In this document: one piece after another, positions 1-64,000 of the stretch
How positions within the stretch are numbered: the stretch's first letter is position 1
Layout of the letters: every line of letters begins with the position of its first letter
Assembly: GCA_963761355.1 (NCBI GenBank)
Contig: CAVXHC010000016.1
Location: 2,482 to 66,481, forward strand
DNA: 64,000 nucleotides
Origin: an uncultured Solirubrobacteraceae bacterium
GTDB lineage: Bacteria > Actinomycetota > Thermoleophilia > Solirubrobacterales > Solirubrobacteraceae
Direction of reading: 5' to 3'
The notes under the pieces: generated by a model
Database searches by the model: none
Told to the model about the DNA's origin: nothing
Seen by the model: the letters and a program-made list of their open reading frames with translations, nothing else
Position numbers and translations under genes: made by a program

Positions 1-1
1 G

Positions 2-217
2 CTCTGCATCTGCGAAGGCGCGCCCGAGCTCGTCTACGCCGTCGATCGCCTTGCAGCGCTCGAAGAGGACGCCACGGCCCAGAAGGGGGACGGCGTGCCC
101 CTGCGCAGGGGCATCGAGCTGGTCGGCGAAACGCGGCTCAGCCTGGCCCTGAACGTGTCCGAGGAGCTGGCCGTCGAGGCGCTCGCCTACCGGCTCGAGT
201 CACTGCTCAGCCGATAG
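2..217 (+). CDS. 3' end of a gene entering from the left; possibly DNA polymerase III delta' C-terminus
   Basis: Open frame from base 2 to TAG 215-217 ending ...ETRLSLALNVSEELAVEALAYRLESLLSR; resemblance to HolB C-termini is from memory only. Confidence 0.4.
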   Translation, partial: LCICEGAPELVYAVDRLAALEEDATAQKGDGVPLRRGIELVGETRLSLALNVSEELAVEALAYRLESLLSR

Positions 218-1088
218 GCCCGAGGTTCGGCTCAAGGCCGTAGGTGTCGAACGCGAGGAAGCGCGAGAACTGGCGGTTCTCCGGTCCGTGGAAGTCGGCG
301 GAGCCGGTGCTGAGCAGATCGAGCGACGCGCAGCGCGCGACCAGGAGCTCGGTCTGCTCGCGGTCGTGGGTCACGTAGAAGGCCTCCACGCCGTCGATCG
401 ACAGCGCGTCGAAGCGCTCGATCGTCGCGAGCACCTCGGCCGGCTCGGAGATGTCCCAGAAGGGGTGCGCCCACACCGCCACGCCGCCGGCCTCGTGGAT
501 CGCCGCGACGGCCTCGGCGACGGTGGGGGTCTGGCGCAGTCGGAAGGCCGGGCGGCCCTCGATCAGATAGCCCCTGATCAGCGAGCCGACGTCATCGATG
601 CCCTCGTCCTTCAGCCGGTCGGCGTTGGCGGGGCCGGCGAGAACGGCTTCGGCCAGATGCGGGCGGCCGATCGGCGCCCCGGCCGCGCGCCGCTCGGCGA
701 GCTCGCGCTGGTCGAGCTCGAGGCCCAGCTCTTCAAGCGCCGCAGCCATGCGCATCGTGCGCTGCTCGCGGTCTGACAGGAACTGGCTCAGGCGCTCGCA
801 CAGGAGCGGGCCGGCGTGGTCGATGAGATAGCCGAGGATGTGCAGTTCGCGGGCCGCTCCGGCGCCGGCGGCGCCGTCATCGACGGCTGAGATCTCGACC
901 GCGGAGACGACGCGCACGCCCTCGCGCTCACCCGCGGCGAGCGCCTCGGAGACGCCGCTGACGGTGTCGTGGTCTGACAGCGCCAACAGCTCCACGCCCG
1001 CCTCGGCGGCGCGGCGCACGACCTCGGCCGGCTCGAGCGCGCCGTCGGAGTGGGTGGAGTGCGACTGCAGGTCAAAGCGCGGGTGCAC
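207..1088 (-). CDS. PHP-domain phosphoesterase (YciV/TrpH-like)
   Basis: DLQSHSTHSDG, LSDHDT, AHP and GSADFHG motifs; TAGCGT 7 nt before the GTG start. Confidence 0.9.
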   Translation of the reverse strand: MHPRFDLQSHSTHSDGALEPAEVVRRAAEAGVELLALSDHDTVSGVSEALAAGEREGVRVVSAVEISAVDDGAAGAGAARELHILGYLIDHAGPLLCERLSQFLSDREQRTMRMAAALEELGLELDQRELAERRAAGAPIGRPHLAEAVLAGPANADRLKDEGIDDVGSLIRGYLIEGRPAFRLRQTPTVAEAVAAIHEAGGVAVWAHPFWDISEPAEVLATIERFDALSIDGVEAFYVTHDREQTELLVARCASLDLLSTGSADFHGPENRQFSRFLAFDTYGLEPNLGPIG

Positions 1089-1106
1089 GCGCGGGACGCT
1101 ATGCGA

Positions 1107-1490
1107 TCAGATCAGCTGCTGGTCGTGCGCATGCTCATCGCAGGGGACCGCGAGCAGTCCGGCGACGCGAGCCGCGAGGTGGCTGCGGAAGCTCTGCACG
1201 GCGGCGTGGTAGCCGCGGGCCTTGCCCGACAGGGCGCGTTCTGCGCGCGCGTCGATCGCATCGAGCTCGGCGTGCGCGGCTTCGGTCTCGGCGGCGCGCT
1301 GGGATGCCTCGATCCACAGCACCTCCAGGTAGGCCATGGCGGCGCCCAGCTGCTCCTGGGGGAGGGAGTCGCGCTGTTCGAGCTCGAGCACCACCGGCAT
1401 CACCTCGTGGTTCAGCCAGCTGTGCTCGGCATGGGCGCGCAACAGCAGGCAGACGTCGGATAGGGGGGAGGGATGGGAGTGGTCTGTCAT
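1107..1490 (-). CDS. hypothetical helical protein
   Basis: 127-aa ORF with plausible composition, co-oriented with the PHP gene. Confidence 0.65.
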   Translation of the reverse strand: MTDHSHPSPLSDVCLLLRAHAEHSWLNHEVMPVVLELEQRDSLPQEQLGAAMAYLEVLWIEASQRAAETEAAHAELDAIDARAERALSGKARGYHAAVQSFRSHLAARVAGLLAVPCDEHAHDQQLI

Positions 1491-1655
1491 GCGGAGCGTC
1501 CGTGCTCTGAGGGCGATGCGGCTAGTTCTGGCTTCGACGTGGCGCCCGCGCGGCTTTAGAAGTCGGGGTCACTTTCCACGCTTCTCCTGCACCCCGCCGT
1601 GGGCGATCTCGCGCGTGCTCAAGAAATGCTCCCCTATGTACCGATGAGGGGAGTG

Positions 1656-2366
1656 ATGCGCACCGCCGACCCGACCGGCCGCACGGCCGGACAGTATGCG
1701 CGCAGGACCGTTCTGCGCCTGCGCATGCGCACGCTCGTCACGCTCGGAGTGCTCGCCGTGGCGACCGCCATGCTCGGGCGCGCGTTCGGGCTGCACGACG
1801 CGCGCTTCCTCGGCTCGGAGATCGCGCTGCTCATAACGATCTTCGTGATCTCCCGCTACGTGCTGCCGCTGGTCGAGCGCCAGGACCGCGGCGCGGCCGG
1901 CGAGGAGCAGGTGGGGGGCCTGTTGGAGGTGCTGGCGGAGGAAGGCTGGCGCGTGATCCACGACGCGACCTTCGGCCACGGCAACGTCGACCACATCCTG
2001 ATCGGGCCGGCCGGCGTCTTCACGGTCGAGACCAAGAGCCATCCCGGGCCGGTGCGGGTCGGGCGCGTGCACGGGCGCACGCTCAGCCAGGCCCAGGCCC
2101 AGCGCAAGGCCATCGAAGCCGTGACCGGCGTCAGCGTGGAGCCGCTGATCGTCTACAGCCGCGCCTGGGTCGACAGGCCGCTGACGCGGCGCAAGGGCGT
2201 GCGGGTGGTGCCGGCGCGGATGCTGATCGGATACCTGACCAGACACCGCGCCACGCTCGCGCCGGCGGACATCGAGCGCGTGCAGGATCTGCTCGACGAG
2301 GGCCTCACCGAGTATGAGACCCAGCGTCGCGCCGGCGGCTCCCCGCTCGCCCGCCTGATCGCCTAG
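1656..2366 (+). CDS. NERD nuclease-related domain protein with N-terminal TM helices
   Basis: GAAGEE...VIHD...NVDHILIGPAGVFTVETKS; GAGGGGAG RBS before the ATG. Confidence 0.85.
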   Translation: MRTADPTGRTAGQYARRTVLRLRMRTLVTLGVLAVATAMLGRAFGLHDARFLGSEIALLITIFVISRYVLPLVERQDRGAAGEEQVGGLLEVLAEEGWRVIHDATFGHGNVDHILIGPAGVFTVETKSHPGPVRVGRVHGRTLSQAQAQRKAIEAVTGVSVEPLIVYSRAWVDRPLTRRKGVRVVPARMLIGYLTRHRATLAPADIERVQDLLDEGLTEYETQRRAGGSPLARLIA

Positions 2367-2389
2367 CCGAAGGGGGTAGGTTGTAGGGC

Positions 2390-3799
2390 ATGGCGACGAC
2401 GGCTCCCGCCGCGGCGGTGCAAGGGCTCGACACGGGCGAGCCGGCGCTCGGCGCGACGCCGGCGCCGGAGCTTCCGCCGGGCCCGCGGGCGCCCGCGATC
2501 GTGCAGACGCTGGCGTGGGCGCTGGCGCCCACGTGGGTGATGGACCGCTGTGCGGAAAGGCTGGGCGAGGCGTTCACGCTGACGTTCGCCCCGAGCGGCA
2601 TGAAACTCGTGATGGTCTCGGATCCCGAGGCGGTCAAGACGGTGTTCACGGCGCCGCCCGAGGTTGCTCCCTCGGCGGCGGGCTCCTCGCCGGTCGCGCC
2701 CGTGATGGGGCCGAGCTCGGTGATCACGCTGACCGGGCCCGAGCACATGCGCCAGCGAAAGCTCCTGCTGCCGCCCTTCCACGGCGAGCGCATGCGCGAG
2801 TACGAGGACGTGATCGTGGAGGCGACGAGCAGGGACATGGCCGGCTGGCCGATGGGGCAGCCGATGCGCCTGCAGGAGCGCACGCGCAAGATCACCCTCG
2901 AGGTGATCCTGCGGGCGGTGTTCGGGGTTGAGGCCGAGCGCATGGGGGAGCTTCGGCATGCGATCGGGGGGCTGCTCGCGCCGGTGCATCCGCTGGCGAT
3001 CATGCTCTTCTCGCTGCGCCGGCCGACGGTCGAGCGTCCCACGGGCGCGCTCGGGCGGGCGCTCGACCACCTCGACGCGGTCGTCTACTCCGAGCTACGC
3101 CGCCGCCGCGAGCAGGAGGATCTGGCGGAGCGCAACGACATCCTCTCGCTGCTCATGCAGGCGCGCGACGAGGACGGGCAGGCGATGACCGACTCAGAGC
3201 TGCGCGATGAGCTCGTGACGCTGCTCTTGGCCGGGCACGAGACGACGGCGACGTCGGTCGCGTGGGCGATCGAGCGGCTGGTGCGCCATCCTGAGAAGCT
3301 GAGGCGCCTGCAGGCTGAGATCGACGCTCTCGCCGAGGGCGGCTCGGAGGAGTACATGACGGCGGTCGTCAACGAGACGCTGCGCGTTCGACCGGTGGTG
3401 CCGATTGTGGCGAGGATGCTCGAAGAGGAGCTCGAGGTGGGCGGCTATCGGCTGGCCAAGGGCACGCGCGTGGTGCCGTCGATCTATCTCACCAACCGCA
3501 ACCCGCGCTCCTACGAGCAGGCCGAGGAGTTCCGTCCCGAGCGCTTCCTCGAGGGCGGACCGGAGACCTTCTCGTGGATCCCCTTCGGCGGGGGGATACG
3601 CCGCTGCATCGGCGCCTCCTTCGCGCTGCTCGAGATGAAGCTGATCCTGCGCACGGTGCTCAGAGAGCTCGAGCCGAGCCTGCCCGCGCGCACACGCCGC
3701 TGGCGAAACGGCGAGTGGAACCGCCGGCGGGCGATCACGCTCGTGCCGGCCGCGGGCGCGCGCGTGGTGTGGAGCAGAAGAGGCTCCCTGAGCCGTTGA
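2390..3799 (+). CDS. cytochrome P450
   Basis: AGHETT, ETLR and FGGGIRRCIG heme motif. Confidence 0.95.
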   Translation: MATTAPAAAVQGLDTGEPALGATPAPELPPGPRAPAIVQTLAWALAPTWVMDRCAERLGEAFTLTFAPSGMKLVMVSDPEAVKTVFTAPPEVAPSAAGSSPVAPVMGPSSVITLTGPEHMRQRKLLLPPFHGERMREYEDVIVEATSRDMAGWPMGQPMRLQERTRKITLEVILRAVFGVEAERMGELRHAIGGLLAPVHPLAIMLFSLRRPTVERPTGALGRALDHLDAVVYSELRRRREQEDLAERNDILSLLMQARDEDGQAMTDSELRDELVTLLLAGHETTATSVAWAIERLVRHPEKLRRLQAEIDALAEGGSEEYMTAVVNETLRVRPVVPIVARMLEEELEVGGYRLAKGTRVVPSIYLTNRNPRSYEQAEEFRPERFLEGGPETFSWIPFGGGIRRCIGASFALLEMKLILRTVLRELEPSLPARTRRWRNGEWNRRRAITLVPAAGARVVWSRRGSLSR

Positions 3800-3908
3800 T
3801 GAGGGGCCGCCCGGCGGGCGGCCCGGGCGGGCGTGCGGGCTGGGGCTGCTGGCGCGTGGGCACTGAAGGCGGCCGGTCCCGGCCGGGGCGGTGAGTAGCG
3901 TGGGGGCG

Positions 3909-5744
3909 ATGGACACGACCCTGCAGACGCCTCCGGCGGCCGGCGAGGACGCGCCGGCGGCGGCGCCCGAGGCGCTGCTCGCGCGGTTCGGTCTCGAGGC
4001 CTTCAGGCCGGGGCAGCGCGAGGCGGTGCAGGCGGCGCTCGACGGGCGCGACAGCCTCGTGGTGATGCCGACCGGGGGCGGCAAGTCGCTGTGCTACCAG
4101 CTGCCGGCGCTGGCGGCCGATGGCGATCCGAGCCACCCTCTGGTGGTCGTCGTGAGCCCCCTGATCGCGCTCATGTCAGACCAGCTGCGCCGCCTCGAGC
4201 AGGCGGGCGTGAGGGCGAGCATGCTGGCATCGGGGATGCAGGAGGGCCACAACTCGCAGGCTCTGCGGGACATCTCGGCGGGGGACACCCAGCTCGTGCT
4301 GGCGGCGCCCGAGCGCTTCGCCTCGGGCGCCTTCCGCGAGGCCCTGGCGCGCCGGCGGGTGTCGCTGTTCGTCGTGGACGAGGCGCACTGCGTGGCCGAG
4401 TGGGGGCACGACTTCAGGCCCGACTACCTGCGCCTGGGGGATGCGATCTCCTCGTTGGGGCGCCCGGCGGTGATGGCGGCCACGGCCACGGCCACGCCGC
4501 GGGTGGCCGAGGAGATAGCGGCGCGGCTGGGCCTGCGCGAGTGGGTCTCGATCCGCTCCGGCTTCGACCGCCCCAACCTCGCCTTCGACGTGTTCGGCGT
4601 GGAGGGCAAGGGCGCGGTCGCGCGCAAGCGCGCGGCGCTCGTGCACGTCCTCAGCGACGCGCGCTCGAGACCGGCGATCGTGTACTGCGGCACGCGCCGG
4701 GACACCGACGAGGTGGCGGCGATGATCGCGCAGCGCGGGATCGAGACGGTGGCCTACCACGCGGGCATGAGCCCGCAGGCGCGCCGCGACAGCCAGCAGG
4801 CGTTCATGCAGGATCGCGCCGAGGTCGTGGTGGCGACGAACGCATTCGGCATGGGCGTGGACAAGACGGATGTGCGGACGGTCGCGCACTGGGCGCTGCC
4901 GACGAGCCTCGAGGCCTACTACCAGGAGGCGGGCAGGGGCGGGCGCGACGGCGAGCCGGCGCGCGCGCTGCTGTTGGCGGCGAGGATGGATCTGGGGCGG
5001 CTGATCAGGTTCATCAACGAGCGCGACACGAGCGTCGCGGACGTCAAGGCCTATGTCGCGGCCCTGCGCAGCCGCAGCGAGCAGGGCGTGGTGGTGATCG
5101 GCCACGGAGCCCTCGCCGAGCGCGAACGGGTGCTTTTGTCGATCGCCGAGCGCGCGGGTGCGGTCGAGCTCGAGCCGGGCGGCCGCGACGGCCTGCTGGT
5201 GACGGTCACCGGCCGCGGCAGCCCGCGCGCGGCGTATGCGGCGATCAGGGCAGCCAAGGACCGCGGGTGGGAGTCCTACCGCTCGATCGAGCGCTTCATC
5301 ACCGGCAAGGAGACCTGCAGAAGGCGCCAGATCCTCGACCACTTCGGAGACGCGGCGGAGGGGGCCCCGAGCGGGCGCTGCTGCGACGTATGCGACCCCG
5401 ACGTGGAGCTCGAGCAGGCGGCCACGGCGCGTGCGGGGAGGGCGCGACCGGTCAGGGGGGCGCGAGCCACGGTGACTGGGGGAGCAGAGCGGGCGGGGGC
5501 CTCGGCCGATGAGCAGGAACAGGGCGAGCCGGTGGACGAGCAGGAGTTCGAGCGGCTGAGGACATGGCGCTGGGAGCGGGCCGAGGGCAAGCCGGCGTTC
5601 ACGGTGGCCGCCAACGCGGTGCTCGAGGAGGTGCTGCGCAGACGCCCGCGCAGCATCGAGGAGCTGATCGAGATCCGCGGGATCGGGCCGGCCTTCTGCG
5701 AGAAGCACGGCGAGTCCCTGCTCGCGGCACTCGGCTCCTCTTAG
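3909..5744 (+). CDS. recQ: RecQ-family ATP-dependent DNA helicase with HRDC domain
   Basis: MPTGGGKSLCYQ, DEAHC, EAYYQEAGRGGRDG, Zn-binding CRR...CCDVC and C-terminal HRDC. Confidence 0.95.
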   Translation: MDTTLQTPPAAGEDAPAAAPEALLARFGLEAFRPGQREAVQAALDGRDSLVVMPTGGGKSLCYQLPALAADGDPSHPLVVVVSPLIALMSDQLRRLEQAGVRASMLASGMQEGHNSQALRDISAGDTQLVLAAPERFASGAFREALARRRVSLFVVDEAHCVAEWGHDFRPDYLRLGDAISSLGRPAVMAATATATPRVAEEIAARLGLREWVSIRSGFDRPNLAFDVFGVEGKGAVARKRAALVHVLSDARSRPAIVYCGTRRDTDEVAAMIAQRGIETVAYHAGMSPQARRDSQQAFMQDRAEVVVATNAFGMGVDKTDVRTVAHWALPTSLEAYYQEAGRGGRDGEPARALLLAARMDLGRLIRFINERDTSVADVKAYVAALRSRSEQGVVVIGHGALAERERVLLSIAERAGAVELEPGGRDGLLVTVTGRGSPRAAYAAIRAAKDRGWESYRSIERFITGKETCRRRQILDHFGDAAEGAPSGRCCDVCDPDVELEQAATARAGRARPVRGARATVTGGAERAGASADEQEQGEPVDEQEFERLRTWRWERAEGKPAFTVAANAVLEEVLRRRPRSIEELIEIRGIGPAFCEKHGESLLAALGSS

Positions 5745-5771
5745 GCGGTCGGTCGCGCTCAGGGCGTCAGC

Positions 5772-6257
5772 TCAGGCGACCATGGCCGCGCGCGCCTCGC
5801 GCAGGAGACGCACGGCGGCTTGCGGCTGGCCGCGGTAGGCGGGGCCGCTCCCGTCGGTCAAGAGGCGCTTGAGCATCGCCATCCCCGCCGCGCGGAGCGG
5901 CTCGCCACCGCGCAGCAGCTCGGCCAGCTCGCGCAGCTCAGCGGCGTTCGCGAGCAGGGGGCTGTGCGGTGAGACCGCCCACCAGCGGCGCTGATGCCCG
6001 CGCGCGGCGAGCAGCGAGCGCTCGAGCCCGGCGGCCAGCTGGGTTCTCGTGCGCCGTGAGGTGAGCGTCGCTGCGCGCGCGGCCAACGCCGGCGAGGAGA
6101 GGGGATCGACGCCGGCGATCAGCTGCCGCTCGAGCGAGCTCGCGTGCAGGTGCGAGGCGATGCGGGCGAACACGTCGGGCCTGAGCGAGGCGGCCCTGCG
6201 CTCGTGGGCGACGAGGAAACTGTGACCTGCTGAAGCGGCGGTTCGTTGCGATATCAT
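5772..6257 (-). CDS. hypothetical protein
   Basis: 161-aa ORF ending LLTDGSGPAY..., divergent from the CGNR gene. Confidence 0.6.
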   Translation of the reverse strand: MISQRTAASAGHSFLVAHERRAASLRPDVFARIASHLHASSLERQLIAGVDPLSSPALAARAATLTSRRTRTQLAAGLERSLLAARGHQRRWWAVSPHSPLLANAAELRELAELLRGGEPLRAAGMAMLKRLLTDGSGPAYRGQPQAAVRLLREARAAMVA

Positions 6258-6308
6258 GGAAACCTCCGTACTCGTTTAGCCGGTGTCGTAACCTACCATA
6301 GCAAAACG

Positions 6309-6875
6309 ATGGTGTCAACAGACAGCGAGCCGCAGGCTCCTCACTCCCTCGACCTGGTGATCGAGTTCGTCAACACGCTCGACATGGACGAGGGCACGGA
6401 CTCGATCGAGCGACCGGAGACGCTGGCCACGTGGTTGCGCGAGCGAGAGCTGCTGAAGGCGGGCGAGGCGCTCAGCGAGGGCGATCACGCGCACGCGATC
6501 AGGCTGCGCGAGGCCCTGCGGGCGCTGATGCTCGCGAACAACGGCGAGCCCGGCGACGATCGCGCCGGGCGCGAGCTCGAGCGCGCCGCCAGGCGCGGCG
6601 AGCTCGGCGTCCACTTCGACCCCGACGCGGCGGTGTCTCTGCGCCCGCGCGCGGGCGGCGGCGACGGCGCTCTGGCGCAACTGCTCGTGCCGGTCGCGAG
6701 CGCTTTCGCCGACGGCTCCTGGCGGCGCGCCAAGGCCTGCCGCGCGCCGGACTGCCGCTGGGCGTTCTATGATCGCTCACGGAACCGCTCGGGCGTGTGG
6801 TGTGAGATGGCCGTGTGCGGCAACCGCACGAAGGTCCGCACCTATCGCGCGCAGGCATCGCGCGAGCGCCGCTAG
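6309..6875 (+). CDS. CGNR zinc-finger (ABATE) domain protein
   Basis: FVNT near the N-terminus; KACRAPDCRWAFYDRSRNRSGVWCEMAVCGNRTKV. Confidence 0.92.
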   Translation: MVSTDSEPQAPHSLDLVIEFVNTLDMDEGTDSIERPETLATWLRERELLKAGEALSEGDHAHAIRLREALRALMLANNGEPGDDRAGRELERAARRGELGVHFDPDAAVSLRPRAGGGDGALAQLLVPVASAFADGSWRRAKACRAPDCRWAFYDRSRNRSGVWCEMAVCGNRTKVRTYRAQASRERR

Positions 6876-6899
6876 CGCGGACGGCGGGGCGATGCCCGG

Positions 6900-7247
6900 C
6901 TACGGCACGTCTCTGAGGATGTCCAGCAGCTCCGCGCGGTCATAGCCGCTCTCGCGGCCGAGCTTCACGAGCTCGATCGCCTTGGCGAGCAGCGCGCCGC
7001 GCTGTGGAGTCCCGCTGACACGGATCCCATGGCCGGGGCGCAGTTCGAGTAGGCCTTCGTCGCGAAGCAGCCTCAGGGCGCGCAGGACGGTGTTGGTGTT
7101 GACGTGCATGACGGCGGCGAGGTGGCGCGCCGGCGGGAGGCGTTCGCCGGGCTGTGCCTCGCCGTCGGCGATCGCGCGACGGATCTGCGCGGCGACCTGG
7201 TCGTGGAGGAGGGCCGGGTCATCGCGGTCAACCTTGACGTCGAGCAT
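6900..7247 (-). CDS. GntR/YtrA-family transcriptional regulator
   Basis: GERLPPARHLA...VNTNTVLRAL...GLLELRPGHG. Confidence 0.9.
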   Translation of the reverse strand: MLDVKVDRDDPALLHDQVAAQIRRAIADGEAQPGERLPPARHLAAVMHVNTNTVLRALRLLRDEGLLELRPGHGIRVSGTPQRGALLAKAIELVKLGRESGYDRAELLDILRDVP

Positions 7248-7297
7248 TGTGCTATTGATAATAGCTCAGAGCTGCTCGGCCGCAGTGCTGACATCCG

Positions 7298-8140
7298 ATG
7301 AGCGTCACCCTCAAGCCACCGCCCACGGAGACACCCGACGCGGGCGTCATCGAGGAGGCGCGGGCGCGCCAGCGCCGTCACCGCGGCGTGGCGGCCGCCG
7401 CGGTGATCGCCGCCGCAGTCGCCGCAGTGCTCCTGCTGGGATTCGCGGGCGGCGGCGGGGGATCGCACCCCGGCAGCACCGCGGTGCCGGCGGGACGGCT
7501 GCCGTCGAAGACCGCTCGATCCTCGCCCGCGGCCTGCGGCCACGGCGGGGCCCTGCAGGGGGCGCCGAACAGGTCGCTGCTGTCGATCCTCGGCGTGCTG
7601 CGCCGGCCGGCGACGACCGCCGACGCCCGCAGCGGCATCGCGGCGGGAGGGTTCATCAGCGGCGTCTTCGTCCACTACATACGCCTCGCGCGTGTCGTCT
7701 ACGGCAGCCCCTACTACGTCTACCCGGGCGTCGTCGGAGGCTGCGGAACCGGGGAAACGCCACATCAGGGCATCATGGAGCTCGCCAGGAACGTCGACCT
7801 CGGCCACGGGCTGATGGGCGGCACGGGGGGCGGCGGCGCGACCGCGGCGAAAATCGAGCGAGGGCAGGACGCGAGCAGTGGCCCGCCAGGCTCCAGCACG
7901 AGCTCGACGATCACGATGGTCGTGCCCGACGGCGTGGCGAAGGTCACGCTCGACTACCCCGCCGGCCGTGCGAGCGGCTACAGCCCAAAGATCTCGCCCG
8001 CGTTCACGATCACGACCGCTCCGGTGGGGAACCTGGTCGTGGTGACGCTCCCGCGCAGCAACCCGCTGCAACAGGGCACGATCATCTGGCGCTCCGCCGA
8101 CGGGCGCGTGATCAGGAGGTTCCACGGGCTCGGGACATGA
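7298..8140 (+). CDS. hypothetical membrane-anchored protein
   Basis: IEEARARQRRHR followed by a hydrophobic helix and a Gly-rich extracellular part. Confidence 0.7.
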   Translation: MSVTLKPPPTETPDAGVIEEARARQRRHRGVAAAAVIAAAVAAVLLLGFAGGGGGSHPGSTAVPAGRLPSKTARSSPAACGHGGALQGAPNRSLLSILGVLRRPATTADARSGIAAGGFISGVFVHYIRLARVVYGSPYYVYPGVVGGCGTGETPHQGIMELARNVDLGHGLMGGTGGGGATAAKIERGQDASSGPPGSSTSSTITMVVPDGVAKVTLDYPAGRASGYSPKISPAFTITTAPVGNLVVVTLPRSNPLQQGTIIWRSADGRVIRRFHGLGT

Positions 8141-8161
8141 GGTCCGAGCGCCGGGCGGGAC

Positions 8162-9301
8162 TCATCGATCGAAGGGGTGCGACGGCCTGTAGTGCGAGGG
8201 CTGCAGGGGTGGCGGTGTGACGGTCTCGAGCGTGCACGGGAGGGTCGCCGAGCAGCCCGGGTCCTGCTCGCTGGTGGGCCTCTGCGCCACGAGCCCGTAG
8301 GTGGTCGCGCCGTCGCGGGCGAGCTCGACGATCGGCACAGAGGCTGTGCCAAGACGGCGGTTTCCTTCGCGGTACTGAAACAGGGCCGCGGTGAAGGTCG
8401 TGTAGCAGCCCCCGCGCTCGAGCTCGGGGAAGAGGGCGGCCGAGCCCGACAGCACGGGCGGCGCAGGCCATTCCTCTTCGACGGGGTCTTCCTCGCCGTC
8501 CGTGCAGGACTCGCCGCCGATCGGGGCCCCGGCCAGCACACCGCGGCGGTTGGCGAGCGAGTCGACGCGCTCTTCCCAGGCTCCGTCGATGTCGACGCCT
8601 GGGCCCTCCGGCTTCCAGACGAAGGCGACGATCTGCGCGTCGATGGACAGGGCCTGGACTTCTCCGCCCGCCGGGAATTCGCCACAGCCCTGCCTGTGCG
8701 GGCACCCTTCGGGAACGGCGCCGTGCGCCAGCGTCACCAAGCGCGAGGGATGAGCGGCCGGGGAGAGCATGATCTGCGAGACGCGGCCGTGGGCCGCGGT
8801 CTTGCGCGCGAAGACGAGCGTTCCGCGCCACATCGCGGGCGTCGTGTCAGAGACCCGGCGGGGCTCCGGCACCGGCGGTGAGCGTTCCCTTCCGCTCTCC
8901 AGCTCGAGCACCCGCAGCCGGCAGCCGGCGCCCGTGTTGGGCTGCGCCAGTGTTCCCGTGCCCTTCACGTACAGGCCGGCGTCTTCCATCGCGGGCGTGA
9001 CCCGGCAGCGCGAGTAGGTGACGACGGGAGCGCCGGCGGCGTCGGTGCCCACCTGGGCGTCGAACGGCTGCGGCCGCCTGGCGACGGGCAGGGTCGCGAG
9101 CCGGCCTTCGTGAAAGCCCTCGAGCGACCACCCGCCGGCGCTGCGGACACTCCACACGAGCCATCCATGGCCCGCCGAGATCGGGGTCTCGGCGCTAAGG
9201 CTCGCGATCACCGTGGAGTTCGCCCGTGCCGCTGCGGGCGCCAGCAACGCGCCGAAGACCGCCGCCGCACCCAGCATCCGCCTGCCTGCGATCGCCCCCA
9301 T
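8162..9301 (-). CDS. hypothetical secreted protein
   Basis: Signal peptide ending APAAARA; paired cysteines; beta-rich. Confidence 0.7.
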   Translation of the reverse strand: MGAIAGRRMLGAAAVFGALLAPAAARANSTVIASLSAETPISAGHGWLVWSVRSAGGWSLEGFHEGRLATLPVARRPQPFDAQVGTDAAGAPVVTYSRCRVTPAMEDAGLYVKGTGTLAQPNTGAGCRLRVLELESGRERSPPVPEPRRVSDTTPAMWRGTLVFARKTAAHGRVSQIMLSPAAHPSRLVTLAHGAVPEGCPHRQGCGEFPAGGEVQALSIDAQIVAFVWKPEGPGVDIDGAWEERVDSLANRRGVLAGAPIGGESCTDGEEDPVEEEWPAPPVLSGSAALFPELERGGCYTTFTAALFQYREGNRRLGTASVPIVELARDGATTYGLVAQRPTSEQDPGCSATLPCTLETVTPPPLQPSHYRPSHPFDR

Positions 9302-9389
9302 GCTCTGGAAACCCCGCAGGTCACCGCGAAGTTGCGTGGCGGCTCTCGCCCTAGCTCAGGTGAGCGAGCGGCGCTAGCATCACCTGCGC

Positions 9390-9428
9390 GCCGACGTAGC
9401 TCAGCTGGTAGAGCACTTCACTCGTAAT
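9390..9428 (+). other. 5' half of tRNA-Thr(CGT); attL-like end of island 1
   Basis: Identical to 22499-22537, then diverges after the anticodon loop; GAGCACTTCA/TCCAGTGCTC imperfect inverted repeat flanks CTCGTAA. Confidence 0.92.
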
Positions 9429-9523
9429 CCAGTGCTCATCGCCACAGCCGCCGCCCATATCACGCCGGTCAAGAGCGTTTTCAGACGTGGCCAGACGTTC
9501 TCGCACGGTTGCGAACGTCCCGC

Positions 9524-9546
9524 GTGGGCCCACAGGTGGGCCTATG
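9524..9546. repeat. tandem 12-bp-period repeat GTGGGCCCAYRG, putative arm-type site (left)
   Basis: gtgggcccacag-gtgggcctatg; matches 22425-22448. Confidence 0.65.
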
Positions 9547-9711
9547 CGTGAGCCCTTCACTCCTCGGCCCCGGCGCAAGCGAACGGCCGTCCTTCTGCTT
9601 GGCCTTCTGTCCGCCGCCGGGCCCAACATGATGCCGGGTTCAACGTGCGACCCAAAGGGGCCGGGCCAGTCGAGCCTACTGTCGTAGCCCCGGAAATCGG
9701 AGGGACGATTC

Positions 9712-9840
9712 GTGCCCGTAAAGGCAAAACCGAGGCCTCGGAAAGCAGCCGTGAAAAAGAGCGCGGTCAAATCGAAACCGAAGACAGCCGCCAAAGCAGC
9801 AACGAAGCGCACAACGAAACGCGCGGCAAAACGCAAATAG
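9712..9840 (+). CDS. 42-aa Lys/Ala-rich histone-H1-like basic peptide
   Basis: GGAGGG RBS then GTG; MPVKAKPRPRKAAVKKSAVKSKPKTAAKAATKRTTKRAAKRK; followed by a terminator. Confidence 0.75.
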   Translation: MPVKAKPRPRKAAVKKSAVKSKPKTAAKAATKRTTKRAAKRK

Positions 9841-9848
9841 CATCCTGC

Positions 9849-9900
9849 GCAAAGAGACGTCGCCGCAGGCTATCTGGCGGCGTCTCTTTGCCGCTTTTGT
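9849..9900. terminator. intrinsic terminator hairpin
   Basis: GCAAAGAGACGTCGCC/GGCGGCGTCTCTTTGC stem followed by cgcttttgt; lies between convergent genes. Confidence 0.8.
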
Positions 9901-9943
9901 CGGTCCTTCCGTTCGCTCCGGACGGAACCTCCCTACCCCGCGA

Positions 9944-10225
9944 CTACCGCACACGGCCGTCTGAAGGGCCAAGGAAGGCTTCAATGGCCGCCCAGGCGGC
10001 ACCGTGGGTCAACGGACCGAGGCGCAGGGTCCATCCGTCGGCCAACTCCTGGCGGACGGAGGCCTGGAGGTGGGCGATCTCAAGGTGTCGTCGTTGCGCC
10101 TCGGCGCGCTCAAAGCCCGTGGCACCCTGGTAGGTGCCATCGACGCCGTAGCGGCCACCCTCGATTGGCCACACCGACAGCCGGTCGGGAGCGAGCAGGG
10201 GTCCTGTTTCTGCCGGTAGAGCCAC
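9944..10225 (-). CDS. hypothetical protein
   Basis: 93-aa ORF converging on the terminator. Confidence 0.5.
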   Translation of the reverse strand: MALPAETGPLLAPDRLSVWPIEGGRYGVDGTYQGATGFERAEAQRRHLEIAHLQASVRQELADGWTLRLGPLTHGAAWAAIEAFLGPSDGRVR

Positions 10226-10291
10226 AAGCAGCTCATCGGCACGCGGACGCGTTGGAATGAGCGAGAACGGCGCTGTGTCGAACGAAGAGAC

Positions 10292-10338
10292 CAGGGCTGG
10301 GGACCCGGCGGTCGCCGATTCACATCCTGTCTCCCCGA
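10292..10338 (+). other. degenerate 3' fragment of tRNA-Pro(GGG); relic att site
   Basis: CAGGG-CTGGGGA-CCCGG...GGTCGCCGATTCACATCCTGTCTCCCCGA resembles a tRNA-Pro anticodon arm, T arm and acceptor 3' strand. Confidence 0.6.
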
Positions 10339-11056
10339 TGGTGCAACGGGACCGGACTTACGGGCCTTTTGTGCGTTTTGAGGCGGATATAGTCGGACCG
10401 TTGGGGTCCAATTCGGGGGGATGCTGGGGCTTCGTCTCTCCCCAAGTGGGGGATACGGCCTAGGTTGATCCCGCACGCGCTTTGGAGGGCGTACCTTTGC
10501 GAAATCTGAGGCGCGGCCGTGGCAGGGGCGGGAGTGCCGGTGGAATGGCCCGGTGCTCCTGTCCTGCTGCATGAGATCGGCATGCACTTCGAGCAAGCGA
10601 TGAACCACATCGCCAAGGAGGGGAATGATCTTCCCGGGACTCGCGGTTGGGGGCGTCTCCCTAGATAGCTGGCAGGCCGGAGACGCCCCCGGAATCAGCG
10701 AACAGCGAGCAACTTATCGGGCGGCGAGGATGCTTTCCCGTCCGGTCTCGGCGAGATCATGCTCGACGAACGGTGCCCCCACGCCCTGGCAGGCCGGGAC
10801 ACACAACAGCGAATAACGGAGCACATATGCATTTTGAGGTCGTAACCAAGAAGACCACTAACGGCACGCACTACCACGCGCGCATACGTGGCGGCAACAA
10901 CGAGATCATCTTCTCGACCCAGCTCTACACGGCGAAGGAGAGCGCGTGACCGCGGCCACGAGAAACTCCCCACTGGTGGCCACTTAATTCCCCACCCGTC
11001 CGGTTCGGGCTCGACGGTGCGGTGCTCGTGCACCGTCGAGCATCGAAAGGACGCCC

Positions 11057-12550
11057 ATGAAGAGCGGAAGGACGCAGGTGGAGATCATCGCCTTGTATGA
11101 GGAGCTGGGGAGCTATCGCGCGGTGGGTTCGCTCTTGGGCTGCGATCACAAGACGGTCAAGCGCTATGTGCAGGCGGCCGGGGATGCGGGCCAGCTCGCG
11201 CCGGCGTTGGCGCGAGCGCGGGTGACCGACGACTTCTCCGAGCTGATCTCAGAACGCGTGCAGCAGAGCGCAGGGAGGATCACGGCGCGGCGGTTGATGC
11301 GGATCATTCGCACCGCCGGCTATCAGGGCTCTGAGCGCTCGCTGCGCCGTGCGGTCGCCGAGGCGAAGGCGAAGTGGCGCTCAGAGCAGGCGCTCCACGG
11401 ACGGGTCTTTCGGCCATGGGTCTCTGAGCCGGGTGAGTGGATGCTCTGTGACTGGGGCGCGGCGGGCACCGTCCCGACCCCGGCCGGTCCGCGCAAGCTG
11501 TCGTTCTTCTCCTCGGTGTTGGGCTGGTCTCGCTATCGGACGGTGAGCTTCTCCTGCTCAGAGCGCTTCGGCGCGCTCGCGGTCGGCCTCGCGCACAGCT
11601 TCGAGGCGGTCGGCGGCGTTCCGGCGCGGGTGCTGTTCGACAATCCAAAGACGGTCGCCACCGAGCATCTGGCCGGCGCGGCGGTGCTGAACCCCGACCT
11701 GGTCCGCCTGGCGGCCCACTATCGCTTCTCCCCGCGCACGACCGAGCGCCAGGACCCGCAGTCGAAAGGCAAGGTCGAGGCGCTCGTCCGTTTCACGAAG
11801 TCAGACCTCATCCCCTACGAGGGCTTCTCCTCGCTTGATGAGGCAAACCAGGCGGCCGGCGCGTGGTGTGAGGAGGTCAACGGCGAGGTCCACTATGAGA
11901 CTCGCACGCGACCGCTCGAGCGCCTCGGCATCGAGCAGGCGCTATTCCGGGCGCTGCCGGCACAGCGCCCGGCACTGGCCTGCGGTGAAGAGCGCAAGGT
12001 GGATCGCCTAGCGACGGTGCGCTTTCTCTCAGCGCGCTACTCGGTGCCCCATCGCCTGCTCGGCGAGACCGTGCAGGTCACCGCCTCAGACCGCGACGTC
12101 GTGATCATGCACCTGGGCGTCCCGGTCGCCCAGCATCAGCTGCTCGCGCCCGGGGAGGCGTCGATCGCAGACGCCCACTATCCGACGCCGGCGCCGTCGG
12201 GTGTGCGCCCCTTGCGGCCACGCACGCCTTCAGAGCACGCGTTCCTGGCTCTCGGCTCAGAGGCTGAGGACTACCTGCGCAGTGCCGCGGCGGCCGGCAC
12301 CCCCCGCCTTTACGAGCGCTTGGATGAAGCGCTCGTGCTCGCGCGCACGCGTGGAGAGGACCAGACGCGGGCGGCGCTGTCTCGCGCGAGCAGGTTCTCT
12401 CGCTTTGGAAACGGCGATCTCAGCTCGATCGCCGACGGGCTCGGAGGCGTGGCGCCGGCGAGCGTCTCAGAGGCAGCGCCGCTCAAGCTCGAGGGCCTGC
12501 CGAAGGTGGCGGTCCGCCCTCTGAGCGACTACCGCCGGGCGCGGGCATGA
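11057..12550 (+). CDS. istA: IS21 transposase
   Basis: N-terminal HTH; CDWG...FDNPKT...SKGKVE DDE core; Mu-like C-terminus. Confidence 0.95.
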   Translation: MKSGRTQVEIIALYEELGSYRAVGSLLGCDHKTVKRYVQAAGDAGQLAPALARARVTDDFSELISERVQQSAGRITARRLMRIIRTAGYQGSERSLRRAVAEAKAKWRSEQALHGRVFRPWVSEPGEWMLCDWGAAGTVPTPAGPRKLSFFSSVLGWSRYRTVSFSCSERFGALAVGLAHSFEAVGGVPARVLFDNPKTVATEHLAGAAVLNPDLVRLAAHYRFSPRTTERQDPQSKGKVEALVRFTKSDLIPYEGFSSLDEANQAAGAWCEEVNGEVHYETRTRPLERLGIEQALFRALPAQRPALACGEERKVDRLATVRFLSARYSVPHRLLGETVQVTASDRDVVIMHLGVPVAQHQLLAPGEASIADAHYPTPAPSGVRPLRPRTPSEHAFLALGSEAEDYLRSAAAAGTPRLYERLDEALVLARTRGEDQTRAALSRASRFSRFGNGDLSSIADGLGGVAPASVSEAAPLKLEGLPKVAVRPLSDYRRARA

Positions 12551-13299
12551 GCGAGCTTGATCCCGAGCTCGAGGCCGGGCTTCGCCGACTGCGCCTGCGC
12601 GGCATGCGCGAGGTCGCACCCGATCTGTTGCAGACAGCCAAGACCCAGCGCTGGGCGCCGGGGGAACTGCTCGCGACGCTCGTGCGCGAGGAGATCAGAG
12701 CGCGCGAGGCCTCAAACGAGCGCGCCCGCCTGAAGGCCGCCGGGTTCCCTGCCCAGAAGACGCTCGAGGGCTTTGACATCAAGGTTTCAGAGTTGCCGCG
12801 CGCCACGTTCGACTTCCTCGCCTGCCTGGAGTGGCTTGATCGCAAGGAAAATCTCTGCCTGGCCGGCCCGAGTGGCGTCGGCAAGAGCCATCTCGCCCAG
12901 GGTCTCGGGCGCGCCGCGATCGCCACCGGCAAGAGGGTCCGCTTCTTTCAGGCCGACCAGCTGATCGAGGCGCTCTACCGGGGCCTTGCGGACAACACCG
13001 TGGGCAAGCTGATCGAGCGCTTGCTGCGCAACGACTTCGTCGTGATCGATGACCTTGGCTTCACTGCGCTTGATCGCGTCGCCGCAGACCACCTCTTCCG
13101 CTTCATCGCCGCCGCCTATGAGCAGCGCTCGGTAGCGATCACGACCAACGTCGATTTCGAGCGCTGGACCCAATTCCTGCCCGACGCAGCCACGGCGACA
13201 GCGATCCTCGACCGCTTCCTTCATCACTGCCACGTGGTCACGCTTGAAGGCGAGAGCTTCCGCCTTCGTGAGGCGCGCGAGCTGGTCACGCCGGCATGA
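12547..13299 (+). CDS. istB: IS21 helper ATPase
   Basis: GPSGVGKS Walker A; VVIDDLG Walker B; ATGA overlap with istA. Confidence 0.95.
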   Translation: MSELDPELEAGLRRLRLRGMREVAPDLLQTAKTQRWAPGELLATLVREEIRAREASNERARLKAAGFPAQKTLEGFDIKVSELPRATFDFLACLEWLDRKENLCLAGPSGVGKSHLAQGLGRAAIATGKRVRFFQADQLIEALYRGLADNTVGKLIERLLRNDFVVIDDLGFTALDRVAADHLFRFIAAAYEQRSVAITTNVDFERWTQFLPDAATATAILDRFLHHCHVVTLEGESFRLREARELVTPA

Positions 13300-13562
13300 G
13301 AAGGACAAGAGCAGTGATCCGGATCCGCAGATGTCCCGGAGACCCCCCTTGGCGGCGGCGGCGGCGATCTCTGACTCCACTCGCGCTACGCGCTTCGCTC
13401 CGTGAGAGATCGCCGCAACCCCATGGTCGTGGCTCTATAGGGGTGGGGAATTATCTGGCCACCAGTGGGGATTCTTGTTGGCCCTTGACAAGCGCGAAGC
13501 ACGCTTGCGAAATCGTGAAAGCGCAAGCAGCGAGTTCGCAGATCTACGAAGTGACGGAGTAG

Positions 13563-13763
13563 CTATCCGTCGCTGAGTCGGATCAACTCCACCGGCGGTA
13601 TCTCCGCCGCGTGCTTGAGTACACAGTCCCAGCTACAGAAGTGCAGCGTGCGGCCAGCATCCTCCGTGATCGTCAAAAATGACATTCGCGGACGGGTGCT
13701 GACTGTGCGCGTGTGCGCCTCGCACTCCCGCCAGTCGCAGTAGAAGATGCGCTCGATGCTCAT
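13563..13763 (-). CDS. small putative Zn-binding protein
   Basis: YCDWREC...HFCSWDC; abuts the stop of the YegP-like gene. Confidence 0.6.
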   Translation of the reverse strand: MSIERIFYCDWRECEAHTRTVSTRPRMSFLTITEDAGRTLHFCSWDCVLKHAAEIPPVELIRLSDG

Positions 13764-13770
13764 AGAACCC

Positions 13771-13970
13771 TCATGCGGGGTTCGTCAGACCAGCTGCGCC
13801 TCCTGCTCTGCCGGTCCACCCGTGGTAGTACAGGGCGTGGCCCTCGGGAGTTCGCTTGGAGGCGATGTCGGCGGCTGTTTCGCCGGGCTGTAGCTTCGCG
13901 GCTACCTCGCGCCAGCGGTAGAGCGTCTGCCGGCTGACCCGATCACCTCGGCCAACTGATCGCGCGGCAT
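13771..13970 (-). pseudogene. frameshifted HTH DNA-binding protein
   Basis: MPRDQLAEVIG in one frame continues as VSRQTLYRWRE in another; one base missing at ATCGGGTCAGC. Confidence 0.6.
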
Positions 13971-14042
13971 GCCCACCTTGGCGGAGGGTGTGCGAGTGGC
14001 GTGGCGAAGGAAGGGGGCCTTCCCACTGGCCAGCTTGGTGGC

Positions 14043-15089
14043 TCACTGCGCGGCATCCGCGAAAGCCATGCCGCTGCTGATCGCTATGCGGTTCCATGCA
14101 TTGATCGCTGCGATCGCGAGGATGAGATTGGCAAGCTCCTCTTGGACGAACTCGCTGGCGGCGCGCTGATAGACAGCGTCCGGCACGCCGCGATTGCCGA
14201 TCTGCGTGATCGTGTCGGTGAGTTCAAGCGCCGCGCGCTCGCGCCGCGTGAACAGCGGGCTCTCGCGCCAAGCGGCCAGCGCATAGAGGCGTTGCTCGCT
14301 CTCCCCGAGCTGGCGTGCCGCTTGCGCGTGCAGCTCGATGCAGTACGCGCACCCGTTGAGCATTGAAGTCCGGATCTTGACTAGCTCCCGAATTGCTGGG
14401 TCAAACTCGATTGAGCGGTCGAAGCTTGCCATGGCGCGATAGGCGTCACGCGCGGCATCTCGTACGGCCACTCGTGCGGCAGGGTCAAGTCGCGGAGCAG
14501 GATGAATGCTTGCTCTCGTGCCGCGAGCCGCGGGCACGATGATCTCGCCCAACCGTTCCGCCGCGCCCTCGGTGTGCTCGCGCGCCGTGACGGCGGCCGC
14601 GATGGCGTCGCGCTGGTCCTGATTCAGGCGCTTCGGAACGCATTCCAGGTCTAGGTCCGCGAGGGCTCTGGCAGACCAGCGGGCCCGGCTCTCCTCGCCT
14701 CGCGGACCTGCCCAGCGTGTCCATGAAGCGGTGGGGAACACCTCAATGACCTCCGCGGTGCACCCGTCGAGCGCGTCGTACAGCTGGCGGCCATGCTCGA
14801 CCCATTCGTAGTAGCGATTGCCGCGAGCGCGCGCTTGGTCCGGCGTCCACCGGATGCCGCAGACCTCGTTGTTCACCCGCCGCTCGCATTCGCGAGTCTT
14901 CTCGCCATCCGGCGCGTAGCAGCACGGGCTGTCGATCGCCACGACAGCTGGATGCTCTGCCTCGACGACGCCCAGCACCTGATCGCCAGTCAAATGGCCC
15001 TTGATGTCAATGAGCCGCCGTCGGTCGATCAGGGCCGCGTCGAAGCCCTTCCGTTCCCCACCGACGTCAACGCCCAGCCATGTCGTCAC
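14043..15089 (-). CDS. DUF429 (RNase H-like) domain fused to a carboxymuconolactone decarboxylase/AhpD-like domain
   Basis: WLGVDVGG...VAIDSP...RECER...IEVFP...DAIAAA, then ELVKIRTSMLNGCAYCIELH...AAINAWNRI. Confidence 0.85.
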   Translation of the reverse strand: MTTWLGVDVGGERKGFDAALIDRRRLIDIKGHLTGDQVLGVVEAEHPAVVAIDSPCCYAPDGEKTRECERRVNNEVCGIRWTPDQARARGNRYYEWVEHGRQLYDALDGCTAEVIEVFPTASWTRWAGPRGEESRARWSARALADLDLECVPKRLNQDQRDAIAAAVTAREHTEGAAERLGEIIVPAARGTRASIHPAPRLDPAARVAVRDAARDAYRAMASFDRSIEFDPAIRELVKIRTSMLNGCAYCIELHAQAARQLGESEQRLYALAAWRESPLFTRRERAALELTDTITQIGNRGVPDAVYQRAASEFVQEELANLILAIAAINAWNRIAISSGMAFADAAQ

Positions 15090-15175
15090 CGCTGGGATCA
15101 TGCCCGAAAGGGCTGCTGACCGAGCGCCTCATCCCTCGCTGGGGTGCGCGTTGACCTGCTGGCAACCATCGCGGC

Positions 15176-16282
15176 GTGAGCGTCGTGGAGCAGTGGAGGC
15201 TTGGATTTGCGCTGAGCGCCGTCGGGCCTGCCTGGGACCCGACCAAGGACCCGCATATTCCAGGACACACAGTCACGGAACTCTTAGTCCGTGCGGGGCT
15301 GCACGACCGCGAGCAAAGTGCGCTCGCGATCATCTCGGCAAGCCGGGCGGAGCTGCAAGCAGGGTTCGCGGACCTGAAGGCGAGCGGGAGGCGTTATGCG
15401 TGGGAGTGTCGGCCGTTCGCGTCGGCACCGTTCCTTCGAGTGGCGGACGGCGGCTTGGTCTTGCTTGGCCGCCCGTGGATCCTCAGCTGGCTCGGCGAGG
15501 GCTTTCACTACCGGGCGATGCGAGTCGCACAGACCGAGGACGCGAGTCGATCAGAAGGTCGCGCGAACCACGTTCAGAACTTCACGGCCTACACGGGTCA
15601 GGTCTTCGAGCGGTACTGCCTGAAGCTCGCTCAGGAAGCCTTCCGTCCGCCCGCTGTGGTGCTCGGAGAGCAGCAGTACGGGAAGGGGGGTGGTAGCAAG
15701 ACCAGCGACATAGTGGTCAGTTTCGGCCAGGACCTTGTCCTGTTCGAGGCGAATGCACGCCGAGTGGGCGCGGAGGCGCTTGTAACCGGCGATCCCCTCG
15801 AAGCGACCGAGGAGCTAACCAGGCTGCTCGTCAAGAAGATCAATCAACTCGGAACCTGCATAGCAGCCCTGTTATCCGGCAATGCGGCGATACCCGGTGT
15901 TGACGTGGCCAGGGTGAAGCGAATCTGGCCAATAGTCGTATCTCAGGGGCACGTCTGGCAGACGGCAAACCTGTGGACCTATCTCGACACAGCGCGCGAC
16001 GCCGAGAAGTGCAAGTCGCTTGGAGCCGCGAAGGTGCAACCCTTGCAAGTGATGGACGCCCGCGACTTGGAGAAGTTGTTGGCTCTGGCTGCGCAGGGCA
16101 ACGACCTCTCCCGGCTGTTGCGGCGTAAGGTCGGCGGGCCGTATCAACGGCGTGACCTGGCCGTGTGGCTGCATGAGGATCCACGTGCGCCTAGCGACGA
16201 AGCGCGGCTACCCGCGCTAAAGGCGGTCTGGAACGCGATGACGGAAGAAGTACGAGATGTGTTCGGCCCGGATGAGACGTAG
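15176..16282 (+). CDS. hypothetical protein with PD-(D/E)XK-like nuclease motif
   Basis: GQVFERYC...KTSDIVV...LVLFEANARR. Confidence 0.6.
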   Translation: MSVVEQWRLGFALSAVGPAWDPTKDPHIPGHTVTELLVRAGLHDREQSALAIISASRAELQAGFADLKASGRRYAWECRPFASAPFLRVADGGLVLLGRPWILSWLGEGFHYRAMRVAQTEDASRSEGRANHVQNFTAYTGQVFERYCLKLAQEAFRPPAVVLGEQQYGKGGGSKTSDIVVSFGQDLVLFEANARRVGAEALVTGDPLEATEELTRLLVKKINQLGTCIAALLSGNAAIPGVDVARVKRIWPIVVSQGHVWQTANLWTYLDTARDAEKCKSLGAAKVQPLQVMDARDLEKLLALAAQGNDLSRLLRRKVGGPYQRRDLAVWLHEDPRAPSDEARLPALKAVWNAMTEEVRDVFGPDET

Positions 16283-16438
16283 GCCCAGCGTAGGCGCCGT
16301 GCTTTCCACAAACCGCGCCCGTCGAAGGCAGCGTGCGAGCCCAGCGACCCGTCTGACGGGGTACGCCGGGCTCTGCGGCCCGTTCGTGAGAGACTCGGTC
16401 TTTCACCCGCACGAGCCGCATGAGGGGAGCAGATTGGC

Positions 16439-18322
16439 TCAGATGGCGAGAGGGTCGTCGTCCCAGAACAGGGCGTCGGGCGCCGACTCGCCGCCTTTGA
16501 GCCGTGCGCGGACGTCAGAGATGCGGCGAGCCCGGGCTAGGAAGTAATCAACGAGGTCCTTACCGAGGAGTCGCCCCTGTACACACGCTGCGAGCGCTTC
16601 TCCAGCGATGTGTTCGGCGAACGGCGCGACGTTCTCGACGGTCGATAGTGCTAGCGGGCCGCCATGGACGAGTGCGTTCCGCGTACGCAGGCGGCGACGC
16701 TCCAGCCTCTCGCCTCGATCGCGGATCTCGTCCCACCAGGCGAGGGTGGCCTTGCCTGTGGCCGTTTTGTTTTTCAGTTCCAGGAGGGCTCGCTCGCCGT
16801 TGCCGCCCGGCGGGAGCCGGTCGAGTAGCCACGGCGTCTCCGTGAGAACGGCGCGAAGGTCGATCGCTCGGCGTTCTCCCCCCATTGCGAGTGCCAGCGG
16901 CGGATGCCGGAAGATTTCGAGCCAGCGTTCCCGGTTCGGAGAGCCTTCCGGGGCAGCGGAGAACGCGGGGTCGCCCCAGACGGCGGTGAACCCGGTCTGC
17001 ATGATGGTGCGACGAATCTCGTTGTACGCCCACCAGGGAATTAAGTCGGAGCGGACGAACCTCGGTCGTGAGCTGACGCCGGCCCAGCCGCAGATCGCCT
17101 CGACGATCCGGTCAAACAGAACAAGTCGCAGTGGTGCGGGCGATGTCCGGGCGTCCCGGAGCCAACCCAGGAGAGTCGCCGCCGCGTGCACCGCTGGGTC
17201 CCTTACTGGCAGGTGCGCACCGAGTCGCTCGGCTACTTCTTGGAGGCCCTCGCTCGTGCGGTCCTCCGCGACGTCGATCCGCTCTTGCACTGTCGGGCCC
17301 TCGACGACGGGAGGTGCGTACGACCCACCTCCTTCACCGTCCACGAAATATACGTAGCTCTCGTCGAGTCTCCAGACCGTCGGCTCGGCCCCGTAGAGTC
17401 CGCCGAGTGACGCGATGGTCTGCGCGGTGTCGCGTGCGATCCGGACGGCTTGGGACGTGAGCTCCTTCCCGACATCTATTCGCACGTATGCAATGGGACG
17501 ATCCTGTTCGTCGGTTTGCTCGCCGCTCGGCTCGCAAAATTCCTTCAGGTCTTCGCTCATCGCGTCTGGGGGCAGGTTGTGGTGTGGAGCCGGCGCCGCG
17601 AGCGCTGAGCGAAGCCATTCTCCGCGGTAGATACGGACCGAGTCCCCGATGTCGATCCACGCGTCGAGGAGTCGCGCGAAGATGTAGCGCAGCCACACGA
17701 CCACATCAGCGCGGCTGGGTGGCTCCCGGAGCACTGTTTCGGCGGCCGTGAGGCGATCGGCCGCTGGTCGGGGATCTTCTTCCTTCTGTCTGGCTTCGGC
17801 GTCAATCAGCTGCATGCTCAGCATCCCGCGCAAACGGTTTGCGTCGTGACCTATCCACTGACCCAGCGCAAGGAGTTGACGTGCAGCCTGCTCCGCTGGG
17901 CCGGGGTGCGCAGCGGAATGGGTGAGATCACGCCATGTAGCGACCAGCGTCTCGACGTCTTGACAGCCATCTCGAATCGCGGTGACGAGATGCCTCAGGC
18001 GCTGTCGAAGCGCGAAGTCGTGGCGCGTCTCGGCCCTGTTGAGGTGCCCGCGGCACTCTTCGAGCTGATCGCATAGCGCGCTCGATCCCACTGTCTGCTG
18101 CGTCTGCTTGCCCAGTGCATTCAGGGCGCCCGTCACGTCGTCGATCAGCGACGCCCAATTCACTCCTGGCGCGCCGTACCACTGGCGCTCATCCTCCAGC
18201 CAGATCGACAGCTCCTCGACGGCGTCCGGTAGTCGCAGACGCTCGGCGCCCGGCTGTTCTCGCTGTGCGGTCTGCAGCGCGGCTTCAACGCCGCGGATGA
18301 CGTCCTCAGGTTCGGGCGGCAC
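16439..18322 (-). CDS. large protein with C-terminal HEPN motif (ApeA-like)
   Basis: 627 aa; RLRTRNALVHGG contains Rx4H; TAGGAT 6 nt before the GTG. Confidence 0.65.
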   Translation of the reverse strand: MPPEPEDVIRGVEAALQTAQREQPGAERLRLPDAVEELSIWLEDERQWYGAPGVNWASLIDDVTGALNALGKQTQQTVGSSALCDQLEECRGHLNRAETRHDFALRQRLRHLVTAIRDGCQDVETLVATWRDLTHSAAHPGPAEQAARQLLALGQWIGHDANRLRGMLSMQLIDAEARQKEEDPRPAADRLTAAETVLREPPSRADVVVWLRYIFARLLDAWIDIGDSVRIYRGEWLRSALAAPAPHHNLPPDAMSEDLKEFCEPSGEQTDEQDRPIAYVRIDVGKELTSQAVRIARDTAQTIASLGGLYGAEPTVWRLDESYVYFVDGEGGGSYAPPVVEGPTVQERIDVAEDRTSEGLQEVAERLGAHLPVRDPAVHAAATLLGWLRDARTSPAPLRLVLFDRIVEAICGWAGVSSRPRFVRSDLIPWWAYNEIRRTIMQTGFTAVWGDPAFSAAPEGSPNRERWLEIFRHPPLALAMGGERRAIDLRAVLTETPWLLDRLPPGGNGERALLELKNKTATGKATLAWWDEIRDRGERLERRRLRTRNALVHGGPLALSTVENVAPFAEHIAGEALAACVQGRLLGKDLVDYFLARARRISDVRARLKGGESAPDALFWDDDPLAI

Positions 18323-18423
18323 GCTGGGATCCTACGCGCCTCTAGGTCCCCAATAACTCGGCTGGATAGTGCACCGCGGCCGGCTGGAGCCAGCCGCGGG
18401 TTCAACGTGAACACCCAACTCCT

Positions 18424-20991
18424 TCATCTCCGTCTTGTCTGTTTCTCAAATGCTTGAAGCTTGGCGAGGTCCGCCGCAAGCTCTGCGCGTCCGGGCAGGC
18501 TCGTACCAGAGCCGGGCGGAGCGTCGTGGATGAAGGCGGAGCAGCGGGCCATGCCGGCCGTGATCTGCTCGACGAGTTCGGGTGTCACCGTGACGTCCTC
18601 GAGCGCGAGCGTCTTGACCTGGCGCTGGAACCGCTGGACAACTCCTCGGAAAAGCCGCTCCTCTACCGCCCGCTCCCACGTCTTGCGCGCCTGCTCATAG
18701 AAGTTACACACACGGCGCCAGGCCTCATCGAGGTCTGCTGGTGGCTCCTGCTTGTCCCACTCCGCGACCTGCTGGTCGAGGACGCTCACCCGTTGGCGCA
18801 GCTTCAGAGTGGTGAACGGCGGATGGTCGTCGACGCGTCCGACTTCGTTGCCCATTCGCCAGACGCCCTGGACCGATGGCACGATCCCGTTGGCCTCGGC
18901 TTGGTCCGTGAGATCGAGCAGGAAGGGAAGGTCGTGTGTGAACACGATCACCTGACGGTGCTTCGCCTCAGCGACGAGGCGCTCGGCGATATATGCGCGC
19001 CGCGTGTCGTCCAGAGACGACACCGGATCGTCGACGATGATCCCCCCATCCTCCTCGAACATGCCGACCTCCGCGAGGAAGAACGCGAGCGAGAGCGCGC
19101 GCTGCTCCCCCTCGGAGAGGATCTCGGAGACCTGGGGTGCTCCGTGTGCACCCGCCAGACGCAGCCGCACCTGCGTCTTCCCGACGGTCGCATGGGGTTC
19201 TAGGTCAACCGCCAGGTGCTCGCAGTGCAGCCTGCGCACCTCTCCGCGCAGCTCGGCGGCGAGCGTCTCGCTGACCAGCGCTTCTGCGAGCTGGCGCTGT
19301 AGGGAGGTGATGCGGTTGGTGGCAAGGGCGCTATGCGCGTTGCGCAGTGCCGCGATGCGCCGAAGAACGCCGACCCAAGCATCTATCTCCTCAATTCGGG
19401 CCTGCAGCTTCTCCCGTGCGTCGAGCTCACCTAGCTCCACGCGCAGCTCCGCCTCGTGCTTAGGGTCCTGCGCCGCCAGCAACGCTTGAGCGTGCTCGCC
19501 TCGCGCCTTGGCCCATGTCTCGAGACGCTCCGCAGGGTCGTCCAGCAGCGGCGGGAGCTGCGCGCCAGTAGGGTCGCTTCGAAGGTCATTCATACGACGG
19601 CTGACTCCGTCGAGATACCGCCCGACGGAACCTGCCAGCTCCGCGTCTCGCTGTTGAAGGGCCTGCAGGAATTCGGTACGGCAGGCGCGGACGTGCCGGT
19701 CGTCGATCGTGTCCAGTGCCTCGCTGAACGCCTGGCGCGCTCGCGTCGCCTGCTGATTGATTGCGCTCTGCACATGCTTCTGCAAGTGCGCCATTCGTGC
19801 GGCCGCGTCAGCGTCGAGCTGTTGTAGACAGAGTGGGCAGTGGTCGCTCGCACGCGGTGGAAACGTCTCCTGGTCTTGTTCGCTGAACTCGCGTGCGGCG
19901 CGCCACAACCGCTCCCACGGCTCGCTGCCAACGCTGGCGACTGGCAGCGCAGCGAACTCAGCGGTGGCGAGCTCGACGGCCGCCTTGGCCTCGGCGTCGT
20001 CGGTTGCCCTGCTGCGAAGCGTCTCGATCGCTGGCTCGGCCACGCGCGCTGCGAGGTCGCGCAGCTTCTGTGCGAGCGCGAGCGCTTGCGTGGCGTCGCT
20101 TTCTGCGGCCTGCGCGTCGGCGCGTGCCGTCTTCGCTTCGGCGGCGGCGACCACCGCTCGCAGCGCGATCAGGCGTGTCCGCTCAGTCTGCTCCAGCGCG
20201 GCGAAATGTGCCAGCTCCTCAAGATCAGTCCCCGCTGAGAGGCCCTCTATGCGAGCCTTCGCACGCGTGGAGTTAGTCAGCTCGCTGAAAACGGGACATC
20301 CGCCTTCAAGCGCCGCGATCTGCGTCGTGATGTCGTGACGCATGCGGTCCTGGGTGGAGGCAAGACGAGTGAGGACGAGCAGGGCCGACGGCACGTAGGC
20401 GACGGCGTTTTCAGCGTCGACGTACAGCTCGGCGCAGCGGGCATCGAACACGGAGATGGCCTGCAGGCCGAGGTCAGCAGGCTCATTGAGGTTGACCTGT
20501 TGAGCGTGTCGCTCCCCACGGACGAGCAGCTCGACCTTCGCGCTGGGAGGCTCACCCGCCGGCGGACCCGAAAACACGTTGCCCTGCACCTCGGCGTCGC
20601 GATCGACGGTCCGGCAGACCCGCTTGAGGCCCCGTACGTATGTGGTCTTGCCGACGGCGTTCGGTCCGTAGATGAGCGTCAGCCCATTCGGCTCGAACGT
20701 CAGTTCCTGGTTCGCGGCAACGGCCCCGACGCCGCGCATACTGCCGAACCCGACCAACCGCGGGGGCTCCCCCGAGGAGGTCCCTGTGGGCAGGTCGTCG
20801 AGTGCGATCGCCTGCGGCGCTGGCGCCGACTCGCCCTCGGCGAGCGCACTGAACGCCCGCTGCACCATGCACAGGGCGTTGTCGTACTCGTCGCCCACGA
20901 GCTGCGTGTGGGCGACAAGGCGTCGCGCCAGATCCTGTTGCCACAGCGGCTGGGCCGTCAGCCACGTGTAGAGCTCGTCTTGAACGGCCAT
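18424..20991 (-). CDS. SMC/Rad50-type ABC ATPase with zinc hook and putative C-terminal HEPN (RloC-like)
   Basis: GPNAVGKT, CPLC, LSEGEQ, VDDPVSSLD and FTHD motifs, plus ~170 extra residues with RKTWERAVEE and RCSAFIHD. Confidence 0.8.
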   Translation of the reverse strand: MAVQDELYTWLTAQPLWQQDLARRLVAHTQLVGDEYDNALCMVQRAFSALAEGESAPAPQAIALDDLPTGTSSGEPPRLVGFGSMRGVGAVAANQELTFEPNGLTLIYGPNAVGKTTYVRGLKRVCRTVDRDAEVQGNVFSGPPAGEPPSAKVELLVRGERHAQQVNLNEPADLGLQAISVFDARCAELYVDAENAVAYVPSALLVLTRLASTQDRMRHDITTQIAALEGGCPVFSELTNSTRAKARIEGLSAGTDLEELAHFAALEQTERTRLIALRAVVAAAEAKTARADAQAAESDATQALALAQKLRDLAARVAEPAIETLRSRATDDAEAKAAVELATAEFAALPVASVGSEPWERLWRAAREFSEQDQETFPPRASDHCPLCLQQLDADAAARMAHLQKHVQSAINQQATRARQAFSEALDTIDDRHVRACRTEFLQALQQRDAELAGSVGRYLDGVSRRMNDLRSDPTGAQLPPLLDDPAERLETWAKARGEHAQALLAAQDPKHEAELRVELGELDAREKLQARIEEIDAWVGVLRRIAALRNAHSALATNRITSLQRQLAEALVSETLAAELRGEVRRLHCEHLAVDLEPHATVGKTQVRLRLAGAHGAPQVSEILSEGEQRALSLAFFLAEVGMFEEDGGIIVDDPVSSLDDTRRAYIAERLVAEAKHRQVIVFTHDLPFLLDLTDQAEANGIVPSVQGVWRMGNEVGRVDDHPPFTTLKLRQRVSVLDQQVAEWDKQEPPADLDEAWRRVCNFYEQARKTWERAVEERLFRGVVQRFQRQVKTLALEDVTVTPELVEQITAGMARCSAFIHDAPPGSGTSLPGRAELAADLAKLQAFEKQTRRR

Positions 20992-21083
20992 GTCGAGCAA
21001 TGGTGACGCACGGGACGACGTGAGCGCCCGCGCCGCCGACTCAAGCCATAGCACCATCCCAAGCGCCTGGTACACCAGACGAC

Positions 21084-21452
21084 GTGTCCCCCCATGTCGT
21101 CCCGCTCGCCTCCTCCGGCCCGCTCGCGGGCGTGATCGGCGTGCTCGGCTTTCTCGCGGTGGTCGCGTGGGTCGGCTGGCGCTTCGGACCGACGCTGACC
21201 CGCGTCACCGGCTGGTGCTCGTGGTGGGTAGCATGGGCGTGTGGTAGCCAAGGAGGCTATGGCTACTGTGCTGCGTTCCTCGTCCTCGGGACGCTGGCAT
21301 GGGGAGGCGGGACGGTCTGGTATGCCAGGCGTCGCGGGCGCTGGCCGTCGGCACTCTCGGCGAGGCTGTTCGCGCGTCTGCTCGGTAAGCGCAACCCGGT
21401 CACCTACGTCGCGCTCCCCGCCACCGTCATCGTTCAACGCCACCGTCGATAG
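21084..21452 (+). CDS. hypothetical membrane protein
   Basis: Several hydrophobic Trp/Gly-rich helices and a basic tail. Confidence 0.55.
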   Translation: MSPHVVPLASSGPLAGVIGVLGFLAVVAWVGWRFGPTLTRVTGWCSWWVAWACGSQGGYGYCAAFLVLGTLAWGGGTVWYARRRGRWPSALSARLFARLLGKRNPVTYVALPATVIVQRHRR

Positions 21453-21550
21453 CGCCTAGCAACACTCGAGCGCAGCGACTCTCGCCGCGCGCGCGCCATG
21501 CACCTACCGGCGCACCAGCATCCATGTCTCAGCCGTCCTGGCCGTCCGCG

Positions 21551-21640
21551 AAGGCATCCCTGCCGCTCAGCGTCGCTGCGCTCCGCTTCGCTTCGCAGCA
21601 AGGCATCCCTGCCGCTCAGCGTCGCTGCGCTCCGCTTCGC
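21551..21640. repeat. 41-bp perfect tandem direct repeat (period 49)
   Basis: aaggcatccctgccgctcagcgtcgctgcgctccgcttcgc at 21551 and 21600. Confidence 0.9.
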
Positions 21641-21843
21641 AGCACACAGTTGCACCGCGGTGCAGAGCCGCTCTGTTCTGCCCGGGCGCGGACCAGGCGA
21701 GCGTATGGTCTGTAAGGGATTCATGGCTGCTGAGTGGCGAGTCAGCAGCCCGCCTCTGCGACGCCTTCGATGAGTGTGGCGGAAACGTCGATGGGGTGGC
21801 GCGGGAGTGGCGTTCAGCGGCTGGGCGGGCTAACGTATTGAGC

Positions 21844-22074
21844 ATGAGCGGAACGCTGCGTTTGACGATCGTCTATGAGGATGGCGGGGATGGCTGGATC
21901 GTCGCGTCGATCCCGGAGGTCCCCGGCGCACACAGCCAGGGCCACACCCGCGAGGAGGCTCGCGAGAACGTGATCGACGCGCTACAAGGCATCCTCGAGC
22001 TGCGCTTCGGTGAGCACGCGCTCACAGAGCCCGCTTCTGACAGCGAGCCGTTGCAGCTGACGATCGCCGCGTGA
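21844..22074 (+). CDS. hicB: HicB-family antitoxin
   Basis: WIVASIPEVPGAHSQGHTREEARENVIDAL; TAACGT 7 nt before the ATG. Confidence 0.9.
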   Translation: MSGTLRLTIVYEDGGDGWIVASIPEVPGAHSQGHTREEARENVIDALQGILELRFGEHALTEPASDSEPLQLTIAA

Positions 22075-22310
22075 AGCGCCGCGACCTCGAACGCCACTTG
22101 CGCGAGCACGGCGCCAGGCCGCTGCGCGAGGGTGGACGTCACAGTTACTGGGGCTTTGACCCGGAGCGCTCCACCGCCCTGCCTCGCCACCGCGAGATCG
22201 GCTGGCATCTCGCGCGCCAGATCTGCAAACAGCTCGGTCCCGCCACCCACCGGGCCACGCTAAGAGAACAGCGGCATGCCGCTCTGGACCCCGCACCTAC
22301 GGGCGCGTGA
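22071..22310 (+). CDS. hicA: HicA-family mRNA interferase toxin (tail possibly frameshifted)
   Basis: KRRDLERHL...EGGRH...LPRHREI...ICKQLG; GTGA overlap with hicB. Confidence 0.85.
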   Translation: MKRRDLERHLREHGARPLREGGRHSYWGFDPERSTALPRHREIGWHLARQICKQLGPATHRATLREQRHAALDPAPTGA

Positions 22311-22424
22311 TCCGCAGGGACGAGGGCACCCCGCCTATCGACCTCGCTGAGCAGCTGCAGACAGCTAAGGTTCAGGCCATATCGCTGCTTTCAGTCCCGC
22401 CTTCGACCTCCGCGCCAGCGCAGG

Positions 22425-22448
22425 GCGGGCCCATAGGTGGGCCCACGG
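22425..22448. repeat. putative arm-type site of island 1 (right)
   Basis: gcgggcccatag-gtgggcccacgg; same motif as 9524-9546. Confidence 0.65.
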
Positions 22449-22498
22449 TTGCCTGTTGCCCGTGAAGAGTCGAGAAAGGGCCGCTTAGCAGGGCATAC

Positions 22499-22571
22499 GC
22501 CGACGTAGCTCAGCTGGTAGAGCACTTCACTCGTAATGAAGGGGTCCGGGGTTCGAGTCCCCGCGTCGGCT
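22499..22571 (+). tRNA. tRNA-Thr(CGT)
   Basis: Full cloverleaf: GCCGACG/CGTCGGC acceptor, CTTCA-CTCGTAA-TGAAG anticodon arm, CGGGG-TTCGAGT-CCCCG T arm. Confidence 0.97.
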
Positions 22572-22633
22572 CTGGAAAGGCCCAGCAAATCGAGATTTTT
22601 GGCCTTGGGCGTTTTCGCGCCAGGTTTCGAATA

Positions 22634-22674
22634 TGTCCCGAATATGTCCCAAGATGGCGGTAGCTTCGGGACAT
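22634..22674. repeat. integrase arm-type sites, left (TGTCCCGAA, TGTCCCAAG and one inverted copy over the int ATG)
   Basis: atatgtcccgaatatgtcccaag...ttcgggacATG. Confidence 0.75.
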
Positions 22675-23875
22675 GGCCGCACCAGCCCGGCTCCCTCAGA
22701 GCGCCCCCTCAGGGCACGTCTTCCGGGTCGTGCGACAGCGCGGTCCGGTCTGGTATGCGAAGTACCGGCTGCCGGACGGCCGGCAGGTCCAGCGCAAGAT
22801 CGGTCCGGCCTGGTCGGCGCGCACGCGGCCTCCGTCGGGCTACTTCACCAAGCGTCAGGCCGAGGAGTGGCTGCGCGACACCCTGGAGCAGGCGCGGCGG
22901 GGCACGCTGCCCGGCCTCGTTCGCACGGGCGCCACGGTGGCGGACGCGGCGGCCGAGTACCTGCGCTACATCGAGCAGGACCGCGAACGCAAGCCCTCTA
23001 CCGTGGAGGGCTACCGCTGGATCATCGACGCTCAGATCCTGCCTGCGTTCGGAGGCATGGCTCTCGAGCAGGTGACGAGCGAGCACGTCGAGCACTGGCT
23101 GTCCGGGATGGGGCGCAAGGCGAGTACGCGGAGCAAGGCGCTGGTGTTGCTCCGCGGGATCTTCCAGCGCGCGCGCAAGGTGTACGGGCTCACCACCAAC
23201 CCGGCGAGTGACGTCGAGCGCCCGTCGCTGAGCCGCAGCGGTGACATCGAGGTGTTCTCTCCGGAGGAAGTGTGGGCGCTCGCGCGGGCGGCGAGCTCAG
23301 AGCAGGACGCGGCGATCTTCCTGACGGCGGCGTTCACGGGTTTGCGGGCCGGCGAACTGCTTGCGCTGCGCTGGCGCGACGTCGACTTCGCCGGCTCTCT
23401 CGTGCGCGTGAGGGCGAGCTATGCGGGAGGGTCGCTGACGACACCCAAGTCCGGCAAGGTCCGCTCGGTGCCGCTGGCGCCGGAAGTCGCGACAGCGCTT
23501 GCGAAGCTCTCCCAGCGCGAGCCGTTCACCGGCGATGACGAGCTGGTGTTCGCAGGCGCGGCCGGCTCGTTCCTCGACGGCTCGGCGCTGCGTCGCCGCT
23601 ACAAGGCCGCGTTGCAGCGGGCCAAGCTGCGACCGCTGCGCTTCCACGATCTGCGCCACACCTTCGGCACGCGCATGATCGCCAAGGCGGACATCCGCCG
23701 AGTGCAGGAGTGGATGGGCCACGCCGACATCCAGACGACGATGCGCTACCTGCACTATGCGCCCCGCGCGGAGGACGCGCGGCTTGTGGCGGAGGCGTTT
23801 CAGGTTGAGGCTGCCGAACCGTCTGGGAAGCAGAGCGCCGGCGACACGGCGAGCGCGCTTGAGGCCCCGGAGTAA
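22673..23875 (+). CDS. tyrosine recombinase/integrase
   Basis: TGLRAGEL, TPKSGK, FHDLRHT and MGHADIQTTMRYLH catalytic motifs; N-terminal arm-binding region. Confidence 0.97.
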   Translation: MAAPARLPQSAPSGHVFRVVRQRGPVWYAKYRLPDGRQVQRKIGPAWSARTRPPSGYFTKRQAEEWLRDTLEQARRGTLPGLVRTGATVADAAAEYLRYIEQDRERKPSTVEGYRWIIDAQILPAFGGMALEQVTSEHVEHWLSGMGRKASTRSKALVLLRGIFQRARKVYGLTTNPASDVERPSLSRSGDIEVFSPEEVWALARAASSEQDAAIFLTAAFTGLRAGELLALRWRDVDFAGSLVRVRASYAGGSLTTPKSGKVRSVPLAPEVATALAKLSQREPFTGDDELVFAGAAGSFLDGSALRRRYKAALQRAKLRPLRFHDLRHTFGTRMIAKADIRRVQEWMGHADIQTTMRYLHYAPRAEDARLVAEAFQVEAAEPSGKQSAGDTASALEAPE

Positions 23876-24138
23876 TGCCGCGGATCAGCTACTTCTATGG
23901 GATCAAGATTGCGATGTACTTGAACGAGCGCGACCACCCGGTCCCACATTTCCACGCCGAGTACGGTGAGCACTTGGCGTCGATCGCGTTCGACGGGTCT
24001 TGGCCGGGCGGGACGCTCCCGCCGCGGGCGCTGAGAATGGTCCGGGAGTGGGCCCGCCTCCACCACGACGAGCTGCTTGCCGATTGGGAACGAGCCCGAC
24101 GGCGGGAGTCGCTCGATCCGATCGAGCCGCTGCCCTAA
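23875..24138 (+). CDS. DUF4160-family toxin-like protein
   Basis: MPRISYFYGIKIAMY...HPVPHFHAEYG...LP. Confidence 0.9.
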   Translation: MPRISYFYGIKIAMYLNERDHPVPHFHAEYGEHLASIAFDGSWPGGTLPPRALRMVREWARLHHDELLADWERARRRESLDPIEPLP

Positions 24139-24148
24139 GATCGAGCGT

Positions 24149-24427
24149 ATGACGGACATTCCCTCACTGGTTCACGTCACTCGGGCAGAGGTCATCGGGG
24201 ACCACTCGGTGCGTCTCACGTTCGAGGATGGGACGATCGGCGACGTCACCTTCGACGAGAGCTACTGGACGGGCGTATTCGAGCCGCTGCGCGATCCACG
24301 GCGCTTCGCGAGGGTCTCGGTCGAAGGCGGCACGATCACATGGCCCGAGGACGGCCTGGACATGGCGCCGGAGCCGCTTTACGCCGAGGCTCGCGAGCGG
24401 CGCGTGTCAGCCGCCCCAACCCGATAG
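24149..24427 (+). CDS. DUF2442-family antitoxin-like protein
   Basis: VRLTFEDG...FEPLRDP...GTITWP..GLDMAPEPLY. Confidence 0.9.
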   Translation: MTDIPSLVHVTRAEVIGDHSVRLTFEDGTIGDVTFDESYWTGVFEPLRDPRRFARVSVEGGTITWPEDGLDMAPEPLYAEARERRVSAAPTR

Positions 24428-24838
24428 TCGGCGTGTAGCGGCGCATCCTGCGCCAGACTGTGATCGGGCAGCGAGACCCGGCCAAGGTGCGTCGCGGCCC
24501 GTCGCGAAGCTGTCGGGCGGCGCGCCAGGATTGCGACAACTCCGCGTCACGGTCCCGCGCCTGGTTTTGGCTCCGCAGAGCGCTTGGCCTGCTCCAGGAG
24601 GCCAAGCGGGCGAGTGCGGTCGGTCATCGACCACCCCCCTCTCAGCTTTGCTTTCGATGGTGGTGGTCCGGCTCACGCAGCCCTGACTCGGACGCTCGCT
24701 CGCTCGCGAGCGCAGCACTCCCCTTTGGCTCCAGTCCGCGGTCTCTGACATCGCCGGGTGGTGCCGTGCCGGAGGAGAAGCAGTGGTGCAGGCAACGTGC
24801 GCGTCCCTGACGAGGTCATCGATTATGGTCGAGACGTC

Positions 24839-25207
24839 ATGGTCGAAGAGTGCCGGACACCCGCCGAGGTATCACACCGCTTCGCGGAGGCGATCAACGT
24901 TGGCGACCTCGAGGGTGCCCTCGAGTGCTGGTCGCCCGCCGCCGTCATCGCTACGCCCGATGGCTCAGAGGTCCGAGGGCACCCCGCGCTGACCGAGCGC
25001 TTCAGTGGGCTCATCGCCGTCGGGGCGCAGCTGCAGATCTCCGTCTCGGACGAGGTCTGTACCGAGCTTGGAGCCACCGCAACCACCCGGATGACCATGA
25101 CTGTGCGTACAAAGGACAAAACGAGGGTGATCGAAGTCGCCGCAGTCGTTGCGTACGTACCCGGACCAAGTGGGTTGCAGATACTCATCGATCACCTCAA
25201 CACGTAG
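24839..25207 (+). CDS. SnoaL/DUF4440-like NTF2-fold protein
   Basis: FAEAINVGDLEGALECW...EVRGHPAL...ILIDH; start uncertain (24797 possible). Confidence 0.75.
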   Translation: MVEECRTPAEVSHRFAEAINVGDLEGALECWSPAAVIATPDGSEVRGHPALTERFSGLIAVGAQLQISVSDEVCTELGATATTRMTMTVRTKDKTRVIEVAAVVAYVPGPSGLQILIDHLNT

Positions 25208-25456
25208 TCCGCCTGAATCGCGGACTGCCCGCGGGGCCGGGGGGAGCTCGACGGCAGCCGATCGATCCTAGCTGCGAGCGGACCAGTCGAAATGGGCATA
25301 CGGCGACGCGCTAACACCAGAACTGGACGCGGGAATGTCCAGAACTGGGTGGCCGAGGCCACCGTGAGCGTAGACACTTACCGCGTGAGTAGCGTGACAA
25401 ATCAGCGTCTGGCACCGATGTGTGCCACGACGCTCTAGCGGCATGGAGGTGGCGTG

Positions 25457-26626
25457 ATGGGAGGGTTCAAGGCGCTACGGGGCGTAGGTATAGCCGCGTG
25501 TTTGGCTTGCGGTCTGCTCGCGAACGGTGCGATGGCCACGGGACTCAAGTTGTGCGTGCCCGAGAAGCACAACCAGGACATCATGACCCCGAAGGCCAAC
25601 GGGCTATGCGAAGCAAAATACACGTTGACTGAACTGGGAGCCGAAGGTCCGGCGGGCGAAAAAGGCGCGGCGGGCAAAACGGGAGCAACCGGCCGGACCG
25701 GGGCAACCGGACCGACCGGACCAGTCGGAAGCCAAGGCACAGCGGGCGAAAAGGGCGCAACCGGACCAAGCGGCGGAGCAGGCGCAACTGGTTCAGCAGG
25801 AGCAACCGGCGCGACAGGCGCAATCGGTGCACCAGGAGCAACCGGAGGAGCGGGAGTAACCGGCCCAGCAGGAGCGACAGGAGCAGTCGGTGTATCGGGA
25901 GCGACCGTAACAAGCGGCCTCACGTGTCTAATTAATGACGTTAGTAGCGGTACGCTCTGGACAACTCTACGCGCAGCCGTCAACGTCGCGAAAGACGGAG
26001 ACACGCTGGACGTGACGGGCATCTGCGAAGGTAGCGCGGTAATCCACTCCAACCGGTACCTGGTGATCCAGGGTTTGGGCTCGGCCGTCCTCAGCGGCGA
26101 TTCCACTGCCGGGCCGCTCTTGGAGGTCGAAAATAGTGCCTCGCTCACAGTCACCGGTATCACGCTCACCGGCGGCGGCACCAACACGTCATCCGAAGGT
26201 GGCGGGATTCAAAACGAGGGCGCACTTACACTCAATGACTCGACGGTCAAGGGCAATACGGGCGAGCTAGGTGGCGGGATCGGGAACGGCGGCACGCTGA
26301 CACTGAACAATTCGACCGTCAGCGGCAATACCGCCTTCCTCGGTGGAGGGATCAGCAACTCCGGGACGCTCATACTCGACGACTCGACCGTCAGTGGCAA
26401 TACGGCTGAAAAGGGTGGCGGGATCGACAACGGAGTGTTCGAAGGCATCGACGCTGCCTCACTCACGCTGAGCGGATCATCCTCGGTCACCAAAAATAAA
26501 GCGTCTATCGTTGGCAGCGGCGGCGGGATCTACAACCTGGAAAACGACGGAGCCAAAATCATCGAAGAACTCGGATGGAGCGGAACCGTGAGCGAAAACG
26601 AACCGGACAACAGAGTCAACGCGTAG
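25457..26626 (+). CDS. secreted collagen-like protein with right-handed beta-helix
   Basis: Signal peptide; 30 uninterrupted G-X-Y triplets; repeated GGGIxNxGTLTLxxSTVSGN. Confidence 0.9.
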
Positions 26627-26717
26627 CCTGAGCACACGCCCGGTCTTAGGATCGAATCTCTACGCGACGCAAGCCGACGTGGTGGTCTGTGCTCGGCGCG
26701 AGCCACCACTCGGTGAG

Positions 26718-26759
26718 CTAGTGAGTTCCGGGTACGCGGGTCGTGGACTCCTCAGACAT
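26718..26759 (-). pseudogene. 5' stub of a type-A SnoaL gene (MSEESTTRVPGTH*)
   Basis: First 21 nt match the 34871 gene start (ATG for GTG); same gtcctgGATACT promoter upstream. Confidence 0.7.
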
Positions 26760-26775
26760 CGTGCGGTGAAGTATC

Positions 26776-27000
26776 CAGGACCGCTTCGCGGCTAAAGCGA
26801 GCGTCCGCGCTCAGCCGAGCAGACGCCCCCTTCGGACGACCTACGAGCGTCTCGCCGGGCGCTGCCGAGACTGCTCCTTAGCCATGGCGAAGCAGGCGTC
26901 TAGGGGTCGTCGGCCAGCACTGTCGCGAATCGTCCCAAGCGAGCGTCGGCGCGGTCCCTGCTCGGACGCTTGCTCGTCCCGCGAAAGCAGTAGCGCGGGT
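26776..27000. repeat. array of palindromic repeat sites
   Basis: cgcttcgcggctaaagcgagcgtc; ttagccatggcgaagcaggcgtc; tcgtcccaagcgagcgtc; cccgcgaaagcagtagc. Confidence 0.8.
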
Positions 27001-27288
27001 CTTTTGCGTGAAGTCTTTGCGTCGGTGAGTGCCGTACCTACCGGGCGACGATGAGCGCGTCAATTGCGCTTACCGCGACAGTAAGAGTAGTCATCGGTTT
27101 GCACGCCCCGCTGTTCTCGTGCGCAAGTATGGAACGAAGCGCAGGGCGCGCTTGCGCGCCAGCCGCAGTGTGGCAGGTCTGCCCGGTGCATGCCTGGAAT
27201 TCATCGAGTACCGGCACGACGGGCCCGTGCGTCCCACGGGCCCGCCTTCAGGTCGGTGTCCCAGCGTTGCCGCGTCCTTTAGAAGCGG

Positions 27289-28311
27289 CTACGCGCTAGC
27301 GAACTCGCGCTCCGAGGCATCGATGACACCAGCCCGGTTCTTGTGTGAACACTCGTAGGAGCGCACGCGCTTGGCACGCTCCTCGTCGCCCTCATCGAGC
27401 ACAGAGCGGATCTCGTCCACGCTGAGCTCGTCATATCCCGGCCAAGGCTCGTCGCCGCGCAGGCTGGTGATCCGGCTGAGAATGGTCTTTCGGTTTTCGT
27501 TCTTTCGCTCGTAGGAGTCGATCTTCGCGAGGTCGACCTGCGAGAGATGTGTGAGCTTTTCGACAATCTCCGCAGCGGTGAGCTTCCTGTAACCGGTGAT
27601 TGCCAGGTCGCCTTCACTGGCCAGCACGCCCTTGACCTGACCCTCGGCCTGCGCCACCCCGGGTACCTTGCGTGCTTTGCGGGCGGTACGTTTTGCGCTC
27701 GATGTCGCGTCACGAGCAGTCTCCTTCACGCTCTCCGACGCCGAGCGGGCCGCGTCGGCAGCACCTGTCTTGCTGATGTCGTATGAAGGGTTCCCGCGGA
27801 TCTCCGAGCGCACCATGGCCTCGGTCAGCTTTGGGATCTCCCTCAAGATTCGGTCGAGCATCTTCTGCTCATCGGCCCGGATGGAGTCGGCGAGGGCCCG
27901 TGTGACCTTGTCGCCGACGGAGCTCGCCAGACGCTCGATCGCGGTGTAGGTGGCGATCTCCAACGCCTCGGTCGCACACGCGTCCTTGGCGTTCTTGAGG
28001 ACTTTCTCCTCTCCTCCCGTGCCGCGGAGGAGGTCGAGTGGTGTCTTCCCCAGGGCCAGTCCCTGCCCGACGACGCTCTGGACGAGCCCAACGCCGGCTT
28101 GTATCGGGCTGGTCCCCTGTCCGAGCTCGTCTAGACGGCGCTGCACGCGAGTCGCGTGCTCGCGCGTCTCGCGCAGGTGGGATTCGAGACCGTCGAGATA
28201 GCTCCCGCCCGGGGTCATCGCAATCTGCGACTGCAGCACGGTGACGAGTGACTGCTCCATAGCGTACGCCTCACTCAGGTACTGCACGATCTTCTGTTCA
28301 GCCTTGTCCAT
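27289..28311 (-). CDS. DUF892 ferritin-like protein with two C-terminal helical repeats
   Basis: YLSEAYAMEQ...HLRETREHA...EALEIATY...DEQKM; tail repeats GY(RK/DE)L...ERK/ECS..NR. Confidence 0.85.
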   Translation of the reverse strand: MDKAEQKIVQYLSEAYAMEQSLVTVLQSQIAMTPGGSYLDGLESHLRETREHATRVQRRLDELGQGTSPIQAGVGLVQSVVGQGLALGKTPLDLLRGTGGEEKVLKNAKDACATEALEIATYTAIERLASSVGDKVTRALADSIRADEQKMLDRILREIPKLTEAMVRSEIRGNPSYDISKTGAADAARSASESVKETARDATSSAKRTARKARKVPGVAQAEGQVKGVLASEGDLAITGYRKLTAAEIVEKLTHLSQVDLAKIDSYERKNENRKTILSRITSLRGDEPWPGYDELSVDEIRSVLDEGDEERAKRVRSYECSHKNRAGVIDASEREFASA

Positions 28312-28370
28312 TGGTCTCCAGCTTTCTGTAGTCAGTGTGTAGTGACGTGCACACGTGCACGAGCGCTCGG

Positions 28371-28769
28371 TCAGTCAGTGCGCTCATTGATCGCCAGCGC
28401 CTCGTCGTGGCCGCTGTCGCTCGCATCCGGGTCGATCGCACGCGCCTGCGCGTGCTGATCGCGGGCAGACTCAGTCAGATGCTCAGCCTCAACCGCCCGT
28501 CGCTCCGCGGCCGCACGTCCCTGCCTCGCCTGAGCGGCGCGTTCCTCGGCCTCAGCCTCAGCACGCTTGGCTTCGGCGGCCTGCTCATCGGCCGAGGCGC
28601 GCGCGGATTCGGCTTGGATCGAATGGCTTCTGGCCTGCTGGCGAAGCTCGCCCGCCTGCTCACGACGACGTTCGTCACGCCTGCGGCTCGCGGCGCGAGC
28701 GACGAGGGCGATGAGCAGTAGCACCACCACGGCGCCAACAGCAATTGCGATGATCGTTCCGGTGTTCAC
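28371..28769 (-). CDS. hypothetical protein, single N-terminal TM and Ala/Glu/Arg coiled coil
   Basis: MNTGTIIAIAVGAVVVLLLIALV; AAGGAGG RBS upstream. Confidence 0.75.
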   Translation of the reverse strand: MNTGTIIAIAVGAVVVLLLIALVARAASRRRDERRREQAGELRQQARSHSIQAESARASADEQAAEAKRAEAEAEERAAQARQGRAAAERRAVEAEHLTESARDQHAQARAIDPDASDSGHDEALAINERTD

Positions 28770-28779
28770 GGTTTCCTCC

Positions 28780-28959
28780 TTAGCTAGCTTTTGTTTGGGT
28801 TCCGCGCGCCCCTGTGGCCGAGGCGAAGACGTCTAGCCGGGGCAGCCGCGCCGTGCGTCCTGGTGCCGCTGGAGCTTGGTGCCGCGGCGTCCGCGGCGTC
28901 TGAAGCCCGCCACCCGCAAGCACCAGGGTGAGGACGATGACGAGAAGGATCGTGAGCAT
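28780..28959 (-). CDS. small membrane peptide, 3' part possibly degenerate
   Basis: GGAGG RBS; MLTILLVIVLTLVLAGGG. Confidence 0.35.
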   Translation of the reverse strand: MLTILLVIVLTLVLAGGGLQTPRTPRHQAPAAPGRTARLPRLDVFASATGARGTQTKAS

Positions 28960-28999
28960 GTTCACCTCCAAACGCTCGATCGACTCGGCGAGCTGACGG

Positions 29000-29176
29000 C
29001 TACCCGCGCTCGTGCTTCTCGCCCTTTACCGTCTCGGCGACCCGGTCTACAGCTTTCTTCAGTGACCCCTTCGCCTGGTCGGCGTGTCCGTCGTTCTTCA
29101 GCCCTCGATCTCCGGTCAAGGCGCCGGCAGCCTCCTTGACGCGCCCCTTCGCTTGATCGATGTTCTTGTCGGTCAT
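29000..29176 (-). CDS. csbD: CsbD-family general stress protein
   Basis: DQAKGRVKEAAGALTGD..LKNDGHADQAKG; AGGAGG RBS. Confidence 0.88.
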   Translation of the reverse strand: MTDKNIDQAKGRVKEAAGALTGDRGLKNDGHADQAKGSLKKAVDRVAETVKGEKHERG

Positions 29177-29329
29177 AGGCCCTCCTGGTTTGAGTTGTTG
29201 CCGGGCAGGCCGCCGCGATGAGCGCAGCTGAGTAGCCACCACGATCAGTGCGCCGACGGGCGGATAGATGACGGCTTCGGCGACGGCCCTCCCCCTGCGG
29301 CGCAGCCCGCAGGGGGAGTCACTACGACG

Positions 29330-29536
29330 CTAGAGGCGCCGTTCTTCGTATGGTCCGCCCACTACTCGCCGTCGAGCGGTGGCCGTATTGAACAGCGACA
29401 GCACCACACCGACGATGCCGGCGATGATGAGGATCAGGCCGATCGTTGGCCGCGACACGCCCGACACGTGAAATGTGACGGCATAGCGGATGATCGCGCC
29501 GACAGCGATGAGGAAAATCGATGTTCCGAGGGTCAT
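29330..29536 (-). CDS. small membrane protein (DUF6458-like)
   Basis: MTLGTSIFLIAVGAIIRYAV...GLILIIAGIVG. Confidence 0.75.
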   Translation of the reverse strand: MTLGTSIFLIAVGAIIRYAVTFHVSGVSRPTIGLILIIAGIVGVVLSLFNTATARRRVVGGPYEERRL

Positions 29537-29538
29537 AG

Positions 29539-29694
29539 CTAGACCCGCCCGCCTCTGCGATAGCCGAATCCGCCGCCCGTGAAGAAGACCACGAGGGCTA
29601 CCACCAGGAGCAGCCAAAGCAACGGGCTTACGCCGATCCCGCCCGCGACGGCTGCGATTACTAGGACAATCAAAAGCAGCTCTATGAGCCCCAT
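29539..29694 (-). CDS. 51-aa membrane peptide (not in the ORF track)
   Basis: AAGGAGG RBS; MGLIELLLIVLVIAAVAGGIGVSPLLWLLLVVALVVFFTGGGFGYRRGGRV; stop 2 nt from the next ATG. Confidence 0.75.
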   Translation of the reverse strand: MGLIELLLIVLVIAAVAGGIGVSPLLWLLLVVALVVFFTGGGFGYRRGGRV

Positions 29695-29766
29695 AGGACC
29701 CTCCTTTCCGTTGAATGCTCCTCGGCAAAACCGTTCAAGCGAGGAGAGAGAACACTCTTTCTACCA

Positions 29767-29786
29767 TAGAGAGAGCGCTCTTTCTA
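29767..29786. promoter_or_regulatory. palindromic operator candidate for the TetR regulator
   Basis: TAGAGAGAGC/GCTCTTTCTA (9/10) in the divergent promoter region. Confidence 0.55.
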
Positions 29787-29804
29787 GTGCTACCCTCCTA
29801 AGGC

Positions 29805-30392
29805 ATGCTTGAAACCCACCGCCAACCGGCCGAGCCGCGGGCCAGCGCCCGCGAGCGGATTCTGGATGCCGCCTACGAGCTGTTCTCGCGACGCGGCATC
29901 CAAGCAGTTGGGGTCAACGAGGTGACTGAGCGCGCCGGCGTCGCGACCGCAACGCTGTACCGGCACTTCCCCTCCAAGGACAAGCTCGTGCTCGCATTCC
30001 TCGACCTCCGCGAACAGCGCTGGACCAAAGACCTCATTGAGGCCGAGGCCATCCGTCGCGGCTCGAACGCCGAGGAGCGACTACTCGCCATCTTCGATGT
30101 ACTCGACGAGTGGTTCCATCGCGACGACTTCGAGGCGGGCTCGTTCATCAAGGTACTGCTCGAACTCGGCCCCAACCATCCCGCAGGCGGCGCCAGCGTT
30201 CGGCATCTCGAGCAGATCCGCGCGATCGTACGCCGCTTAGCCGAGGAAGCCGGCCTGCGCCACACCGATTCGTTCGCGCACTCGTGGCACATCCTCATGG
30301 AGGGCTCGATCGTCGTAGCAGCCGAGGGCGATGCGCAAGCCGCGCGGCGAGGCAAGTCGATGGCACGCCAGCTCATCGATCAGTATCGATAG
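29805..30392 (+). CDS. TetR/AcrR-family regulator
   Basis: RERILDAAYELF...AGVATATLYRHFPSKDKLV. Confidence 0.93.
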   Translation: MLETHRQPAEPRASARERILDAAYELFSRRGIQAVGVNEVTERAGVATATLYRHFPSKDKLVLAFLDLREQRWTKDLIEAEAIRRGSNAEERLLAIFDVLDEWFHRDDFEAGSFIKVLLELGPNHPAGGASVRHLEQIRAIVRRLAEEAGLRHTDSFAHSWHILMEGSIVVAAEGDAQAARRGKSMARQLIDQYR

Positions 30393-30424
30393 CGATTTCC
30401 CCGCTCGAGTGGAATGATCGCGGA

Positions 30425-30748
30425 GTGGATGATCAACGCAAGCGCCGTATGGCGCAGAACGAGGCCCTGGCACGGCGCATAAACGACAGGATCGAGTATC
30501 AGCGTCCACGCAACGGAGAGTCGGCCGACACCTTCATGTGCGAGTGCGTCCGCGTGGATTGCGGCGGGGTACTGGACCTCTCGATCGGAGAGTACGCGCG
30601 CGTGCGATCCCATCCGCGCCGGTTCGTCGTGTTCCCTGGGCATGAGGAAGCGGCCGTCGAGTCGACCGTCGAGGTCTACCCCGGTTATGTCGTGGTCGAA
30701 AAGCGCGGCGAGGCAGGACGGATTGCGGAAGCCGAGGGGGGCGGCTAG
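30425..30748 (+). CDS. conserved hypothetical protein with CEC...C...H motif
   Basis: AQNEALARRIN...FMCECVRVDC...FVVFPGHE. Confidence 0.7.
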   Translation: MDDQRKRRMAQNEALARRINDRIEYQRPRNGESADTFMCECVRVDCGGVLDLSIGEYARVRSHPRRFVVFPGHEEAAVESTVEVYPGYVVVEKRGEAGRIAEAEGGG

Positions 30749-30907
30749 CCATAGCTCGCGCTCGTGGCATGCGAGAGTTCAGAACTGGCGGAGTCGGGCA
30801 CCCACCGCCGCTCAGGACGGACGGCCCAGTGTGTTGGGCCCTAAACGACACGCCTGCTAGCTGAGCATCGCGACAGCCGACCAGCCCCAAGGCCGGGCTT
30901 GCGCTCA

Positions 30908-31010
30908 GGACGAGCCGCGAGCGTCTCGTCAGGCACTCGCGAGGCGCCTGCCTTACGATGGCGAAAGCAGTAGCCGGTGGCGCGGACGCGCCGACTGCTG
31001 TTGGTCGTCC
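30908..31010. repeat. 103-bp dispersed repeat, copy 1
   Basis: 99/103 identical to 46818-46920. Confidence 0.95.
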
Positions 31011-31067
31011 GAAGCGACGGCACGAGGTGAGACCCCCCGGATGCTCGGTCAGCTAGGGAAGCAGGCG

Positions 31068-31574
31068 TCAAGGCGCCCAGCGCGCACTCGCTGAGGCCCT
31101 TGAGGGTGGCTTCGCACGCGCGGCGGGAAGGGTTGTGCCCACCAGGCCGCGGATCATCGCGGCCGTGAAGTTCAGCCAGTCAAAGTAGTCGCGCCAGACC
31201 ACGATCTGTGCATCACGGACATCGAAGCGCCCGCAGACCCAAAGCTGAACGCTCAGCCGCCCGAGCTTCAGGACGTCCGTGCGCTCGGTCAGAACCGTTG
31301 GCCCGTCCGCCGCGATGGCGTGGACGTAGACGTCGAACCCGCCGCCCGCTCGACCGAGCGTGCGCTGGAAGAACTGACGAACGCGCTTGCGCCCGTGCAA
31401 GGTGGGCAGCGAAACGTTCGTGTACTCGACGTCCACGTCCAAGAGCTCAGCTGCTGCGTCGATGTCGCCAGCGCGAAGGTGGTCCAAGAAACGCTCCACC
31501 ACCAGCGTGGGCGTGGATCCGTCCGCCGGTTGGTTGAGCTGCTCTGCGGTGACCTCGCTCGCAGGCTCAGGCAT
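31068..31574 (-). CDS. limonene-1,2-epoxide hydrolase family (NTF2 fold)
   Basis: YTNVSLP...VLTERTD...VCGRFDV...WRDYFD; TATGCT 7 nt before the ATG. Confidence 0.88.
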   Translation of the reverse strand: MPEPASEVTAEQLNQPADGSTPTLVVERFLDHLRAGDIDAAAELLDVDVEYTNVSLPTLHGRKRVRQFFQRTLGRAGGGFDVYVHAIAADGPTVLTERTDVLKLGRLSVQLWVCGRFDVRDAQIVVWRDYFDWLNFTAAMIRGLVGTTLPAARAKPPSRASASARWAP

Positions 31575-31774
31575 AACCGCAAGCATACGGCTACTCAGCC
31601 TGAGGGACGGCGCCCGATTCGCCTCTCTACTCTCACGCAAGCGAGCGCGCGGAGGACCCAGCTCGGCATGCTCACTTGGACGATCTGGAGCACGTCGTGC
31701 GAGGACAACCAGATGCCGGCTTGCGTGCCCGAATGCAGAAACGTCCGAGATGAGGAAAGGCCGATAATGAAGGG

Positions 31775-32416
31775 ATTGCCGGCGAAGAGTGGACGACCGC
31801 CGAGCATGTCCTTCGCTATCTCGACCGGGCCGATGGGTATCCGCGCCGTGCGGAGGGAGAGAGCGTCCTATTCGAGCATGTTCCTCGCGACGCCCGTCGC
31901 ATCCTGGACCTCGGGACGGGCGACGGACGCCTGCTCGACCTTTTCCTGATCGATCGCCGCGAGATCCTCGGTGTGGGCCTGGACTTCTCCGAGCTCATGC
32001 TCGGGGCGGCACAAGCGCGCTTCGCCAACGACGAGCGCATCGAGCTCGTCAAACATGACCTGGCGGAGCCTCTGCCGGCCCTGGGGCGCTTCGATGCTGT
32101 CGTCTCGTCCTTCGCCATCCACCGCCTCGAGCACGAGCGAAAGCGGTCGCTCTATCGCGAGATCTTCGATCTGCTCGAACCCGGCGGAGTGTTCGCGAAC
32201 TTCGAGCACGTGGCGTCTGCGACCTATCGCCTTCATCTCGCTTTCTTCGAGGCGATCGGCGAGCCGCTCGAGGATGAGGATCCGTCCGACCATCTGCTCG
32301 ACGTGGAGAGTCAGCTGGGGTGGCTACGCGCACTCGGCTTCGACGATGTCGACTGCTACTGGAAGTGGCTTGAGATGGCGCTCCTCGTCGGCATCAAGCC
32401 TGCCGAGATCGGTTAG
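31775..32416 (+). CDS. class I SAM-dependent methyltransferase (frame opens at ATT)
   Basis: ILDLGTGDG...GLDFS...FDAVVSSFAIH...LLEPGG; no canonical start after the in-frame TGA at 31751. Confidence 0.85.
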   Translation: MAGEEWTTAEHVLRYLDRADGYPRRAEGESVLFEHVPRDARRILDLGTGDGRLLDLFLIDRREILGVGLDFSELMLGAAQARFANDERIELVKHDLAEPLPALGRFDAVVSSFAIHRLEHERKRSLYREIFDLLEPGGVFANFEHVASATYRLHLAFFEAIGEPLEDEDPSDHLLDVESQLGWLRALGFDDVDCYWKWLEMALLVGIKPAEIG

Positions 32417-32513
32417 CCGCCGGCGAGTAGCGAGCCCTCAGCCCAACACCTGCCGCTGCTGCTTTCGGACGGCTGCAAGCTTCTCCAACTCCACCTGGCA
32501 GGCTCTCGCTCCC

Positions 32514-32615
32514 GGACGAGCCGCGAGCGTCTCGCCCGGCACTCGCGAGACGTCTGCTTCGCCGTGGCGAAAGCAGTAGCCGGTGGCGCGCAGGCGCGGA
32601 CTGTGTTGGTCATCC
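32514..32615. repeat. 103-bp dispersed repeat, copy 2
   Basis: About 90% identical to the other two copies; central ctgcttcgccgtggcgaaagcag. Confidence 0.9.
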
Positions 32616-32775
32616 GCAGCTAGCGTCAGCGAGGACTAAGTTCAGACGCTCGCTCAGCCGCGAGAGCCGGCGCGGCGCGGCGCCTCCGCTTGGCGAATTG
32701 CTAGACGGTTGCCGTCGACGAGGCGGGCTCATTTTGGTCCTCGCGCGGCGCGTGGCAGTCGACGAGAGCCCATGG

Positions 32776-33813
32776 GTGGACATAAGCGCTGCCGGCGTTC
32801 AGGATCCCCTTTGGAGAGCGATGTCCAAGTACGCAACCCATGCTCCAACAGCCCCCTTCGAGGCGGCCCAGCGGCGGCTGTTTGACGCATGTGCGATGCA
32901 GATTGTCAGCCGATGCGTCCGCTTAGCTGACCCGCCGCTTGCTGTTCGTGTGCTTGAAGCGGGCGATGGTCCGCCGCTCCTGCTCGTGCACGGCAGCGGC
33001 ATGAGCGCGTCGACGTGGGCGCCGTTGTTGCCCCACCTCCCCGACCACCGGCTGATCGCCCTCGACCTGCCGGGCTTCGGACTCAGCGACATGTTTGACT
33101 ACGCGGGGCGATCGCTGCGCGAGCACGCGGTCGCGCAGCTCACGTCGCTGCTCGACGCGCTCGACCTCCAACGGGTCCCTGTCATCGGCACCTCGCTCGG
33201 CGGCATGTGGGCGCTCTGCCTGGCCGTCGAATCGCCGGAGCGGATCACCGCGCTGGCCGCGCTCGGGGTTCCTGCCGTCGCACTGCCCGGCATGCACGGC
33301 GATGCCTTCTTCACCGCCCTCTCCACGCCCGGGGTGCGTCACTTGGTCGCGCGGATCGGCTCGCCGAGTGTCGCTGTCACCCGCCGATCCTTGGCCCGCG
33401 GCGCGATCGGGTCCCGTGCCGCCGAGCTTGCGCCCGAAGGGTTCTTCGATGTCGTCCATGAGGGCATGCGACAGCCGGGCTTCCGTACGGCGATGTTGAG
33501 CCACATGTGGCTTGCCATGCGATTCGGACGACCCCGTCCGGAGAACTTCCTCTCCGACGCTGAACTTCAACACGTCGCGGCGCCCGTGCTCATGATCTGG
33601 GGGGACGAGGACCCCTATGGCGGCCCGGAGATCGGCCGGCGGGCCACAGCGCTGATCCCCAACGCGCACCTCGAGGTCATGTCAGGGCGCCACGCCCCGT
33701 TCCTGGACGACCCCCAGCGGTGCGGCGCCTTGATCGACCAGCTGCTCCGCCGAGCAGCTGCCACAGAAGACCGTCCGCGAAGCGACGAAGCAACACGCAG
33801 CGGGCCCGAATAG
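32776..33813 (+). CDS. alpha/beta hydrolase
   Basis: LLVHG, DLPGFG, GTSLGG nucleophile elbow, WGDED, HAPF; start uncertain. Confidence 0.88.
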   Translation: MDISAAGVQDPLWRAMSKYATHAPTAPFEAAQRRLFDACAMQIVSRCVRLADPPLAVRVLEAGDGPPLLLVHGSGMSASTWAPLLPHLPDHRLIALDLPGFGLSDMFDYAGRSLREHAVAQLTSLLDALDLQRVPVIGTSLGGMWALCLAVESPERITALAALGVPAVALPGMHGDAFFTALSTPGVRHLVARIGSPSVAVTRRSLARGAIGSRAAELAPEGFFDVVHEGMRQPGFRTAMLSHMWLAMRFGRPRPENFLSDAELQHVAAPVLMIWGDEDPYGGPEIGRRATALIPNAHLEVMSGRHAPFLDDPQRCGALIDQLLRRAAATEDRPRSDEATRSGPE

Positions 33814-33848
33814 CGCAACCCCGCGTTCGTCGGCCGCCCGGCCGACGT

Positions 33849-34577
33849 TCAGCGCACGTGCTCGTCGAAGAAGGCAAGCATCCGCCGCCAGCCGTCCTCG
33901 GCCGCCTGCTCGTCGTGGCCGACCGCCATCGGCGTCGGCACACGCGCGAGCCAGCCCTGCCAGCCGTCGACTCGCGAGAAGAACGAATGTCCGGCGCCAT
34001 CGTAGGTCTTGACGTCGTGAGGTACGCCGAGCGCGCTCAGGTGGCGCTCGAGCCGCTCGGCCATGTGTCGCCCGACTACACGGTCCTTGGCGCCGTAGCT
34101 CGCGACGACCGGACACACGCCGTCCAGCTTCGATCGGTCGGCCGGCACCGTCCCGTAGTTGACCGCGGCGGCCTGGAAGCCGGGCCGCGTGCCGGCGACC
34201 AGCGCGAAGCCGCCACCCTGGCAGAACCCGGCGACGGCGATGCGCTGGGCGTCTACCTCGACCCTTGCGGCCAGCGCCTCGCGAGCCGCGTGGATGTCGG
34301 CGATCTCGCGGGCGACGCCGCCGCTCAGCATGTCGACTATCACGCGGCTGAGGCACACGATCCGCCTGCCATGCGAGTAGAGGTCGGGGGCGAGTGCCGC
34401 ATATCCCGCATCGGCGAAGCGGGCGGCGATGCGGCGGATGTCGCCGTTGAGGCCGAAGGACTCGTGCAGCACGACGACGCCAGGATGCGGGCCCTTGTCC
34501 GCGGGCACGAAGAACTCGGCGCGGAGGCTCGAGCCCTCAAGAGTTCCCACCTGCAGCTGCTCAGCGCTCCCCGGCAT
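33849..34577 (-). CDS. dienelactone hydrolase family protein
   Basis: VVLHESFGL, GFCQGG and YDGAGHSF; start trimmed from the ORF track. Confidence 0.9.
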   Translation of the reverse strand: MPGSAEQLQVGTLEGSSLRAEFFVPADKGPHPGVVVLHESFGLNGDIRRIAARFADAGYAALAPDLYSHGRRIVCLSRVIVDMLSGGVAREIADIHAAREALAARVEVDAQRIAVAGFCQGGGFALVAGTRPGFQAAAVNYGTVPADRSKLDGVCPVVASYGAKDRVVGRHMAERLERHLSALGVPHDVKTYDGAGHSFFSRVDGWQGWLARVPTPMAVGHDEQAAEDGWRRMLAFFDEHVR

Positions 34578-34679
34578 CGCCCCCGGACGATAACGAGCGT
34601 ACCCAGGTCTAACGACGGCCGCCATGCGAGCGGAGTTCTCCCTTGCACCGAAAGCGAGCGCCTCGATCGTCGAGCCCCG

Positions 34680-34865
34680 CGCTGTCGCTTGGGACGACAA
34701 ACGCTCGTCCGAGCACCGACTCTCGAGACTACTGCTTCGCCATGGGCTGAGCGAGCGTCTCGCGCGTCGCGGAGCGGACGCGCGAGTTTCGTCCCAAGCG
34801 ACAGCACTGAGCCAAGCTCGGCGCGCGCTCGCTCGCCCGCCGAAAGCAGCAGTCCTGGATACTCC
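34680..34865. repeat. array of palindromic repeat sites ending at the SnoaL promoter
   Basis: ctgtcgcttgggacgac; ctactgcttcgccatgggctgagcgagcgtctcg; tcgtcccaagcgacagc; cgaaagcagcagtcctgGATACT. Confidence 0.8.
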
Positions 34866-34870
34866 CTGCC

Positions 34871-35293
34871 GTGTCTGAGGAGTCCACGACCCCCGACCTG
34901 GTCGAGCTTTCCTATCGACGATTCGAGGCCATAAACAGACGGGACCTGGAGGCGGTGGTGAGCTTCTTCGCCGCTGACGCCATCTGGGACATGTCGCCAG
35001 TCGACATGGGCATCGTCGAGGGCCGCGGCGCAATACGCAATGCGCTCAAAACCTGGTGGGAGATGTTCCCAGGGATCGTGTCTGAGCTTGACGAGGTTCT
35101 CGACCTCGGCAACGGCGTTGTGCTCCAGGTTGTCACCCAGCGAGGTCACCCGGCCGGCAGCTCGGGCGAACTTCGCCAGCGTTCTGGCCGCGTTTCCATC
35201 GTGGTCGATGGCCTGATCGAGGCCCTGACGTCCTACAACGACATCGACGAGGCCCGCGCTGCTGCCGAACGCCTCGCCGAGTCGAGGGGGTAA
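34871..35293 (+). CDS. SnoaL-like NTF2 protein, type A (MSEESTTPDLVEL...ERLAESRG)
   Basis: FEAINRRDLEAV..FAADAIWD; GATACT 7 nt before the start. Confidence 0.88.
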   Translation: MSEESTTPDLVELSYRRFEAINRRDLEAVVSFFAADAIWDMSPVDMGIVEGRGAIRNALKTWWEMFPGIVSELDEVLDLGNGVVLQVVTQRGHPAGSSGELRQRSGRVSIVVDGLIEALTSYNDIDEARAAAERLAESRG

Positions 35294-35388
35294 GCGTTGT
35301 CGGAGGAGAGCTCATGACGCCCTGGACGTCACCCGCGACGGATGAAATGGGCGAGACTTGGCCCGCGAACCGAGGAGGATGAGCGCTT

Positions 35389-35781
35389 ATTTCTAAGCAG
35401 AACGTGGAGATCGTGCGCCAAGCGTGGGAAGCCTTTGCGCGCCACGACAATGAGTCGGCCCTGCGCCTCTACGACCCCGAGGTTGAGATACATGTCGGGT
35501 TCCTCGGCGGCGAGGTCTACCGCGGTCTTGCGGGTGTCCGAGATTTCTTTCGTGACTGGTTGGCGGTCTGGGACGAGTACGGATCGACGGTGGAGGAGTG
35601 GATCGACGCCGGGGATGATGTGGTAGCGGTGATACGTATATGGGGTCGCGGAAGAGCGAGCGGGGTCGGGGTCGAGGAACGTCAATCGCATGTCTGGACC
35701 TTGCGGGACGGCAGGCTCTGGCAGTTGCAGCGCTATGAGACGAAAGCTGACGCGCTCAAAGCCGTGGGGCTGACGGAGTAG
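35389..35781 (+). CDS. SnoaL-like NTF2 protein, type B (ATT at the homologous start; GTG 35404 is an alternative)
   Basis: (I)SKQNVEIVRQAWEAF...ALKAVGLTE. Confidence 0.82.
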   Translation: MSKQNVEIVRQAWEAFARHDNESALRLYDPEVEIHVGFLGGEVYRGLAGVRDFFRDWLAVWDEYGSTVEEWIDAGDDVVAVIRIWGRGRASGVGVEERQSHVWTLRDGRLWQLQRYETKADALKAVGLTE

Positions 35782-35784
35782 GCG

Positions 35785-36189
35785 ATGTCGCAGGCGAACG
35801 TGGAGATCGCGAAGCGCGTGATCGACGCTTTCAACGGGCGGGATGTCGATTCCATCTTCAAGTGCGTGAACTCGGATATCGAATGGTTCCCTGCGCTTCC
35901 CGGAGTCGTGGAGGGCGACGGCTACCGTGGCCGCGAGGGCATTGAAATGTACTTCGAGGAAATCTCGAACACGTGGGAGGAGTACAGCGTGGTGGGGCAG
36001 GACTTTCGCGATCTCGGCAACGACCGAGTTCTTGTTCTCAGCCGGGTAAAGGGACGTGGTAGAGGCAGTGGCGTCCAGGTCGATTCGCCGATTGGTGTCA
36101 TCTATGACTTTCGCGACGGCAAGATGTCGCGCGTCCGCGCCTATCTCAATCACGGCGAGGCGTTGCGGGCGGCGGGCGTCTCCGACTAG
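35785..36189 (+). CDS. SnoaL-like NTF2 protein, type B
   Basis: MSQANVEIAKRVIDAFN...EALRAAGVSD. Confidence 0.88.
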   Translation: MSQANVEIAKRVIDAFNGRDVDSIFKCVNSDIEWFPALPGVVEGDGYRGREGIEMYFEEISNTWEEYSVVGQDFRDLGNDRVLVLSRVKGRGRGSGVQVDSPIGVIYDFRDGKMSRVRAYLNHGEALRAAGVSD

Positions 36190-36192
36190 CAG

Positions 36193-36230
36193 TCAGGTGC
36201 CGGTGTCCGGCGTGAGGCCGAGGTCGACCG
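36193..36230 (-). pseudogene. orphan 3' tail of a type-C SnoaL gene (...DLGLTPDTGT*)
   Basis: Matches the 3' end of the gene at 45325. Confidence 0.6.
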
Positions 36231-36279
36231 ACACGGTGCTTCCTCGTGATGCGAGCGCGACGTCGCACGCGGTCCCGGC

Positions 36280-36450
36280 TCCTGGTCTGGACGACGACCG
36301 CTCGTCCGTGCTCCGACGCACGAGACGCTCGCTTAGCTCCCGCGACAGCCGTCTGAGCTCGGGCGGTATGAGCCGTCGAGCGTCGTCCCGAGCGCACGCG
36401 TGACGTAAAGGCGCTGAGAGACTCGCAGTGCTCGGGAAGCAGGCGTGAGA
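36280..36450. repeat. array of palindromic repeat sites
   Basis: ggacgacgaccgctcgtccgtgctccgacgcacgagacgctcgcttagc (cf. 52420-52475); cgggaagcaggcgt. Confidence 0.7.
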
Positions 36451-36671
36451 CGCCCCCGCTCGCCGAGTCGACTGTACCGCTGGCTACGTTGGAATAGCCG
36501 CCGCTCACCGAGGCGCCCGTACTGCTGGCCGGTTGTTTCACCACCGCTCACCGATCCACCGTTGCTCGTGGCTTTGCTAGTGAGACCGCCGCTCCTGTGC
36601 TCGCCGGGCTCGGACTACGTCCCCGGCCAGCTGCTCGGGGTCAGCGACGGGCTCGCCGTCGGAATGGCAGG

Positions 36672-37934
36672 CTAGGCGCCGCCGGCCGGCCGCTGGCCCT
36701 CGCGCGGCCCCGGCGTGAAGCTCACCGGGAGAGAGGTGATCATGTTCGCCCAGTTCGAGACTAGACGCTGAGGCTCCCCGGCACTGCCAATGTCGGGCAT
36801 GCGACGCGCGAGCTCCTCGAACAGGACGCGCAGCTCCAGCCGCGCGAGGCCGGCTCCGAGACAGAAGTGGCGGCCGCCTCCCCCGAACGCGTCGTGGTCG
36901 GGCTTGGCGCGGCGGATGTCGAACCGCTCCGGCTCGTCAAAGACATCCTGGTCGCGCGACGCCGACGAGTACCACATTACGACCCTATCGCCCTCGGCGA
37001 TCGCGTGTCCGTCGATCTCGGTGTCCCTGAGCGCGGTGCGCGCGAACCACTGCACCACCGACGTCCAGCGCAGGATCTCCTCTACCGCGCCCGCGATCAG
37101 CGACGGGTCGGCGACCAGCTCAGCGAGCTGGTCGGGGTGCTCGAGCAGCGCGCACATGCCGCCGGCGGCCGTGTTGCGCGTGGTGTCGTTGCCGGCGAAG
37201 ACAAGCAGCCCGAAGAACACGAGGATCTCGCTGTCATCCAGCTGCTGGCCGTCGACCTGCGCATTGCGCAGCCGCATCACGAGGCTCTCGTCGTCTCCGG
37301 CGGCGGCCTGCTTCGCTATCTGTTCATGCAGGTAGCCGGCCATCTCCACGAACACCTCAGTCGCCGCGGCCGGCTCGGGTGAGCGCTGCGCCTCCTCGAT
37401 CTGGTCAGTCCATGCATGCAGGCGAGGAATGTCCTGGTCGAGGCAGCCCATCAGATCGACAAGAACGCCGAGCGGCACGGGAACCGCGATGTCGCGAGCG
37501 AAGTCGCACGCGCCCAGCTCAATCACGGCATCGAGAACGCGGGTTATGCGCCCGCGAACTGCGTCCTCGAGCTTTGCGACGGTATGCGGGGTGAACGCGG
37601 TCTGCAGGATCGCGCGGTACTTGGTGTGCTCCGGCGGGTCCTTGTACAGCAGCAGATTCCGGGTCAGGTCGAGCGGCACGACCTGGTCAGGCTCTAGGAA
37701 GATGCCCCGCTTCCAGGATGAGAATGTCGCAAAGTTGCGGCTGACTGCAGCGATGTCGGCGTGGCGCGTTAGCGACCAGAAGCCAGATCCATCGGGGAGC
37801 GTGTTCCAGCGGACCGGCGTCTCGGCCCGCATGCGTTCGAACAGCTCGTGCGGCGGGCCATCCTGGAACCAGACCGGGTCCATCAAGTCGACCTCTGCGA
37901 GATCGACTCCGTCAACTGAGCCTTTGGTCACCAT
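36672..37934 (-). CDS. cytochrome P450 (CYP124/125/142-like)
   Basis: FAGNDTT, EEILR and FGGGGRHFCLGA; start trimmed to MVTKG. Confidence 0.93.
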   Translation of the reverse strand: MVTKGSVDGVDLAEVDLMDPVWFQDGPPHELFERMRAETPVRWNTLPDGSGFWSLTRHADIAAVSRNFATFSSWKRGIFLEPDQVVPLDLTRNLLLYKDPPEHTKYRAILQTAFTPHTVAKLEDAVRGRITRVLDAVIELGACDFARDIAVPVPLGVLVDLMGCLDQDIPRLHAWTDQIEEAQRSPEPAAATEVFVEMAGYLHEQIAKQAAAGDDESLVMRLRNAQVDGQQLDDSEILVFFGLLVFAGNDTTRNTAAGGMCALLEHPDQLAELVADPSLIAGAVEEILRWTSVVQWFARTALRDTEIDGHAIAEGDRVVMWYSSASRDQDVFDEPERFDIRRAKPDHDAFGGGGRHFCLGAGLARLELRVLFEELARRMPDIGSAGEPQRLVSNWANMITSLPVSFTPGPREGQRPAGGA

Positions 37935-37978
37935 CCCTACCCCTCTCCCAGCCAAAACATGTAAGCCTCCGACACCGC

Positions 37979-38404
37979 CTACCCCCGTTCCTTGGCGAGG
38001 CGTTCGGCGGCGACACGGGCCTGGTCGATGTCGAGGTAGGTCGTAACCCGCTCGACCAGGATCCCCCGCCACAGGTAGACGAGTGCCTGCCGAGATTGAA
38101 CGTGACCGGCACTGCCAACGGGGCGGGCGTTCTGGCGCGCGACGGCAAGGGCAACTCCGCTACCAAGGTCCTGAGCCTGCTCCACAGCGAGCTCAAGCTT
38201 TTCATAAGCGTCGACCCACTCCTGCCACAAGCCACGCATGGCTGCATGATTCTCGAAGGTGCCCAAGCCCAAGGGCGAGAAGTCCCAGACGGCATCGGGA
38301 GCGAAGTGGCTCAGGATCGCATCCCAGTCGCCACGCTCAGCAGACGCCCAGAAACCGCGCACGAGCTCGACCAGGTCGGGGGTAGTGGACTCCTCGCACA
38401 TCAC
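37979..38404 (-). CDS. SnoaL-like NTF2 protein, type A
   Basis: MMCEESTTPDLVEL...AAERLAKERG; GATACT 7 nt before the start. Confidence 0.88.
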   Translation of the reverse strand: MMCEESTTPDLVELVRGFWASAERGDWDAILSHFAPDAVWDFSPLGLGTFENHAAMRGLWQEWVDAYEKLELAVEQAQDLGSGVALAVARQNARPVGSAGHVQSRQALVYLWRGILVERVTTYLDIDQARVAAERLAKERG

Positions 38405-38438
38405 GCAGTGGAGTATCCCGGACCGCTGCTTTCGCGGC

Positions 38439-40024
38439 GAGGCTGTTTCGTAAACATTCGCGCGTCCGTCAGCGCGGGCGTTCGCGGTGGGTTTCGCGCT
38501 CTGAGGGGCGTGGTGGTCTTGGCAGCGGTGAGACAGATGGGCCCGACCGGGCGTTCCCGGGCCCCTTTCAGGCCCCGGCGGTCGCTATTTGGCGGCTGTG
38601 GAGCTTCAGCAGATTGTGCGTAGCGGTGATTAGTCGCCATTCCGACCTGGCGGCGGCTCTGCCACGGCGTTGGAAGCGATCCATCCGGCGGTTGAACTTC
38701 GTATGTCCGAACACCGGCTCGATCATCGCCTGGCGTTTTCGGTAGAGCGCGTGTCCGAGCTCGGTGGAGAGCACTCGTCGCATGTGTGCGTAGGCGCCGC
38801 CATCCCACCCTGGACGGGTGCCCTTGCGGTGGCCGGCGTCGGGCGGGATCAGTACCTGGATCCCACGGTCGATGGCGTTCTCCATTTGCTCCCTGTGCCA
38901 GTAGCCGGCGTCGGCGAGCAGCACCCCCGGCGTCTCTGTGACACCCGCCGCCTGAAGCTCGCTCTGGGTCGCGTCGAGCATCGGCTGCAGATGCCCGAAA
39001 TCTGGTGAGTCGACCGTGACCTCGGCGGCGATCACGACCTGGTTCTCGTTGACGGCGGCTTGGGCGTTGTAGCCCTGAACGTAGCCGCGCGCGACCTTCA
39101 ACATGCGCGAGTCCGGGTCAGTCAGGTTGATCTTCCCCGCGGGAGTCTCGGGTGGTGAGTAGGGGGTTGGTGAGGCCCCGAGGCGGCGACCTCTGCTGTC
39201 CCGTGCATGCACGCGGTAGTGCTCGTAGGCGGCGTTCGCGCGGGACTCCGCCCACAGCTCCTCCTGCAGACGGCGCTTGGCCTCTTTCAAGCGAGCCGGG
39301 CGAGAACGCGGGATCGGCTTGGCTTCCTTGGCGCGTTCCTCATCGAGCTGGCGTTTGGCCTCGCGCAGCCAGCCGCGACGGCCCTGGCTGGTCGAGAGAT
39401 GCTCCGGCAGCTCATCGCCGCGCTTATCGCCATAGAGCTCGTCCTCGGCTGCGTCGACTTCGGCGGCCTCTTTGAGGATCTCCCGCGCGATCTGATCGAA
39501 GTCCGCGTTCTGCTCGCGGCTCGCGTTGGCGTGGACCTTGGTGCCGTCGACGGCGATCGTGCCGACCTTGACCATCCCCGCTCGCGCGCACAGCGTGAGC
39601 ACGCTGGTAAAGAGTCCGGCCAGAGCGTCTGAGTGCTCTGAACGAAAGCGATTGATCGTCACGTGATCGGGCGCGAGGTTCGACGCGATCACCCGGTAGG
39701 CGACGTCCTCCAGGCACGCGCGCTCGATACCTCGCGATGAGCGCTGTCCCTTCGCATAGGCGTAGAGCACGATCGCGACCATCATCGCCGGGTCATAGGC
39801 CGCGCGACCCCAACCGTCCTCGCGATATCGCGCGTAGAACGGCGACAGATCCATGTCCTTGACCGCGTCGATCACAAACCACGCCAGATGGTTCTCCGGC
39901 AGCCACTCGCGCAGCGAGGGCGACATCAACAACAACTGCTCACGATCACATTCGATGAAGTTCTGGGGCATCCCAGAAGTGCTTAACGACACCGGACAGA
40001 CCGGGGGGTTTGCGAAACAGCCTC
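38439..40024 (-). mobile_element. IS1182-family insertion sequence, 1586 bp
   Basis: 17-bp IRs GAGGCTGTTTCG(T/C)AAAC; 5-bp TSD GCGGC at 38434-38438 and 40025-40029. Confidence 0.9.
38568..39971 (-). CDS. IS1182 transposase
   Basis: GRAAYDPAMM...PDHVTINRFR...IAVDGTK...TDPDSR...GYNAQ...LADAGY...YRKRQAMIEPVFG. Confidence 0.93.
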   Translation of the reverse strand: MPQNFIECDREQLLLMSPSLREWLPENHLAWFVIDAVKDMDLSPFYARYREDGWGRAAYDPAMMVAIVLYAYAKGQRSSRGIERACLEDVAYRVIASNLAPDHVTINRFRSEHSDALAGLFTSVLTLCARAGMVKVGTIAVDGTKVHANASREQNADFDQIAREILKEAAEVDAAEDELYGDKRGDELPEHLSTSQGRRGWLREAKRQLDEERAKEAKPIPRSRPARLKEAKRRLQEELWAESRANAAYEHYRVHARDSRGRRLGASPTPYSPPETPAGKINLTDPDSRMLKVARGYVQGYNAQAAVNENQVVIAAEVTVDSPDFGHLQPMLDATQSELQAAGVTETPGVLLADAGYWHREQMENAIDRGIQVLIPPDAGHRKGTRPGWDGGAYAHMRRVLSTELGHALYRKRQAMIEPVFGHTKFNRRMDRFQRRGRAAARSEWRLITATHNLLKLHSRQIATAGA

Positions 40025-40162
40025 GCGGCTAAAGCGAGCGCCCGGCCAGCCCGGGGTCAGCGCTTGGAACGACGAGCACTCGTCAGGACTGCCTCTGCGG
40101 ACGCTTCTGCTTTCCACGGGAGCTGGCGTCCTTTCCACTCCGTCATTGAGCAAGCGGAGAAA

Positions 40163-40250
40163 CGTCCCGAATTGTGTCCCGAACTCGGGCATTTGGTCCG
40201 GCCCACTTCACCGAAGAAGTGGAGAAACGTGTCCCGAAACATGTCCCGAA
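40163..40250. repeat. integrase arm-type sites, right (four YGTCCCGAA)
   Basis: Copies at 40163, 40175, 40230 and 40242. Confidence 0.75.
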
Positions 40251-40332
40251 CTCCGCAAAGCTGAGGCCATCTGAGCCCATTTCGGGTGCCAAAATATGGC
40301 TCACGAAAGCCAATATCGAGGCCTCTCGTGAG

Positions 40333-40388
40333 ACTCGTAATGAAGGGGTCCGGGGTTCGAGTCCCCGCGTCGGCTCTGGAAAGGCCCA
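40333..40388 (+). other. 3' half of tRNA-Thr(CGT) plus 13 bp; attR of island 2
   Basis: Identical to 22529-22584. Confidence 0.93.
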
Positions 40389-40394
40389 ATAGCT

Positions 40395-40441
40395 TTGCCA
40401 TGGTAGGGAAGAGGCCGCCGGTTCGAGTCCGGCGCTGGGCT
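40395..40441 (+). other. 3' fragment of a tRNA-Thr(GGT)-like gene; relic att site
   Basis: ATGGTAG-GGAAG-AGGCC-GCCGG-TTCGAGT-CCGGC-GCTGGGC-T; no 5' half upstream. Confidence 0.7.
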
Positions 40442-40607
40442 TAAAGTCCCTGCAACGCAGCGACTTTGGGCGCACTGCGGCGTCATCTTGAATGGGCAGA
40501 GGTGCTACGCCTAAGTCCACGACGGACGTCGAACTGTCCTGCAAATGGGTCCTTTTCGCGGGCGACGACCCCATTACGCGGCAGTAGGGGTCGCTGCTTA
40601 ACAGCGC

Positions 40608-41249
40608 TCAGCCGACCTGGTACTTGATGTGCGTGACGCCGGGTGCGTCGAGGGCCCGGACCTGCGTAAGCTTGAGAGCCCCGCGCTGGAGACCCTCGAA
40701 CAGGCGCTCGCCGCCGGCCATGATCACCGGCGCGATCGAGATATCAACCTCGTCGACCAAGCCTTCGGCCAGGTATTGGTTTACGACCGACGCGCCGCCG
40801 GCGAGCCAGATGTCTTGCCCCTGAGCGGCGTCCTTGGCCTGCGCGAGTGCCGACGCGATCCCGTCGGTGACGAAGTGGAAGGTGGTGCCGCCCTTCATCT
40901 CAAGCGGCTCGCGCGCGTGGTGCGTGAGCACGAACACCGGATGGTGGTAGGGCGGGTTCTCACCCCACCAGCCTGGCCACGGATCGGCGCCCCAGGGTCC
41001 CGTGCCGCCTCCGAACATGTTGCGTCCCATGATGGTCGCGCCGATGTGTGCGCGGCGCTCCGCTACCACCGCGGAGCTGGCGTTAGTCTCGCCGCCCTGC
41101 TCGCCGTGCATCTCGCGGAACTCCTTGAGCGGGAAGAACCATTTGTGCAACTCCATCCCGCCTACTCCGAGCGGGTTCTTCTCGTTCTGGTCTGGGCCTG
41201 CGACATAGCCGTCCACCGACATCGTGATGCTGAGTCTCAGATTGCTCAT
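40608..41249 (-). CDS. dihydrofolate reductase-like (RibD C-terminal) protein
   Basis: SITMSVDGYVAG...IMGRNMF...IWLAGG...GLVDE. Confidence 0.9.
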   Translation of the reverse strand: MSNLRLSITMSVDGYVAGPDQNEKNPLGVGGMELHKWFFPLKEFREMHGEQGGETNASSAVVAERRAHIGATIMGRNMFGGGTGPWGADPWPGWWGENPPYHHPVFVLTHHAREPLEMKGGTTFHFVTDGIASALAQAKDAAQGQDIWLAGGASVVNQYLAEGLVDEVDISIAPVIMAGGERLFEGLQRGALKLTQVRALDAPGVTHIKYQVG

Positions 41250-41447
41250 ATCCACTCCTGCCTGGGTTTTCGAATTCTGCCGACAAAGACGCCGGAGCGC
41301 GTGAAGCAGGACAACCTGGCGAATGCGATCGCCCAAGAGCGGCGCGATTTCAATGCAGAGACATGCTTATCGCACAGCTGATCCATCGCTTTCCGAGGCA
41401 CAGTGTGGCGCCCTGAGCAGCCGTGTCGGCCCGATGCGGCCGGGGGG

Positions 41448-41855
41448 CTAGACGGGCGCCAGCAGCCGAGCGACAGCGTTCTCGATCGCCACGAGCAGCG
41501 TCCACGTCGAGTTCGCATGGCCGATGTGCTCGCCGAGCGGGATTGTGGCAGCATCCTCGACCAGCTCGGTGAGCGCTGACTCCATCCGTTCAACCAGGCA
41601 GTCGCGAATTGCATCGGTGATTCCGAGCGGCACGTCCGCGACCGGCGGATCTCCGCTCAGCGCATTCGTCAGGTCCCATGCTTCGCGGACCCGCTCGCGG
41701 GACCGCGCCAGGTCGAACTCCCCCGGGCCGCCGTGCCTTCGGTCAGCGGCGTACTTCGCGTTCCACTCATGATCGCGTATCACCGCCGCGGAGTAGACGA
41801 GCGCCCCCACCTGCTCGGGATCAACCGCCAGTCTCACTGTGGCTAGGCTGCGCAT
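41448..41855 (-). CDS. hypothetical protein
   Basis: 135-aa ORF with plausible composition. Confidence 0.45.
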   Translation of the reverse strand: MRSLATVRLAVDPEQVGALVYSAAVIRDHEWNAKYAADRRHGGPGEFDLARSRERVREAWDLTNALSGDPPVADVPLGITDAIRDCLVERMESALTELVEDAATIPLGEHIGHANSTWTLLVAIENAVARLLAPV

Positions 41856-41892
41856 TGTGAGCGCCTCTTCCAGTGGGTTTTGCTTACTGACG

Positions 41893-42210
41893 TCACTCGG
41901 TCGCTGAGAGTGTGCGCGACCCTCGCTCCCTGGTCAGCTCGCCGGCCCTCATCATGTGTGAGATCTCTGCGGCGATTGTGCCGCGGTTGGCGTTCAATCC
42001 CTTGGCCATGTCGCCGGTGGTGCTCTGCGGGTGATCCTTCACGTATTCGAAGATGCGCCCGTCGATGTCGTCCTTGTGCCGTCGCGCTGTGGCGCGACGG
42101 TTACTGGCGCGACGCGCGGTTGCGCGACGCGTGGAGCGCTGCGGCACCAATGCTGCTGTGAGCGCCGACTCTGGCGGGCGGGCTCCGTCCACGATTGGCT
42201 GCGTCTTCAT
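41893..42210 (-). CDS. basic-linker winged-HTH protein, possibly a remnant
   Basis: RRATARRASNRRATARR then IFEYVKDHP.STTGDMAKGL...GEL. Confidence 0.45.
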   Translation of the reverse strand: MKTQPIVDGARPPESALTAALVPQRSTRRATARRASNRRATARRHKDDIDGRIFEYVKDHPQSTTGDMAKGLNANRGTIAAEISHMMRAGELTRERGSRTLSATE

Positions 42211-42541
42211 TGTCGAGAACCTCCTGACCCTCATGGAGGTGCGCGCGAGAGGAGAGGGTACGAGACCCATCACGTAGATAAGCGAGCTGGGCCCCGCGAG
42301 TCTCGATCATGGCCTCAAGCTCCGCGCCTCGGCGCAATCGCACTTCGGTGGCTTTCGGGCTTCTGAGGCTGAAGTCCTGCCCGCAGGGTCAGCTCAACTA
42401 TCCACACTATCCCTTTCCGGGTCGGCGACAGACAACGGGCTTGCTGCCCCGCTCCGGTCCGGCGCTCGCGTGTCGGCGCCGGTGGTCGATTCGGGCTAGG
42501 ATGGAACGCGTCTTCGTCTCTGCACCCCCCTCGATCGCGCG

Positions 42542-42964
42542 ATGAGCTCACAGGACGTCAAGGGCTCAGCACAGACGCACGGCGACGTGCTGACCGCGAT
42601 CTCGGACGGGATGGTCGCGCTGCTGAAGGAGTTCTACGGTCGAGGCCCGACCCGTGCCAAGTCCTACTACGAGGACGACCTGGTGGTGTGCGTGCTGCGC
42701 GGCGGCTTTTCACGCGTCGAGGAGACGCTGCTCGAGGGCGGGCGCGGTCCCGCCGTCATCCAGCAGCGGATGGAGTTTCAGGAGCTCATGCGTGACCGTT
42801 TTGAGGCGGTGATCGAGGGCGCGACCGGCCGCCAGGTGATCGGCTTCATGAGCGGGAACCAGCAGCATCCGGACATGATGTGCGAGGTGTTCATTCTCAC
42901 GCCGACGGATCTCGTAGATGTCGACGAGCTCCAAGCAAGCCGACCGGCGCCGAGCTCACGCTGA
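42542..42964 (+). CDS. DUF2294 domain protein
   Basis: ISDGMVALLKEFYGRGPTRAKSY..DDLVVCVL...CEVF. Confidence 0.88.
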   Translation: MSSQDVKGSAQTHGDVLTAISDGMVALLKEFYGRGPTRAKSYYEDDLVVCVLRGGFSRVEETLLEGGRGPAVIQQRMEFQELMRDRFEAVIEGATGRQVIGFMSGNQQHPDMMCEVFILTPTDLVDVDELQASRPAPSSR

Positions 42965-43106
42965 CGCAACGCGGCGGGAGCCTCGCCCGGCTTCGGCCGC
43001 CGAGCGAGTATGCTGGGTGTTGGAGGGCACACAGCGTGAGGTCGGCTTACAGCGGCGGGCAGCACGGCCTGACTTCCGAGAGTCCAACCTAACTCGGGAG
43101 GTCTTT

Positions 43107-43670
43107 ATGCCCAGCACGCAGCTTCTCACCAATTCGACCGCGCGCTGCGTGGATGCGATGCATCTTCTGCAGGCCGACGCGAACCTCGACCGCATGCCCA
43201 CGCGCGCCGGACATTTCGACAGCGTTCAAACCGGCGCCATCGACACGGCCGAGGCGTCCGCGAAGGCTGCCTCAGAGACATTCATCCACCCCGCCGCCGG
43301 TGAGATAACCGAAAGGTTCGATCCCATCGCCTGCCTTGACGACCGAGTCCGCCACGGGGGCAGACTCGTCGAACCGGTCGAGTCAGGCCGCTACATCCAG
43401 TTACAAGGGCCCAGTCGAACGCTGCTCATCCCGCTCGGCGCCGAGGTGACCCATATCGGTCGCGGTCTTGCGGCCGACCTGCATCTCGACGATAGCTCCG
43501 TGTCGCGACGCCACGCGGTCCTCGTCCCGCGGCCCTCCGGCCAGCGGATTCTCGACGACCGTAGCTCCAACGGCACGTTCGTCAATGGCCGGCGCATCGA
43601 GCAGTTCGATCTGCGCAACGGCGACGTGATCGCGCTCGGCCGAGTCGTGCTGCGGTATCTAGAGCTATAG
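43107..43670 (+). CDS. FHA domain protein
   Basis: HIGR...SVSRRHA...DDRSSNGTFVNG; GGGAGG RBS. Confidence 0.9.
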   Translation: MPSTQLLTNSTARCVDAMHLLQADANLDRMPTRAGHFDSVQTGAIDTAEASAKAASETFIHPAAGEITERFDPIACLDDRVRHGGRLVEPVESGRYIQLQGPSRTLLIPLGAEVTHIGRGLAADLHLDDSSVSRRHAVLVPRPSGQRILDDRSSNGTFVNGRRIEQFDLRNGDVIALGRVVLRYLEL

Positions 43671-43781
43671 GGGCTGGGAGAAGGAAAAGCTCGGGAGCTT
43701 GAGCCCCAGCGGTACGCGACTAGCACCCGACCGCAGAGCTACTGCCTGATCCGGGAGCCTGTCCCAAGGCTATATCCCTAA

Positions 43782-43973
43782 GTGGATCAAGCACAGCGTC
43801 AAGGCATCCTGCACCACATGGCTGAGCATCCGCCAGAATCGGGCGATCAAGTCACGGCGTATGCCTACGCGCTTGCGGGATGCCCGGATGATCTAGCGAT
43901 CTGGCTGGAGACACCGGCCGCACAGGATGCGATCTCGGCGTTGCTGGCGGCCACGGCCGACGCAACGCCTTAG
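43782..43973 (+). CDS. small hypothetical protein
   Basis: 63-aa ORF with TATATC 5 nt before the GTG. Confidence 0.35.
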   Translation: MDQAQRQGILHHMAEHPPESGDQVTAYAYALAGCPDDLAIWLETPAAQDAISALLAATADATP

Positions 43974-43992
43974 ACGCCCAGGGGCGAGGACA

Positions 43993-44211
43993 TCAGTCTC
44001 GCTTCCCAAGCTGTTCGATCTCGTCCGCAAGTTCAAGGATCGCGCGGTGAAGTGCAGAGATGAGCTCGCCGTGCGCTCGGACCTGTTCCTCGACGTCGAC
44101 ATGGTCGGGAAGTTCGCGCGAGCCCCTGGTTGCGATGAAGTGTGCGAGTGCGGGAGCTTCGTACTGATCCGGCTCCCTGATGCGTCCCTCGATGTCGTCG
44201 CGTAATGACAT
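43993..44211 (-). CDS. small hypothetical protein
   Basis: 72-aa helical ORF; GGTGAGG upstream. Confidence 0.5.
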   Translation of the reverse strand: MSLRDDIEGRIREPDQYEAPALAHFIATRGSRELPDHVDVEEQVRAHGELISALHRAILELADEIEQLGKRD

Positions 44212-44399
44212 GCCGACACCTCACCAAAACCGAGGCGTTTACACCGTTTCAGGATGATATCGTCACGCGGACACTGGCCCTGCGGCCATAGCGCCAGGCC
44301 TATGCCCGCCGCCGAAAGTGCCCCAGGCGCAGACGAGGACGTGGAGCGAGGGCGAACAGCGTTCTCGGCGGGGCCAGCGCGTTTGAGGGGGAGGATCAG

Positions 44400-44570
44400 G
44401 GCGCGAGCGTCACGGCAGGCACCTACCGAGGTCCACCGCGCGTACTCCTCCCGAGGCGCTGACGCAGCGTCAGAGGGCTGGCCGGTCGCTGTCGCTGTCG
44501 CTTGGCGCGCGCGTGGGCTCAAGGGACACGCTTGGGCGTCGTCCGCTGCGAAAGCGTCGAACATGTCGCT
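44400..44570. repeat. degenerate array of the same repeat modules
   Basis: gcgagcgtcacggcaggcac (cf. 103-bp repeat); ctgtcgcttgg; gtcgtccgctgcgaaagcg. Confidence 0.55.
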
Positions 44571-44872
44571 GTTTGCGGGAATTTCATGGGCAACAGTGTT
44601 CACCAGCCGTGCCGACCACCGAAATAGGAGTAGCGTCGATGCGGGGCCGTTGTCGGCCGCTTCTGCTCGGATCTCTCGCGCAGGCTCCGGGAGGCGCCAC
44701 CTCCCGCCGACCTCACGGGCTGTTTCGTCCGTAGCGACAGAAACGCCACATAGCCAGCAGGGCTCGTCCTGATTTTGGGGGTTTTGCGCTTACACGCAAG
44801 TCCTCGCGCCCCGGTGTGAACCGTGGCCGAGCGCGCTCGTTGGAGCGGGATGTTCAACCGAGAGAGGAAGCC

Positions 44873-45085
44873 ATGGACCCAATCGCCCACATCACGGTCA
44901 CAGATCACATAGGCACGGTGTTGAAGCGTGTCTCGATCGCAAATCGGGACGTCCAGGATGAGATCGACATGGTGGGCTCGTCCTTTCGCGACAGAGGAGG
45001 GCTCGATCCGTTCCACATGGTCATCCGCAGTTTTGACGATGACCTCGCGAAAGCGATGGAGACAGCCTGGAGCCAGGCCACCTAG
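44873..45085 (+). CDS. small hypothetical protein
   Basis: GAGAGGAAG RBS; 70 aa. Confidence 0.55.
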   Translation: MDPIAHITVTDHIGTVLKRVSIANRDVQDEIDMVGSSFRDRGGLDPFHMVIRSFDDDLAKAMETAWSQAT

Positions 45086-45324
45086 ATCGCATGAGAGGGC
45101 CGCACTTCCTGGCCACCGGCGCCAACCGCGGCATCAACAGATCGCAGCTTGGGGGTCGCCGACACAGCGCCGTTGAAGTCGGATACGTCGATCGTGTCCG
45201 ACATCCGGCTCTGCGCTGTGCCAGTGCCTACGCTCTCCTGTAGGACGAGCACGAGTACAGAGGCGCGCTCCGAGCCTTCGGTGATCACGGCGACGCATTG
45301 CGGGCGGCGGGTCTGGTGTAGGGC

Positions 45325-45729
45325 TCAGGTGCCGGTGTCCGGTGTGAGGGCGAGGTCGGCGAGGGCACGGTCGCGGTCTGTGTAGTTGGTGATCTTGGTG
45401 ACCTTGCCGTCGTGAATATCGAATACCTCAGCGCACCGTCTGGTCACCGGCACGCCGCTTTTCCTGCCGCGCCCGCTCCATCGCGTCAGCAACAGAACAC
45501 GGTCGCCGTCGAACTCCGTGTACTCGTCCACCTCGGCGGAGAAGTCGACGATATCGCTGAAGAGGTTGCGCATAGCTTCCGCGAGCCCCACGAGGCCCGT
45601 GTAGGTGCGCGGCTCAAGCGCGTCGACGACGGCGTACTCGATCTCGGGGTCGGCCCACTCGGCCTTGCTGTAGTCGCCGTGTTCGATGGGCTCCTAGATT
45701 GAGCGCACTAGGTCCAAGTTCGAGGACAC
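45325..45729 (-). pseudogene. SnoaL-like type-C gene with an in-frame amber at codon 12
   Basis: VSSNLDLVRSI*EPIEHGD...LADLALTPDTGT; TAG at 45694-45696; GATAAT 7 nt before the GTG. Confidence 0.8.
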
Positions 45730-45872
45730 GGGAGGGATTATCGCCCACCCGTAGCCGTCCACGGCGGGGCGTGCCGAGAGTGGTGCTTTCGCCCAGAAGC
45801 GAGCGTCTCCGCCGGAGTCGCTGAGGCTGCTGGTCCGGATGAGCCGCGGGCGTCTCGCCCAGCTGAGCGCGC

Positions 45873-46738
45873 TTGTGGACGGCGCCGCTCGTGGACATCG
45901 TCGAGGGGCTTTCCCCCATCGAGACCGAGTCGGCGCGCACCGTCGTGTGGCATGGGATGCACAGCGGCGGGACGATCTTGGCCTACATGACCGCCGTCCG
46001 CATTCACGACGCTGGCGGCCGGCTCGCGGGTACGGCCCTTATCTACAAGCCGGGGACCAGCATGGCGGTGCTCGGTACGGTCGCTGGCGCGGGCGATCTG
46101 CGCCACTTCGAGCGCATGGAGCAGGTGGCGAAAGCGGGCCGGCGGCCGGCAGCCATTCTGTTCGCCGATTTGGAGTCCTCCTCGCTTCTCTCTCGGACGC
46201 TGCCGACGGCCAGCTACTTCGCGCTCGGCAGGCGCATGGCCCGTGCGGCAGACCAGTGCGTGATTGACGCGGGCGGGCTCGTTGGCCGCCACGTCGGAGA
46301 TGGGGCTGTCGCATTCTTCCTGGCAGCGAGCACCGGCTCCGAGTCCGCCTCCTCCCGCGCGTGTATCCAGGCAGCCCGCGCGCTCAGGGAGGCTATGGTC
46401 GCGATCGCGGCTCGCAGCGAACTCGCACCCGACGACCTGGTCATGCGTTTCGGACTGCATTGGGGCTCGACCCTGTATGTCGGGCAGATAGCCACCGGCG
46501 GACGCACAGAGGTGACCGCCCTCGGCGACGAGGTCAACGAGGGGGCACGCATCGAGGCTTGCGCCACCGGAGGGCGAGCGCTTGCCTCAAAGGCGCTGGT
46601 TGAGCGCCTTGACCCCGACGATGCCGTCGCGCTCGACCTCAACCCCGACCGCGTTACCTACACGCGTTGGCGGACCTGCCCACGGCGACGGAGAAGGCGC
46701 GCCGCGACGCCCCAGCGATCGCCGTCTGCGAGGTCTAG
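45873..46738 (+). pseudogene. class III adenylate/guanylate cyclase, 5'-truncated and frameshifted near 46665
   Basis: ILFADLESSS...HVGDG...RFGLHWG...ALGDEVNEGARIE; tail LADLPTATEKARRDA is in another frame. Confidence 0.8.
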
Positions 46739-46817
46739 GCCGAGCCGGCACGCGGCTTCACTTGCGCTCGCCTGTGGATGCGAGCGCCACGGCGGACAAC
46801 ACTCAGACTCCTGGACC

Positions 46818-46920
46818 GGACGAGCCGCGAGCGTCTCGTCAGGCACTCGCGAGGCGCCTGCTTCGCCATGGCGAAAGCAGTAGCCGGTGGCGCGGACGCG
46901 CCGACTGCTGTTGGTCGTCC
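46818..46920. repeat. 103-bp dispersed repeat, copy 3 (outside island 2)
   Basis: Central hairpin CTGCT-TCGCCATGGCGA-A-AGCAG. Confidence 0.95.
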
Positions 46921-46996
46921 ATTCCGATCGTCTCGCGAGCCCCATGGGGACGGCTCCTTCCACGGGAAGGCGAGAGTCCTGCCGTCCGCGCAAGCC

Positions 46997-47062
46997 GGCC
47001 TGCTGCCAATCGGGCAGGGCATCGATGTAGGCGTCAACACGCGGGTCGGCAACGTAGGTCAC
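46997..47062 (-). pseudogene. 5' fragment of a DUF1801/YdhG-like gene
   Basis: MTYVADPRVDAYIDALPDWQQA, then runs into repeat sequence. Confidence 0.65.
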
Positions 47063-47181
47063 GCCGGATCCACCGTAACTTGATGACGTCGTTCAGACCA
47101 CCGAGCGCGCACGTACGTCAGCAGAGCATGTAGCGGCAACCAGCACACCGCCACATGCTCTGCGCGAACGGACTCCGGGGG

Positions 47182-49260
47182 TCAATGTTCGACCGCTGGA
47201 ATGGCGATGGGCGCTTGAATGGCGATGGGCGGAACGGTCTCCGGCCGCTCGCCGATTCGTGCGACGTCGAGGGCGATCAGAGCGAGGTTCGCACCGGCAG
47301 CTGCTCCGATGATCGTGGTGATGACCGCCATGAGCCCGGGTGTTGCGTTGAACCCCAGCAGCGCGCCGACGATGGCGCCCGTCAGCGCGACCCCGAACCC
47401 GATCCTCGTGGCCCTGGGCGACCGGTCGCGATTGACCCAGGCCCAGTAGGTGCCGAGGCCGATCGGCGTGCCGATGGAGAGAACAGCCATGAGCTCGCTG
47501 TCGAGGGGCACTGTCGGCAAAGCCACCAGCACGATTATCAGGCCGAAGCACCATCCGCCGAGGCCGAGCACCAGCAGGTAGACGGAGCGCAGGATCGCGC
47601 TCGCCTTGCGCCCGAAGCCGCCGCGCTTGCGCGCCCGGCGCCACATCAGTAGCAGCGACAGGATCGTGAGGAGTCCGAAGCCGATCAGCGCGCCGGCGAT
47701 GGCCTTGCCGGGCCCGGTCTGTGTGGATTCGGGCGTGAGTTTAACCGCTTGAGGTTTGTACAGCGAGTCGTCGACCTTGCCTGTGTCGAAGTAGGTGTTA
47801 ATCAGGTGCGTGCTCGCCTTGGTCTGTTCGGTCCAGAAGGAGGTTGTGTGGCCGAGGCCGGCGAGGATGACCTGGTGGCCGTTGGGCAGGTAGGGGAGGA
47901 GCTCCTTGGTCGCGTTCTGGGGCGGGGTGGCGAAGTCGAGATTGCCGCCGATCAGGAGCGTCTGCACGTTCGATATCTGGACATGGGTGTATTCGTTGTC
48001 GGTCGGGTTGGCCGGCCATGCGTGCAGGAGGCCTCCGCCGCCGAAGAGGAATTCCGTTCCGGGGTTGCCGATAATCGAGGGGCGGTCGTGTTCGCTTGAC
48101 GAGTAGTAACGCTCGGCAGCTTCGTTGTCAGCCATTCCGACAGCTGCGACGTCGCCCCAGACAAACGCTTCCGGGAAAGCGATCTGGGCGAGGAGCGACT
48201 CGAACCAGAGCCCGCTCGAGTCACCGTGGGCGGCCGAGAGCCAGGCGTCGAGGGTCATCGGTCCGGTGAGCGGCGAGGCATTTTCCGTCGTCTCCATGAG
48301 TCCGAAGAAGCTGGCGATCCGTGCGTTGCCCTTCCTGATCGGAAAGAACAACCAGCGGTTCGGCATGTGCGCGACGGTTTGCTTCAGCGACGCTGCGAGA
48401 TCGCCGGTGCGCTTGTGGCACGTCGCGTCTTGCGCACAGAGGCGGGCGTAGCGTTCGATCTGTTCGTCCGTCGTCTTCGGGTACCAGATGAAGTTGCCGG
48501 GTGGGTTGACGCCGATCATCACCGAACGGTGGATGGCGGTCGGGTAGCGCCAGGAGTAGATCATCGCGGTGCGGGTGCCCGCGCTTTCGCTCAACAGGTC
48601 GATCTGGTGGTAGCCGAGGGCTTTCCGTGCCGCCTCGAGGTCGTCGACCCGTTGGGGGAGTGTGTAGCCGGCGAGATCGACGCCGTTTGCCTGGAGCCGC
48701 TTCGCGCACGAGCGGAGCGCGTTCGAGTAGGCATCGAGGGACTTCTGGCCGAGGAAGTCGGCGGAGTGCTCGAGGGCCGATTCGACCTCCGGGCAGTCGA
48801 GCCGGACGGAGCCGTCGACGCCGCGGTAGCCGACGAGGACGACGTCGTGGTTGGCGGTGAACCGGCTGGCGTCTGCGAACTTCATGTTCGTGACGCCGGG
48901 GCCGCCTTCCAGGCGGAAGATCGGGGCGCCCGGGTGTGCCGAATGCGCACGGATCCGGATGACCGGCAGCGCGATCAGCCGCGAGTGCGGGTCGGCGCGG
49001 TTCTCGGGCACGACGAGCGTTCCGCAGTCGGCGGCGTAGGCGCCCTTTTCGGTGTTGTAGGTACAGTTTTTGACCGTCAGCTGGCCTGCATGCGCGCCGG
49101 CAGGCACCGAGACGGCCGTAGAACTGCCGGCGAAGGCGAGGTAGCCGAGCCCGAGCGTGAGGACGGCGATCAGTGTCAGGCCGGCGATCCGGCCGCGACT
49201 GAAGCGTCTGGTTGTGGGCTCGTGCGCGGTGCTCGTGGTGCTAGCGGTCGTGGTGGTCAT
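47182..49260 (-). CDS. membrane-anchored alpha/beta hydrolase (TAP-like peptidase) with C-terminal TM helices
   Basis: N-terminal TM; LEGGPG, RGVD, SESAGT, DFATP and GLGH; four hydrophobic helices at the end. Confidence 0.88.
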   Translation of the reverse strand: MTTTTASTTSTAHEPTTRRFSRGRIAGLTLIAVLTLGLGYLAFAGSSTAVSVPAGAHAGQLTVKNCTYNTEKGAYAADCGTLVVPENRADPHSRLIALPVIRIRAHSAHPGAPIFRLEGGPGVTNMKFADASRFTANHDVVLVGYRGVDGSVRLDCPEVESALEHSADFLGQKSLDAYSNALRSCAKRLQANGVDLAGYTLPQRVDDLEAARKALGYHQIDLLSESAGTRTAMIYSWRYPTAIHRSVMIGVNPPGNFIWYPKTTDEQIERYARLCAQDATCHKRTGDLAASLKQTVAHMPNRWLFFPIRKGNARIASFFGLMETTENASPLTGPMTLDAWLSAAHGDSSGLWFESLLAQIAFPEAFVWGDVAAVGMADNEAAERYYSSSEHDRPSIIGNPGTEFLFGGGGLLHAWPANPTDNEYTHVQISNVQTLLIGGNLDFATPPQNATKELLPYLPNGHQVILAGLGHTTSFWTEQTKASTHLINTYFDTGKVDDSLYKPQAVKLTPESTQTGPGKAIAGALIGFGLLTILSLLLMWRRARKRGGFGRKASAILRSVYLLVLGLGGWCFGLIIVLVALPTVPLDSELMAVLSIGTPIGLGTYWAWVNRDRSPRATRIGFGVALTGAIVGALLGFNATPGLMAVITTIIGAAAGANLALIALDVARIGERPETVPPIAIQAPIAIPAVEH

Positions 49261-49443
49261 GCTGCATCCTCCTTCGGGCTGGACTTCGGACATGACGACA
49301 AGCTCTCAGTCCAGCGAGGAAGAAACCAGGGTGCTGGCAGGCGTCTGTGACGTCGGGTGGCGGCCCGGAATACGTCGGTTTACCGCCAGCTCGGGGCGGC
49401 CAGCCGTATGGAACCAAGCGCGGCGCTGCGCGACAATCAGGCC

Positions 49444-49800
49444 ATGAGAAAGACTGTCCTGATCGTGGATGATCACCCGAGCTTCCGCGCCAGCGCGAGG
49501 CGCATGCTCGAAGCCAACGGCTACGACGTCCTTGGGGAGCTCGACAACGGTGACGGCGTGGTGGCTGCCGTGGAGAAGCTGAACCCAGAGGTTGTGCTAC
49601 TCGACGTGCACCTACCCGACATCGACGGCTTCGAGGTTACGCGGCGTCTACTCGACGCGAACGGCACTACCCCGCAGATAGTGCTTATCTCGAGCCATGA
49701 CTTCACCGACCTTGACGAGGCGGTAGGCGCCAGTGGCGCGCGCGGGTTCGTCGCCAAGAGCGAGCTGGGCGCGGAGGCGATCTCTTTACTCATCCCCTGA
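49444..49800 (+). CDS. single-domain response regulator
   Basis: VLIVDDH...LLDVHLPD...GFVAKS. Confidence 0.9.
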   Translation: MRKTVLIVDDHPSFRASARRMLEANGYDVLGELDNGDGVVAAVEKLNPEVVLLDVHLPDIDGFEVTRRLLDANGTTPQIVLISSHDFTDLDEAVGASGARGFVAKSELGAEAISLLIP

Positions 49801-49835
49801 CCGCACCGCGACGCACCCTGATCGGTCTCGCCGGC

Positions 49836-51542
49836 TTGGCGTTCCTGATGGGCATCGCCGCGTTCGTGGTCATGCTCAACGGTGAGCACAACGTTCACCG
49901 GGGCGCGTATGCCGGCTTGTTCCTGGCCACCGGCTGGGGGTTCGTGGGAGTCGGGCTATGGGTTTGGAAGCAGCGGTCGGCCGGCAACATAGGTCCGCTC
50001 ATGGTCGCGGTCGGCCTCAGCGCCTTGCTGAAGGGGTTGGCCTTTTCCAACGACAGCGTCGTGTTCGCGATCGCCTCGGTCGGGGAGGTGCTGATCTACG
50101 CGGTGCTCATCCAGCTGCTGCTTTCCTTTCCCTCGGGGAGGCTCGAAACCCGGCTGGATCGTCTCCTGGTCGCCATCGCCTACGTCAACACGACGGTGGT
50201 GCAGCTTGGAGTGTTCCTGTTCACCGACTCAAAGGCGGGCTGCGCCCGCTGTCCCGGTAACCCGCTGCTGATCGCACACTCCGACGCTGCCAAGGTACTC
50301 GAAGCGGCGCAACTGGACACCTCGATCGCGTTGCTGGGTGCCGTGGTCGCGGTCCTCTATCGACGCTGGCGAAGCGGCACCCCAGGGCGAGCGAGGGTGT
50401 TCGCCCCCGTCGTCGCAGTCGGCGGGCTCACGTTTCTGCTGCTGATGGCCGCCCTTGTCGTCGAACAGGCCGGCCTGTCGAGCGACATTTCTGACGCGCA
50501 GACGTTGGCTTTGTTCACGTCCATCGCCTGCCTACCGTTTGCCTTCTTGGTGGGCCTCCTGCGATCCCGGTTCAGCGAAGCCGACGCGATCAGCGAGCTC
50601 TTGGCCCAGCTCGGTGAGGGTGGTGGCCGCGGAGCGTTGCGCAACGCGCTCGCGGACGCGCTCGGAGATTCGACCTTGGAGCTCGCCTATTGGGTACCGG
50701 ACCAGGACGCCTACGTGGACGCCGCCGGTCAGCCGGTTCGGGTCGATCCCGCGCCGGCGGGCAAGGTATCCACCATCATCGAGCACGAGGGCGAACGAAT
50801 CGCTGCGATCGTGCACAGCCCGGGCCTCGCGGAGGAACGCGAACTGGTGCAGACAGCTGGCGCCGCCGCCGGGCTGACGCTCAGAAACGAACGATTGGAC
50901 GCCGAACTACGGGCGAAGGTTGCCGAGCTTCAGGCCTCACGCTCACGCATCGTGCAGGCCGGCTATGAGCAAAGGCGCCGACTCGAGCGGGACCTCCACG
51001 ACGGCGCCCAGCAGCGACTCATGGCCCTCGGCATCGACCTACGAATGGTAAGAGAACGCATCGAGCACGACCCACAAGGGGCGGCGGAGCTCCTCGACGA
51101 ATCACTCCACGAGTTGAGCGAGGCGACCGCGGAGCTGCGCGAGCTCGCACGAGGGATCCACCCGGCCGTGCTCACAAATCGCGGCCTGCACGCAGCACTC
51201 AAAGGCCTCGCCAGCCGCTCCCCGGTTCCTGTGGAACTGCTCCAGACGCCGGCCGACAGGCTCCCGCAGTCGGTCGAGTCGGCGGTCTACTTCGTCGTCG
51301 CCGAGGCCCTTACGAACGCGGCCCGCTACTCGCGCGCGCAAACGGTAACGGTGGGGGTCGTCCGCGACAACGGCCACGTCGACGTCGAGGTGAGGGACGA
51401 CGGCGTCGGGGGCGCCGACGCCGATCAGGGCTCGGGGCTACGAGGGCTTCAAGATCGGGTCGCGGCGCTCGACGGCCGCCTCGAGCTGACGAGTCCGCAG
51501 GGGTTGGGCACCATCCTCAGGGCGACGATCCCGTGCGCGTGA
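49836..51542 (+). CDS. membrane sensor histidine kinase (HisKA_3, NarX/DesK type)
   Basis: RRRLERDLHDGAQQRL; EALTNAARYS; DDGVGG; start may be CTG 49797. Confidence 0.93.
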   Translation: MAFLMGIAAFVVMLNGEHNVHRGAYAGLFLATGWGFVGVGLWVWKQRSAGNIGPLMVAVGLSALLKGLAFSNDSVVFAIASVGEVLIYAVLIQLLLSFPSGRLETRLDRLLVAIAYVNTTVVQLGVFLFTDSKAGCARCPGNPLLIAHSDAAKVLEAAQLDTSIALLGAVVAVLYRRWRSGTPGRARVFAPVVAVGGLTFLLLMAALVVEQAGLSSDISDAQTLALFTSIACLPFAFLVGLLRSRFSEADAISELLAQLGEGGGRGALRNALADALGDSTLELAYWVPDQDAYVDAAGQPVRVDPAPAGKVSTIIEHEGERIAAIVHSPGLAEERELVQTAGAAAGLTLRNERLDAELRAKVAELQASRSRIVQAGYEQRRRLERDLHDGAQQRLMALGIDLRMVRERIEHDPQGAAELLDESLHELSEATAELRELARGIHPAVLTNRGLHAALKGLASRSPVPVELLQTPADRLPQSVESAVYFVVAEALTNAARYSRAQTVTVGVVRDNGHVDVEVRDDGVGGADADQGSGLRGLQDRVAALDGRLELTSPQGLGTILRATIPCA

Positions 51543-52177
51543 TCGTCGCAGAGGATTCCTTGCTGCTGCGGGAAGGCATGGTGCGGCTGCTCGAGGAGGC
51601 GGGGTTCGAGGTAGTCGGTCAGGCCGGGGATGCCGAGGAGCTGCTGCGAAAGGCCAGGGCGCACAAGCCTGACATCGCGATCATCGACATCCGCATGCCG
51701 CCCACCCACACAGACGAGGGGCTGCGTGCGGCGCGGGTGATCCGGGAAGAGATGCCGGACACTGGTGTGCTGGTGCTCTCGCAGTACGTCGAGGAGGCCT
51801 ACGCGCTGGAGCTACTGGGAGACGACGCCGCCGGCGTCGGCTACTTGCTCAAGGACCGCGTCTCGGACCTGGAGCGCTTCGCCGATGCGATCAGAAGAGT
51901 CGCCGAGGGAGGCTCCGCGCTCGATCCCGAGGTCGTCTCAGAGATGCTGGGTCGCAAACGCACAGACGATCCACTGAACGTGCTGACCGTGCGGGAGCGC
52001 GAGGTGCTTGGCCTGATGGCAGAGGGTCGCAGCAATAAGGCAATCGCCGAGATACTCGTGATCACTGAGCGCGCCGTCGAGAGGCACGTCACGAGTATCT
52101 TCGCGAAGCTCAACCTTGCCCCGGCGGCCGAGGACCATCGCCGCGTACGGGCCGTCCTCGTGTTCCTCGGTACGTAA
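51533..52177 (+). CDS. NarL/LuxR-family response regulator
   Basis: IVAEDS...IDIRMP...GYLLKD...LTVREREVL..MAEGRSN. Confidence 0.95.
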   Translation: MRVIVAEDSLLLREGMVRLLEEAGFEVVGQAGDAEELLRKARAHKPDIAIIDIRMPPTHTDEGLRAARVIREEMPDTGVLVLSQYVEEAYALELLGDDAAGVGYLLKDRVSDLERFADAIRRVAEGGSALDPEVVSEMLGRKRTDDPLNVLTVREREVLGLMAEGRSNKAIAEILVITERAVERHVTSIFAKLNLAPAAEDHRRVRAVLVFLGT

Positions 52178-52367
52178 CCCAGTTGCGGCGCGGCAATTCG
52201 TGACGCGTCGCATGACTGGCGTACATGGACCTTAGTGGTCACCACTCCAACCCTCCCAAACCCCTGGAGTCTTTGCTCGAGCCTGCACGCGCGGACGACA
52301 GCTCATGAGTTCTCGGGCGGGCCGGGGGCACACGGGGAGATTTGAGCATGTCGGGCGACGCCGCCGT

Positions 52368-52492
52368 CGCTGCTGCTTTGCGAGACATCCAAGCGTCCCC
52401 GCTGCGACCGGGCTCACGCTCGCTTGGGACGACGAGCACTCATTCGTGCTCCGACACGCGAGACGCTCGCTTCGCCCCGTCCTGGATACTTC
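52368..52492. repeat. array of repeat sites ending at the SnoaL promoter
   Basis: gctgctgctttgcg; cgctcgcttgggacgacgagcactc; cgagacgctcgcttcgc; gtcctgGATACT. Confidence 0.75.
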
Positions 52493-52498
52493 GCCGCA

Positions 52499-52917
52499 TG
52501 ATGTCCGAGGAGTCCAGGACCCCCGATCCGGTTGAGCTTGTGGGCAGGGCGTTTGAGGCTGCGAATCGCGGCGATCTCGACGCGGTGGCCAGCAGCTTCG
52601 CCGAAGATGCGACCTTCGACGGGAGGGGCGTTGGGGGACCCTTCGAGGGACGGGCGGCCATTCGCAGCATGCTTGAGGAGTGGTTTGCCACGTACGAGGA
52701 GTTGGAGTTCGGGCTTGAGGAAGTCCGCGACCTCGGCAATGGCGTTGTGTTCTCCGTGGTCGTTCAGAACGGTCGTCCGGCTGGCAGCGCCGGTCACCTT
52801 CGGCAACGCGAGGGATGGGTCGTCGTCTGCGTACGGGGCTTGATCGCACGCCTTACGACCTCCGAGGTGGATGACGCCCGTGCTGCCGGCGAACGCCTCG
52901 CGCAGGAACGGGGGTAG
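52499..52917 (+). CDS. SnoaL-like NTF2 protein, type A
   Basis: MMSEESRTPDPVEL...AGERLAQERG. Confidence 0.88.
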
Positions 52918-52920
52918 GCG

Positions 52921-53439
52921 ATGCCGCAGGAGAACGCGAGATTGGTTCAGCGCGCGATCGGGGCGATCAACGCGAGGGACATCGAGGGCTATCTCGCCTG
53001 CTGCACCGAGAACGTCAAGTTGGAGACGCCATTAGCCGCCGTTGGAGGGGTGTACGGAGGAATCGACGGCATCAGGCGTTTCTTTACGGACATCGAGGAA
53101 GCCGCACCCGATTTCCGGATCGAGCTTGACGGCGTCGAGGAGGTCGATAGCAAGCGCGTGATCGCGTTCATGCGCACTGGCTCCACGGGCCGCGCCAGCG
53201 GCATTCGCATGGCAGCGCCTACCCAGACCAACGTGTACGACCTGATCGACGGCAAGATCAGTCACGTTCGCATCTTCTTCGACCGTCAGGAGGCCCTCAA
53301 CGCCGCGGGCCTGGAGGAGCAACGGCTTGGAGTATCGATCAGTCGAGGTCGAAGGCGGCCCGGACGGCATTGGCGAGGGCTGTCTCTTGAGGGTCGAGCA
53401 GGATGCCGATCTGTGCTCCCAAAGCGCTCGCGGGGATAG
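52921..53439 (+). CDS. SnoaL-like NTF2 protein, type B; usual stop after AAGLEE lost
   Basis: MPQENARLV...DRQEALNAAGLEE, then read-through antisense into mazF. Confidence 0.8.
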   Translation: MPQENARLVQRAIGAINARDIEGYLACCTENVKLETPLAAVGGVYGGIDGIRRFFTDIEEAAPDFRIELDGVEEVDSKRVIAFMRTGSTGRASGIRMAAPTQTNVYDLIDGKISHVRIFFDRQEALNAAGLEEQRLGVSISRGRRRPGRHWRGLSLEGRAGCRSVLPKRSRG

Positions 53440-53638
53440 TGGTGATGTTGTCGCAGCTCACGACGGAGGGTCCATCAAGACCGTTGGTCGCGTCCAGCGC
53501 TACCTCGGTCGAAAGCCCACGGATCGCCGTGGTGATTGGCGCAACGGTGACCGTCGCTAGATGTGGGCGCACGACGTCGCGTGTGAGGATCAGGACTGGG
53601 CGCGCCTTGTCGAGTTGGGCGACGTGGATCGGGCGCAT
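53339..53638 (-). CDS. mazF: MazF/PemK-family toxin
   Basis: AQLDKARPVLILTR...VTVAPIT...SVVSCDNITTI. Confidence 0.93.
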   Translation of the reverse strand: MRPIHVAQLDKARPVLILTRDVVRPHLATVTVAPITTAIRGLSTEVALDATNGLDGPSVVSCDNITTIPASALGAQIGILLDPQETALANAVRAAFDLD

Positions 53639-53871
53639 CAGGGGAGATCGACGGGCAGGCTGATCACGTGCTCGGCGAGTCCGGCGAGCTCAGGATCCTG
53701 ACCGGTGCTCGCAAGGATCGCGGCGTCGCGCTCGGCGACGATGCGCCGCCGTTCGCGCTCCAATGCCCGCGTGAGGACCGCCGCTCTGCTCCGCGCGGCG
53801 CCGGCGTGGACAACCTCGTCAACGAAGTCGACCAACTCATCCGGGAGACGGACTGCAATCTGCGTGCTCAT
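53638..53871 (-). CDS. mazE: ribbon-helix-helix MazE-type antitoxin
   Basis: MSTQIAVRLPDELV...SRAAVL.RAL; TGATG overlap with the toxin; TACCAT 6 nt before the ATG. Confidence 0.9.
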   Translation of the reverse strand: MSTQIAVRLPDELVDFVDEVVHAGAARSRAAVLTRALERERRRIVAERDAAILASTGQDPELAGLAEHVISLPVDLP

Positions 53872-53895
53872 ACCATAATGGTACCAGATTGGTAT
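53870..53895. promoter_or_regulatory. mazEF operator/promoter palindromes
   Basis: ATACCA...TGGTACCA...TGGTAT. Confidence 0.6.
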
Positions 53896-54003
53896 CAAGA
53901 GGCGCGAAGGTCGATGCCGCCCTGACCCCCGACCTGGGGGATCTTTCACGGCGCTCGGTAGGGAGGATCAATCGCGGCGATGTCGCCGCGCGCGGGCTCA
54001 GGC

Positions 54004-54303
54004 TCAGGCAGGTGCGCAGCGAGCGATGGTGATCTCCCAGTAGCCAACCGCGAGATCCACTACCCCAACAACCAGGAAGAAGGCCGTCCATCCGTACGCG
54101 GCGTACGAGAGTATGAATGCGCCAATGCCGGCCGCGACGATGCCACCGGCAACACGCAAGACCCCAAACACGCGGAGGTGGCGGTACTCCCATGGGATGA
54201 TCAGGCGTTGCAAGCCGGATCGAGGGGGAGACGCCCACCACTCGCGCAGATGTCTCGCGCCGCTGTTGCGCTTGGGTGCGTTCATCGGGGGCGTCCCGCT
54301 CAT
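54004..54303 (-). CDS. small membrane protein
   Basis: IIPWEYRHLRVFG followed by two TM helices; ATGA coupling to the upstream ORF. Confidence 0.7.
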   Translation of the reverse strand: MSGTPPMNAPKRNSGARHLREWWASPPRSGLQRLIIPWEYRHLRVFGVLRVAGGIVAAGIGAFILSYAAYGWTAFFLVVGVVDLAVGYWEITIARCAPA

Positions 54304-54467
54304 GCTCGCTTCAGGAACCTCAAACCGAACGCCGCGAACACCAGGACAATCCCGACGTTCACCATCAGGCGCTCCCAGAACCGATGCCTGAAGAACAAGA
54401 TGTCCACGCCGACCACGACGGCTACCAGCGCGAGCACGTAGAGCACGACGCCTGCCTGCTTTCCCAT
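54300..54467 (-). CDS. 55-aa two-TM protein (not in the ORF track)
   Basis: MGKQAGVVLYVLALVAVVVGVDILFFRHRFWERLMVNVGIVLVFAAFGLRFLKRA. Confidence 0.7.
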   Translation of the reverse strand: MGKQAGVVLYVLALVAVVVGVDILFFRHRFWERLMVNVGIVLVFAAFGLRFLKRA

Positions 54468-54509
54468 CGTTCCACCCTACCGCTCGAGGCTTCTCTCGGT
54501 TTCACACAT

Positions 54510-54662
54510 TCAGCGCCGAATGATCCCACGCATGCTAAGCGCGGCAACGAGCAGGAATACAAGGACCGCGTCCGCTCCAACGCCGATCGCTACTAACACG
54601 ACCGCCAGCAACAGCCCCACGAACACCGCGATGCCGAACACGACGAACAGCAGCAGGATCAC
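54510..54662 (-). CDS. 50-aa hydrophobic peptide (not in the ORF track)
   Basis: TACGAT 6 nt before the GTG; almost entirely hydrophobic, ending IIRR. Confidence 0.55.
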   Translation of the reverse strand: MILLLFVVFGIAVFVGLLLAVVLVAIGVGADAVLVFLLVAALSMRGIIRR

Positions 54663-54734
54663 GACTCAATCGTATCCATCCACGGGAGCCTTGCAAAAGG
54701 GCACGGACCAGGCCCAGCTTCTCGGCCGAGATCC

Positions 54735-55127
54735 TTACCCTCGCTCCTCGGTGAGGCGTTCGGCGACTGCAAGGGCCTCGTCGATGTGGGTGTAGGTCGT
54801 GTTGCGCACGATCAAACCGTCGATCCATTCGACGACCGATGCGTAGCGAAGCTGAACGGAACCGTTGCTCCCGACGATATGCGCCTTCTGCAATATCACG
54901 GCAAACGTGAGGCCGTTGCCGAGATCACGAATCTCCTCGGCCTTCCGCTCAATGTCGGAGTATGAGCTGCGCCAGTCCTCGAAGACGCCCATCCCCCAGG
55001 GCGATGCGTCCCAGACAGCGTCGGGAGCATAGAAGCCGAGGGCTGCCTCGATGTCCTCGCCCGCCTCGATGCTTCTGCGTGTCAGCTCGACCAAGTCGGG
55101 GGTCGTGGACGCGGCAGACATCGTCAA
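54735..55127 (-). CDS. SnoaL-like NTF2 protein, type A (probable internal deletion)
   Basis: SAASTTPDLVEL...AERLTEERG; lacks the GRxAIRxx helix seen in paralogs. Confidence 0.8.
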   Translation of the reverse strand: MTMSAASTTPDLVELTRRSIEAGEDIEAALGFYAPDAVWDASPWGMGVFEDWRSSYSDIERKAEEIRDLGNGLTFAVILQKAHIVGSNGSVQLRYASVVEWIDGLIVRNTTYTHIDEALAVAERLTEERG

Positions 55128-55175
55128 GCCAGTATCCCGTAGGCGCGGTTGGGCGGCCAGCTTGAGGATGTTGGT

Positions 55176-55619
55176 CTAATCGACCAGTTCGACCTGCACC
55201 TCGCGTGGGTCGAGTGTCTTGCCGCAGACAGCACAGACGACCTCGGCGTGAGTGTGCTCTCCGCATGGCCCGTGACGCAGCCGCAGTTGCTCTCCACTGG
55301 TCGGCAGGTGGACGTCGGCCCAGTGCAGCGTCGCGAGGATCGTGCCATAGAGATCGCGCCCTGCATCGGTCAGGACGTACTCGTACCAATCGGGGTCTTT
55401 CCGGTAGCACCGTCGCTCGAGCAATCCATCTTCGACCAGCACCTTGAGTCTCGAGGCCAACACGTTGCGGGCAATTCCCAGGTTGCGGACCATCTCGCCA
55501 TACCGGCGCACGCCGTAGAACGCCTCGCGCAGGACGAGGATCCTCCAGCGGTCGCCGAGCATGTCGGCCGCACGCTCGATCCCATCCGGGCGGCGCGGGG
55601 TGTGGTTCCTGGCGGGCAA
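55176..55619 (-). CDS. HxlR-family winged-HTH regulator
   Basis: LGDRWRILVLRE...IARNVLASRLK...YEYVLTDAG. Confidence 0.9.
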   Translation of the reverse strand: MPARNHTPRRPDGIERAADMLGDRWRILVLREAFYGVRRYGEMVRNLGIARNVLASRLKVLVEDGLLERRCYRKDPDWYEYVLTDAGRDLYGTILATLHWADVHLPTSGEQLRLRHGPCGEHTHAEVVCAVCGKTLDPREVQVELVD

Positions 55620-55649
55620 CTGGTTTTCGCTCTCGAATGGATCTGTTGC

Positions 55650-55661
55650 GCAACTAGTTGC
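55650..55661. promoter_or_regulatory. palindromic operator candidate
   Basis: Perfect GCAACTAGTTGC between the divergent HxlR and hydratase genes. Confidence 0.55.
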
Positions 55662-55681
55662 TCGATGGTACTACTAGCGCC

Positions 55682-56536
55682 ATGATCAACGCCAGCAGCA
55701 CCAAAACTGATTTCGAGTTGCTTCGCTATACGGAGGACGGGCCGATCGCGCGGATAACGCTCGATCGCCCCGAGAAGAGAAACGCGCTCTCAATCGCGCT
55801 GAGCGACGAGCTGATCAGGGCGATCGACCGGGTCCAGGCCTCGACGGCTCTCAAGGTGCTCGTGATCCAGGGGGCTGGAGATACGTTCTGCGCCGGCGAC
55901 GACATCACTGAGATGTTCACATGGGGCGACGCCAACGGCGTCATGCGCCGCGCCCGCCTCTATCAGACCATGGCCAACGCGCTCGAGGAGCTTGACAAGG
56001 TCACCGTGGCGGCGGTCGACGGATTCGCTGTCGGCGGCGGACTTGAGATCACGATGACCTGCGACTTCGTCATCGCCACGCAACGCGCTCGCTGGGGGAT
56101 GCCGGAGGTCGACGTCGGCATCACGCCTGGCTGGGGCGGCACGACACGCCTGGCGCGGCTGATCGGCAGGCGCATGACCAAGGAGGTCAACCTCCTCGGC
56201 GCGCTACACCCGGCGGTCCGCGCGGTGCAGCTCGGACTCTGGAATCGAGTCGTTCCCGACGAGCAGTTGGATGCCGAGGTGGATGCGCTGGTCGAGGTCC
56301 TGCTCTCCAAGAACCAGCAGGCAGTGCGCCAGCTGAAGTTCATCATCAACCGCGGAGTCGAGGCGGATCTGTACACGGCACAGGGTTTCGAGGCACTCTC
56401 GGCCGGACTCACCGGAGCAGTCAGCGGCGGCTGGCACGTGCCCGACGCGGACCAAGGCGCCGGCGTGGTCGGCTTCACCGAGAAGGACTCGCTGTGGCAG
56501 ACACGCCGCGCGCTCGCCAGGGACTTTTGGGTTTAG
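55682..56536 (+). CDS. enoyl-CoA hydratase/isomerase family
   Basis: DRPEKRNAL, FCAGDDI, GFAVGGGLE, MPEV..GITPGWGG. Confidence 0.93.
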   Translation: MINASSTKTDFELLRYTEDGPIARITLDRPEKRNALSIALSDELIRAIDRVQASTALKVLVIQGAGDTFCAGDDITEMFTWGDANGVMRRARLYQTMANALEELDKVTVAAVDGFAVGGGLEITMTCDFVIATQRARWGMPEVDVGITPGWGGTTRLARLIGRRMTKEVNLLGALHPAVRAVQLGLWNRVVPDEQLDAEVDALVEVLLSKNQQAVRQLKFIINRGVEADLYTAQGFEALSAGLTGAVSGGWHVPDADQGAGVVGFTEKDSLWQTRRALARDFWV

Positions 56537-56588
56537 GGGCCGATCGCCAGAGCTCTCTCAGCGGATGAGTCAGTCGCTACAGGCCGTC

Positions 56589-57143
56589 TTACACGCGTCC
56601 GTAGCGAAGGTAGACGACGCGAGAGCCAAACGTGCGTGTCTCGATCAGCTCGAGGCGGATCTTGTTCTCCGAGCGAGGGAAGTAGGGCGTGCCGCCGCCG
56701 AGTAGGACAGGACTGACGAACAACCGCCACTCGTCGATCAGCCCGAGCTTCATACACGCGCCCGCCAGACCGGCGCCGCCGACCGCGATGTCCTTTCCGG
56801 GCTGCTCCTTGAGCCGGGAGACCTCCTCGCCGAGACCGTCCCTGGCCAGGGTGGTGTTACCGACCACGCTCTCCAGCGTCGTGGAGAACACGACCTTCGG
56901 CAGGGCCTTCCAGATTTGGGCGAACCTGACCTGCTCCGCGGCAAGCGGACTCTCCTCAGCGGTCTCCCAGTAGACCATCGCTTCGTACAGCCGCCGTCCA
57001 CAGAGATGCACGCCGGTCTCCTGTACCTGCTCGGTGTGGAACACAAACAGTTCCTCGTCGGGCACCGTCCAGTCGATCGCGCGATCGGGTCCGGCGATGT
57101 AGCCGTCCAGCGACACGGTCATCGAGTAGATCAGCTTGCGCAT
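56589..57143 (-). CDS. dihydrofolate reductase-like (RibD C-terminal) protein
   Basis: YSMTVSLDGYIAG...GRRLY...GGAGLA...LIDE. Confidence 0.9.
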   Translation of the reverse strand: MRKLIYSMTVSLDGYIAGPDRAIDWTVPDEELFVFHTEQVQETGVHLCGRRLYEAMVYWETAEESPLAAEQVRFAQIWKALPKVVFSTTLESVVGNTTLARDGLGEEVSRLKEQPGKDIAVGGAGLAGACMKLGLIDEWRLFVSPVLLGGGTPYFPRSENKIRLELIETRTFGSRVVYLRYGRV

Positions 57144-57178
57144 CAAGACCTCGTTCGTCGTTGCTCTCACGCAGCAAC

Positions 57179-57616
57179 CTACGGTCGTTCGACGAGCGCT
57201 TTGAAGTTGTGGAGAGCTTCTTCGAGACTCTTGGCGTTCAAGCGCTTAACGATGAGCGCGTCAGCGATCCTGCCGAACACGCCGCCCCGCAGCGCGTAAT
57301 CGAACGTCGTGGTGAGGCGTGTTCCATCGCCTTCCGGGGTGAGCTCCCAGCGAGCTCGCCCCGACATCATGCCGTCCATTTGGAGAAGCTGCAGCTTGCC
57401 CGGCTGGTACTCGAGAACCGTCTCAGTGATCGGCAGGGATATGCCCGCCGACTTCACCTTGAAGACCACCTTGCCTCCCTCGTCGGGGAAGGGAGCGGCG
57501 ATGTCGATCTCAGTCATGCCCGGATACCAGTCCGGCCAGCGACTGGCATCGCTCAAGAGCGCCATGGTCTCCAGCGGCGAGGCCTTGATCTGGACATTGC
57601 CTTGGACGATCGCCAT
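57179..57616 (-). CDS. SRPBCC/polyketide cyclase-like protein
   Basis: IKASP...WPDWYPG...WELTPEGDGTRLT...YAL. Confidence 0.85.
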   Translation of the reverse strand: MAIVQGNVQIKASPLETMALLSDASRWPDWYPGMTEIDIAAPFPDEGGKVVFKVKSAGISLPITETVLEYQPGKLQLLQMDGMMSGRARWELTPEGDGTRLTTTFDYALRGGVFGRIADALIVKRLNAKSLEEALHNFKALVERP

Positions 57617-57769
57617 CGTGTATCTCCCCGCTCTCGTTGTGTGTCGTTGTGCCTCCGCGACGCGGCTGCGGGAATGGGCTGTGGCCGAACCGGATAGATC
57701 CAGCGTCAAGCCGCCACGCTCCCCCGAGCCGGCGAGGCTCGCACCGTTTCTTCTCCAGTTGTCTGCGGC

Positions 57770-58294
57770 TCAGCCGCCGCTGTCGCGACCACGGCGTTGC
57801 GCCGTCACGATCGAGAAGCCGGCACCCATCAGGAGTAGGCCGATGCCGACCGTCCAGCGGAGGTCCAGGCCCGTGAACGGCAGCGTGGTCGCTTTTGTGG
57901 CCGGCGTGGTGGCGGTAGGGGTGGTCGAGGTAGTGCTGGTTTTCGCAGGCGCGGTTGTGCTCGTCGACTTCGGCTTGCTGCTTTCTTTCGACGGCAACGT
58001 GCCGGTTGCGGGTGTCGGCGTCGTTGCGGCAGGCGTCGTTGCGGCAGGCGTCGTTGCCGCCGGCGTCGTCGTCGTGGTCGTGGTCGTCGTGGTCGGCGTG
58101 TTCGGCGTCTGGCCATAGCCCGCCGTACCTTCGGCGGCGAGAGCTGCCGTGGGCATCACGAGCGCCATCGTCAGGGCCAGAACGGCCGACACCGACAAGA
58201 TCAAGCTGCCCATCGCGCTGGACGAGCCTCTCTTCATCGGCGCTGCGTCTGCTGTCTGGGGCCTACTCGAGGCCAAGACATCATTCCGAGTCAT
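57770..58294 (-). CDS. Thr/Pro/Ala-rich LPxTG cell-wall-anchored protein
   Basis: Signal peptide; TTPAA repeats; LPFTG followed by a TM helix and RRGR; start may be 58237. Confidence 0.8.
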   Translation of the reverse strand: MTRNDVLASSRPQTADAAPMKRGSSSAMGSLILSVSAVLALTMALVMPTAALAAEGTAGYGQTPNTPTTTTTTTTTTPAATTPAATTPAATTPTPATGTLPSKESSKPKSTSTTAPAKTSTTSTTPTATTPATKATTLPFTGLDLRWTVGIGLLLMGAGFSIVTAQRRGRDSGG

Positions 58295-58731
58295 GCCAAC
58301 CTCCCTTGATGATGTGGTGATCGCTTCAGTCCTCGCTTAGAAGCCTGCGTGACAGCATCGTACAGAGCAGCCGAGGGCAGCCGTGCGCCGAGCCTACCCG
58401 TCTCCTCAGGGCTTAGACCGACTTTCCGCGAAAGACTACGAGCAACCACGCCGTAGGGCTACTGAATCGAGACGTTTTGGCGCCTTCGCGAGACGGCCTC
58501 ATAGGACTCGTCGAGCGGCTCGAGCAGGGACGCTCTGGACCACGGTCACGCGCACCGTCGGCTCGCGACATCCAGAGCCGAGGAGAGGCAGCCAGGCGCG
58601 GCCGCAATCACCGCAGCGTGACAGGACTGACACCAAGCGACGGTCAAGCTACGGGCGCAGTCGGTCGATGAACGCCTAAAGCTGCGCAAAGCGAAAGCAG
58701 GATCAGCAGGCATGAATCGCGTGAGCCGTCG

Positions 58732-60588
58732 ATGAGACGGTTGCTGGCGTCACCGAAGCGCAGCGTTGTCGTGTTGACCCTGGTCGCACTGGGCGCGATC
58801 GCCCTGTTGGCCGTCGGCAGCATCGTCGTCGCGTCCCACGAGCAGACCAGCGTCGTCGACAAGCAGGTGCGAACGACGACGGCGGTCAGCTCGGTGGTCA
58901 TCGGCCAGCAGACGTCGAATCTGGTGGCCCTGGTTGAGAGCTACGCGAGTCGTCCGTCACTTACCAGCGCCGTCGCCCCCCGCAAGGGTGGCGCCGCGGA
59001 GGTCGAGGCCGCTCTCGCTGGTCTCGCGCACGCTGTCCCGGGCATCTCCGCCTCGTTTGTCACCGACCAGCACGGCACGTCGCTCAGCACCTATCCCCCC
59101 GAGCCCGCGGTCTATGGCACGAACTTCGCCTACCGAGACTGGTTCAAAGGGCTGGTCGCTTCGGGTCGTCCCTTCGTCGCAAACGCCATCCAAACCAAGG
59201 AGGCAAGTCACGCGCTCGCGATTACCGTGACGGACTACATCCGGGCACCGGACGGCCATCCGATCGGCGTCCTCGGCGTGAACTACAGCCTCGAATCGAT
59301 TGGCGCGTTCGCCGCCGGCGTGGGCAGAGCTCAGGGCATCACGCTGAACGTCACCGACAGGGCCGGGACCTCGTTGACCGCAGGAGGCCGGCATGGCCTC
59401 GTCTCGCTTGCGAGGGACCCCGGCGTGCAGGCGGCTCTCGCGGGGCGCAGTGGTCTGCTCGACTACTCGCCGCTCTTGGCCGACGGGCGCCACGGAGCCG
59501 AGGTGTTGTCGGCTTACGGACCGGTTCCCGCAACGGGCTGGACGGTGACGGCCTCAGTCAACAAGAGCGTCGCGCTTTCCGCGCTGGCCAGGCTCAGAGA
59601 CGCGGTTCTCGCGATCACGGCGCTGCTCGTCCTCATCCTGCTCGCGACGATTCGTATCGTGACCCGCTCCGACGGGCGCCGGCGCGATTCCGAGCGGGAG
59701 ACCGCCAACAGAGATCGAGAGCTGGCCCGAGTTCTGGAATCGACCAGCGAGGCGTTCCTCTCAACCGATGGCGCAGAAGTGATCACCGCATGGAGCGATC
59801 AGGCCGAGAAGCTGTTTGGCTGGGCCGCGGACGAAGTACTGGGGCGGAAGCTTGCCGACACGGTGATCCCGGCGGCGGAGCGTGACGAGAACGCTGGAGC
59901 TGAGGCCCGCCACCGCGCCGGGGCAAACTCGGCCGTTTTCGGGACGCGTATTGAGGCTACAGGGCTCCACCGTGACGGCCATGAGATTCCTGTGGAGATG
60001 AGCTCGTGGCCACACGAAGACGGCGACGGGCTGAGTGCGTTCGCCCACGACATCACCGAGCGCGTGACCGTTCGCGCAGAACGCAGGGAGCTGCAGGCCA
60101 GCCTGAGACGGCTCGCTGACCATGATCCCCTGACCGGCCTCTGGAACCGGCGGCGCTTCGAGGAGGAGCTCCAGCGCGAGGCTGCGCGATGCAAGCGCTA
60201 CGCCGAGCAGTCCGCGGTGCTGATGATCGACCTTGACGACTTCAAGAACGTCAACGACAGCCACGGCCACCAGGCCGGTGACGACCTGCTCGAGCTGGTC
60301 GCGAGCCGGATTCGCGCGACCCTGCGCGAGACCGACTCGGTGGCACGAATCGGCGGCGACGAGTTCGCGGCCATCCTGCCCAACATCGGTCCCGAGGCCG
60401 TCAACCAGGTGACGGACAAGCTGCGCAAGGCCATCCTCGCGAGCCGCATCACCGTCGACGGCACAACGATTGGCGTCGGTGCCAGCATCGGCAGCCAAAC
60501 TCTCGACGAGAACACCCCGGACCAGCAGGTGGCCATGGCCAAGGCCGACGCCGCGATGTATCAGATCAAGGCCGCCGCGCGCAGATGA
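58732..60588 (+). CDS. diguanylate cyclase (Cache-like, TM, PAS, GGDEF)
   Basis: HDPLTGLWNRR, IDLDDFK.VND..GH..GD and intact GGDEF. Confidence 0.95.
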   Translation: MRRLLASPKRSVVVLTLVALGAIALLAVGSIVVASHEQTSVVDKQVRTTTAVSSVVIGQQTSNLVALVESYASRPSLTSAVAPRKGGAAEVEAALAGLAHAVPGISASFVTDQHGTSLSTYPPEPAVYGTNFAYRDWFKGLVASGRPFVANAIQTKEASHALAITVTDYIRAPDGHPIGVLGVNYSLESIGAFAAGVGRAQGITLNVTDRAGTSLTAGGRHGLVSLARDPGVQAALAGRSGLLDYSPLLADGRHGAEVLSAYGPVPATGWTVTASVNKSVALSALARLRDAVLAITALLVLILLATIRIVTRSDGRRRDSERETANRDRELARVLESTSEAFLSTDGAEVITAWSDQAEKLFGWAADEVLGRKLADTVIPAAERDENAGAEARHRAGANSAVFGTRIEATGLHRDGHEIPVEMSSWPHEDGDGLSAFAHDITERVTVRAERRELQASLRRLADHDPLTGLWNRRRFEEELQREAARCKRYAEQSAVLMIDLDDFKNVNDSHGHQAGDDLLELVASRIRATLRETDSVARIGGDEFAAILPNIGPEAVNQVTDKLRKAILASRITVDGTTIGVGASIGSQTLDENTPDQQVAMAKADAAMYQIKAAARR

Positions 60589-60589
60589 C

Positions 60590-60797
60590 CTACCCCCGTT
60601 CCTGCGCGAGGCGTTCGGCGCCAGCGCGAGCCTCTGGCGTGTCACCGGAGGACACGACATGGGAAATCAGGCCCCGCTCCCACACGAACACGCAGCATCG
60701 CCTGGGCGCGATGGCGAGGCTCTCATGTCAACGGCGAGAAGGCGGATTTCGACTGCCGGAGGGGTCGGTCCGCGCTCTGCACACTCCTTTCAGACAG
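60590..60797 (-). pseudogene. internally deleted type-A SnoaL gene
   Basis: Starts CTG TCT GAA after the type-B stop; ends VFVWERGLISHV...EARAGAERLAQERG*. Confidence 0.7.
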
Positions 60798-60800
60798 CGC

Positions 60801-61202
60801 CTACTGCTCAAGCCCGACGGCCTCGAGGGCCTCAGACCAAGTCGGAAACGAGCGAACCTCGCGGAACGTCCCGTCGACGAAGCCCGAAATCACAAATCCG
60901 CGTCGTTGACTGACCTCAGCCTCCGAGCGCCTGATACGTCCAACCATGTCAACGAGCGCGACAACCCGATCTTGCGCGTCGCGGATGTCGTGGACCTCAT
61001 ATCGGAAGTCATCGAAGTTCTCGGAAAAGCCCGCCGCGAGCCTTCGCATGCCGTCATGCCCATGGTATGCCGACTCGTCCAACCAACGATCGATCGGGTA
61101 CCAGACGACGTCGCGCGAGAAGAATGAGAGCGAAGCGTCGATTCCTTCCTCGCTAAAGGTCTGGAACGCGTTTCGCACGATCTCCACGTTCTGCTGCGGC
61201 AT
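60801..61202 (-). CDS. SnoaL-like NTF2 protein, type B
   Basis: MPQQNVEIVRNAF...EALEAVGLEQ. Confidence 0.88.
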   Translation of the reverse strand: MPQQNVEIVRNAFQTFSEEGIDASLSFFSRDVVWYPIDRWLDESAYHGHDGMRRLAAGFSENFDDFRYEVHDIRDAQDRVVALVDMVGRIRRSEAEVSQRRGFVISGFVDGTFREVRSFPTWSEALEAVGLEQ

Positions 61203-61205
61203 CGC

Positions 61206-61286
61206 CTACCCGCGCTCCCACGCGAGGTGTTCGCCCGCAGCACGCGCGAGCTCGACCAGGTCAGGGGTTGTCGACTCCTCTACCAT
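61206..61286 (-). pseudogene. collapsed type-A SnoaL minigene, 26 aa
   Basis: MVEESTTPDLVEL fused directly to ARAAGEHLAWERG*; GATACT promoter retained. Confidence 0.85.
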
Positions 61287-61423
61287 CACTGGGCCAGTAT
61301 CTCGCAGCGGGCGCTTGGCTCTATAGCCCGAGCCAACCGCTACCGGATGGCAGGATCCCCAGCCGGCCAGGCCGACGCGGTTGTCTCAGGCCTCGTGCTC
61401 GTGTCGCCGTGCAGCCTTCGGAC

Positions 61424-62002
61424 TCAGGTCGCAGGGCGCGCCGTGAGCTCGCGATCCACTTCCCGACCAAGCCCGTGTAGCTCCCAGCCGGCACCCATCA
61501 GGAGGGCGCCGCGGAAGATCAGCACGATCCCGATTATCACGGCAAGCGTGGCCAGACTCGGGCCTGGCCAGGAGAGGATCACGATGCCGGCCAAGATGTC
61601 AAGGACCGCGACGGCGATGTTCCCACCCCGACCTTCAGGCTCGCCAAGGGCCGCAACGAAGCGCACCACTCCGGCGACGATGAACCACACGCCGAAGATC
61701 AGAACGAAGACAACGAGCGTCCCAAACGGTTTCTTGATCAGCACCAGACCGGCGATCGCGCTGAGCACACCGATCAGCGCGAGCAGGCCGCGGCCTTCAC
61801 CCCCGCCGAAGACAGAGCCGACGATGGCAAGGACGCCATCAACAAGCAAGAAGATCCCGCCGATCACCGTGAACGTGCTCAGGGTTTCGTGAGGCGAGGC
61901 AACGAAGAAGATTCCCACGCCGAGCACCGCCACGCCGAACAAGACGACCAACCACCATAGGCTCGCGAACCGGTGCAGTTCCTCATCAGCGAACATCGAC
62001 AT
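61424..62002 (-). CDS. HdeD/DUF308 membrane protein
   Basis: Six TM helices; WWLVVLFG...G.WFIVAGV. Confidence 0.88.
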   Translation of the reverse strand: MSMFADEELHRFASLWWLVVLFGVAVLGVGIFFVASPHETLSTFTVIGGIFLLVDGVLAIVGSVFGGGEGRGLLALIGVLSAIAGLVLIKKPFGTLVVFVLIFGVWFIVAGVVRFVAALGEPEGRGGNIAVAVLDILAGIVILSWPGPSLATLAVIIGIVLIFRGALLMGAGWELHGLGREVDRELTARPAT

Positions 62003-62357
62003 CTAGGCCTCCTTTGTAGCAATTGGCGCAAATGATTACACCTTCACGGGCTGCGTGTTACACGCGCGCACGACGAGCCAAGCCCGCTTTCAACGGGGAT
62101 GCTGAACTTGACAGACCCACCCGCGCGTTAGCCCTTTGCCTCGCTCGGGTAGGCTCGCAGCGTGAGCAATCCGATCCATGACGTGATGCTGCTTGTGGTT
62201 CTCGCGACCGCTGGTCCTGCTCGGGGCGCTGCTGCTCCCGAGAAGCCGTCGAGTCCTCTAGCGGGCGACTCACGAAACCAAGGACCCTGCGGTCCTCAGC
62301 TCGTCCCGGCGGCGGTAGCGACATGGCCGTGCATGCCGCTACCGCTCGTTCACCGCG

Positions 62358-62972
62358 CTAGCGGCTGTGTGGATCGACGTAGACGCCGTCGATCGCCCAA
62401 GTTCCACCCCGCTGAGCTTCAAACATCGAGCCCTGAGCGGATTCGAACACGAGCTTGACGCTGAGCGTGCTGCCGGGCATCCACAGCGGCAGGATGGTCG
62501 CCAGCTTCAGAATCGGGCTGATCGACCACGCCGCGCCGGGTTGAAGCGAGCTCACGAGGATGCTGTGGCTGAACCCAAACGCGTCCGTCCAGCGCAGGCT
62601 CACGTTCAATGCCCCTCCGCCGCTGATCTTGTGCGTGAGGAAGCGGAACGTGGGGTATTCACTGCTGACGCAGAACGCCGGCGAAACCGCGACGCCCTGG
62701 GGCTGTATCACGAGCGAGTGTCCGCTCGGACTGCTGCTTTCTTCGACAACCGCAGCGTTCGTCAACGACCAGCCGGCGGCGCCGGATTCGAAGTTTCCAC
62801 CCTGCACGAGAACGTAGGATGCATTGTCGTTGTACTGGGCGAATACATTTGATGACGGGTTTGAGGGGCAGGCGGCGCTGGCCGCCGCCGGCACTGCGCC
62901 GATGAGCAGCGCGGTGCTGGACAGGGCTGCGACGATCTTGCGGAACTGTCGGAAATCAATTACGTGAAGCAT
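62358..62972 (-). CDS. secreted jelly-roll/CBM-like protein, paralog 1
   Basis: Signal peptide; GGNFESGAAGW...SPAFC...WAIDGVYVDPHSR; GGAGG RBS. Confidence 0.8.
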   Translation of the reverse strand: MLHVIDFRQFRKIVAALSSTALLIGAVPAAASAACPSNPSSNVFAQYNDNASYVLVQGGNFESGAAGWSLTNAAVVEESSSPSGHSLVIQPQGVAVSPAFCVSSEYPTFRFLTHKISGGGALNVSLRWTDAFGFSHSILVSSLQPGAAWSISPILKLATILPLWMPGSTLSVKLVFESAQGSMFEAQRGGTWAIDGVYVDPHSR

Positions 62973-63017
62973 CTCAGGACCTCCATGTCATGTCGCGATA
63001 GACGCGACGCCTTGGTT

Positions 63018-63096
63018 GAGGTCGGCAGCCGGGCGGTCTCGGAGAGATCCCTGACTTTGCGTCCCCGCCTCGCGACGGGTTTGCCCTGAGCGACTC
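63018..63096 (-). promoter_or_regulatory. c-di-GMP-I (GEMM) riboswitch
   Basis: CAGGGCAAACCCGTC-GCGA-GGCGGGGACGCAAAGTCAGGGATCT...AGACCGCCCGGCTGCCGA. Confidence 0.9.
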
Positions 63097-63121
63097 TTGT
63101 TCTGAAGCGGATCTACCGGCC

Positions 63122-63772
63122 CTAGCGACGCATGCGCGGGTCGATGTAGACGTCGTCGATACGCGCGACGCCACTGGTGGCAGTGAAGCGGAGCGCCACG
63201 TGAATGGAACCTTCGGACAGCAGGGCCCCGATCAGCACGCCCGTGTGGAACGCAGCAGTGGGCTCCCAGCTGCTCGTCGTCGCGGCGCTTCCGACGGGAA
63301 GGGCTATTTCTCCGAGGTAGGTCTGATAGACGACCGACACGCGCACAGCGCCTTCTTTACCTTCGCTTCGTGCGAACAGCCGGAGAGTGCGATCGTTCGG
63401 TTCGACGCAGGTGAACGGTGACTGCGCACTTGAGCCTTGCGGGAGATCCAGGGACGATTTGCCCAGCTTTCCCGTAACCGCGTACGTCTCGCTACCGGAC
63501 GCGACGGTTGCGCCGCCCGACAGCGTCCACGGGGTTTCCCCGGCCTCGAAGCCGCCACCGGCTACGAGCTGGTAGTAGTTCGAGTCAGCCCACTTCACGA
63601 AGGGCTGTACCAGCGTGGGTTCGGGGCAGGTTTTTGCCGTGGCGGCCTCGGCGGCCACGGGCAGAACGGCGGACACACCGGCAAGAGCCAGTCCCGCCAC
63701 GGTTCCTGCGAGCACGGCGAATGAGCCACCCGCTTTGCGAGATGGCTTGATGTGCGACCAAATTGGGACCAT
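63122..63772 (-). CDS. secreted jelly-roll/CBM-like protein, paralog 2
   Basis: Signal peptide; GGGFEAGETPW...SPFTC...ARIDDVYIDPRMRR; GGAGG RBS. Confidence 0.8.
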   Translation of the reverse strand: MVPIWSHIKPSRKAGGSFAVLAGTVAGLALAGVSAVLPVAAEAATAKTCPEPTLVQPFVKWADSNYYQLVAGGGFEAGETPWTLSGGATVASGSETYAVTGKLGKSSLDLPQGSSAQSPFTCVEPNDRTLRLFARSEGKEGAVRVSVVYQTYLGEIALPVGSAATTSSWEPTAAFHTGVLIGALLSEGSIHVALRFTATSGVARIDDVYIDPRMRR

Positions 63773-63790
63773 TGGAAGCCTCCAGGCTTT

Positions 63791-63866
63791 CAGTGGTAGC
63801 CGAGCTATCTCGATCGAGACCTCTAGCTTTGCGTCCTCGCCTCACGACGAGTTTGCCCTTTTCAGG
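63791..63866 (-). promoter_or_regulatory. c-di-GMP-I (GEMM) riboswitch
   Basis: AAGGGCAAACTCGTC-GTGA-GGCGAGGACGCAAAGCTAGAGGTCT...AGATAGCTCGGCTACC. Confidence 0.88.
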
Positions 63867-64000
63867 TTGGTTGGTTACGCGAGGAGGTTCGGCCTCCAGC
63901 GCCCGCAGCTTGATGGCGTCCAGGCCCATCTGGACGAAAAGGCCGACACGCTTGTAGTCCTTTGAGGACGACACGCCCGTCCCTCTGGAACGACAGGGAC

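Follow-up and report, generated by a model that had tools for sequence, protein, structure and literature searches.

Tandem arrays of small paralogous genes have been described for esaG of Staphylococcus aureus and tipC of Streptococcus, immunity genes that are lost, multiplied and made chimeric by recombination between conserved blocks (Garrett et al. 2022, PMC9484751). The genes described here, from a soil actinobacterium of the Solirubrobacteraceae, likewise form strings of small, non-identical paralogues with high DNA similarity at their 5' and 3' ends. However, their products have the NTF2/SnoaL_2 fold, the hosts are Thermoleophilia, and no toxin partner was found beside the arrays examined. 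Furthermore, the conserved block extends across a TAG-GCG-ATG junction, exact and in frame, and includes a ribosome-binding signal, and the cassettes are common to several species and families and dispersed over ~36 regions per genome.

Integron arrays (IntI, attI, attC), including those lacking an integrase, are similar in that one promoter at the head serves short, mostly promoterless single-gene units, which are added, lost and reshuffled, and in that single units recur in different genomes. Here, in contrast, cassette borders lie inside coding sequence and carry no attC-like hairpin, no integrase consistently adjoins them, and the cassettes all encode members of a single protein superfamily. 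The polyether epoxide hydrolases MonBI/MonBII and Lsd19 are also encoded by neighbouring, sometimes fused NTF2-fold genes and give weak sequence matches, but identity is ~18%, the predicted domain arrangement is not superposable (TM 0.37), and our genes occur in dozens of copies per genome outside any polyketide synthase context. Finally, in termination-reinitiation coupling a stop and the next start lie a few nt apart, with a Shine-Dalgarno (SD)-like motif in the last codons of the upstream gene (Huber et al. 2019, PMC6728339; review PMC12548453). Stop and start are similarly close here and an SD-like run lies inside the last codons, but the usual ATGA/TGATG overlaps are replaced by a fixed 3-nt spacer, a near-exclusive TAG and a conserved frame, and the arrangement recurs at every family boundary, behind a probably leaderless first cistron.

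A genome-wide family of SnoaL_2 genes

The window, i.e., the whole 64,000-nt stretch of DNA that was analysed, contains four full type-A genes, four type-B genes, one type-C-like piece and several stubs (Table 1). Pfam SnoaL_2 (PF12680) scored above cut-off in 7 of 7 full window genes tested. The paralog expansion is genome-wide and extends beyond the window: a profile search of the 4.03-Mb assembly gave 88 SnoaL_2 matches in 87 ORFs and 36 regions, so that the host carries ~88 copies or fragments of these small NTF2/SnoaL-fold genes. In public data, type A comprises 234 clusters (50% identity, E<=1e-30), nearly all from Solirubrobacterales. Eleven of 18 congeners had no family matches, while up to 32 were found in this genome; 107 of 179 arrays consist of one gene only, and each core is a stable orthogroup present in many metagenomes. 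We consider it probable that the type A, B and C genes represent a multigene family spread across the order Solirubrobacterales whose members are single-gene cassettes, each encoding an NTF2/SnoaL_2-fold protein with a subfamily-specific core flanked by constant ends.

Table 1. Features of the window (positions are those of the window; A, B and C denote gene types)
Feature	Position	Strand	Remarks
Type-A promoter module + 13-codon stub	26718..26800	-	Outside the range of the finding; sequence
Palindromic element beside the 26718..26800 module	26830-26941		nhmmer
Palindromic element, ~100 nt	34686..34800	.	71-82 nt upstream of A1; nhmmer, both strands; C16:37167-37281; repeat family D2
A1, type-A SnoaL_2, 140 aa	34871..35293	+	PF12680 E=8.8e-13; GTG start, TAA stop
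6-codon stub, TTG TCG GAG GAG AGC TCA TGA	35297..35317	+	Slot after A1; sequence read
B1a, type-B SnoaL_2 (..ISKQNVEIV...ADALKAVGLTE)	35389..35781	+	Pfam E=2.6e-16
B1b, type-B, 134 aa	35785..36189	+	GAG TAG GCG ATG junction with B1a
Cytochrome P450	36672..37934	-	Last cistron behind A2 and stub; PF00067 E=1.2e-23
12-aa stub, VSEAYMFWLGEG*	37937..37975	-	Slot after A2; GGGTAG end, directly into P450 start; translation
A2, type-A	37979..38404	-	ATG at 38401; then TAG GCG GTG
IS, 1588 nt, DDE transposase with DUF772	38438..40024	-	36 nt upstream of A2 start; self-BLAST, Pfam
Type-C-like SnoaL_2 (...RDRALADLALTPDTGT)	45334..45684	-	N-terminally short; hmmsearch E=1.2e-14, model positions 32-125
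A3, type-A, 138 aa	52501..52917	+	Orthologues 80-91% identical, common in soil metagenomes
B3, type-B	52921..53439	+	TAG GCG ATG junction with A3; domain end ~53319; stop lost, 172-aa ORF
A5, type-A, 127 aa (MSAASTTPDLVEL...)	54738..55121	-	tblastn; short internal deletion, TAA stop, no cassette downstream
Orphan C-terminal type-A fragment (...EARAGAERLAQERG*)	60593..60712	-	Sequence comparison
B4, type-B, 133 aa	60801..61202	-	Pfam E=1.5e-11
GAGATACT box + 26-aa collapsed type-A minigene (MVEESTTPDLVELARAAGEHLAWERG*)	61206..61303	-	N-end fused in frame to C-end; TAG GCG ATG junction with B4

A preliminary description had reported conserved ends with divergent middles, which DNA and protein alignments bear out. 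Its shared type-A start was recovered as a 32-nt motif at 34877 (+), 38364-38395 (-) and 61249-61280 (-), with 0-3 mismatches and 0 expected by chance, and the shared A-B junction GGGTAGGCGATGYCG was found at four positions, 35776, 37970, 52912 and 61197 (0.01 expected). The gene inventory required correction. Four type-A genes exist, but the supposed fourth at ~61290 is a 26-aa remnant and the true fourth (54738-55121, -) had been missed; the type-A ends are conserved as described, except that A1 stops at TAA rather than at the TAG of GGGTAG. There are four type-B genes, as counted, although B3 departs from the NVEI pattern, opening with ENARLV and having lost its stop. The single type-C gene is indeed the only type-C-like one, but it is an N-terminally short copy (45334-45684, -). 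At the usual start position of the family, B1a has ATT, which is no canonical start codon, and its ORF was called from the GTG of NVEI at 35404. The 6-codon stub after A1 looks like the remnant of the start of the next cassette. An orthologue of B3, 81% identical, lies at C14:17882-18277.

Putative expression signals at the constant ends

The family-wide parts are a gGGATACT box, N- and C-terminal conserved coding blocks and the in-frame TAG-GCG-ATG junction; in all, the first ~40 and the last ~50 bases of family genes are near-constant DNA. Of 112 type-A genes, 92 have a GATACT box 6-11 nt upstream of the start and 2 more have one at 13 nt; in A1, 7 nt separate the end of the box from the GTG start. 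Because the box is only 6-11 nt from the first ATG, its position implies that gGGATACT is a putative -10 box and that the mRNA would be leaderless or nearly so.

Consecutive genes were spaced by stop, 3 nt and start in 92 of 158 pairs. The canonical TAG-GCG-ATG form was present in 120 of 121 deduplicated family junctions, and TAG was the stop in 120 of 121, compared to 31% of the stops of the genome. At each gene boundary, a GGAGG or GGGGG run resembling an SD sequence falls within the last codons, followed by TAG-GCG-ATG, and therefore a ribosome terminating on one cistron could restart on the next by translational coupling. Three core-deleted minigenes are still in frame and still have their junction and downstream gene (that of the window and two resembling it, at C14:13350 and C2:190076), and one metatranscriptome contig spans an A-B junction. 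RNAalifold found no junction RNA structure that would account for the conserved positions 20-50 nt ahead of the stop. From their sequence, the constant ends resemble signals at which translation starts and is passed on to the next gene.

Conservation of the ends at the codon level

Among 77 distant representatives, protein conservation was highest at the termini. The ends are also fixed for codons that are non-preferred in the background (GAA, 93% vs 18%; CGT, 73% vs 19%; TCC, 90% vs 15%), and this fixation reaches up to 50 nt from the junction. Both dN and dS were ~2-3-fold lower in the ends than in the core (dS 0.5-0.6 vs 1.35), with similar dN/dS. Within the A3 orthogroup, where 45-50% of end sites were informative, synonymous identity was 0.83 vs 0.85, i.e., the ends were as variable as the core; thus, the ends are not frozen. 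Synonymous sites of the ends are, then, as diverged as those of the core inside this orthogroup but not among distant paralogues, where mosaicism is clear. Family-wide similarity of the ends could reflect a mutation-selection equilibrium without exchange. End identity was equal within and between genomes; simple gene conversion inside a genome is thereby excluded, and a gene pool has to be assumed. The codon-level conservation may arise from two roles of the ends, as expression signals and as recombination homology.

Exchange of whole cassettes

Contigs C19 and C7 have a 1.5-kb stretch in common (99-100% identity), which breaks off 37-75 nt into the A gene, the exact point varying with the search. 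Elsewhere, A cores of only 50-60% identity precede downstream genes that are 90-96% identical, and the switch falls within the C-end block. Such switches inside blocks occurred in three independent pairs. Two A cores and two B cores were present in all four combinations, and the A0 cluster precedes 12 different downstream clusters. Among matches of >=93% identity, 0 ends fell at relative gene position 0.3-0.9, while match ends at gene edges partly mark only where similarity drops. Between genomes G000 and G015, dS was 0.19 for A3 and 0.13 for B3 vs 0.53 for ppk, and dN/dS was 0.4-0.6 for cassettes vs 0.12 for ppk. At the sequence level, these comparisons show recent transfer of cassettes and exchange at the ends.

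In our view, the constant ends are also, with fair probability, sites of whole-gene reshuffling between arrays and between species. Since the ~40-80-nt blocks are common to all cassettes, homologous recombination between them, presumably of the RecA type, would add, delete, duplicate or swap entire cassettes without loss of frame, inside an array as well as between species once DNA has been taken up. The homology handles of the preliminary description survive in part: breakpoints lie in the N-end and C-end/junction blocks and cores are reassorted, but the mobile unit is the whole cassette, drawn from a pool across species rather than from intragenomic conversion. Similarly, the middles are divergent, but the cores are not hypervariable; they are stable orthogroups under purifying selection (dN/dS 0.3-0.6). 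The blocks are short, with exact runs of ~20-35 nt, close to the minimum that RecA needs to recombine efficiently. In 83% of the pairs of A genes with 90-95% identity, neither flank was related, and homologous exchange at the ends cannot account for the position of whole arrays between unrelated flanks.

Predicted structure of type-A proteins

The AlphaFold2 model of a type-A protein (pLDDT 87) has disordered residues 1-9 and a helix (123-138) appended after the last strand; Foldseek matched KSI, LEH and SnoaL-like proteins at TM ~0.8. In this model, the type-A constant ends encode structurally peripheral parts: the N-end would form a disordered tail and the start of helix 1 (MSEESTTPDLVEL), and the C-end the extra C-terminal helix (DIDEARAAAERLAEERG).

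Alternative explanations

It is unlikely, though conceivable, that pure purifying selection, on terminal peptides that all paralogues need for stability or for a common partner and on translation signals, explains the ends, and ordinary gene gain and loss the differences between arrays, without any role of the ends in recombination. Such selection would agree with the conserved termini, with the equal end identity within and between genomes, with the A3 orthogroup, in which ends match core variability, and with the stable core orthogroups. However, illegitimate gain and loss is incompatible with canonical in-frame junctions in 120 of 121 cases whatever clusters are joined, and the identity switches inside blocks, the lowering of dS along with dN at unchanged dN/dS, and the non-preferred codons fixed far from the junction also argue against it. 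A site-specific system, in which an integron-like or Xer/dif-module-like recombinase moves cassettes or arrays via the junction or via ~100-nt palindromic elements flanking the arrays, is distinctly unlikely. The palindromic element occurs at ~22 genome sites by nhmmer, and at least nine of these precede a first type-A gene by 66-100 nt, as such a system would have it, but half of the sites are away from arrays. In its favour are also a related ~110-nt element behind the final gene, present in six other genomes and in three of the host's own arrays, the unrelated flanks of whole arrays, and a small number of tyrosine recombinase genes no more than 3 kb from an array; yet only ~4 of 25 recombinase matches were near arrays vs ~2 expected, no recombinase consistently adjoins them (the leading neighbour clusters encode transposases, regulators and, in only 6 of ~100 loci, integrases), and RNAalifold found no conserved hairpin at the gene-gene junction.

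The preliminary description had also considered that the constant N- and C-terminal segments act as pairing helices in A/B heteromers. They would then dock neighbouring A and B proteins, with a parallel in the MonBI/MonBII pair or the fused Lsd19, which were the best two-domain structural matches. The tight coupling of neighbouring cistrons, a natural A-B fusion at locus L059 (TAG to CAG), a natural A-A fusion at C2:23019-23855 and ~280-aa proteins with two A domains keep the idea alive, but nothing positive supports it and we judge it highly unlikely. Partners are promiscuous, as with the A cluster that has 12 downstream clusters, most arrays have a single gene, minigenes without an A core still drive the B gene, polyketide gene-cluster context is absent, and the AlphaFold2 model of the A3-B3 read-through fusion gave no confident domain arrangement (pTM 0.53; TM 0.37 and rmsd ~17 Å when its two domains were superposed on Lsd19 or MonB). 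That the arrays are repertoires of orphan immunity proteins against polymorphic toxins seems more remote still: the esaG/tipC architecture of tandem non-identical paralogues recombining between conserved 5' and 3' blocks (PMC9484751), the patchy distribution among congeners and the raised dN/dS speak for it, whereas a toxin-like gene lay beside none of the arrays examined, Pfam assigned SnoaL-type families only and no Imm-NTF2 families, and the neighbours are metabolic genes. We therefore favour, as the probable reading, cassettes of one gene each, in which the constant ends serve both as expression signals and as homology for recombination.

Neighbours of the arrays

The proposed small-molecule binding or detoxification repertoire found no support as regards detoxification, and its basis is the fold family and a few neighbours (P450, hydrolases). 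A role as small-molecule enzyme or binder would fit the fold and these scattered genes. Metabolic genes, e.g., for P450 and hydrolases, are scattered among the array neighbours. By self-BLAST, IS copies 99.8-100% identical lie at C14:10174, C16:40919 and C20:21140, and 3 of 3 adjoin type-A promoters.

The SnoaL_2 genes of the window and their family

Types A, B and C are subfamilies of SnoaL_2 (NTF2-fold) genes told apart by their constant ends, the first ~40 and last ~50 nt that enclose a divergent core. The window corresponds to positions 2482-66481 of contig C16 and has a G+C content of 66.6%. It contains three copies of the 32-nt type-A start motif at 0-3 mismatches (none expected by chance) and four of the junction GGGTAGGCGATGYCG (0.01 expected). 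All seven full-length window genes that were scanned matched Pfam SnoaL_2 (PF12680) at 39-60 bits, relative to a cut-off of 27. The preliminary description had counted four type-A, four type-B and one type-C gene. Its type-B count stands, and four full type-A genes are indeed present, the fourth being the overlooked A5; translation revealed that the fourth A gene assigned to ~61290 is a 26-codon minigene, in which an N-end is fused in frame to a C-end; TAG GCG ATG still links this minigene to B4. The single type-C-like copy is N-terminally short. Short stubs fill the slots behind A1 and A2, and that of A2 runs into a cytochrome P450 gene.

Positions of family genes and associated elements (window positions unless preceded by a contig of the window's genome, C, or a related locus in another genome, L)
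Feature	Position	Strand	Remarks
A1	34871-35293	+	type A, full; translation and Pfam
A2	37979-38404	-	type A, full; translation and Pfam
A3	52501-52917	+	type A, full; translation and Pfam
A5	54738-55121	-	type A, full; tblastn and family profile, not in Pfam-scanned set
B1a	35389-35781	+	type B
B1b	35785-36189	+	type B
B3	52921-53439	+	type B, stop lost
B4	60801-61202	-	type B
Type-C-like gene	45334-45684	-	tblastn and family profile, not in Pfam-scanned set
A-B fusion	L059:3001-3816		272 aa
A-A fusion ORF	C2:23019-23855		two-domain, 288 aa
Palindromic element	26830-26941, 30902-31016, 32513-32618	both	nhmmer
Palindromic element	34686-34800 (5' of A1), 36297-36394, 46813-46926	both	nhmmer
~110-nt element	L078, L083, L085, L092, L093, L059		directly 3' of B3-type stop
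~110-nt element	C20:19793-19862, C14:17833-17881, C16:132821-132898
1588-nt IS	38438-40024; C14:10174-11761; C20:21140-22727
RibD_C-domain paralogues	40608-41336, 56589-57170	-	dihydrofolate-reductase-like
72-nt tandem repeats	26197-26412		three copies

The parent assembly (4.03 Mb, 21 contigs) contains 88 SnoaL_2-like domain hits on 87 ORFs in 36 regions by family profile search. Sorted by their termini, these comprise type A (19 full, 8 partial), type B (33 full, 1 partial), type C (5) and 22 others (15 full, 7 partial). The distribution of type A is patchy: it is absent in 11 of 18 congeners, two others give 16 and 22 matches, and one genome from another family gives 36. Almost all of the nearest protein relatives and related loci come from uncultured Solirubrobacteraceae or Solirubrobacterales soil MAGs, and the window genes belong to a family spread across the whole order Solirubrobacterales. 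The type-A profile retrieved 234 proteins (clusters at 50% identity) at E<=1e-30 from a library of 1.84 billion representatives, and two-domain proteins of ~280 aa were among its best public matches; for A3 by itself, more than 120 clusters have a representative at 80-91% identity. This large, uncharacterised NTF2-fold family, whose members are transcribed in soil, merits biochemical screening.

Exchange at the conserved ends

Comparisons between loci located switches of identity inside the constant ends. Two contigs of the window's genome, C19 and C7, have 1.5 kb in common at 99-100% identity, which stops 37-75 nt inside an A gene (the range reflects the differing end of the match by search), and the A cores past this stretch are ~50% identical. 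When the A3-B3 array of the window was aligned with locus L085 of another genome, identity was ~55-65% in the A core, rose abruptly to 86-96% at a point ~47 nt short of the A stop and held at that level through the end of B; the flanks beyond are unrelated. The same switch was seen between contig C1 and locus L042, with a type-C gene. In a set of 13 arrays, A cores of the A3 type and of other types are paired with B cores of the B3 type and of other types in each of the four possible ways. Genes of 12 different clusters follow the A3 cluster, while the canonical form is kept at 120 of 121 family junctions after deduplication. We scored 202 informative ends of matches between loci (identity at least 93%): 103 lie in or beside family genes, which account for 18% of the sequence, and relative gene positions 0.3-0.9 contain no such end, a pattern that partly reflects where similarity drops. 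The preliminary description had proposed that the conserved termini act as homology handles for exchanging cores, and had looked to mosaicism as the sign of it. Mosaicism is clear, and recombination between the end blocks is evident in the breakpoints inside them, the four core combinations, the shuffled neighbours and the core-deleted minigenes. The handle idea is substantially right for whole cassettes in a cross-species pool.

Whole arrays, too, differ in their surroundings. When A genes of different genomes are 90-95% identical, 83% of the pairs have unrelated sequence on both sides, and end exchange cannot account for whole arrays lying between unrelated flanks. Between the window's genome and the congener G015, ppk has a dS of 0.53 (dN 0.066), A3 0.19 (dN 0.071) and B3 0.13 (dN 0.078); because the dS values for A3 and B3 are far below that for ppk, the array is younger than the split of the two species. 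The array adjoins ppk in G015 and sits behind a two-component system in the window's genome. No clean empty site was found at the ppk locus of G015, where synteny with the window's genome ends at ppk. Between ppk and the array in G015 (L083:1600-2900), the consensus carries the motif ...GSHARGDAGEGSDFDFLVIE..., which we take to be the nucleotidyltransferase of a nucleotidyltransferase/HEPN-type pair; such a candidate would fit a flexible island.

Conservation of the ends

Among 77 representatives from different 50%-identity clusters, the most conserved protein stretches are MSEESTTPDLVEL and DIDEARAAAERLAEERG. At the DNA level, codons that are otherwise non-preferred come close to fixation in the ends: GAA accounts for 93% in the ends vs 18% in the cores, CGT for 73% vs 19%, GCT for 76% vs 16%, and TCC for 90% vs 15%. 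Across the 19 paralogues of the window's genome, median dN and dS were 0.20 and 0.64 in the N-end, 0.17 and 0.49 in the C-end, and 0.60 and 1.35 in the core, so that dN and dS drop together in both ends.

We weighed several explanations for this pattern. Gene conversion of the ends within a genome was rejected because, at matched core divergence, the ends are equally alike within and between genomes; there is thus no local concerted evolution. The synonymous identity of the ends stays at ~0.7-0.8 regardless of core divergence. Within the A3 orthogroup, ends and core vary to the same degree (synonymous codon identity 0.83 vs 0.85; five sequences); in a set of 41 sequences, informative sites made up 45-50% of the ends and had somewhat higher homoplasy. 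Ends synonymously as diverged as the cores, which had been named beforehand as evidence against exchange, are hence found within this orthogroup and not among the 19 paralogues. The pattern fits either a family-wide equilibrium arising from site-specific constraints or an end history decoupled from the cores by pool-wide exchange, and these data alone do not separate the two.

Putative promoter, junction and possible translational coupling

Of 112 type-A genes, 92 carry a gGGATACT box 6-11 nt 5' of the start codon; in two more the distance is 13 nt. This is the spacing expected of a -10 element, from which we infer that the mRNA would be leaderless or nearly so; the inference leans on general knowledge of actinobacterial promoters. 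The box sits upstream of type-A genes, and internal family junctions are too tight for a promoter. Assembled soil metatranscriptome contigs of relatives, which lack 5' ends, revealed co-transcription, and one of them spans an A-B junction.

In the window's genome and 79 related loci, 92 of 158 consecutive same-strand family gene pairs have a spacing of exactly 3 nt from stop to start. Once near-duplicates were removed, the stop was TAG in 120 of 121 junctions, the spacer GCG in ~80% and the next start ATG in ~80%; genome-wide, long ORFs stop with TGA (64%), TAG (31%) or TAA (5%). Immediately ahead of the TAG, type-B genes end in the codons GGAGGAG and type-A genes in (GA)ACGGGGG, so that a Shine-Dalgarno-like run precedes the next ATG by 4-12 nt; the consensus is GGAGGAG-TAG-GCG-ATG or CGGGGG-TAG-GCG-ATG. 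In termination-reinitiation coupling, stop and next start lie close together (PMC6728339, PMC12548453). The spacing and the Shine-Dalgarno-like motif fit this mode, whereas the fixed TAG and 3-nt spacer are unusual. Three independent core deletions, leaving 26, 35 and 42 codons, all kept promoter, frame, junction and an intact B gene, as would be expected if the downstream cistron depended on upstream translation. Placed after a first cistron that is probably leaderless, the TAG-GCG-ATG junction would offer a clean natural model for ribosome reinitiation.

Other roles of the junction were also considered. A conserved RNA hairpin was rejected, as RNAalifold yielded no structure for 64 A-to-next or 57 B-to-next junctions. 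A trans-acting antisense RNA had no support, as no complementary copy of the junction occurs outside sense SnoaL contexts. Amber read-through or recoding likewise had no support: ARAGORN finds no tRNA with anticodon CTA. The same program made a 98-nt tRNA-like call, c[208447,208544], with a four-base anticodon (ggag); a false positive or a call containing an intron is the probable explanation. Since the junction is in frame, a single T-to-C change gives a natural A-B fusion; precisely such a gene, with TAG changed to CAG and otherwise intact, is present in another genome and shows that fused products are tolerated. The window's genome also carries an A-A fusion.

Elements at the array borders

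A palindromic element of ~100 nt occurs at ~22 sites of the genome. At least nine of these lie 66-100 nt upstream of a first type-A gene, A1 included, and the others elsewhere; possible roles are those of a terminator or insulator, of an IS target and of a recombination site. A related element of ~110 nt, found 3' of the last array gene in six other genomes and three arrays of the window's genome, has the core GCGAGCGTNTCG...GCCGAGACTGCT in common with a 59-nt repeat family of the window. Its RNA fold is moderately better than that of shuffled sequence (z -2.35), and it could likewise be a terminator, an IS target or a recombination site. Three copies of a 1588-nt IS (DDE transposase with DUF772), 99.8-100% identical, all lie beside type-A promoters. 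Their insertion points are 36-46 nt 5' of a type-A start or adjacent to one, as if the IS preferred the promoter-proximal palindrome as its target.

Relation to known systems

The closest described behaviour is that of the esaG/tipC immunity genes, which are tandem and recombine between conserved 5' and 3' blocks (PMC9484751). The likeness lies in non-identical paralogues arranged in tandem, in DNA blocks conserved at the gene ends and in recombination between these blocks. The present family, however, differs in fold and host, its junction probably doubles as an expression signal, and the search for a toxin-like neighbour, in the window and among recurrent array neighbours, found none. Nor did any consistent functional partner appear beside the arrays, whose neighbours are transposases, integrases, regulators and assorted metabolic genes.

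Integrons, the main known gene-cassette systems, are common in Proteobacteria; to our knowledge, none has been described in Actinobacteria. The family has the cassette logic of integrons, but no attC-like structure was found at the 64 + 57 junctions, and no IntI-type tyrosine recombinase is consistently adjacent: neighbour clustering placed integrases near only 6 of ~100 loci, and PF00589 (tyrosine recombinase) hits within 3 kb of arrays numbered ~4/25, a weak enrichment.

We think it rather probable that the ends have two functions, one as expression signals and the other as homology for recombination. A broader proposal, which we put forward tentatively and with some doubt, is that Solirubrobacterales may possess a cassette system without integrase, in which coding ends would act as universal adaptors (promoter and ribosome hand-over plus recombination homology), an order-wide pool would plug in frame into any array, and the ~100-nt palindromes would mark array seeding. 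No paper on such a system was found in the literature searched. If true, an abundant, almost uncultured soil lineage would have reached an integron-like end by another route, with short coding adaptors carrying both expression signals and the homology for gene swaps between arrays and species. It would also provide a concrete case of short conserved sequences shaping operon evolution and horizontal transfer, and would explain why the number of such genes in these genomes ranges from zero to dozens.

Cores and protein fold

Positive selection on hypervariable cores was not supported: orthogroup dN/dS is 0.3-0.6, and orthologues at 80-91% identity are common. Selection on the cores is purifying, though dN/dS is above that of ppk (0.12), and the diversifying repertoire postulated earlier does not agree with these values, the cores not being hypervariable.

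In the AlphaFold2 model (pLDDT 87), each domain runs helix-helix-strand-helix followed by four strands, and the NTF2 alpha+beta cone fold, three helices on a curved sheet, is present in both modelled domains. Foldseek gave TM ~0.8 to KSI, LEH and TerC. NTF2-like enzymes carry their catalytic residues in the pocket, for example Asp/Tyr in KSI and Asp-Arg-Asp in LEH. NCBIfam matches were far under their cut-offs, apart from TIGR02246 for A3 (36.4 bits vs 33.95). Residues 1-9 are modelled as disordered and the C-end as a helix (123-138) appended past the last strand, so that the constant parts would be peripheral to the cone. An A3-B3 pair modelled as a single-chain read-through fusion had a pTM of 0.53, with neither a confident domain arrangement nor a confident A:B interface, and the reading of the ends as pairing helices of A/B heteromers is speculation. 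The best two-domain matches of this model, Lsd19 and MonBI-MonBII, superposed poorly (TM 0.37, rmsd ~17 Å). The family differs from these proteins, which have a defined two-domain arrangement in a polyether gene cluster; the window arrays have no PKS nearby, their neighbours being P450, hydrolases, a two-component system and ECH. A role in detoxification is likewise speculation.

The accessory region of the window arrays also holds two RibD_C-domain paralogues, two alpha/beta hydrolases, a P450 and an enoyl-CoA hydratase. Elsewhere in the window, the 72-nt tandem repeats, 67-71% identical to the first copy, are probably a repeat-containing coding region.

Follow-up and report, generated by a model that had tools for sequence, protein, structure and literature searches.

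Between a gene for a DUF308 membrane protein and an intact gene of the SnoaL_2/NTF2-like family, an uncultured Solirubrobacteraceae bacterium carries a reading frame of 26 or 27 codons, the two ends of which resemble those of a much longer gene. How did such a short frame arise, and does it still take part in the expression of the gene behind it? The locus lies in the window, by which we mean the whole stretch of 64,000 nucleotides that was analysed (GCA_963761355.1 CAVXHC010000016.1:2482-66481). The initial annotation offered two answers, namely, an 'empty cassette' from which the core had been excised and a leader that preserves translation of the downstream gene. We conclude that a single internal deletion of ~340 bp turned a full-length type-A SnoaL_2 gene into the minigene, and to this explanation as a whole, including a probable role as a leader, we assign a probability of about 0.67.

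The features of the locus, in order of coordinates, are:

58732-60588, plus strand: convergent GGDEF diguanylate-cyclase gene, which bounds the array downstream
60590-60709, minus strand: 5'-truncated type-A remnant, the last ~35-39 codons, ending in FVWERGLISHVVSSGDTPEARAGAERLAQERG and a stop (A-HMM positions 176-214)
60801-61202, minus strand: B3, intact type-B SnoaL_2/NTF2-like gene of 133 aa (Pfam SnoaL_2, E=1.5e-11), with its ATG at 61200-61202
61198-61248, minus strand: candidate junction hairpin (RNAalifold and pair counts)
61200-61208, minus strand: stop-start joint TAG GCG ATG
61206-61289, minus strand: collapsed type-A minigene, 27 codons from GTG or 26 from ATG
61206-61208, minus strand: minigene stop TAG (read directly)
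61209-61247, minus strand: remnant of the C-terminal block (alignment to full type-A genes)
61248-61289, minus strand: remnant of the N-terminal block (alignment to full type-A genes)
61284-61286 (ATG) and 61287-61289 (GTG), minus strand: start candidates of the minigene (read directly)
61296-61301, minus strand: GATACT -10-like box, 6 nt 5' of the GTG and 9 nt 5' of the ATG (read directly)
61311-61391, no strand assigned: inverted repeats between the DUF308 gene and the -10 box, comprising I6 (11-nt arms, 8-nt loop) and I1; these could be a REP-like element or a terminator
61424-62002, minus strand: upstream, co-directional gene for a DUF308 membrane protein (Pfam DUF308, E=1e-19)

The minigene consists of the two ends of a type-A gene

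The complete frame translates as MVEESTTPDLVELARAAGEHLAWERG, and the minigene itself can be divided into two parts, MVEESTTPDLVEL and ARAAGEHLAWERG. Alignment to 10 full type-A proteins identifies these parts as the first 13 and the last 13 residues of a type-A SnoaL_2 gene and shows that the ~114 codons between them, which encode the whole NTF2 cone, are missing. The N-terminal half is identical to full-length A1 at 11 of 11 positions (EESTTPDLVEL), and the C-terminal half matches A2 (ARAAGERLAQERG) at 11 of 13; on the DNA level, the two halves share 88-91% identity with paralogs over stretches of 33-67 nt, and the A-HMM matches the N block with 29 bits. Homology of both ends, in protein and DNA alike, together with the absence of the middle marks the minigene as a type-A pseudogene remnant, and these alignments bear out the in-frame fusion of conserved termini described in the initial annotation. 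The size of 26 aa given there holds for a start at the ATG; with the GTG as the start, the frame would have 27 codons.

No Pfam match was obtained for the 26 aa of the minigene, which lacks a recognizable SnoaL_2 domain (PF12680) and covers only residues 1-13 and 126-138 of the type-A model, both outside the cone. For A2, AlphaFold predicts (pLDDT 92.9) a cone of the usual NTF2/SnoaL/ketosteroid-isomerase type, with a C-terminal helix at 123-137 and TM scores of 0.7-0.76 to TerC, NTF2-like proteins, KSI and limonene epoxide hydrolase. On this model, what the minigene retains maps to residues 1-9, which are disordered, to the first turn of helix 1 and to most of the helix at 123-137.

Type-A and type-B genes form arrays with a conserved joint

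The genome (4.03 Mb, 21 contigs) contains ~20 full and 16 partial type-A copies along with ~53 full and 6 partial type-B copies, so that 16 of 36 type-A genes are broken vs 6 of 59 type-B genes, in counts that include some weak matches. In the direction of transcription, the order within a cluster is always one or several A genes followed by B. The window itself contains two further clusters, A1 with B1a and B1b at 34871-36189 and A2 with B2 at 52504-53439. The A1 and A2 proteins begin with (M/V)SEES(T/R)TPD(L/P)VEL and end with ARAA(A/G)ERLA(E/Q)(S/E)RG, and identity among type-A proteins amounts to 0.73 and 0.81 in the two end blocks vs 0.41 in the core. Full A and B genes match Pfam SnoaL_2. 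The family is patchily distributed within the genus, with tens of copies in a few species and nearly none in most, and the related loci come from metagenome-assembled genomes (MAGs) of Solirubrobacteraceae and Thermoleophilaceae.

The minigene and B3 lie on the same strand and in the same frame, 3 nt apart, and the TAG-GCG-ATG that joins them can be read directly, as can the GATACT box, so that the annotation of both as intact is correct. In our genome, the joint, in the form TAG-(G/A)CG-(A/G)TG, stands in front of ~24 of 50 B genes, the preceding gene being either A or B, and TAG GCG ATG is also present 5' of most B3 orthologues in other MAGs. Because TAG is a minority stop codon in this genome (28% vs 67% for TGA), the joint is a conserved module.

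B3 has >250 homologues, the best of which are 70-83% identical and were named 'ketosteroid isomerase-like' by JGI. Its dN/dS is ~0.25-0.35 against orthologues and, therefore, B3 is a live gene under purifying selection. No match to B3 was found in the PDB by sequence, and an interpretation in terms of an Imm-NTF2 immunity protein was rejected, given that there is no such Pfam match at E<=0.01. An Rfam search returned nothing relevant, only a sub-threshold sX6 match (E=0.33).

The second, partly deleted type-A copy that had been reported at this locus is real: the segment 60590-60709 corresponds to the last ~35-39 residues of an A gene. It follows B3 after ~90 nt and has no B gene behind it; its TAG comes within 1 nt of the stop codon of the GGDEF gene, which converges on it. 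A direct repeat of 43 nt (D1) connects it to the C-terminal block of the minigene with 77% identity. The repeats D3 and D4 upstream of this remnant, considered as another junction, were rejected as chance similarity because the FVWERG encoded there aligns to a normal type-A core. The comparison with a full allele in relatives, attempted by a synteny search with the flanking GGDEF protein, yielded only domain-level similarity and no syntenic locus, and a literature search on SnoaL together with Solirubrobacter found no papers.

Collapse of type-A genes has occurred repeatedly

A search for similar minigenes, suggested in the initial annotation along with the caveat that this one might be a one-off deletion, revealed five further collapsed type-A copies: two in the same genome, one in another genome of the genus (G007, with a metagenome twin) and two on other metagenome contigs. 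In the same genome, a copy of 41 codons at C14:13223-13378 (MPDESTTPDLLKLHARLTDA joined to TNYSDIDQTRADAERLAQERS, followed by a stop) lies directly before an intact B gene, and a copy of 35 codons at C2:189908-190183 (MLEESTTPDPVEIARRVAEAAKRRD and onward) runs up to the TAG that precedes another intact B gene. The G007 minigene reads GATACT-N6-GTG AGC ACT, EEPTTPDPVE joined to RRAVAERLAESRG, and the stop-start joint TAG GCG ATG; it is 26 codons long, and its junction falls within 1-2 codons of that in our minigene. Its metagenome twin, on contig L050 with intact B genes behind it, is 99-100% identical to it, vs 94% in the flanking DNA. The other two metagenome copies are a minigene of ~29 codons that has a 1-nt frameshift and precedes a decayed B gene (L049) and a minigene of 24 codons that stops 8 nt before the joint and is followed by intact B genes (L054).

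Minigenes are nevertheless rare, which we count below in favour of an alternative explanation. A scan of 151 genomes of the genus for the pattern of N-terminal motif, gap of 43-73 nt and joint gave two matches, our minigene and that of G007, and the reversed control of this pattern had 0 matches in 151 genomes, so the pattern is not due to chance. Shorter minigenes (gap of 12-42 nt) were not found in the 151 genomes, a scan for gaps of 74-104 nt in 12 family-rich genomes recovered only the known C2 copy, and no minigene was present, in the windows searched, in the expanded genomes G024, G013 and G014, each of which has 25-60 matches to the junction model. The 8 matches in a metagenome scan comprised 3 true minigenes, 2 full-length A genes in which TAGACGTTG happens to occur in frame, and 3 unrelated sequences.

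Each half of our minigene resembles full A genes more closely than it does the G007 minigene. Between the two minigenes, the C blocks share 64% identity, whereas their identity to full A genes reaches 82-85%, and the C block of G007 has the ESRG ending of the neighbouring full A gene. The two minigenes are derived from different type-A subtypes and, therefore, originated in independent events.

Junctions are heterogeneous and compatible with ordinary deletion

The six collapsed copies are 24, 26, 26, ~29, 35 and 41 codons long. Their left breakpoints follow codons 13, 13, 16, 18, 20 and 25. The right breakpoint is located at codon -13 from the stop in our minigene, in G007/L050 and in L049, and at ~-13/-14 in a fusion of a different kind (L031, see below), so that three independent collapses and one fusion retain the ~13 terminal A codons; in the other three collapsed copies, it is at -21, ~-2 and ~-2. 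Whether the junctions coincide, a check proposed in the initial annotation, has a divided answer: the right breakpoint at -13 recurs in several copies, whereas the left breakpoints and the other right ones vary.

The bases GCG/GCGCG are shared by the N-terminal VEL-AR(R) and the C-terminal DE-AR-AA coding segments. More generally, A genes commonly have exact repeats of at least 5-8 nt between their first 90 and last 100 nt, of which 61-72% are in phase owing to strong codon periodicity. The abundance of in-phase microhomologies implies that ordinary deletion explains both the collapse and the tendency to stay in frame. An in-frame outcome is expected in ~2/3 of cases from microhomology alone and, accordingly, frame retention is no proof of selection for coupling. 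The recurrence of the -13 breakpoint can be explained by two ordinary causes, microhomology and constraint on the last 13 codons.

B3 orthologues are preceded by a graded series of decaying head genes

The sequences upstream of B3 orthologues differ widely. The type-A gene is intact at one locus (L044) and broken by a stop or a frameshift at two others (L035, L040). At L031 and L027, a methyltransferase fragment continues in frame into the last 13-14 A codons as a fusion, and at L043, only six A codons are left and the stop is lost. Another B gene or a B/A chimera precedes the same joint at three loci (L033, L047, L042). Finally, the -10 box is joined straight to the joint at L048 (GATACTGGGTAGGCGATG) as well as at L030 and L038 (GATACTGAGTAGGCGATG, also written GGATACTGAGTAGGCGATG), and our genome contains another such form at C14:34995 (GATACTGGGTGGGCGATG) along with a type-A start, GTG TCC GAG GAG (VSEE), fused to the TAC GCG ATG of a B gene at C3:44579.

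The promoter-direct orthologues show that expression of B does not require an ORF upstream. On these comparisons, we view the minigene as one step in a recurrent path along which the head gene decays while the downstream gene keeps or inherits its expression signals.

The -10 box and a putatively leaderless start

A GATACT box is present 9-13 nt 5' of the start in 15 of 18 type-A N-terminal motifs in the genome: the A genes have GGGATACT 9-13 nt before the ATG, often in the form GATACT-N6-GTGATG. The same box also stands directly before B3 orthologues that lack any A gene. A scan of the locus for consensus promoters and terminators found none and detected no -35 element. Across the genome, a long ORF follows GATACT in 14% of cases vs 7-10% for control hexamers; because this enrichment is only modest, the promoter assignment rests on conservation within the family. 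What the initial annotation called a promoter is thus a conserved -10-like box for which no -35 or consensus sigma-70 promoter was detected.

With the box only 6-13 nt 5' of the start codon of A genes, the mRNA would be leaderless or nearly so, and the minigene, with GATACT 6 nt before its GTG, has the predicted layout of a leaderless short ORF. The upstream DUF308 gene is co-directional and lacks a clear terminator and, therefore, read-through from it could also supply mRNA.

The last 13 codons are conserved at the nucleotide level

At 39 junctions from several species, codons that are rare in the genome recur at fixed positions: CGT at 31 of 39 (13% genome usage) and GCT at 31 of 39 (12.5%), with GAA at 38 of 39. 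The last 13 A codons are thus conserved in nucleotide sequence across paralogs and species.

RNAalifold across junctions pairs the last A codons with CGG-GGG-UAG-GCG-AUG. The left arm of the candidate hairpin consists of the ARAAG codons (-13 to -9), and the right arm of CGC GGG TAG GCG ATG CC, which includes the B3 start. In sets of 10 and 39 junctions, 93-94% of cells are paired, with 3 compensatory pairs, most columns being invariant; in the larger set, the figure is 93.8%, compared with 36-58% in slid controls, and 6-14 of 500 shuffles reach the observed values. One compensatory double change, G-C at columns 26/48, occurs in our minigene. The covariation signal is weak because most hairpin columns are invariant, and folding of the minigene RNA as a single sequence gives a stability no greater than that of shuffled versions (z=+0.78). 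The hairpin over the B start is, therefore, best treated as a suggestive lead rather than a result.

The deletion junction of our minigene, CTC/GCG, sits at the 5' base of this candidate hairpin. Glickman and Ripley reportedly linked deletion endpoints to quasi-palindromes in 1984. All collapsed copies that keep the left arm and precede an intact B gene (ours, G007/L050, C14 and the L031 fusion) are in frame through the arm, and in the frameshifted copy with the left arm, L049, the B gene is decayed, a pattern that comes from a small sample. The hairpin lead predicts that, once the left arm is lost, translation through it is not needed.

A broader version of this idea seems possible to us but on balance unlikely. 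The last 13 A codons together with UAG-GCG-AUG would constitute a dedicated, structured inter-cistronic module that makes the downstream NTF2-like gene dependent on an arriving ribosome, and arrays would diversify by the swapping of cores between joints. The minigene would then be a minimal 'driver' cassette, composed of a leaderless start and the module, a state reached repeatedly because collapses that keep the hairpin must keep translation.

Proposed origin of the minigene and alternative explanations

In the scenario that we favour, type-A genes are the head genes of short A(n)-B(n) arrays, with leaderless or nearly leaderless mRNAs. One internal deletion, most likely by slippage or illegitimate recombination at the few bases shared after VEL and in DE-AR-AA, GCG(CG), would have removed the core of one such gene and kept the -10 box, the start with 13 codons, the last 13 codons and the joint in frame. 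The survivors among such events would be the collapses that retained the leaderless promoter, the start and translation into the joint. Transcription would still begin from the old type-A promoter at the GTG/ATG; a ribosome would translate the frame of 26-27 codons through the last 13 codons and terminate at the UAG; and B3 would then be translated by reinitiation across the 3 nt, by melting of the candidate hairpin or by both. A leader that still switches on B3 is probable on this evidence, and the proposal of a leader that preserves downstream expression finds partial support. In its favour are the invariable position of A genes at the head of arrays, purifying selection on B3 and the presence of other collapsed heads before intact B genes; against it, frame retention is explicable by microhomology, and B can be expressed without an upstream ORF.

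The simplest competing explanation is that the minigene is a neutral scar, a pseudogene remnant without any role, and that B3 is expressed through its own G-rich, Shine-Dalgarno-like stretch, through read-through from the DUF308 gene or through both. Decay is indeed rampant in the family, with 16 partial A genes, frameshifted A genes, collapsed B genes and orphan junctions; in-phase microhomologies make an in-frame deletion likely by chance; the RNA structure of the single sequence is unremarkable; and minigenes are rare, with 2 matches in 151 genomes of the genus at gaps of 43-73 nt and none at 12-42 nt. A neutral scar fits less well, however, with the retention of the same ~13 terminal codons in three independent collapses and one fusion, with the intact frame of all codon-keeping forms that precede an intact B gene, as opposed to the decayed B gene behind the frameshifted L049 copy, and with the 99-100% conservation of the G007-type minigene between two assemblies, the flanks of which are 94% identical. 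We accordingly judge a functionless scar to be rather unlikely. More doubtful still, and in our view improbable, is that the 26-aa peptide itself was selected, for instance, as a micro-protein that binds B3 or as a regulatory, sensory leader. The blocks that were kept are the most conserved parts of type-A proteins (0.73 and 0.81 vs 0.41 in the core), and two independent collapses arrived at an equal length and nearly the same junction. However, in the type-A model, the kept parts amount to a disordered tail and part of one helix, the other minigenes differ in length and content (35 and 41 codons as well as truncated forms), and there is no run of a single amino acid as in attenuator leaders. 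Moreover, the conservation of the C block is on the nucleotide level, with fixed rare codons, which points to an RNA or DNA element rather than a peptide.

Programmed excision, in which a site-specific system would remove or exchange cores and the minigene would be the empty site, is one form of the other reading put forward at the outset. Several features of the family are suggestive of cassettes: the ends are conserved and the cores divergent, the same joint is found between all cassettes, the right breakpoint recurs at codon -13, and a neighbouring B gene of G007 shows a clear core replacement between the near-identical strains G007 and L050, in which the core is only ~45% identical, the flanks are 99-100% identical, and the breakpoints lie in the conserved end blocks. 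That swap is most simply explained by homologous recombination that brought in a paralogous core, not by excision. Furthermore, both left and right junctions differ among the six minigenes, which disfavours site-specific excision; a search found no shared inverted or direct repeats flanking the deleted segment; the expanded genomes lack minigenes in the windows searched; and the Rfam search revealed no relevant element. In the search of the genome for an integron integrase (TIGR02249), no sequence scored above 75.7 bits, far below the cut-off of 265, with only generic tyrosine recombinases detected. Neither IntI nor the identical empty-site junctions of an integron array are found here. With heterogeneous junctions, no integron-type integrase and microhomology sufficient to account for the deletions, the notion of excisable cores as a programmed process finds no support, and we consider it very improbable. 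Independent recurrence with differing junctions is tidy gene decay, not a programmed cassette system. It is likewise highly improbable that the 340-bp gap was made by a metagenome assembler: although the locus comes from a single assembly and the family is repeat-rich, the few bases at most that the joined blocks share would not suffice to mislead an assembler, the frame runs cleanly across the junction, and the analogous G007 minigene is found in two independent assemblies.

Relationship to known systems

The minigene combines properties of several known kinds of elements. In mycobacteria, leaderless short ORFs are known as the first genes of polycistronic mRNAs or operons (Canestrari et al., bioRxiv 10.1101/834739; for leaderless short ORFs in this group, see also Shell et al. 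2015, as cited in PMC12548453). Like these, the minigene has a -10 box a few bases before AUG/GUG and would be a very short first ORF closely ahead of the operon's main gene, a position that would suit it to control translation downstream. Unlike those leaderless short ORFs that act as sensory leaders, it is the remnant of a paralogous gene of 140 aa and has no run of amino-acid-sensing codons.

Translational coupling requires very short distances between stop and start (PMC12548453) and is ascribed to termination-reinitiation or RNA unfolding (Huber et al. 2019, 2023, as cited in PMC12548453). The minigene and B3 resemble coupled pairs in their common strand, the spacing of 3 nt, the G-rich stretch before the start and the possible hairpin over the downstream start. 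What is unusual, compared with the usual coupled pairs, is that TAG-GCG-ATG is a repeated module conserved in nucleotide sequence in dozens of paralogous pairs.

With pseudogenes generated by microhomology or slipped-strand deletion, the minigene shares the internal deletion, the possible 3-6 nt of shared GCG/GCGCG, the endpoint at the base of a potential hairpin and the presence of many other decayed copies in the genome. It differs from them in keeping every expression signal and the frame, and in that a near-identical outcome was reached independently in another species. The A-B arrays, with small promoterless genes behind one promoter and a possibly structured repeat at the boundaries, are reminiscent of integron cassettes and attC sites, but they lack IntI, their boundary consists of coding sequence and the joint rather than attC, and their collapsed junctions are heterogeneous. 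As for the SnoaL/KSI/NTF2-like superfamily, the minigene has none of the fold, in contrast to the full A and B genes, which do match SnoaL_2.

The minigene thus belongs to known kinds, a putative leaderless short ORF, a candidate member of a coupled pair and a deletion remnant, but with the origin of the short ORF visible as a collapsed paralog. It offers a concrete and datable example of the birth of a short upstream ORF: rather than a new leader being devised, a gene shrank to little more than its expression signals, which probably still serve the gene behind it. The stages, from a full gene to a broken one, to minigenes of 41, 35 and 26 codons, to a fusion of 4 codons and, finally, to a -10 box placed straight onto the joint, would amount to a natural deletion experiment on an operon, putatively leaderless and coupled, of a soil lineage that has been little studied (Thermoleophilia). 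The conserved joint, with rare codons maintained across species, serves dozens of paralogous SnoaL-like genes; should it fold into a coupling hairpin, it would represent an expression module that can be reused. As a side observation relevant to annotation, some frames of 20-40 codons ahead of SnoaL-like genes are remnants of this type and should not be mistaken for new small proteins.

Sequence conservation at the joint

Neighbouring genes of the SnoaL_2 (NTF2-like) arrays are separated by a joint of stop, spacer and start codon (TAG-GCG-ATG; examples lie at 61200-61208, 35779-35787 and 52915-52923 of the window). The spacer measures exactly 3 nt, so at all A-to-B and B-to-B joints neighbours share one frame, with a single UAG between them. 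Read-through of the UAG at any joint, if it occurred, would yield two-domain fusion proteins.

Alignment of window 61198-61260 with 38 other A-to-B junctions (A4) shows that rare codons are fixed within the last 13 type-A codons across paralogs and species, with CGT and GCT found at 31 of the 39 junctions, GAA at 38/39 and CGG GGG at 32-33/39. The fixation of rare codons points to nucleotide-level constraint or continuing gene conversion acting on the joint.

Fusions, chimeras and orphan ends

Several genes are joined or truncated at these conserved ends, in the same genome (G000, with contigs denoted C) and in loci from relatives or metagenomes (denoted L):

G000 C3:44579-45112, minus strand: A-start/B fusion; the B gene starts GTG TCC GAG GAG TAC GCG ATG, preceded by GGGATACT
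L027/L031 (MAG MFD04463.bin.2.29), 2566-2997: methyltransferase/A fusion; a 143-aa methyltransferase fragment and the last ~13 A codons, in frame, ending AATAAAQRLAQERG-stop
L042, upstream of the B3 orthologue: B/A chimera; type-B N-terminus and core (MSQENVEVV...), type-A C-terminus (DPDQARAAAERLAQERG-stop)
G000 C3:432562-432660: orphan joint; ~10 A C-terminal codons (..AAEHLAEERR-stop), TAG GCG ATG, then the frame MSQDRVEASS...
Window ~37930-37981, minus strand, after the A gene 37979-38584, and also G000 C7:204053: collapsed-B frames VSEAYMFWLGEG-stop and MSSRALK-stop

In the A-start/B fusion, four A-start codons are in frame with the joint and TAC replaces TAG; the B gene would thereby gain an N-terminal VSEEYA extension along with a predicted A promoter. 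The closest orthologue (83% identical) of B3, the type-B gene behind the minigene, lies directly behind the methyltransferase/A fusion. The frame that follows the orphan joint has no recognisable B-gene identity. Collapse in the opposite direction, on the B side, is also observed: what comes after the full A gene and its intact TAG-GCG-GTG joint is a frame of only 7-12 codons, in the position expected for a B gene.

Core replacement and a dispersed repeat

The B gene directly after the minigene of the relative genome G007 differs in its core between L023 (G007:C6, ~5326-5760) and the metagenome contig L050 (~340-740), both on the minus strand. Comparison of the two assemblies reveals substitution of a paralogous core (~45% identity) between flanks that are 94-100% identical. 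The breakpoints fall in the conserved blocks at either end of the gene, within ~10 codons at its start and ~6 at its end, making this a genuine 'core swap' with conserved ends on both sides. In addition, the G007 copy carries a frameshift.

A stretch of ~150 nt, with the in-frame reading RPPGPERGPGTPGRAHLSHRCQDHH..., is identical at five sites in G000:

C2:219351
C3:1-149 (contig end)
C14:10092
C16:40916-41065 (window ~38435-38584)
C20:21136-21285

Some A genes have this repeat immediately before them, and one copy falls at a contig end. The stretch probably represents the end of a mobile or REP-like element at which the assembly breaks.
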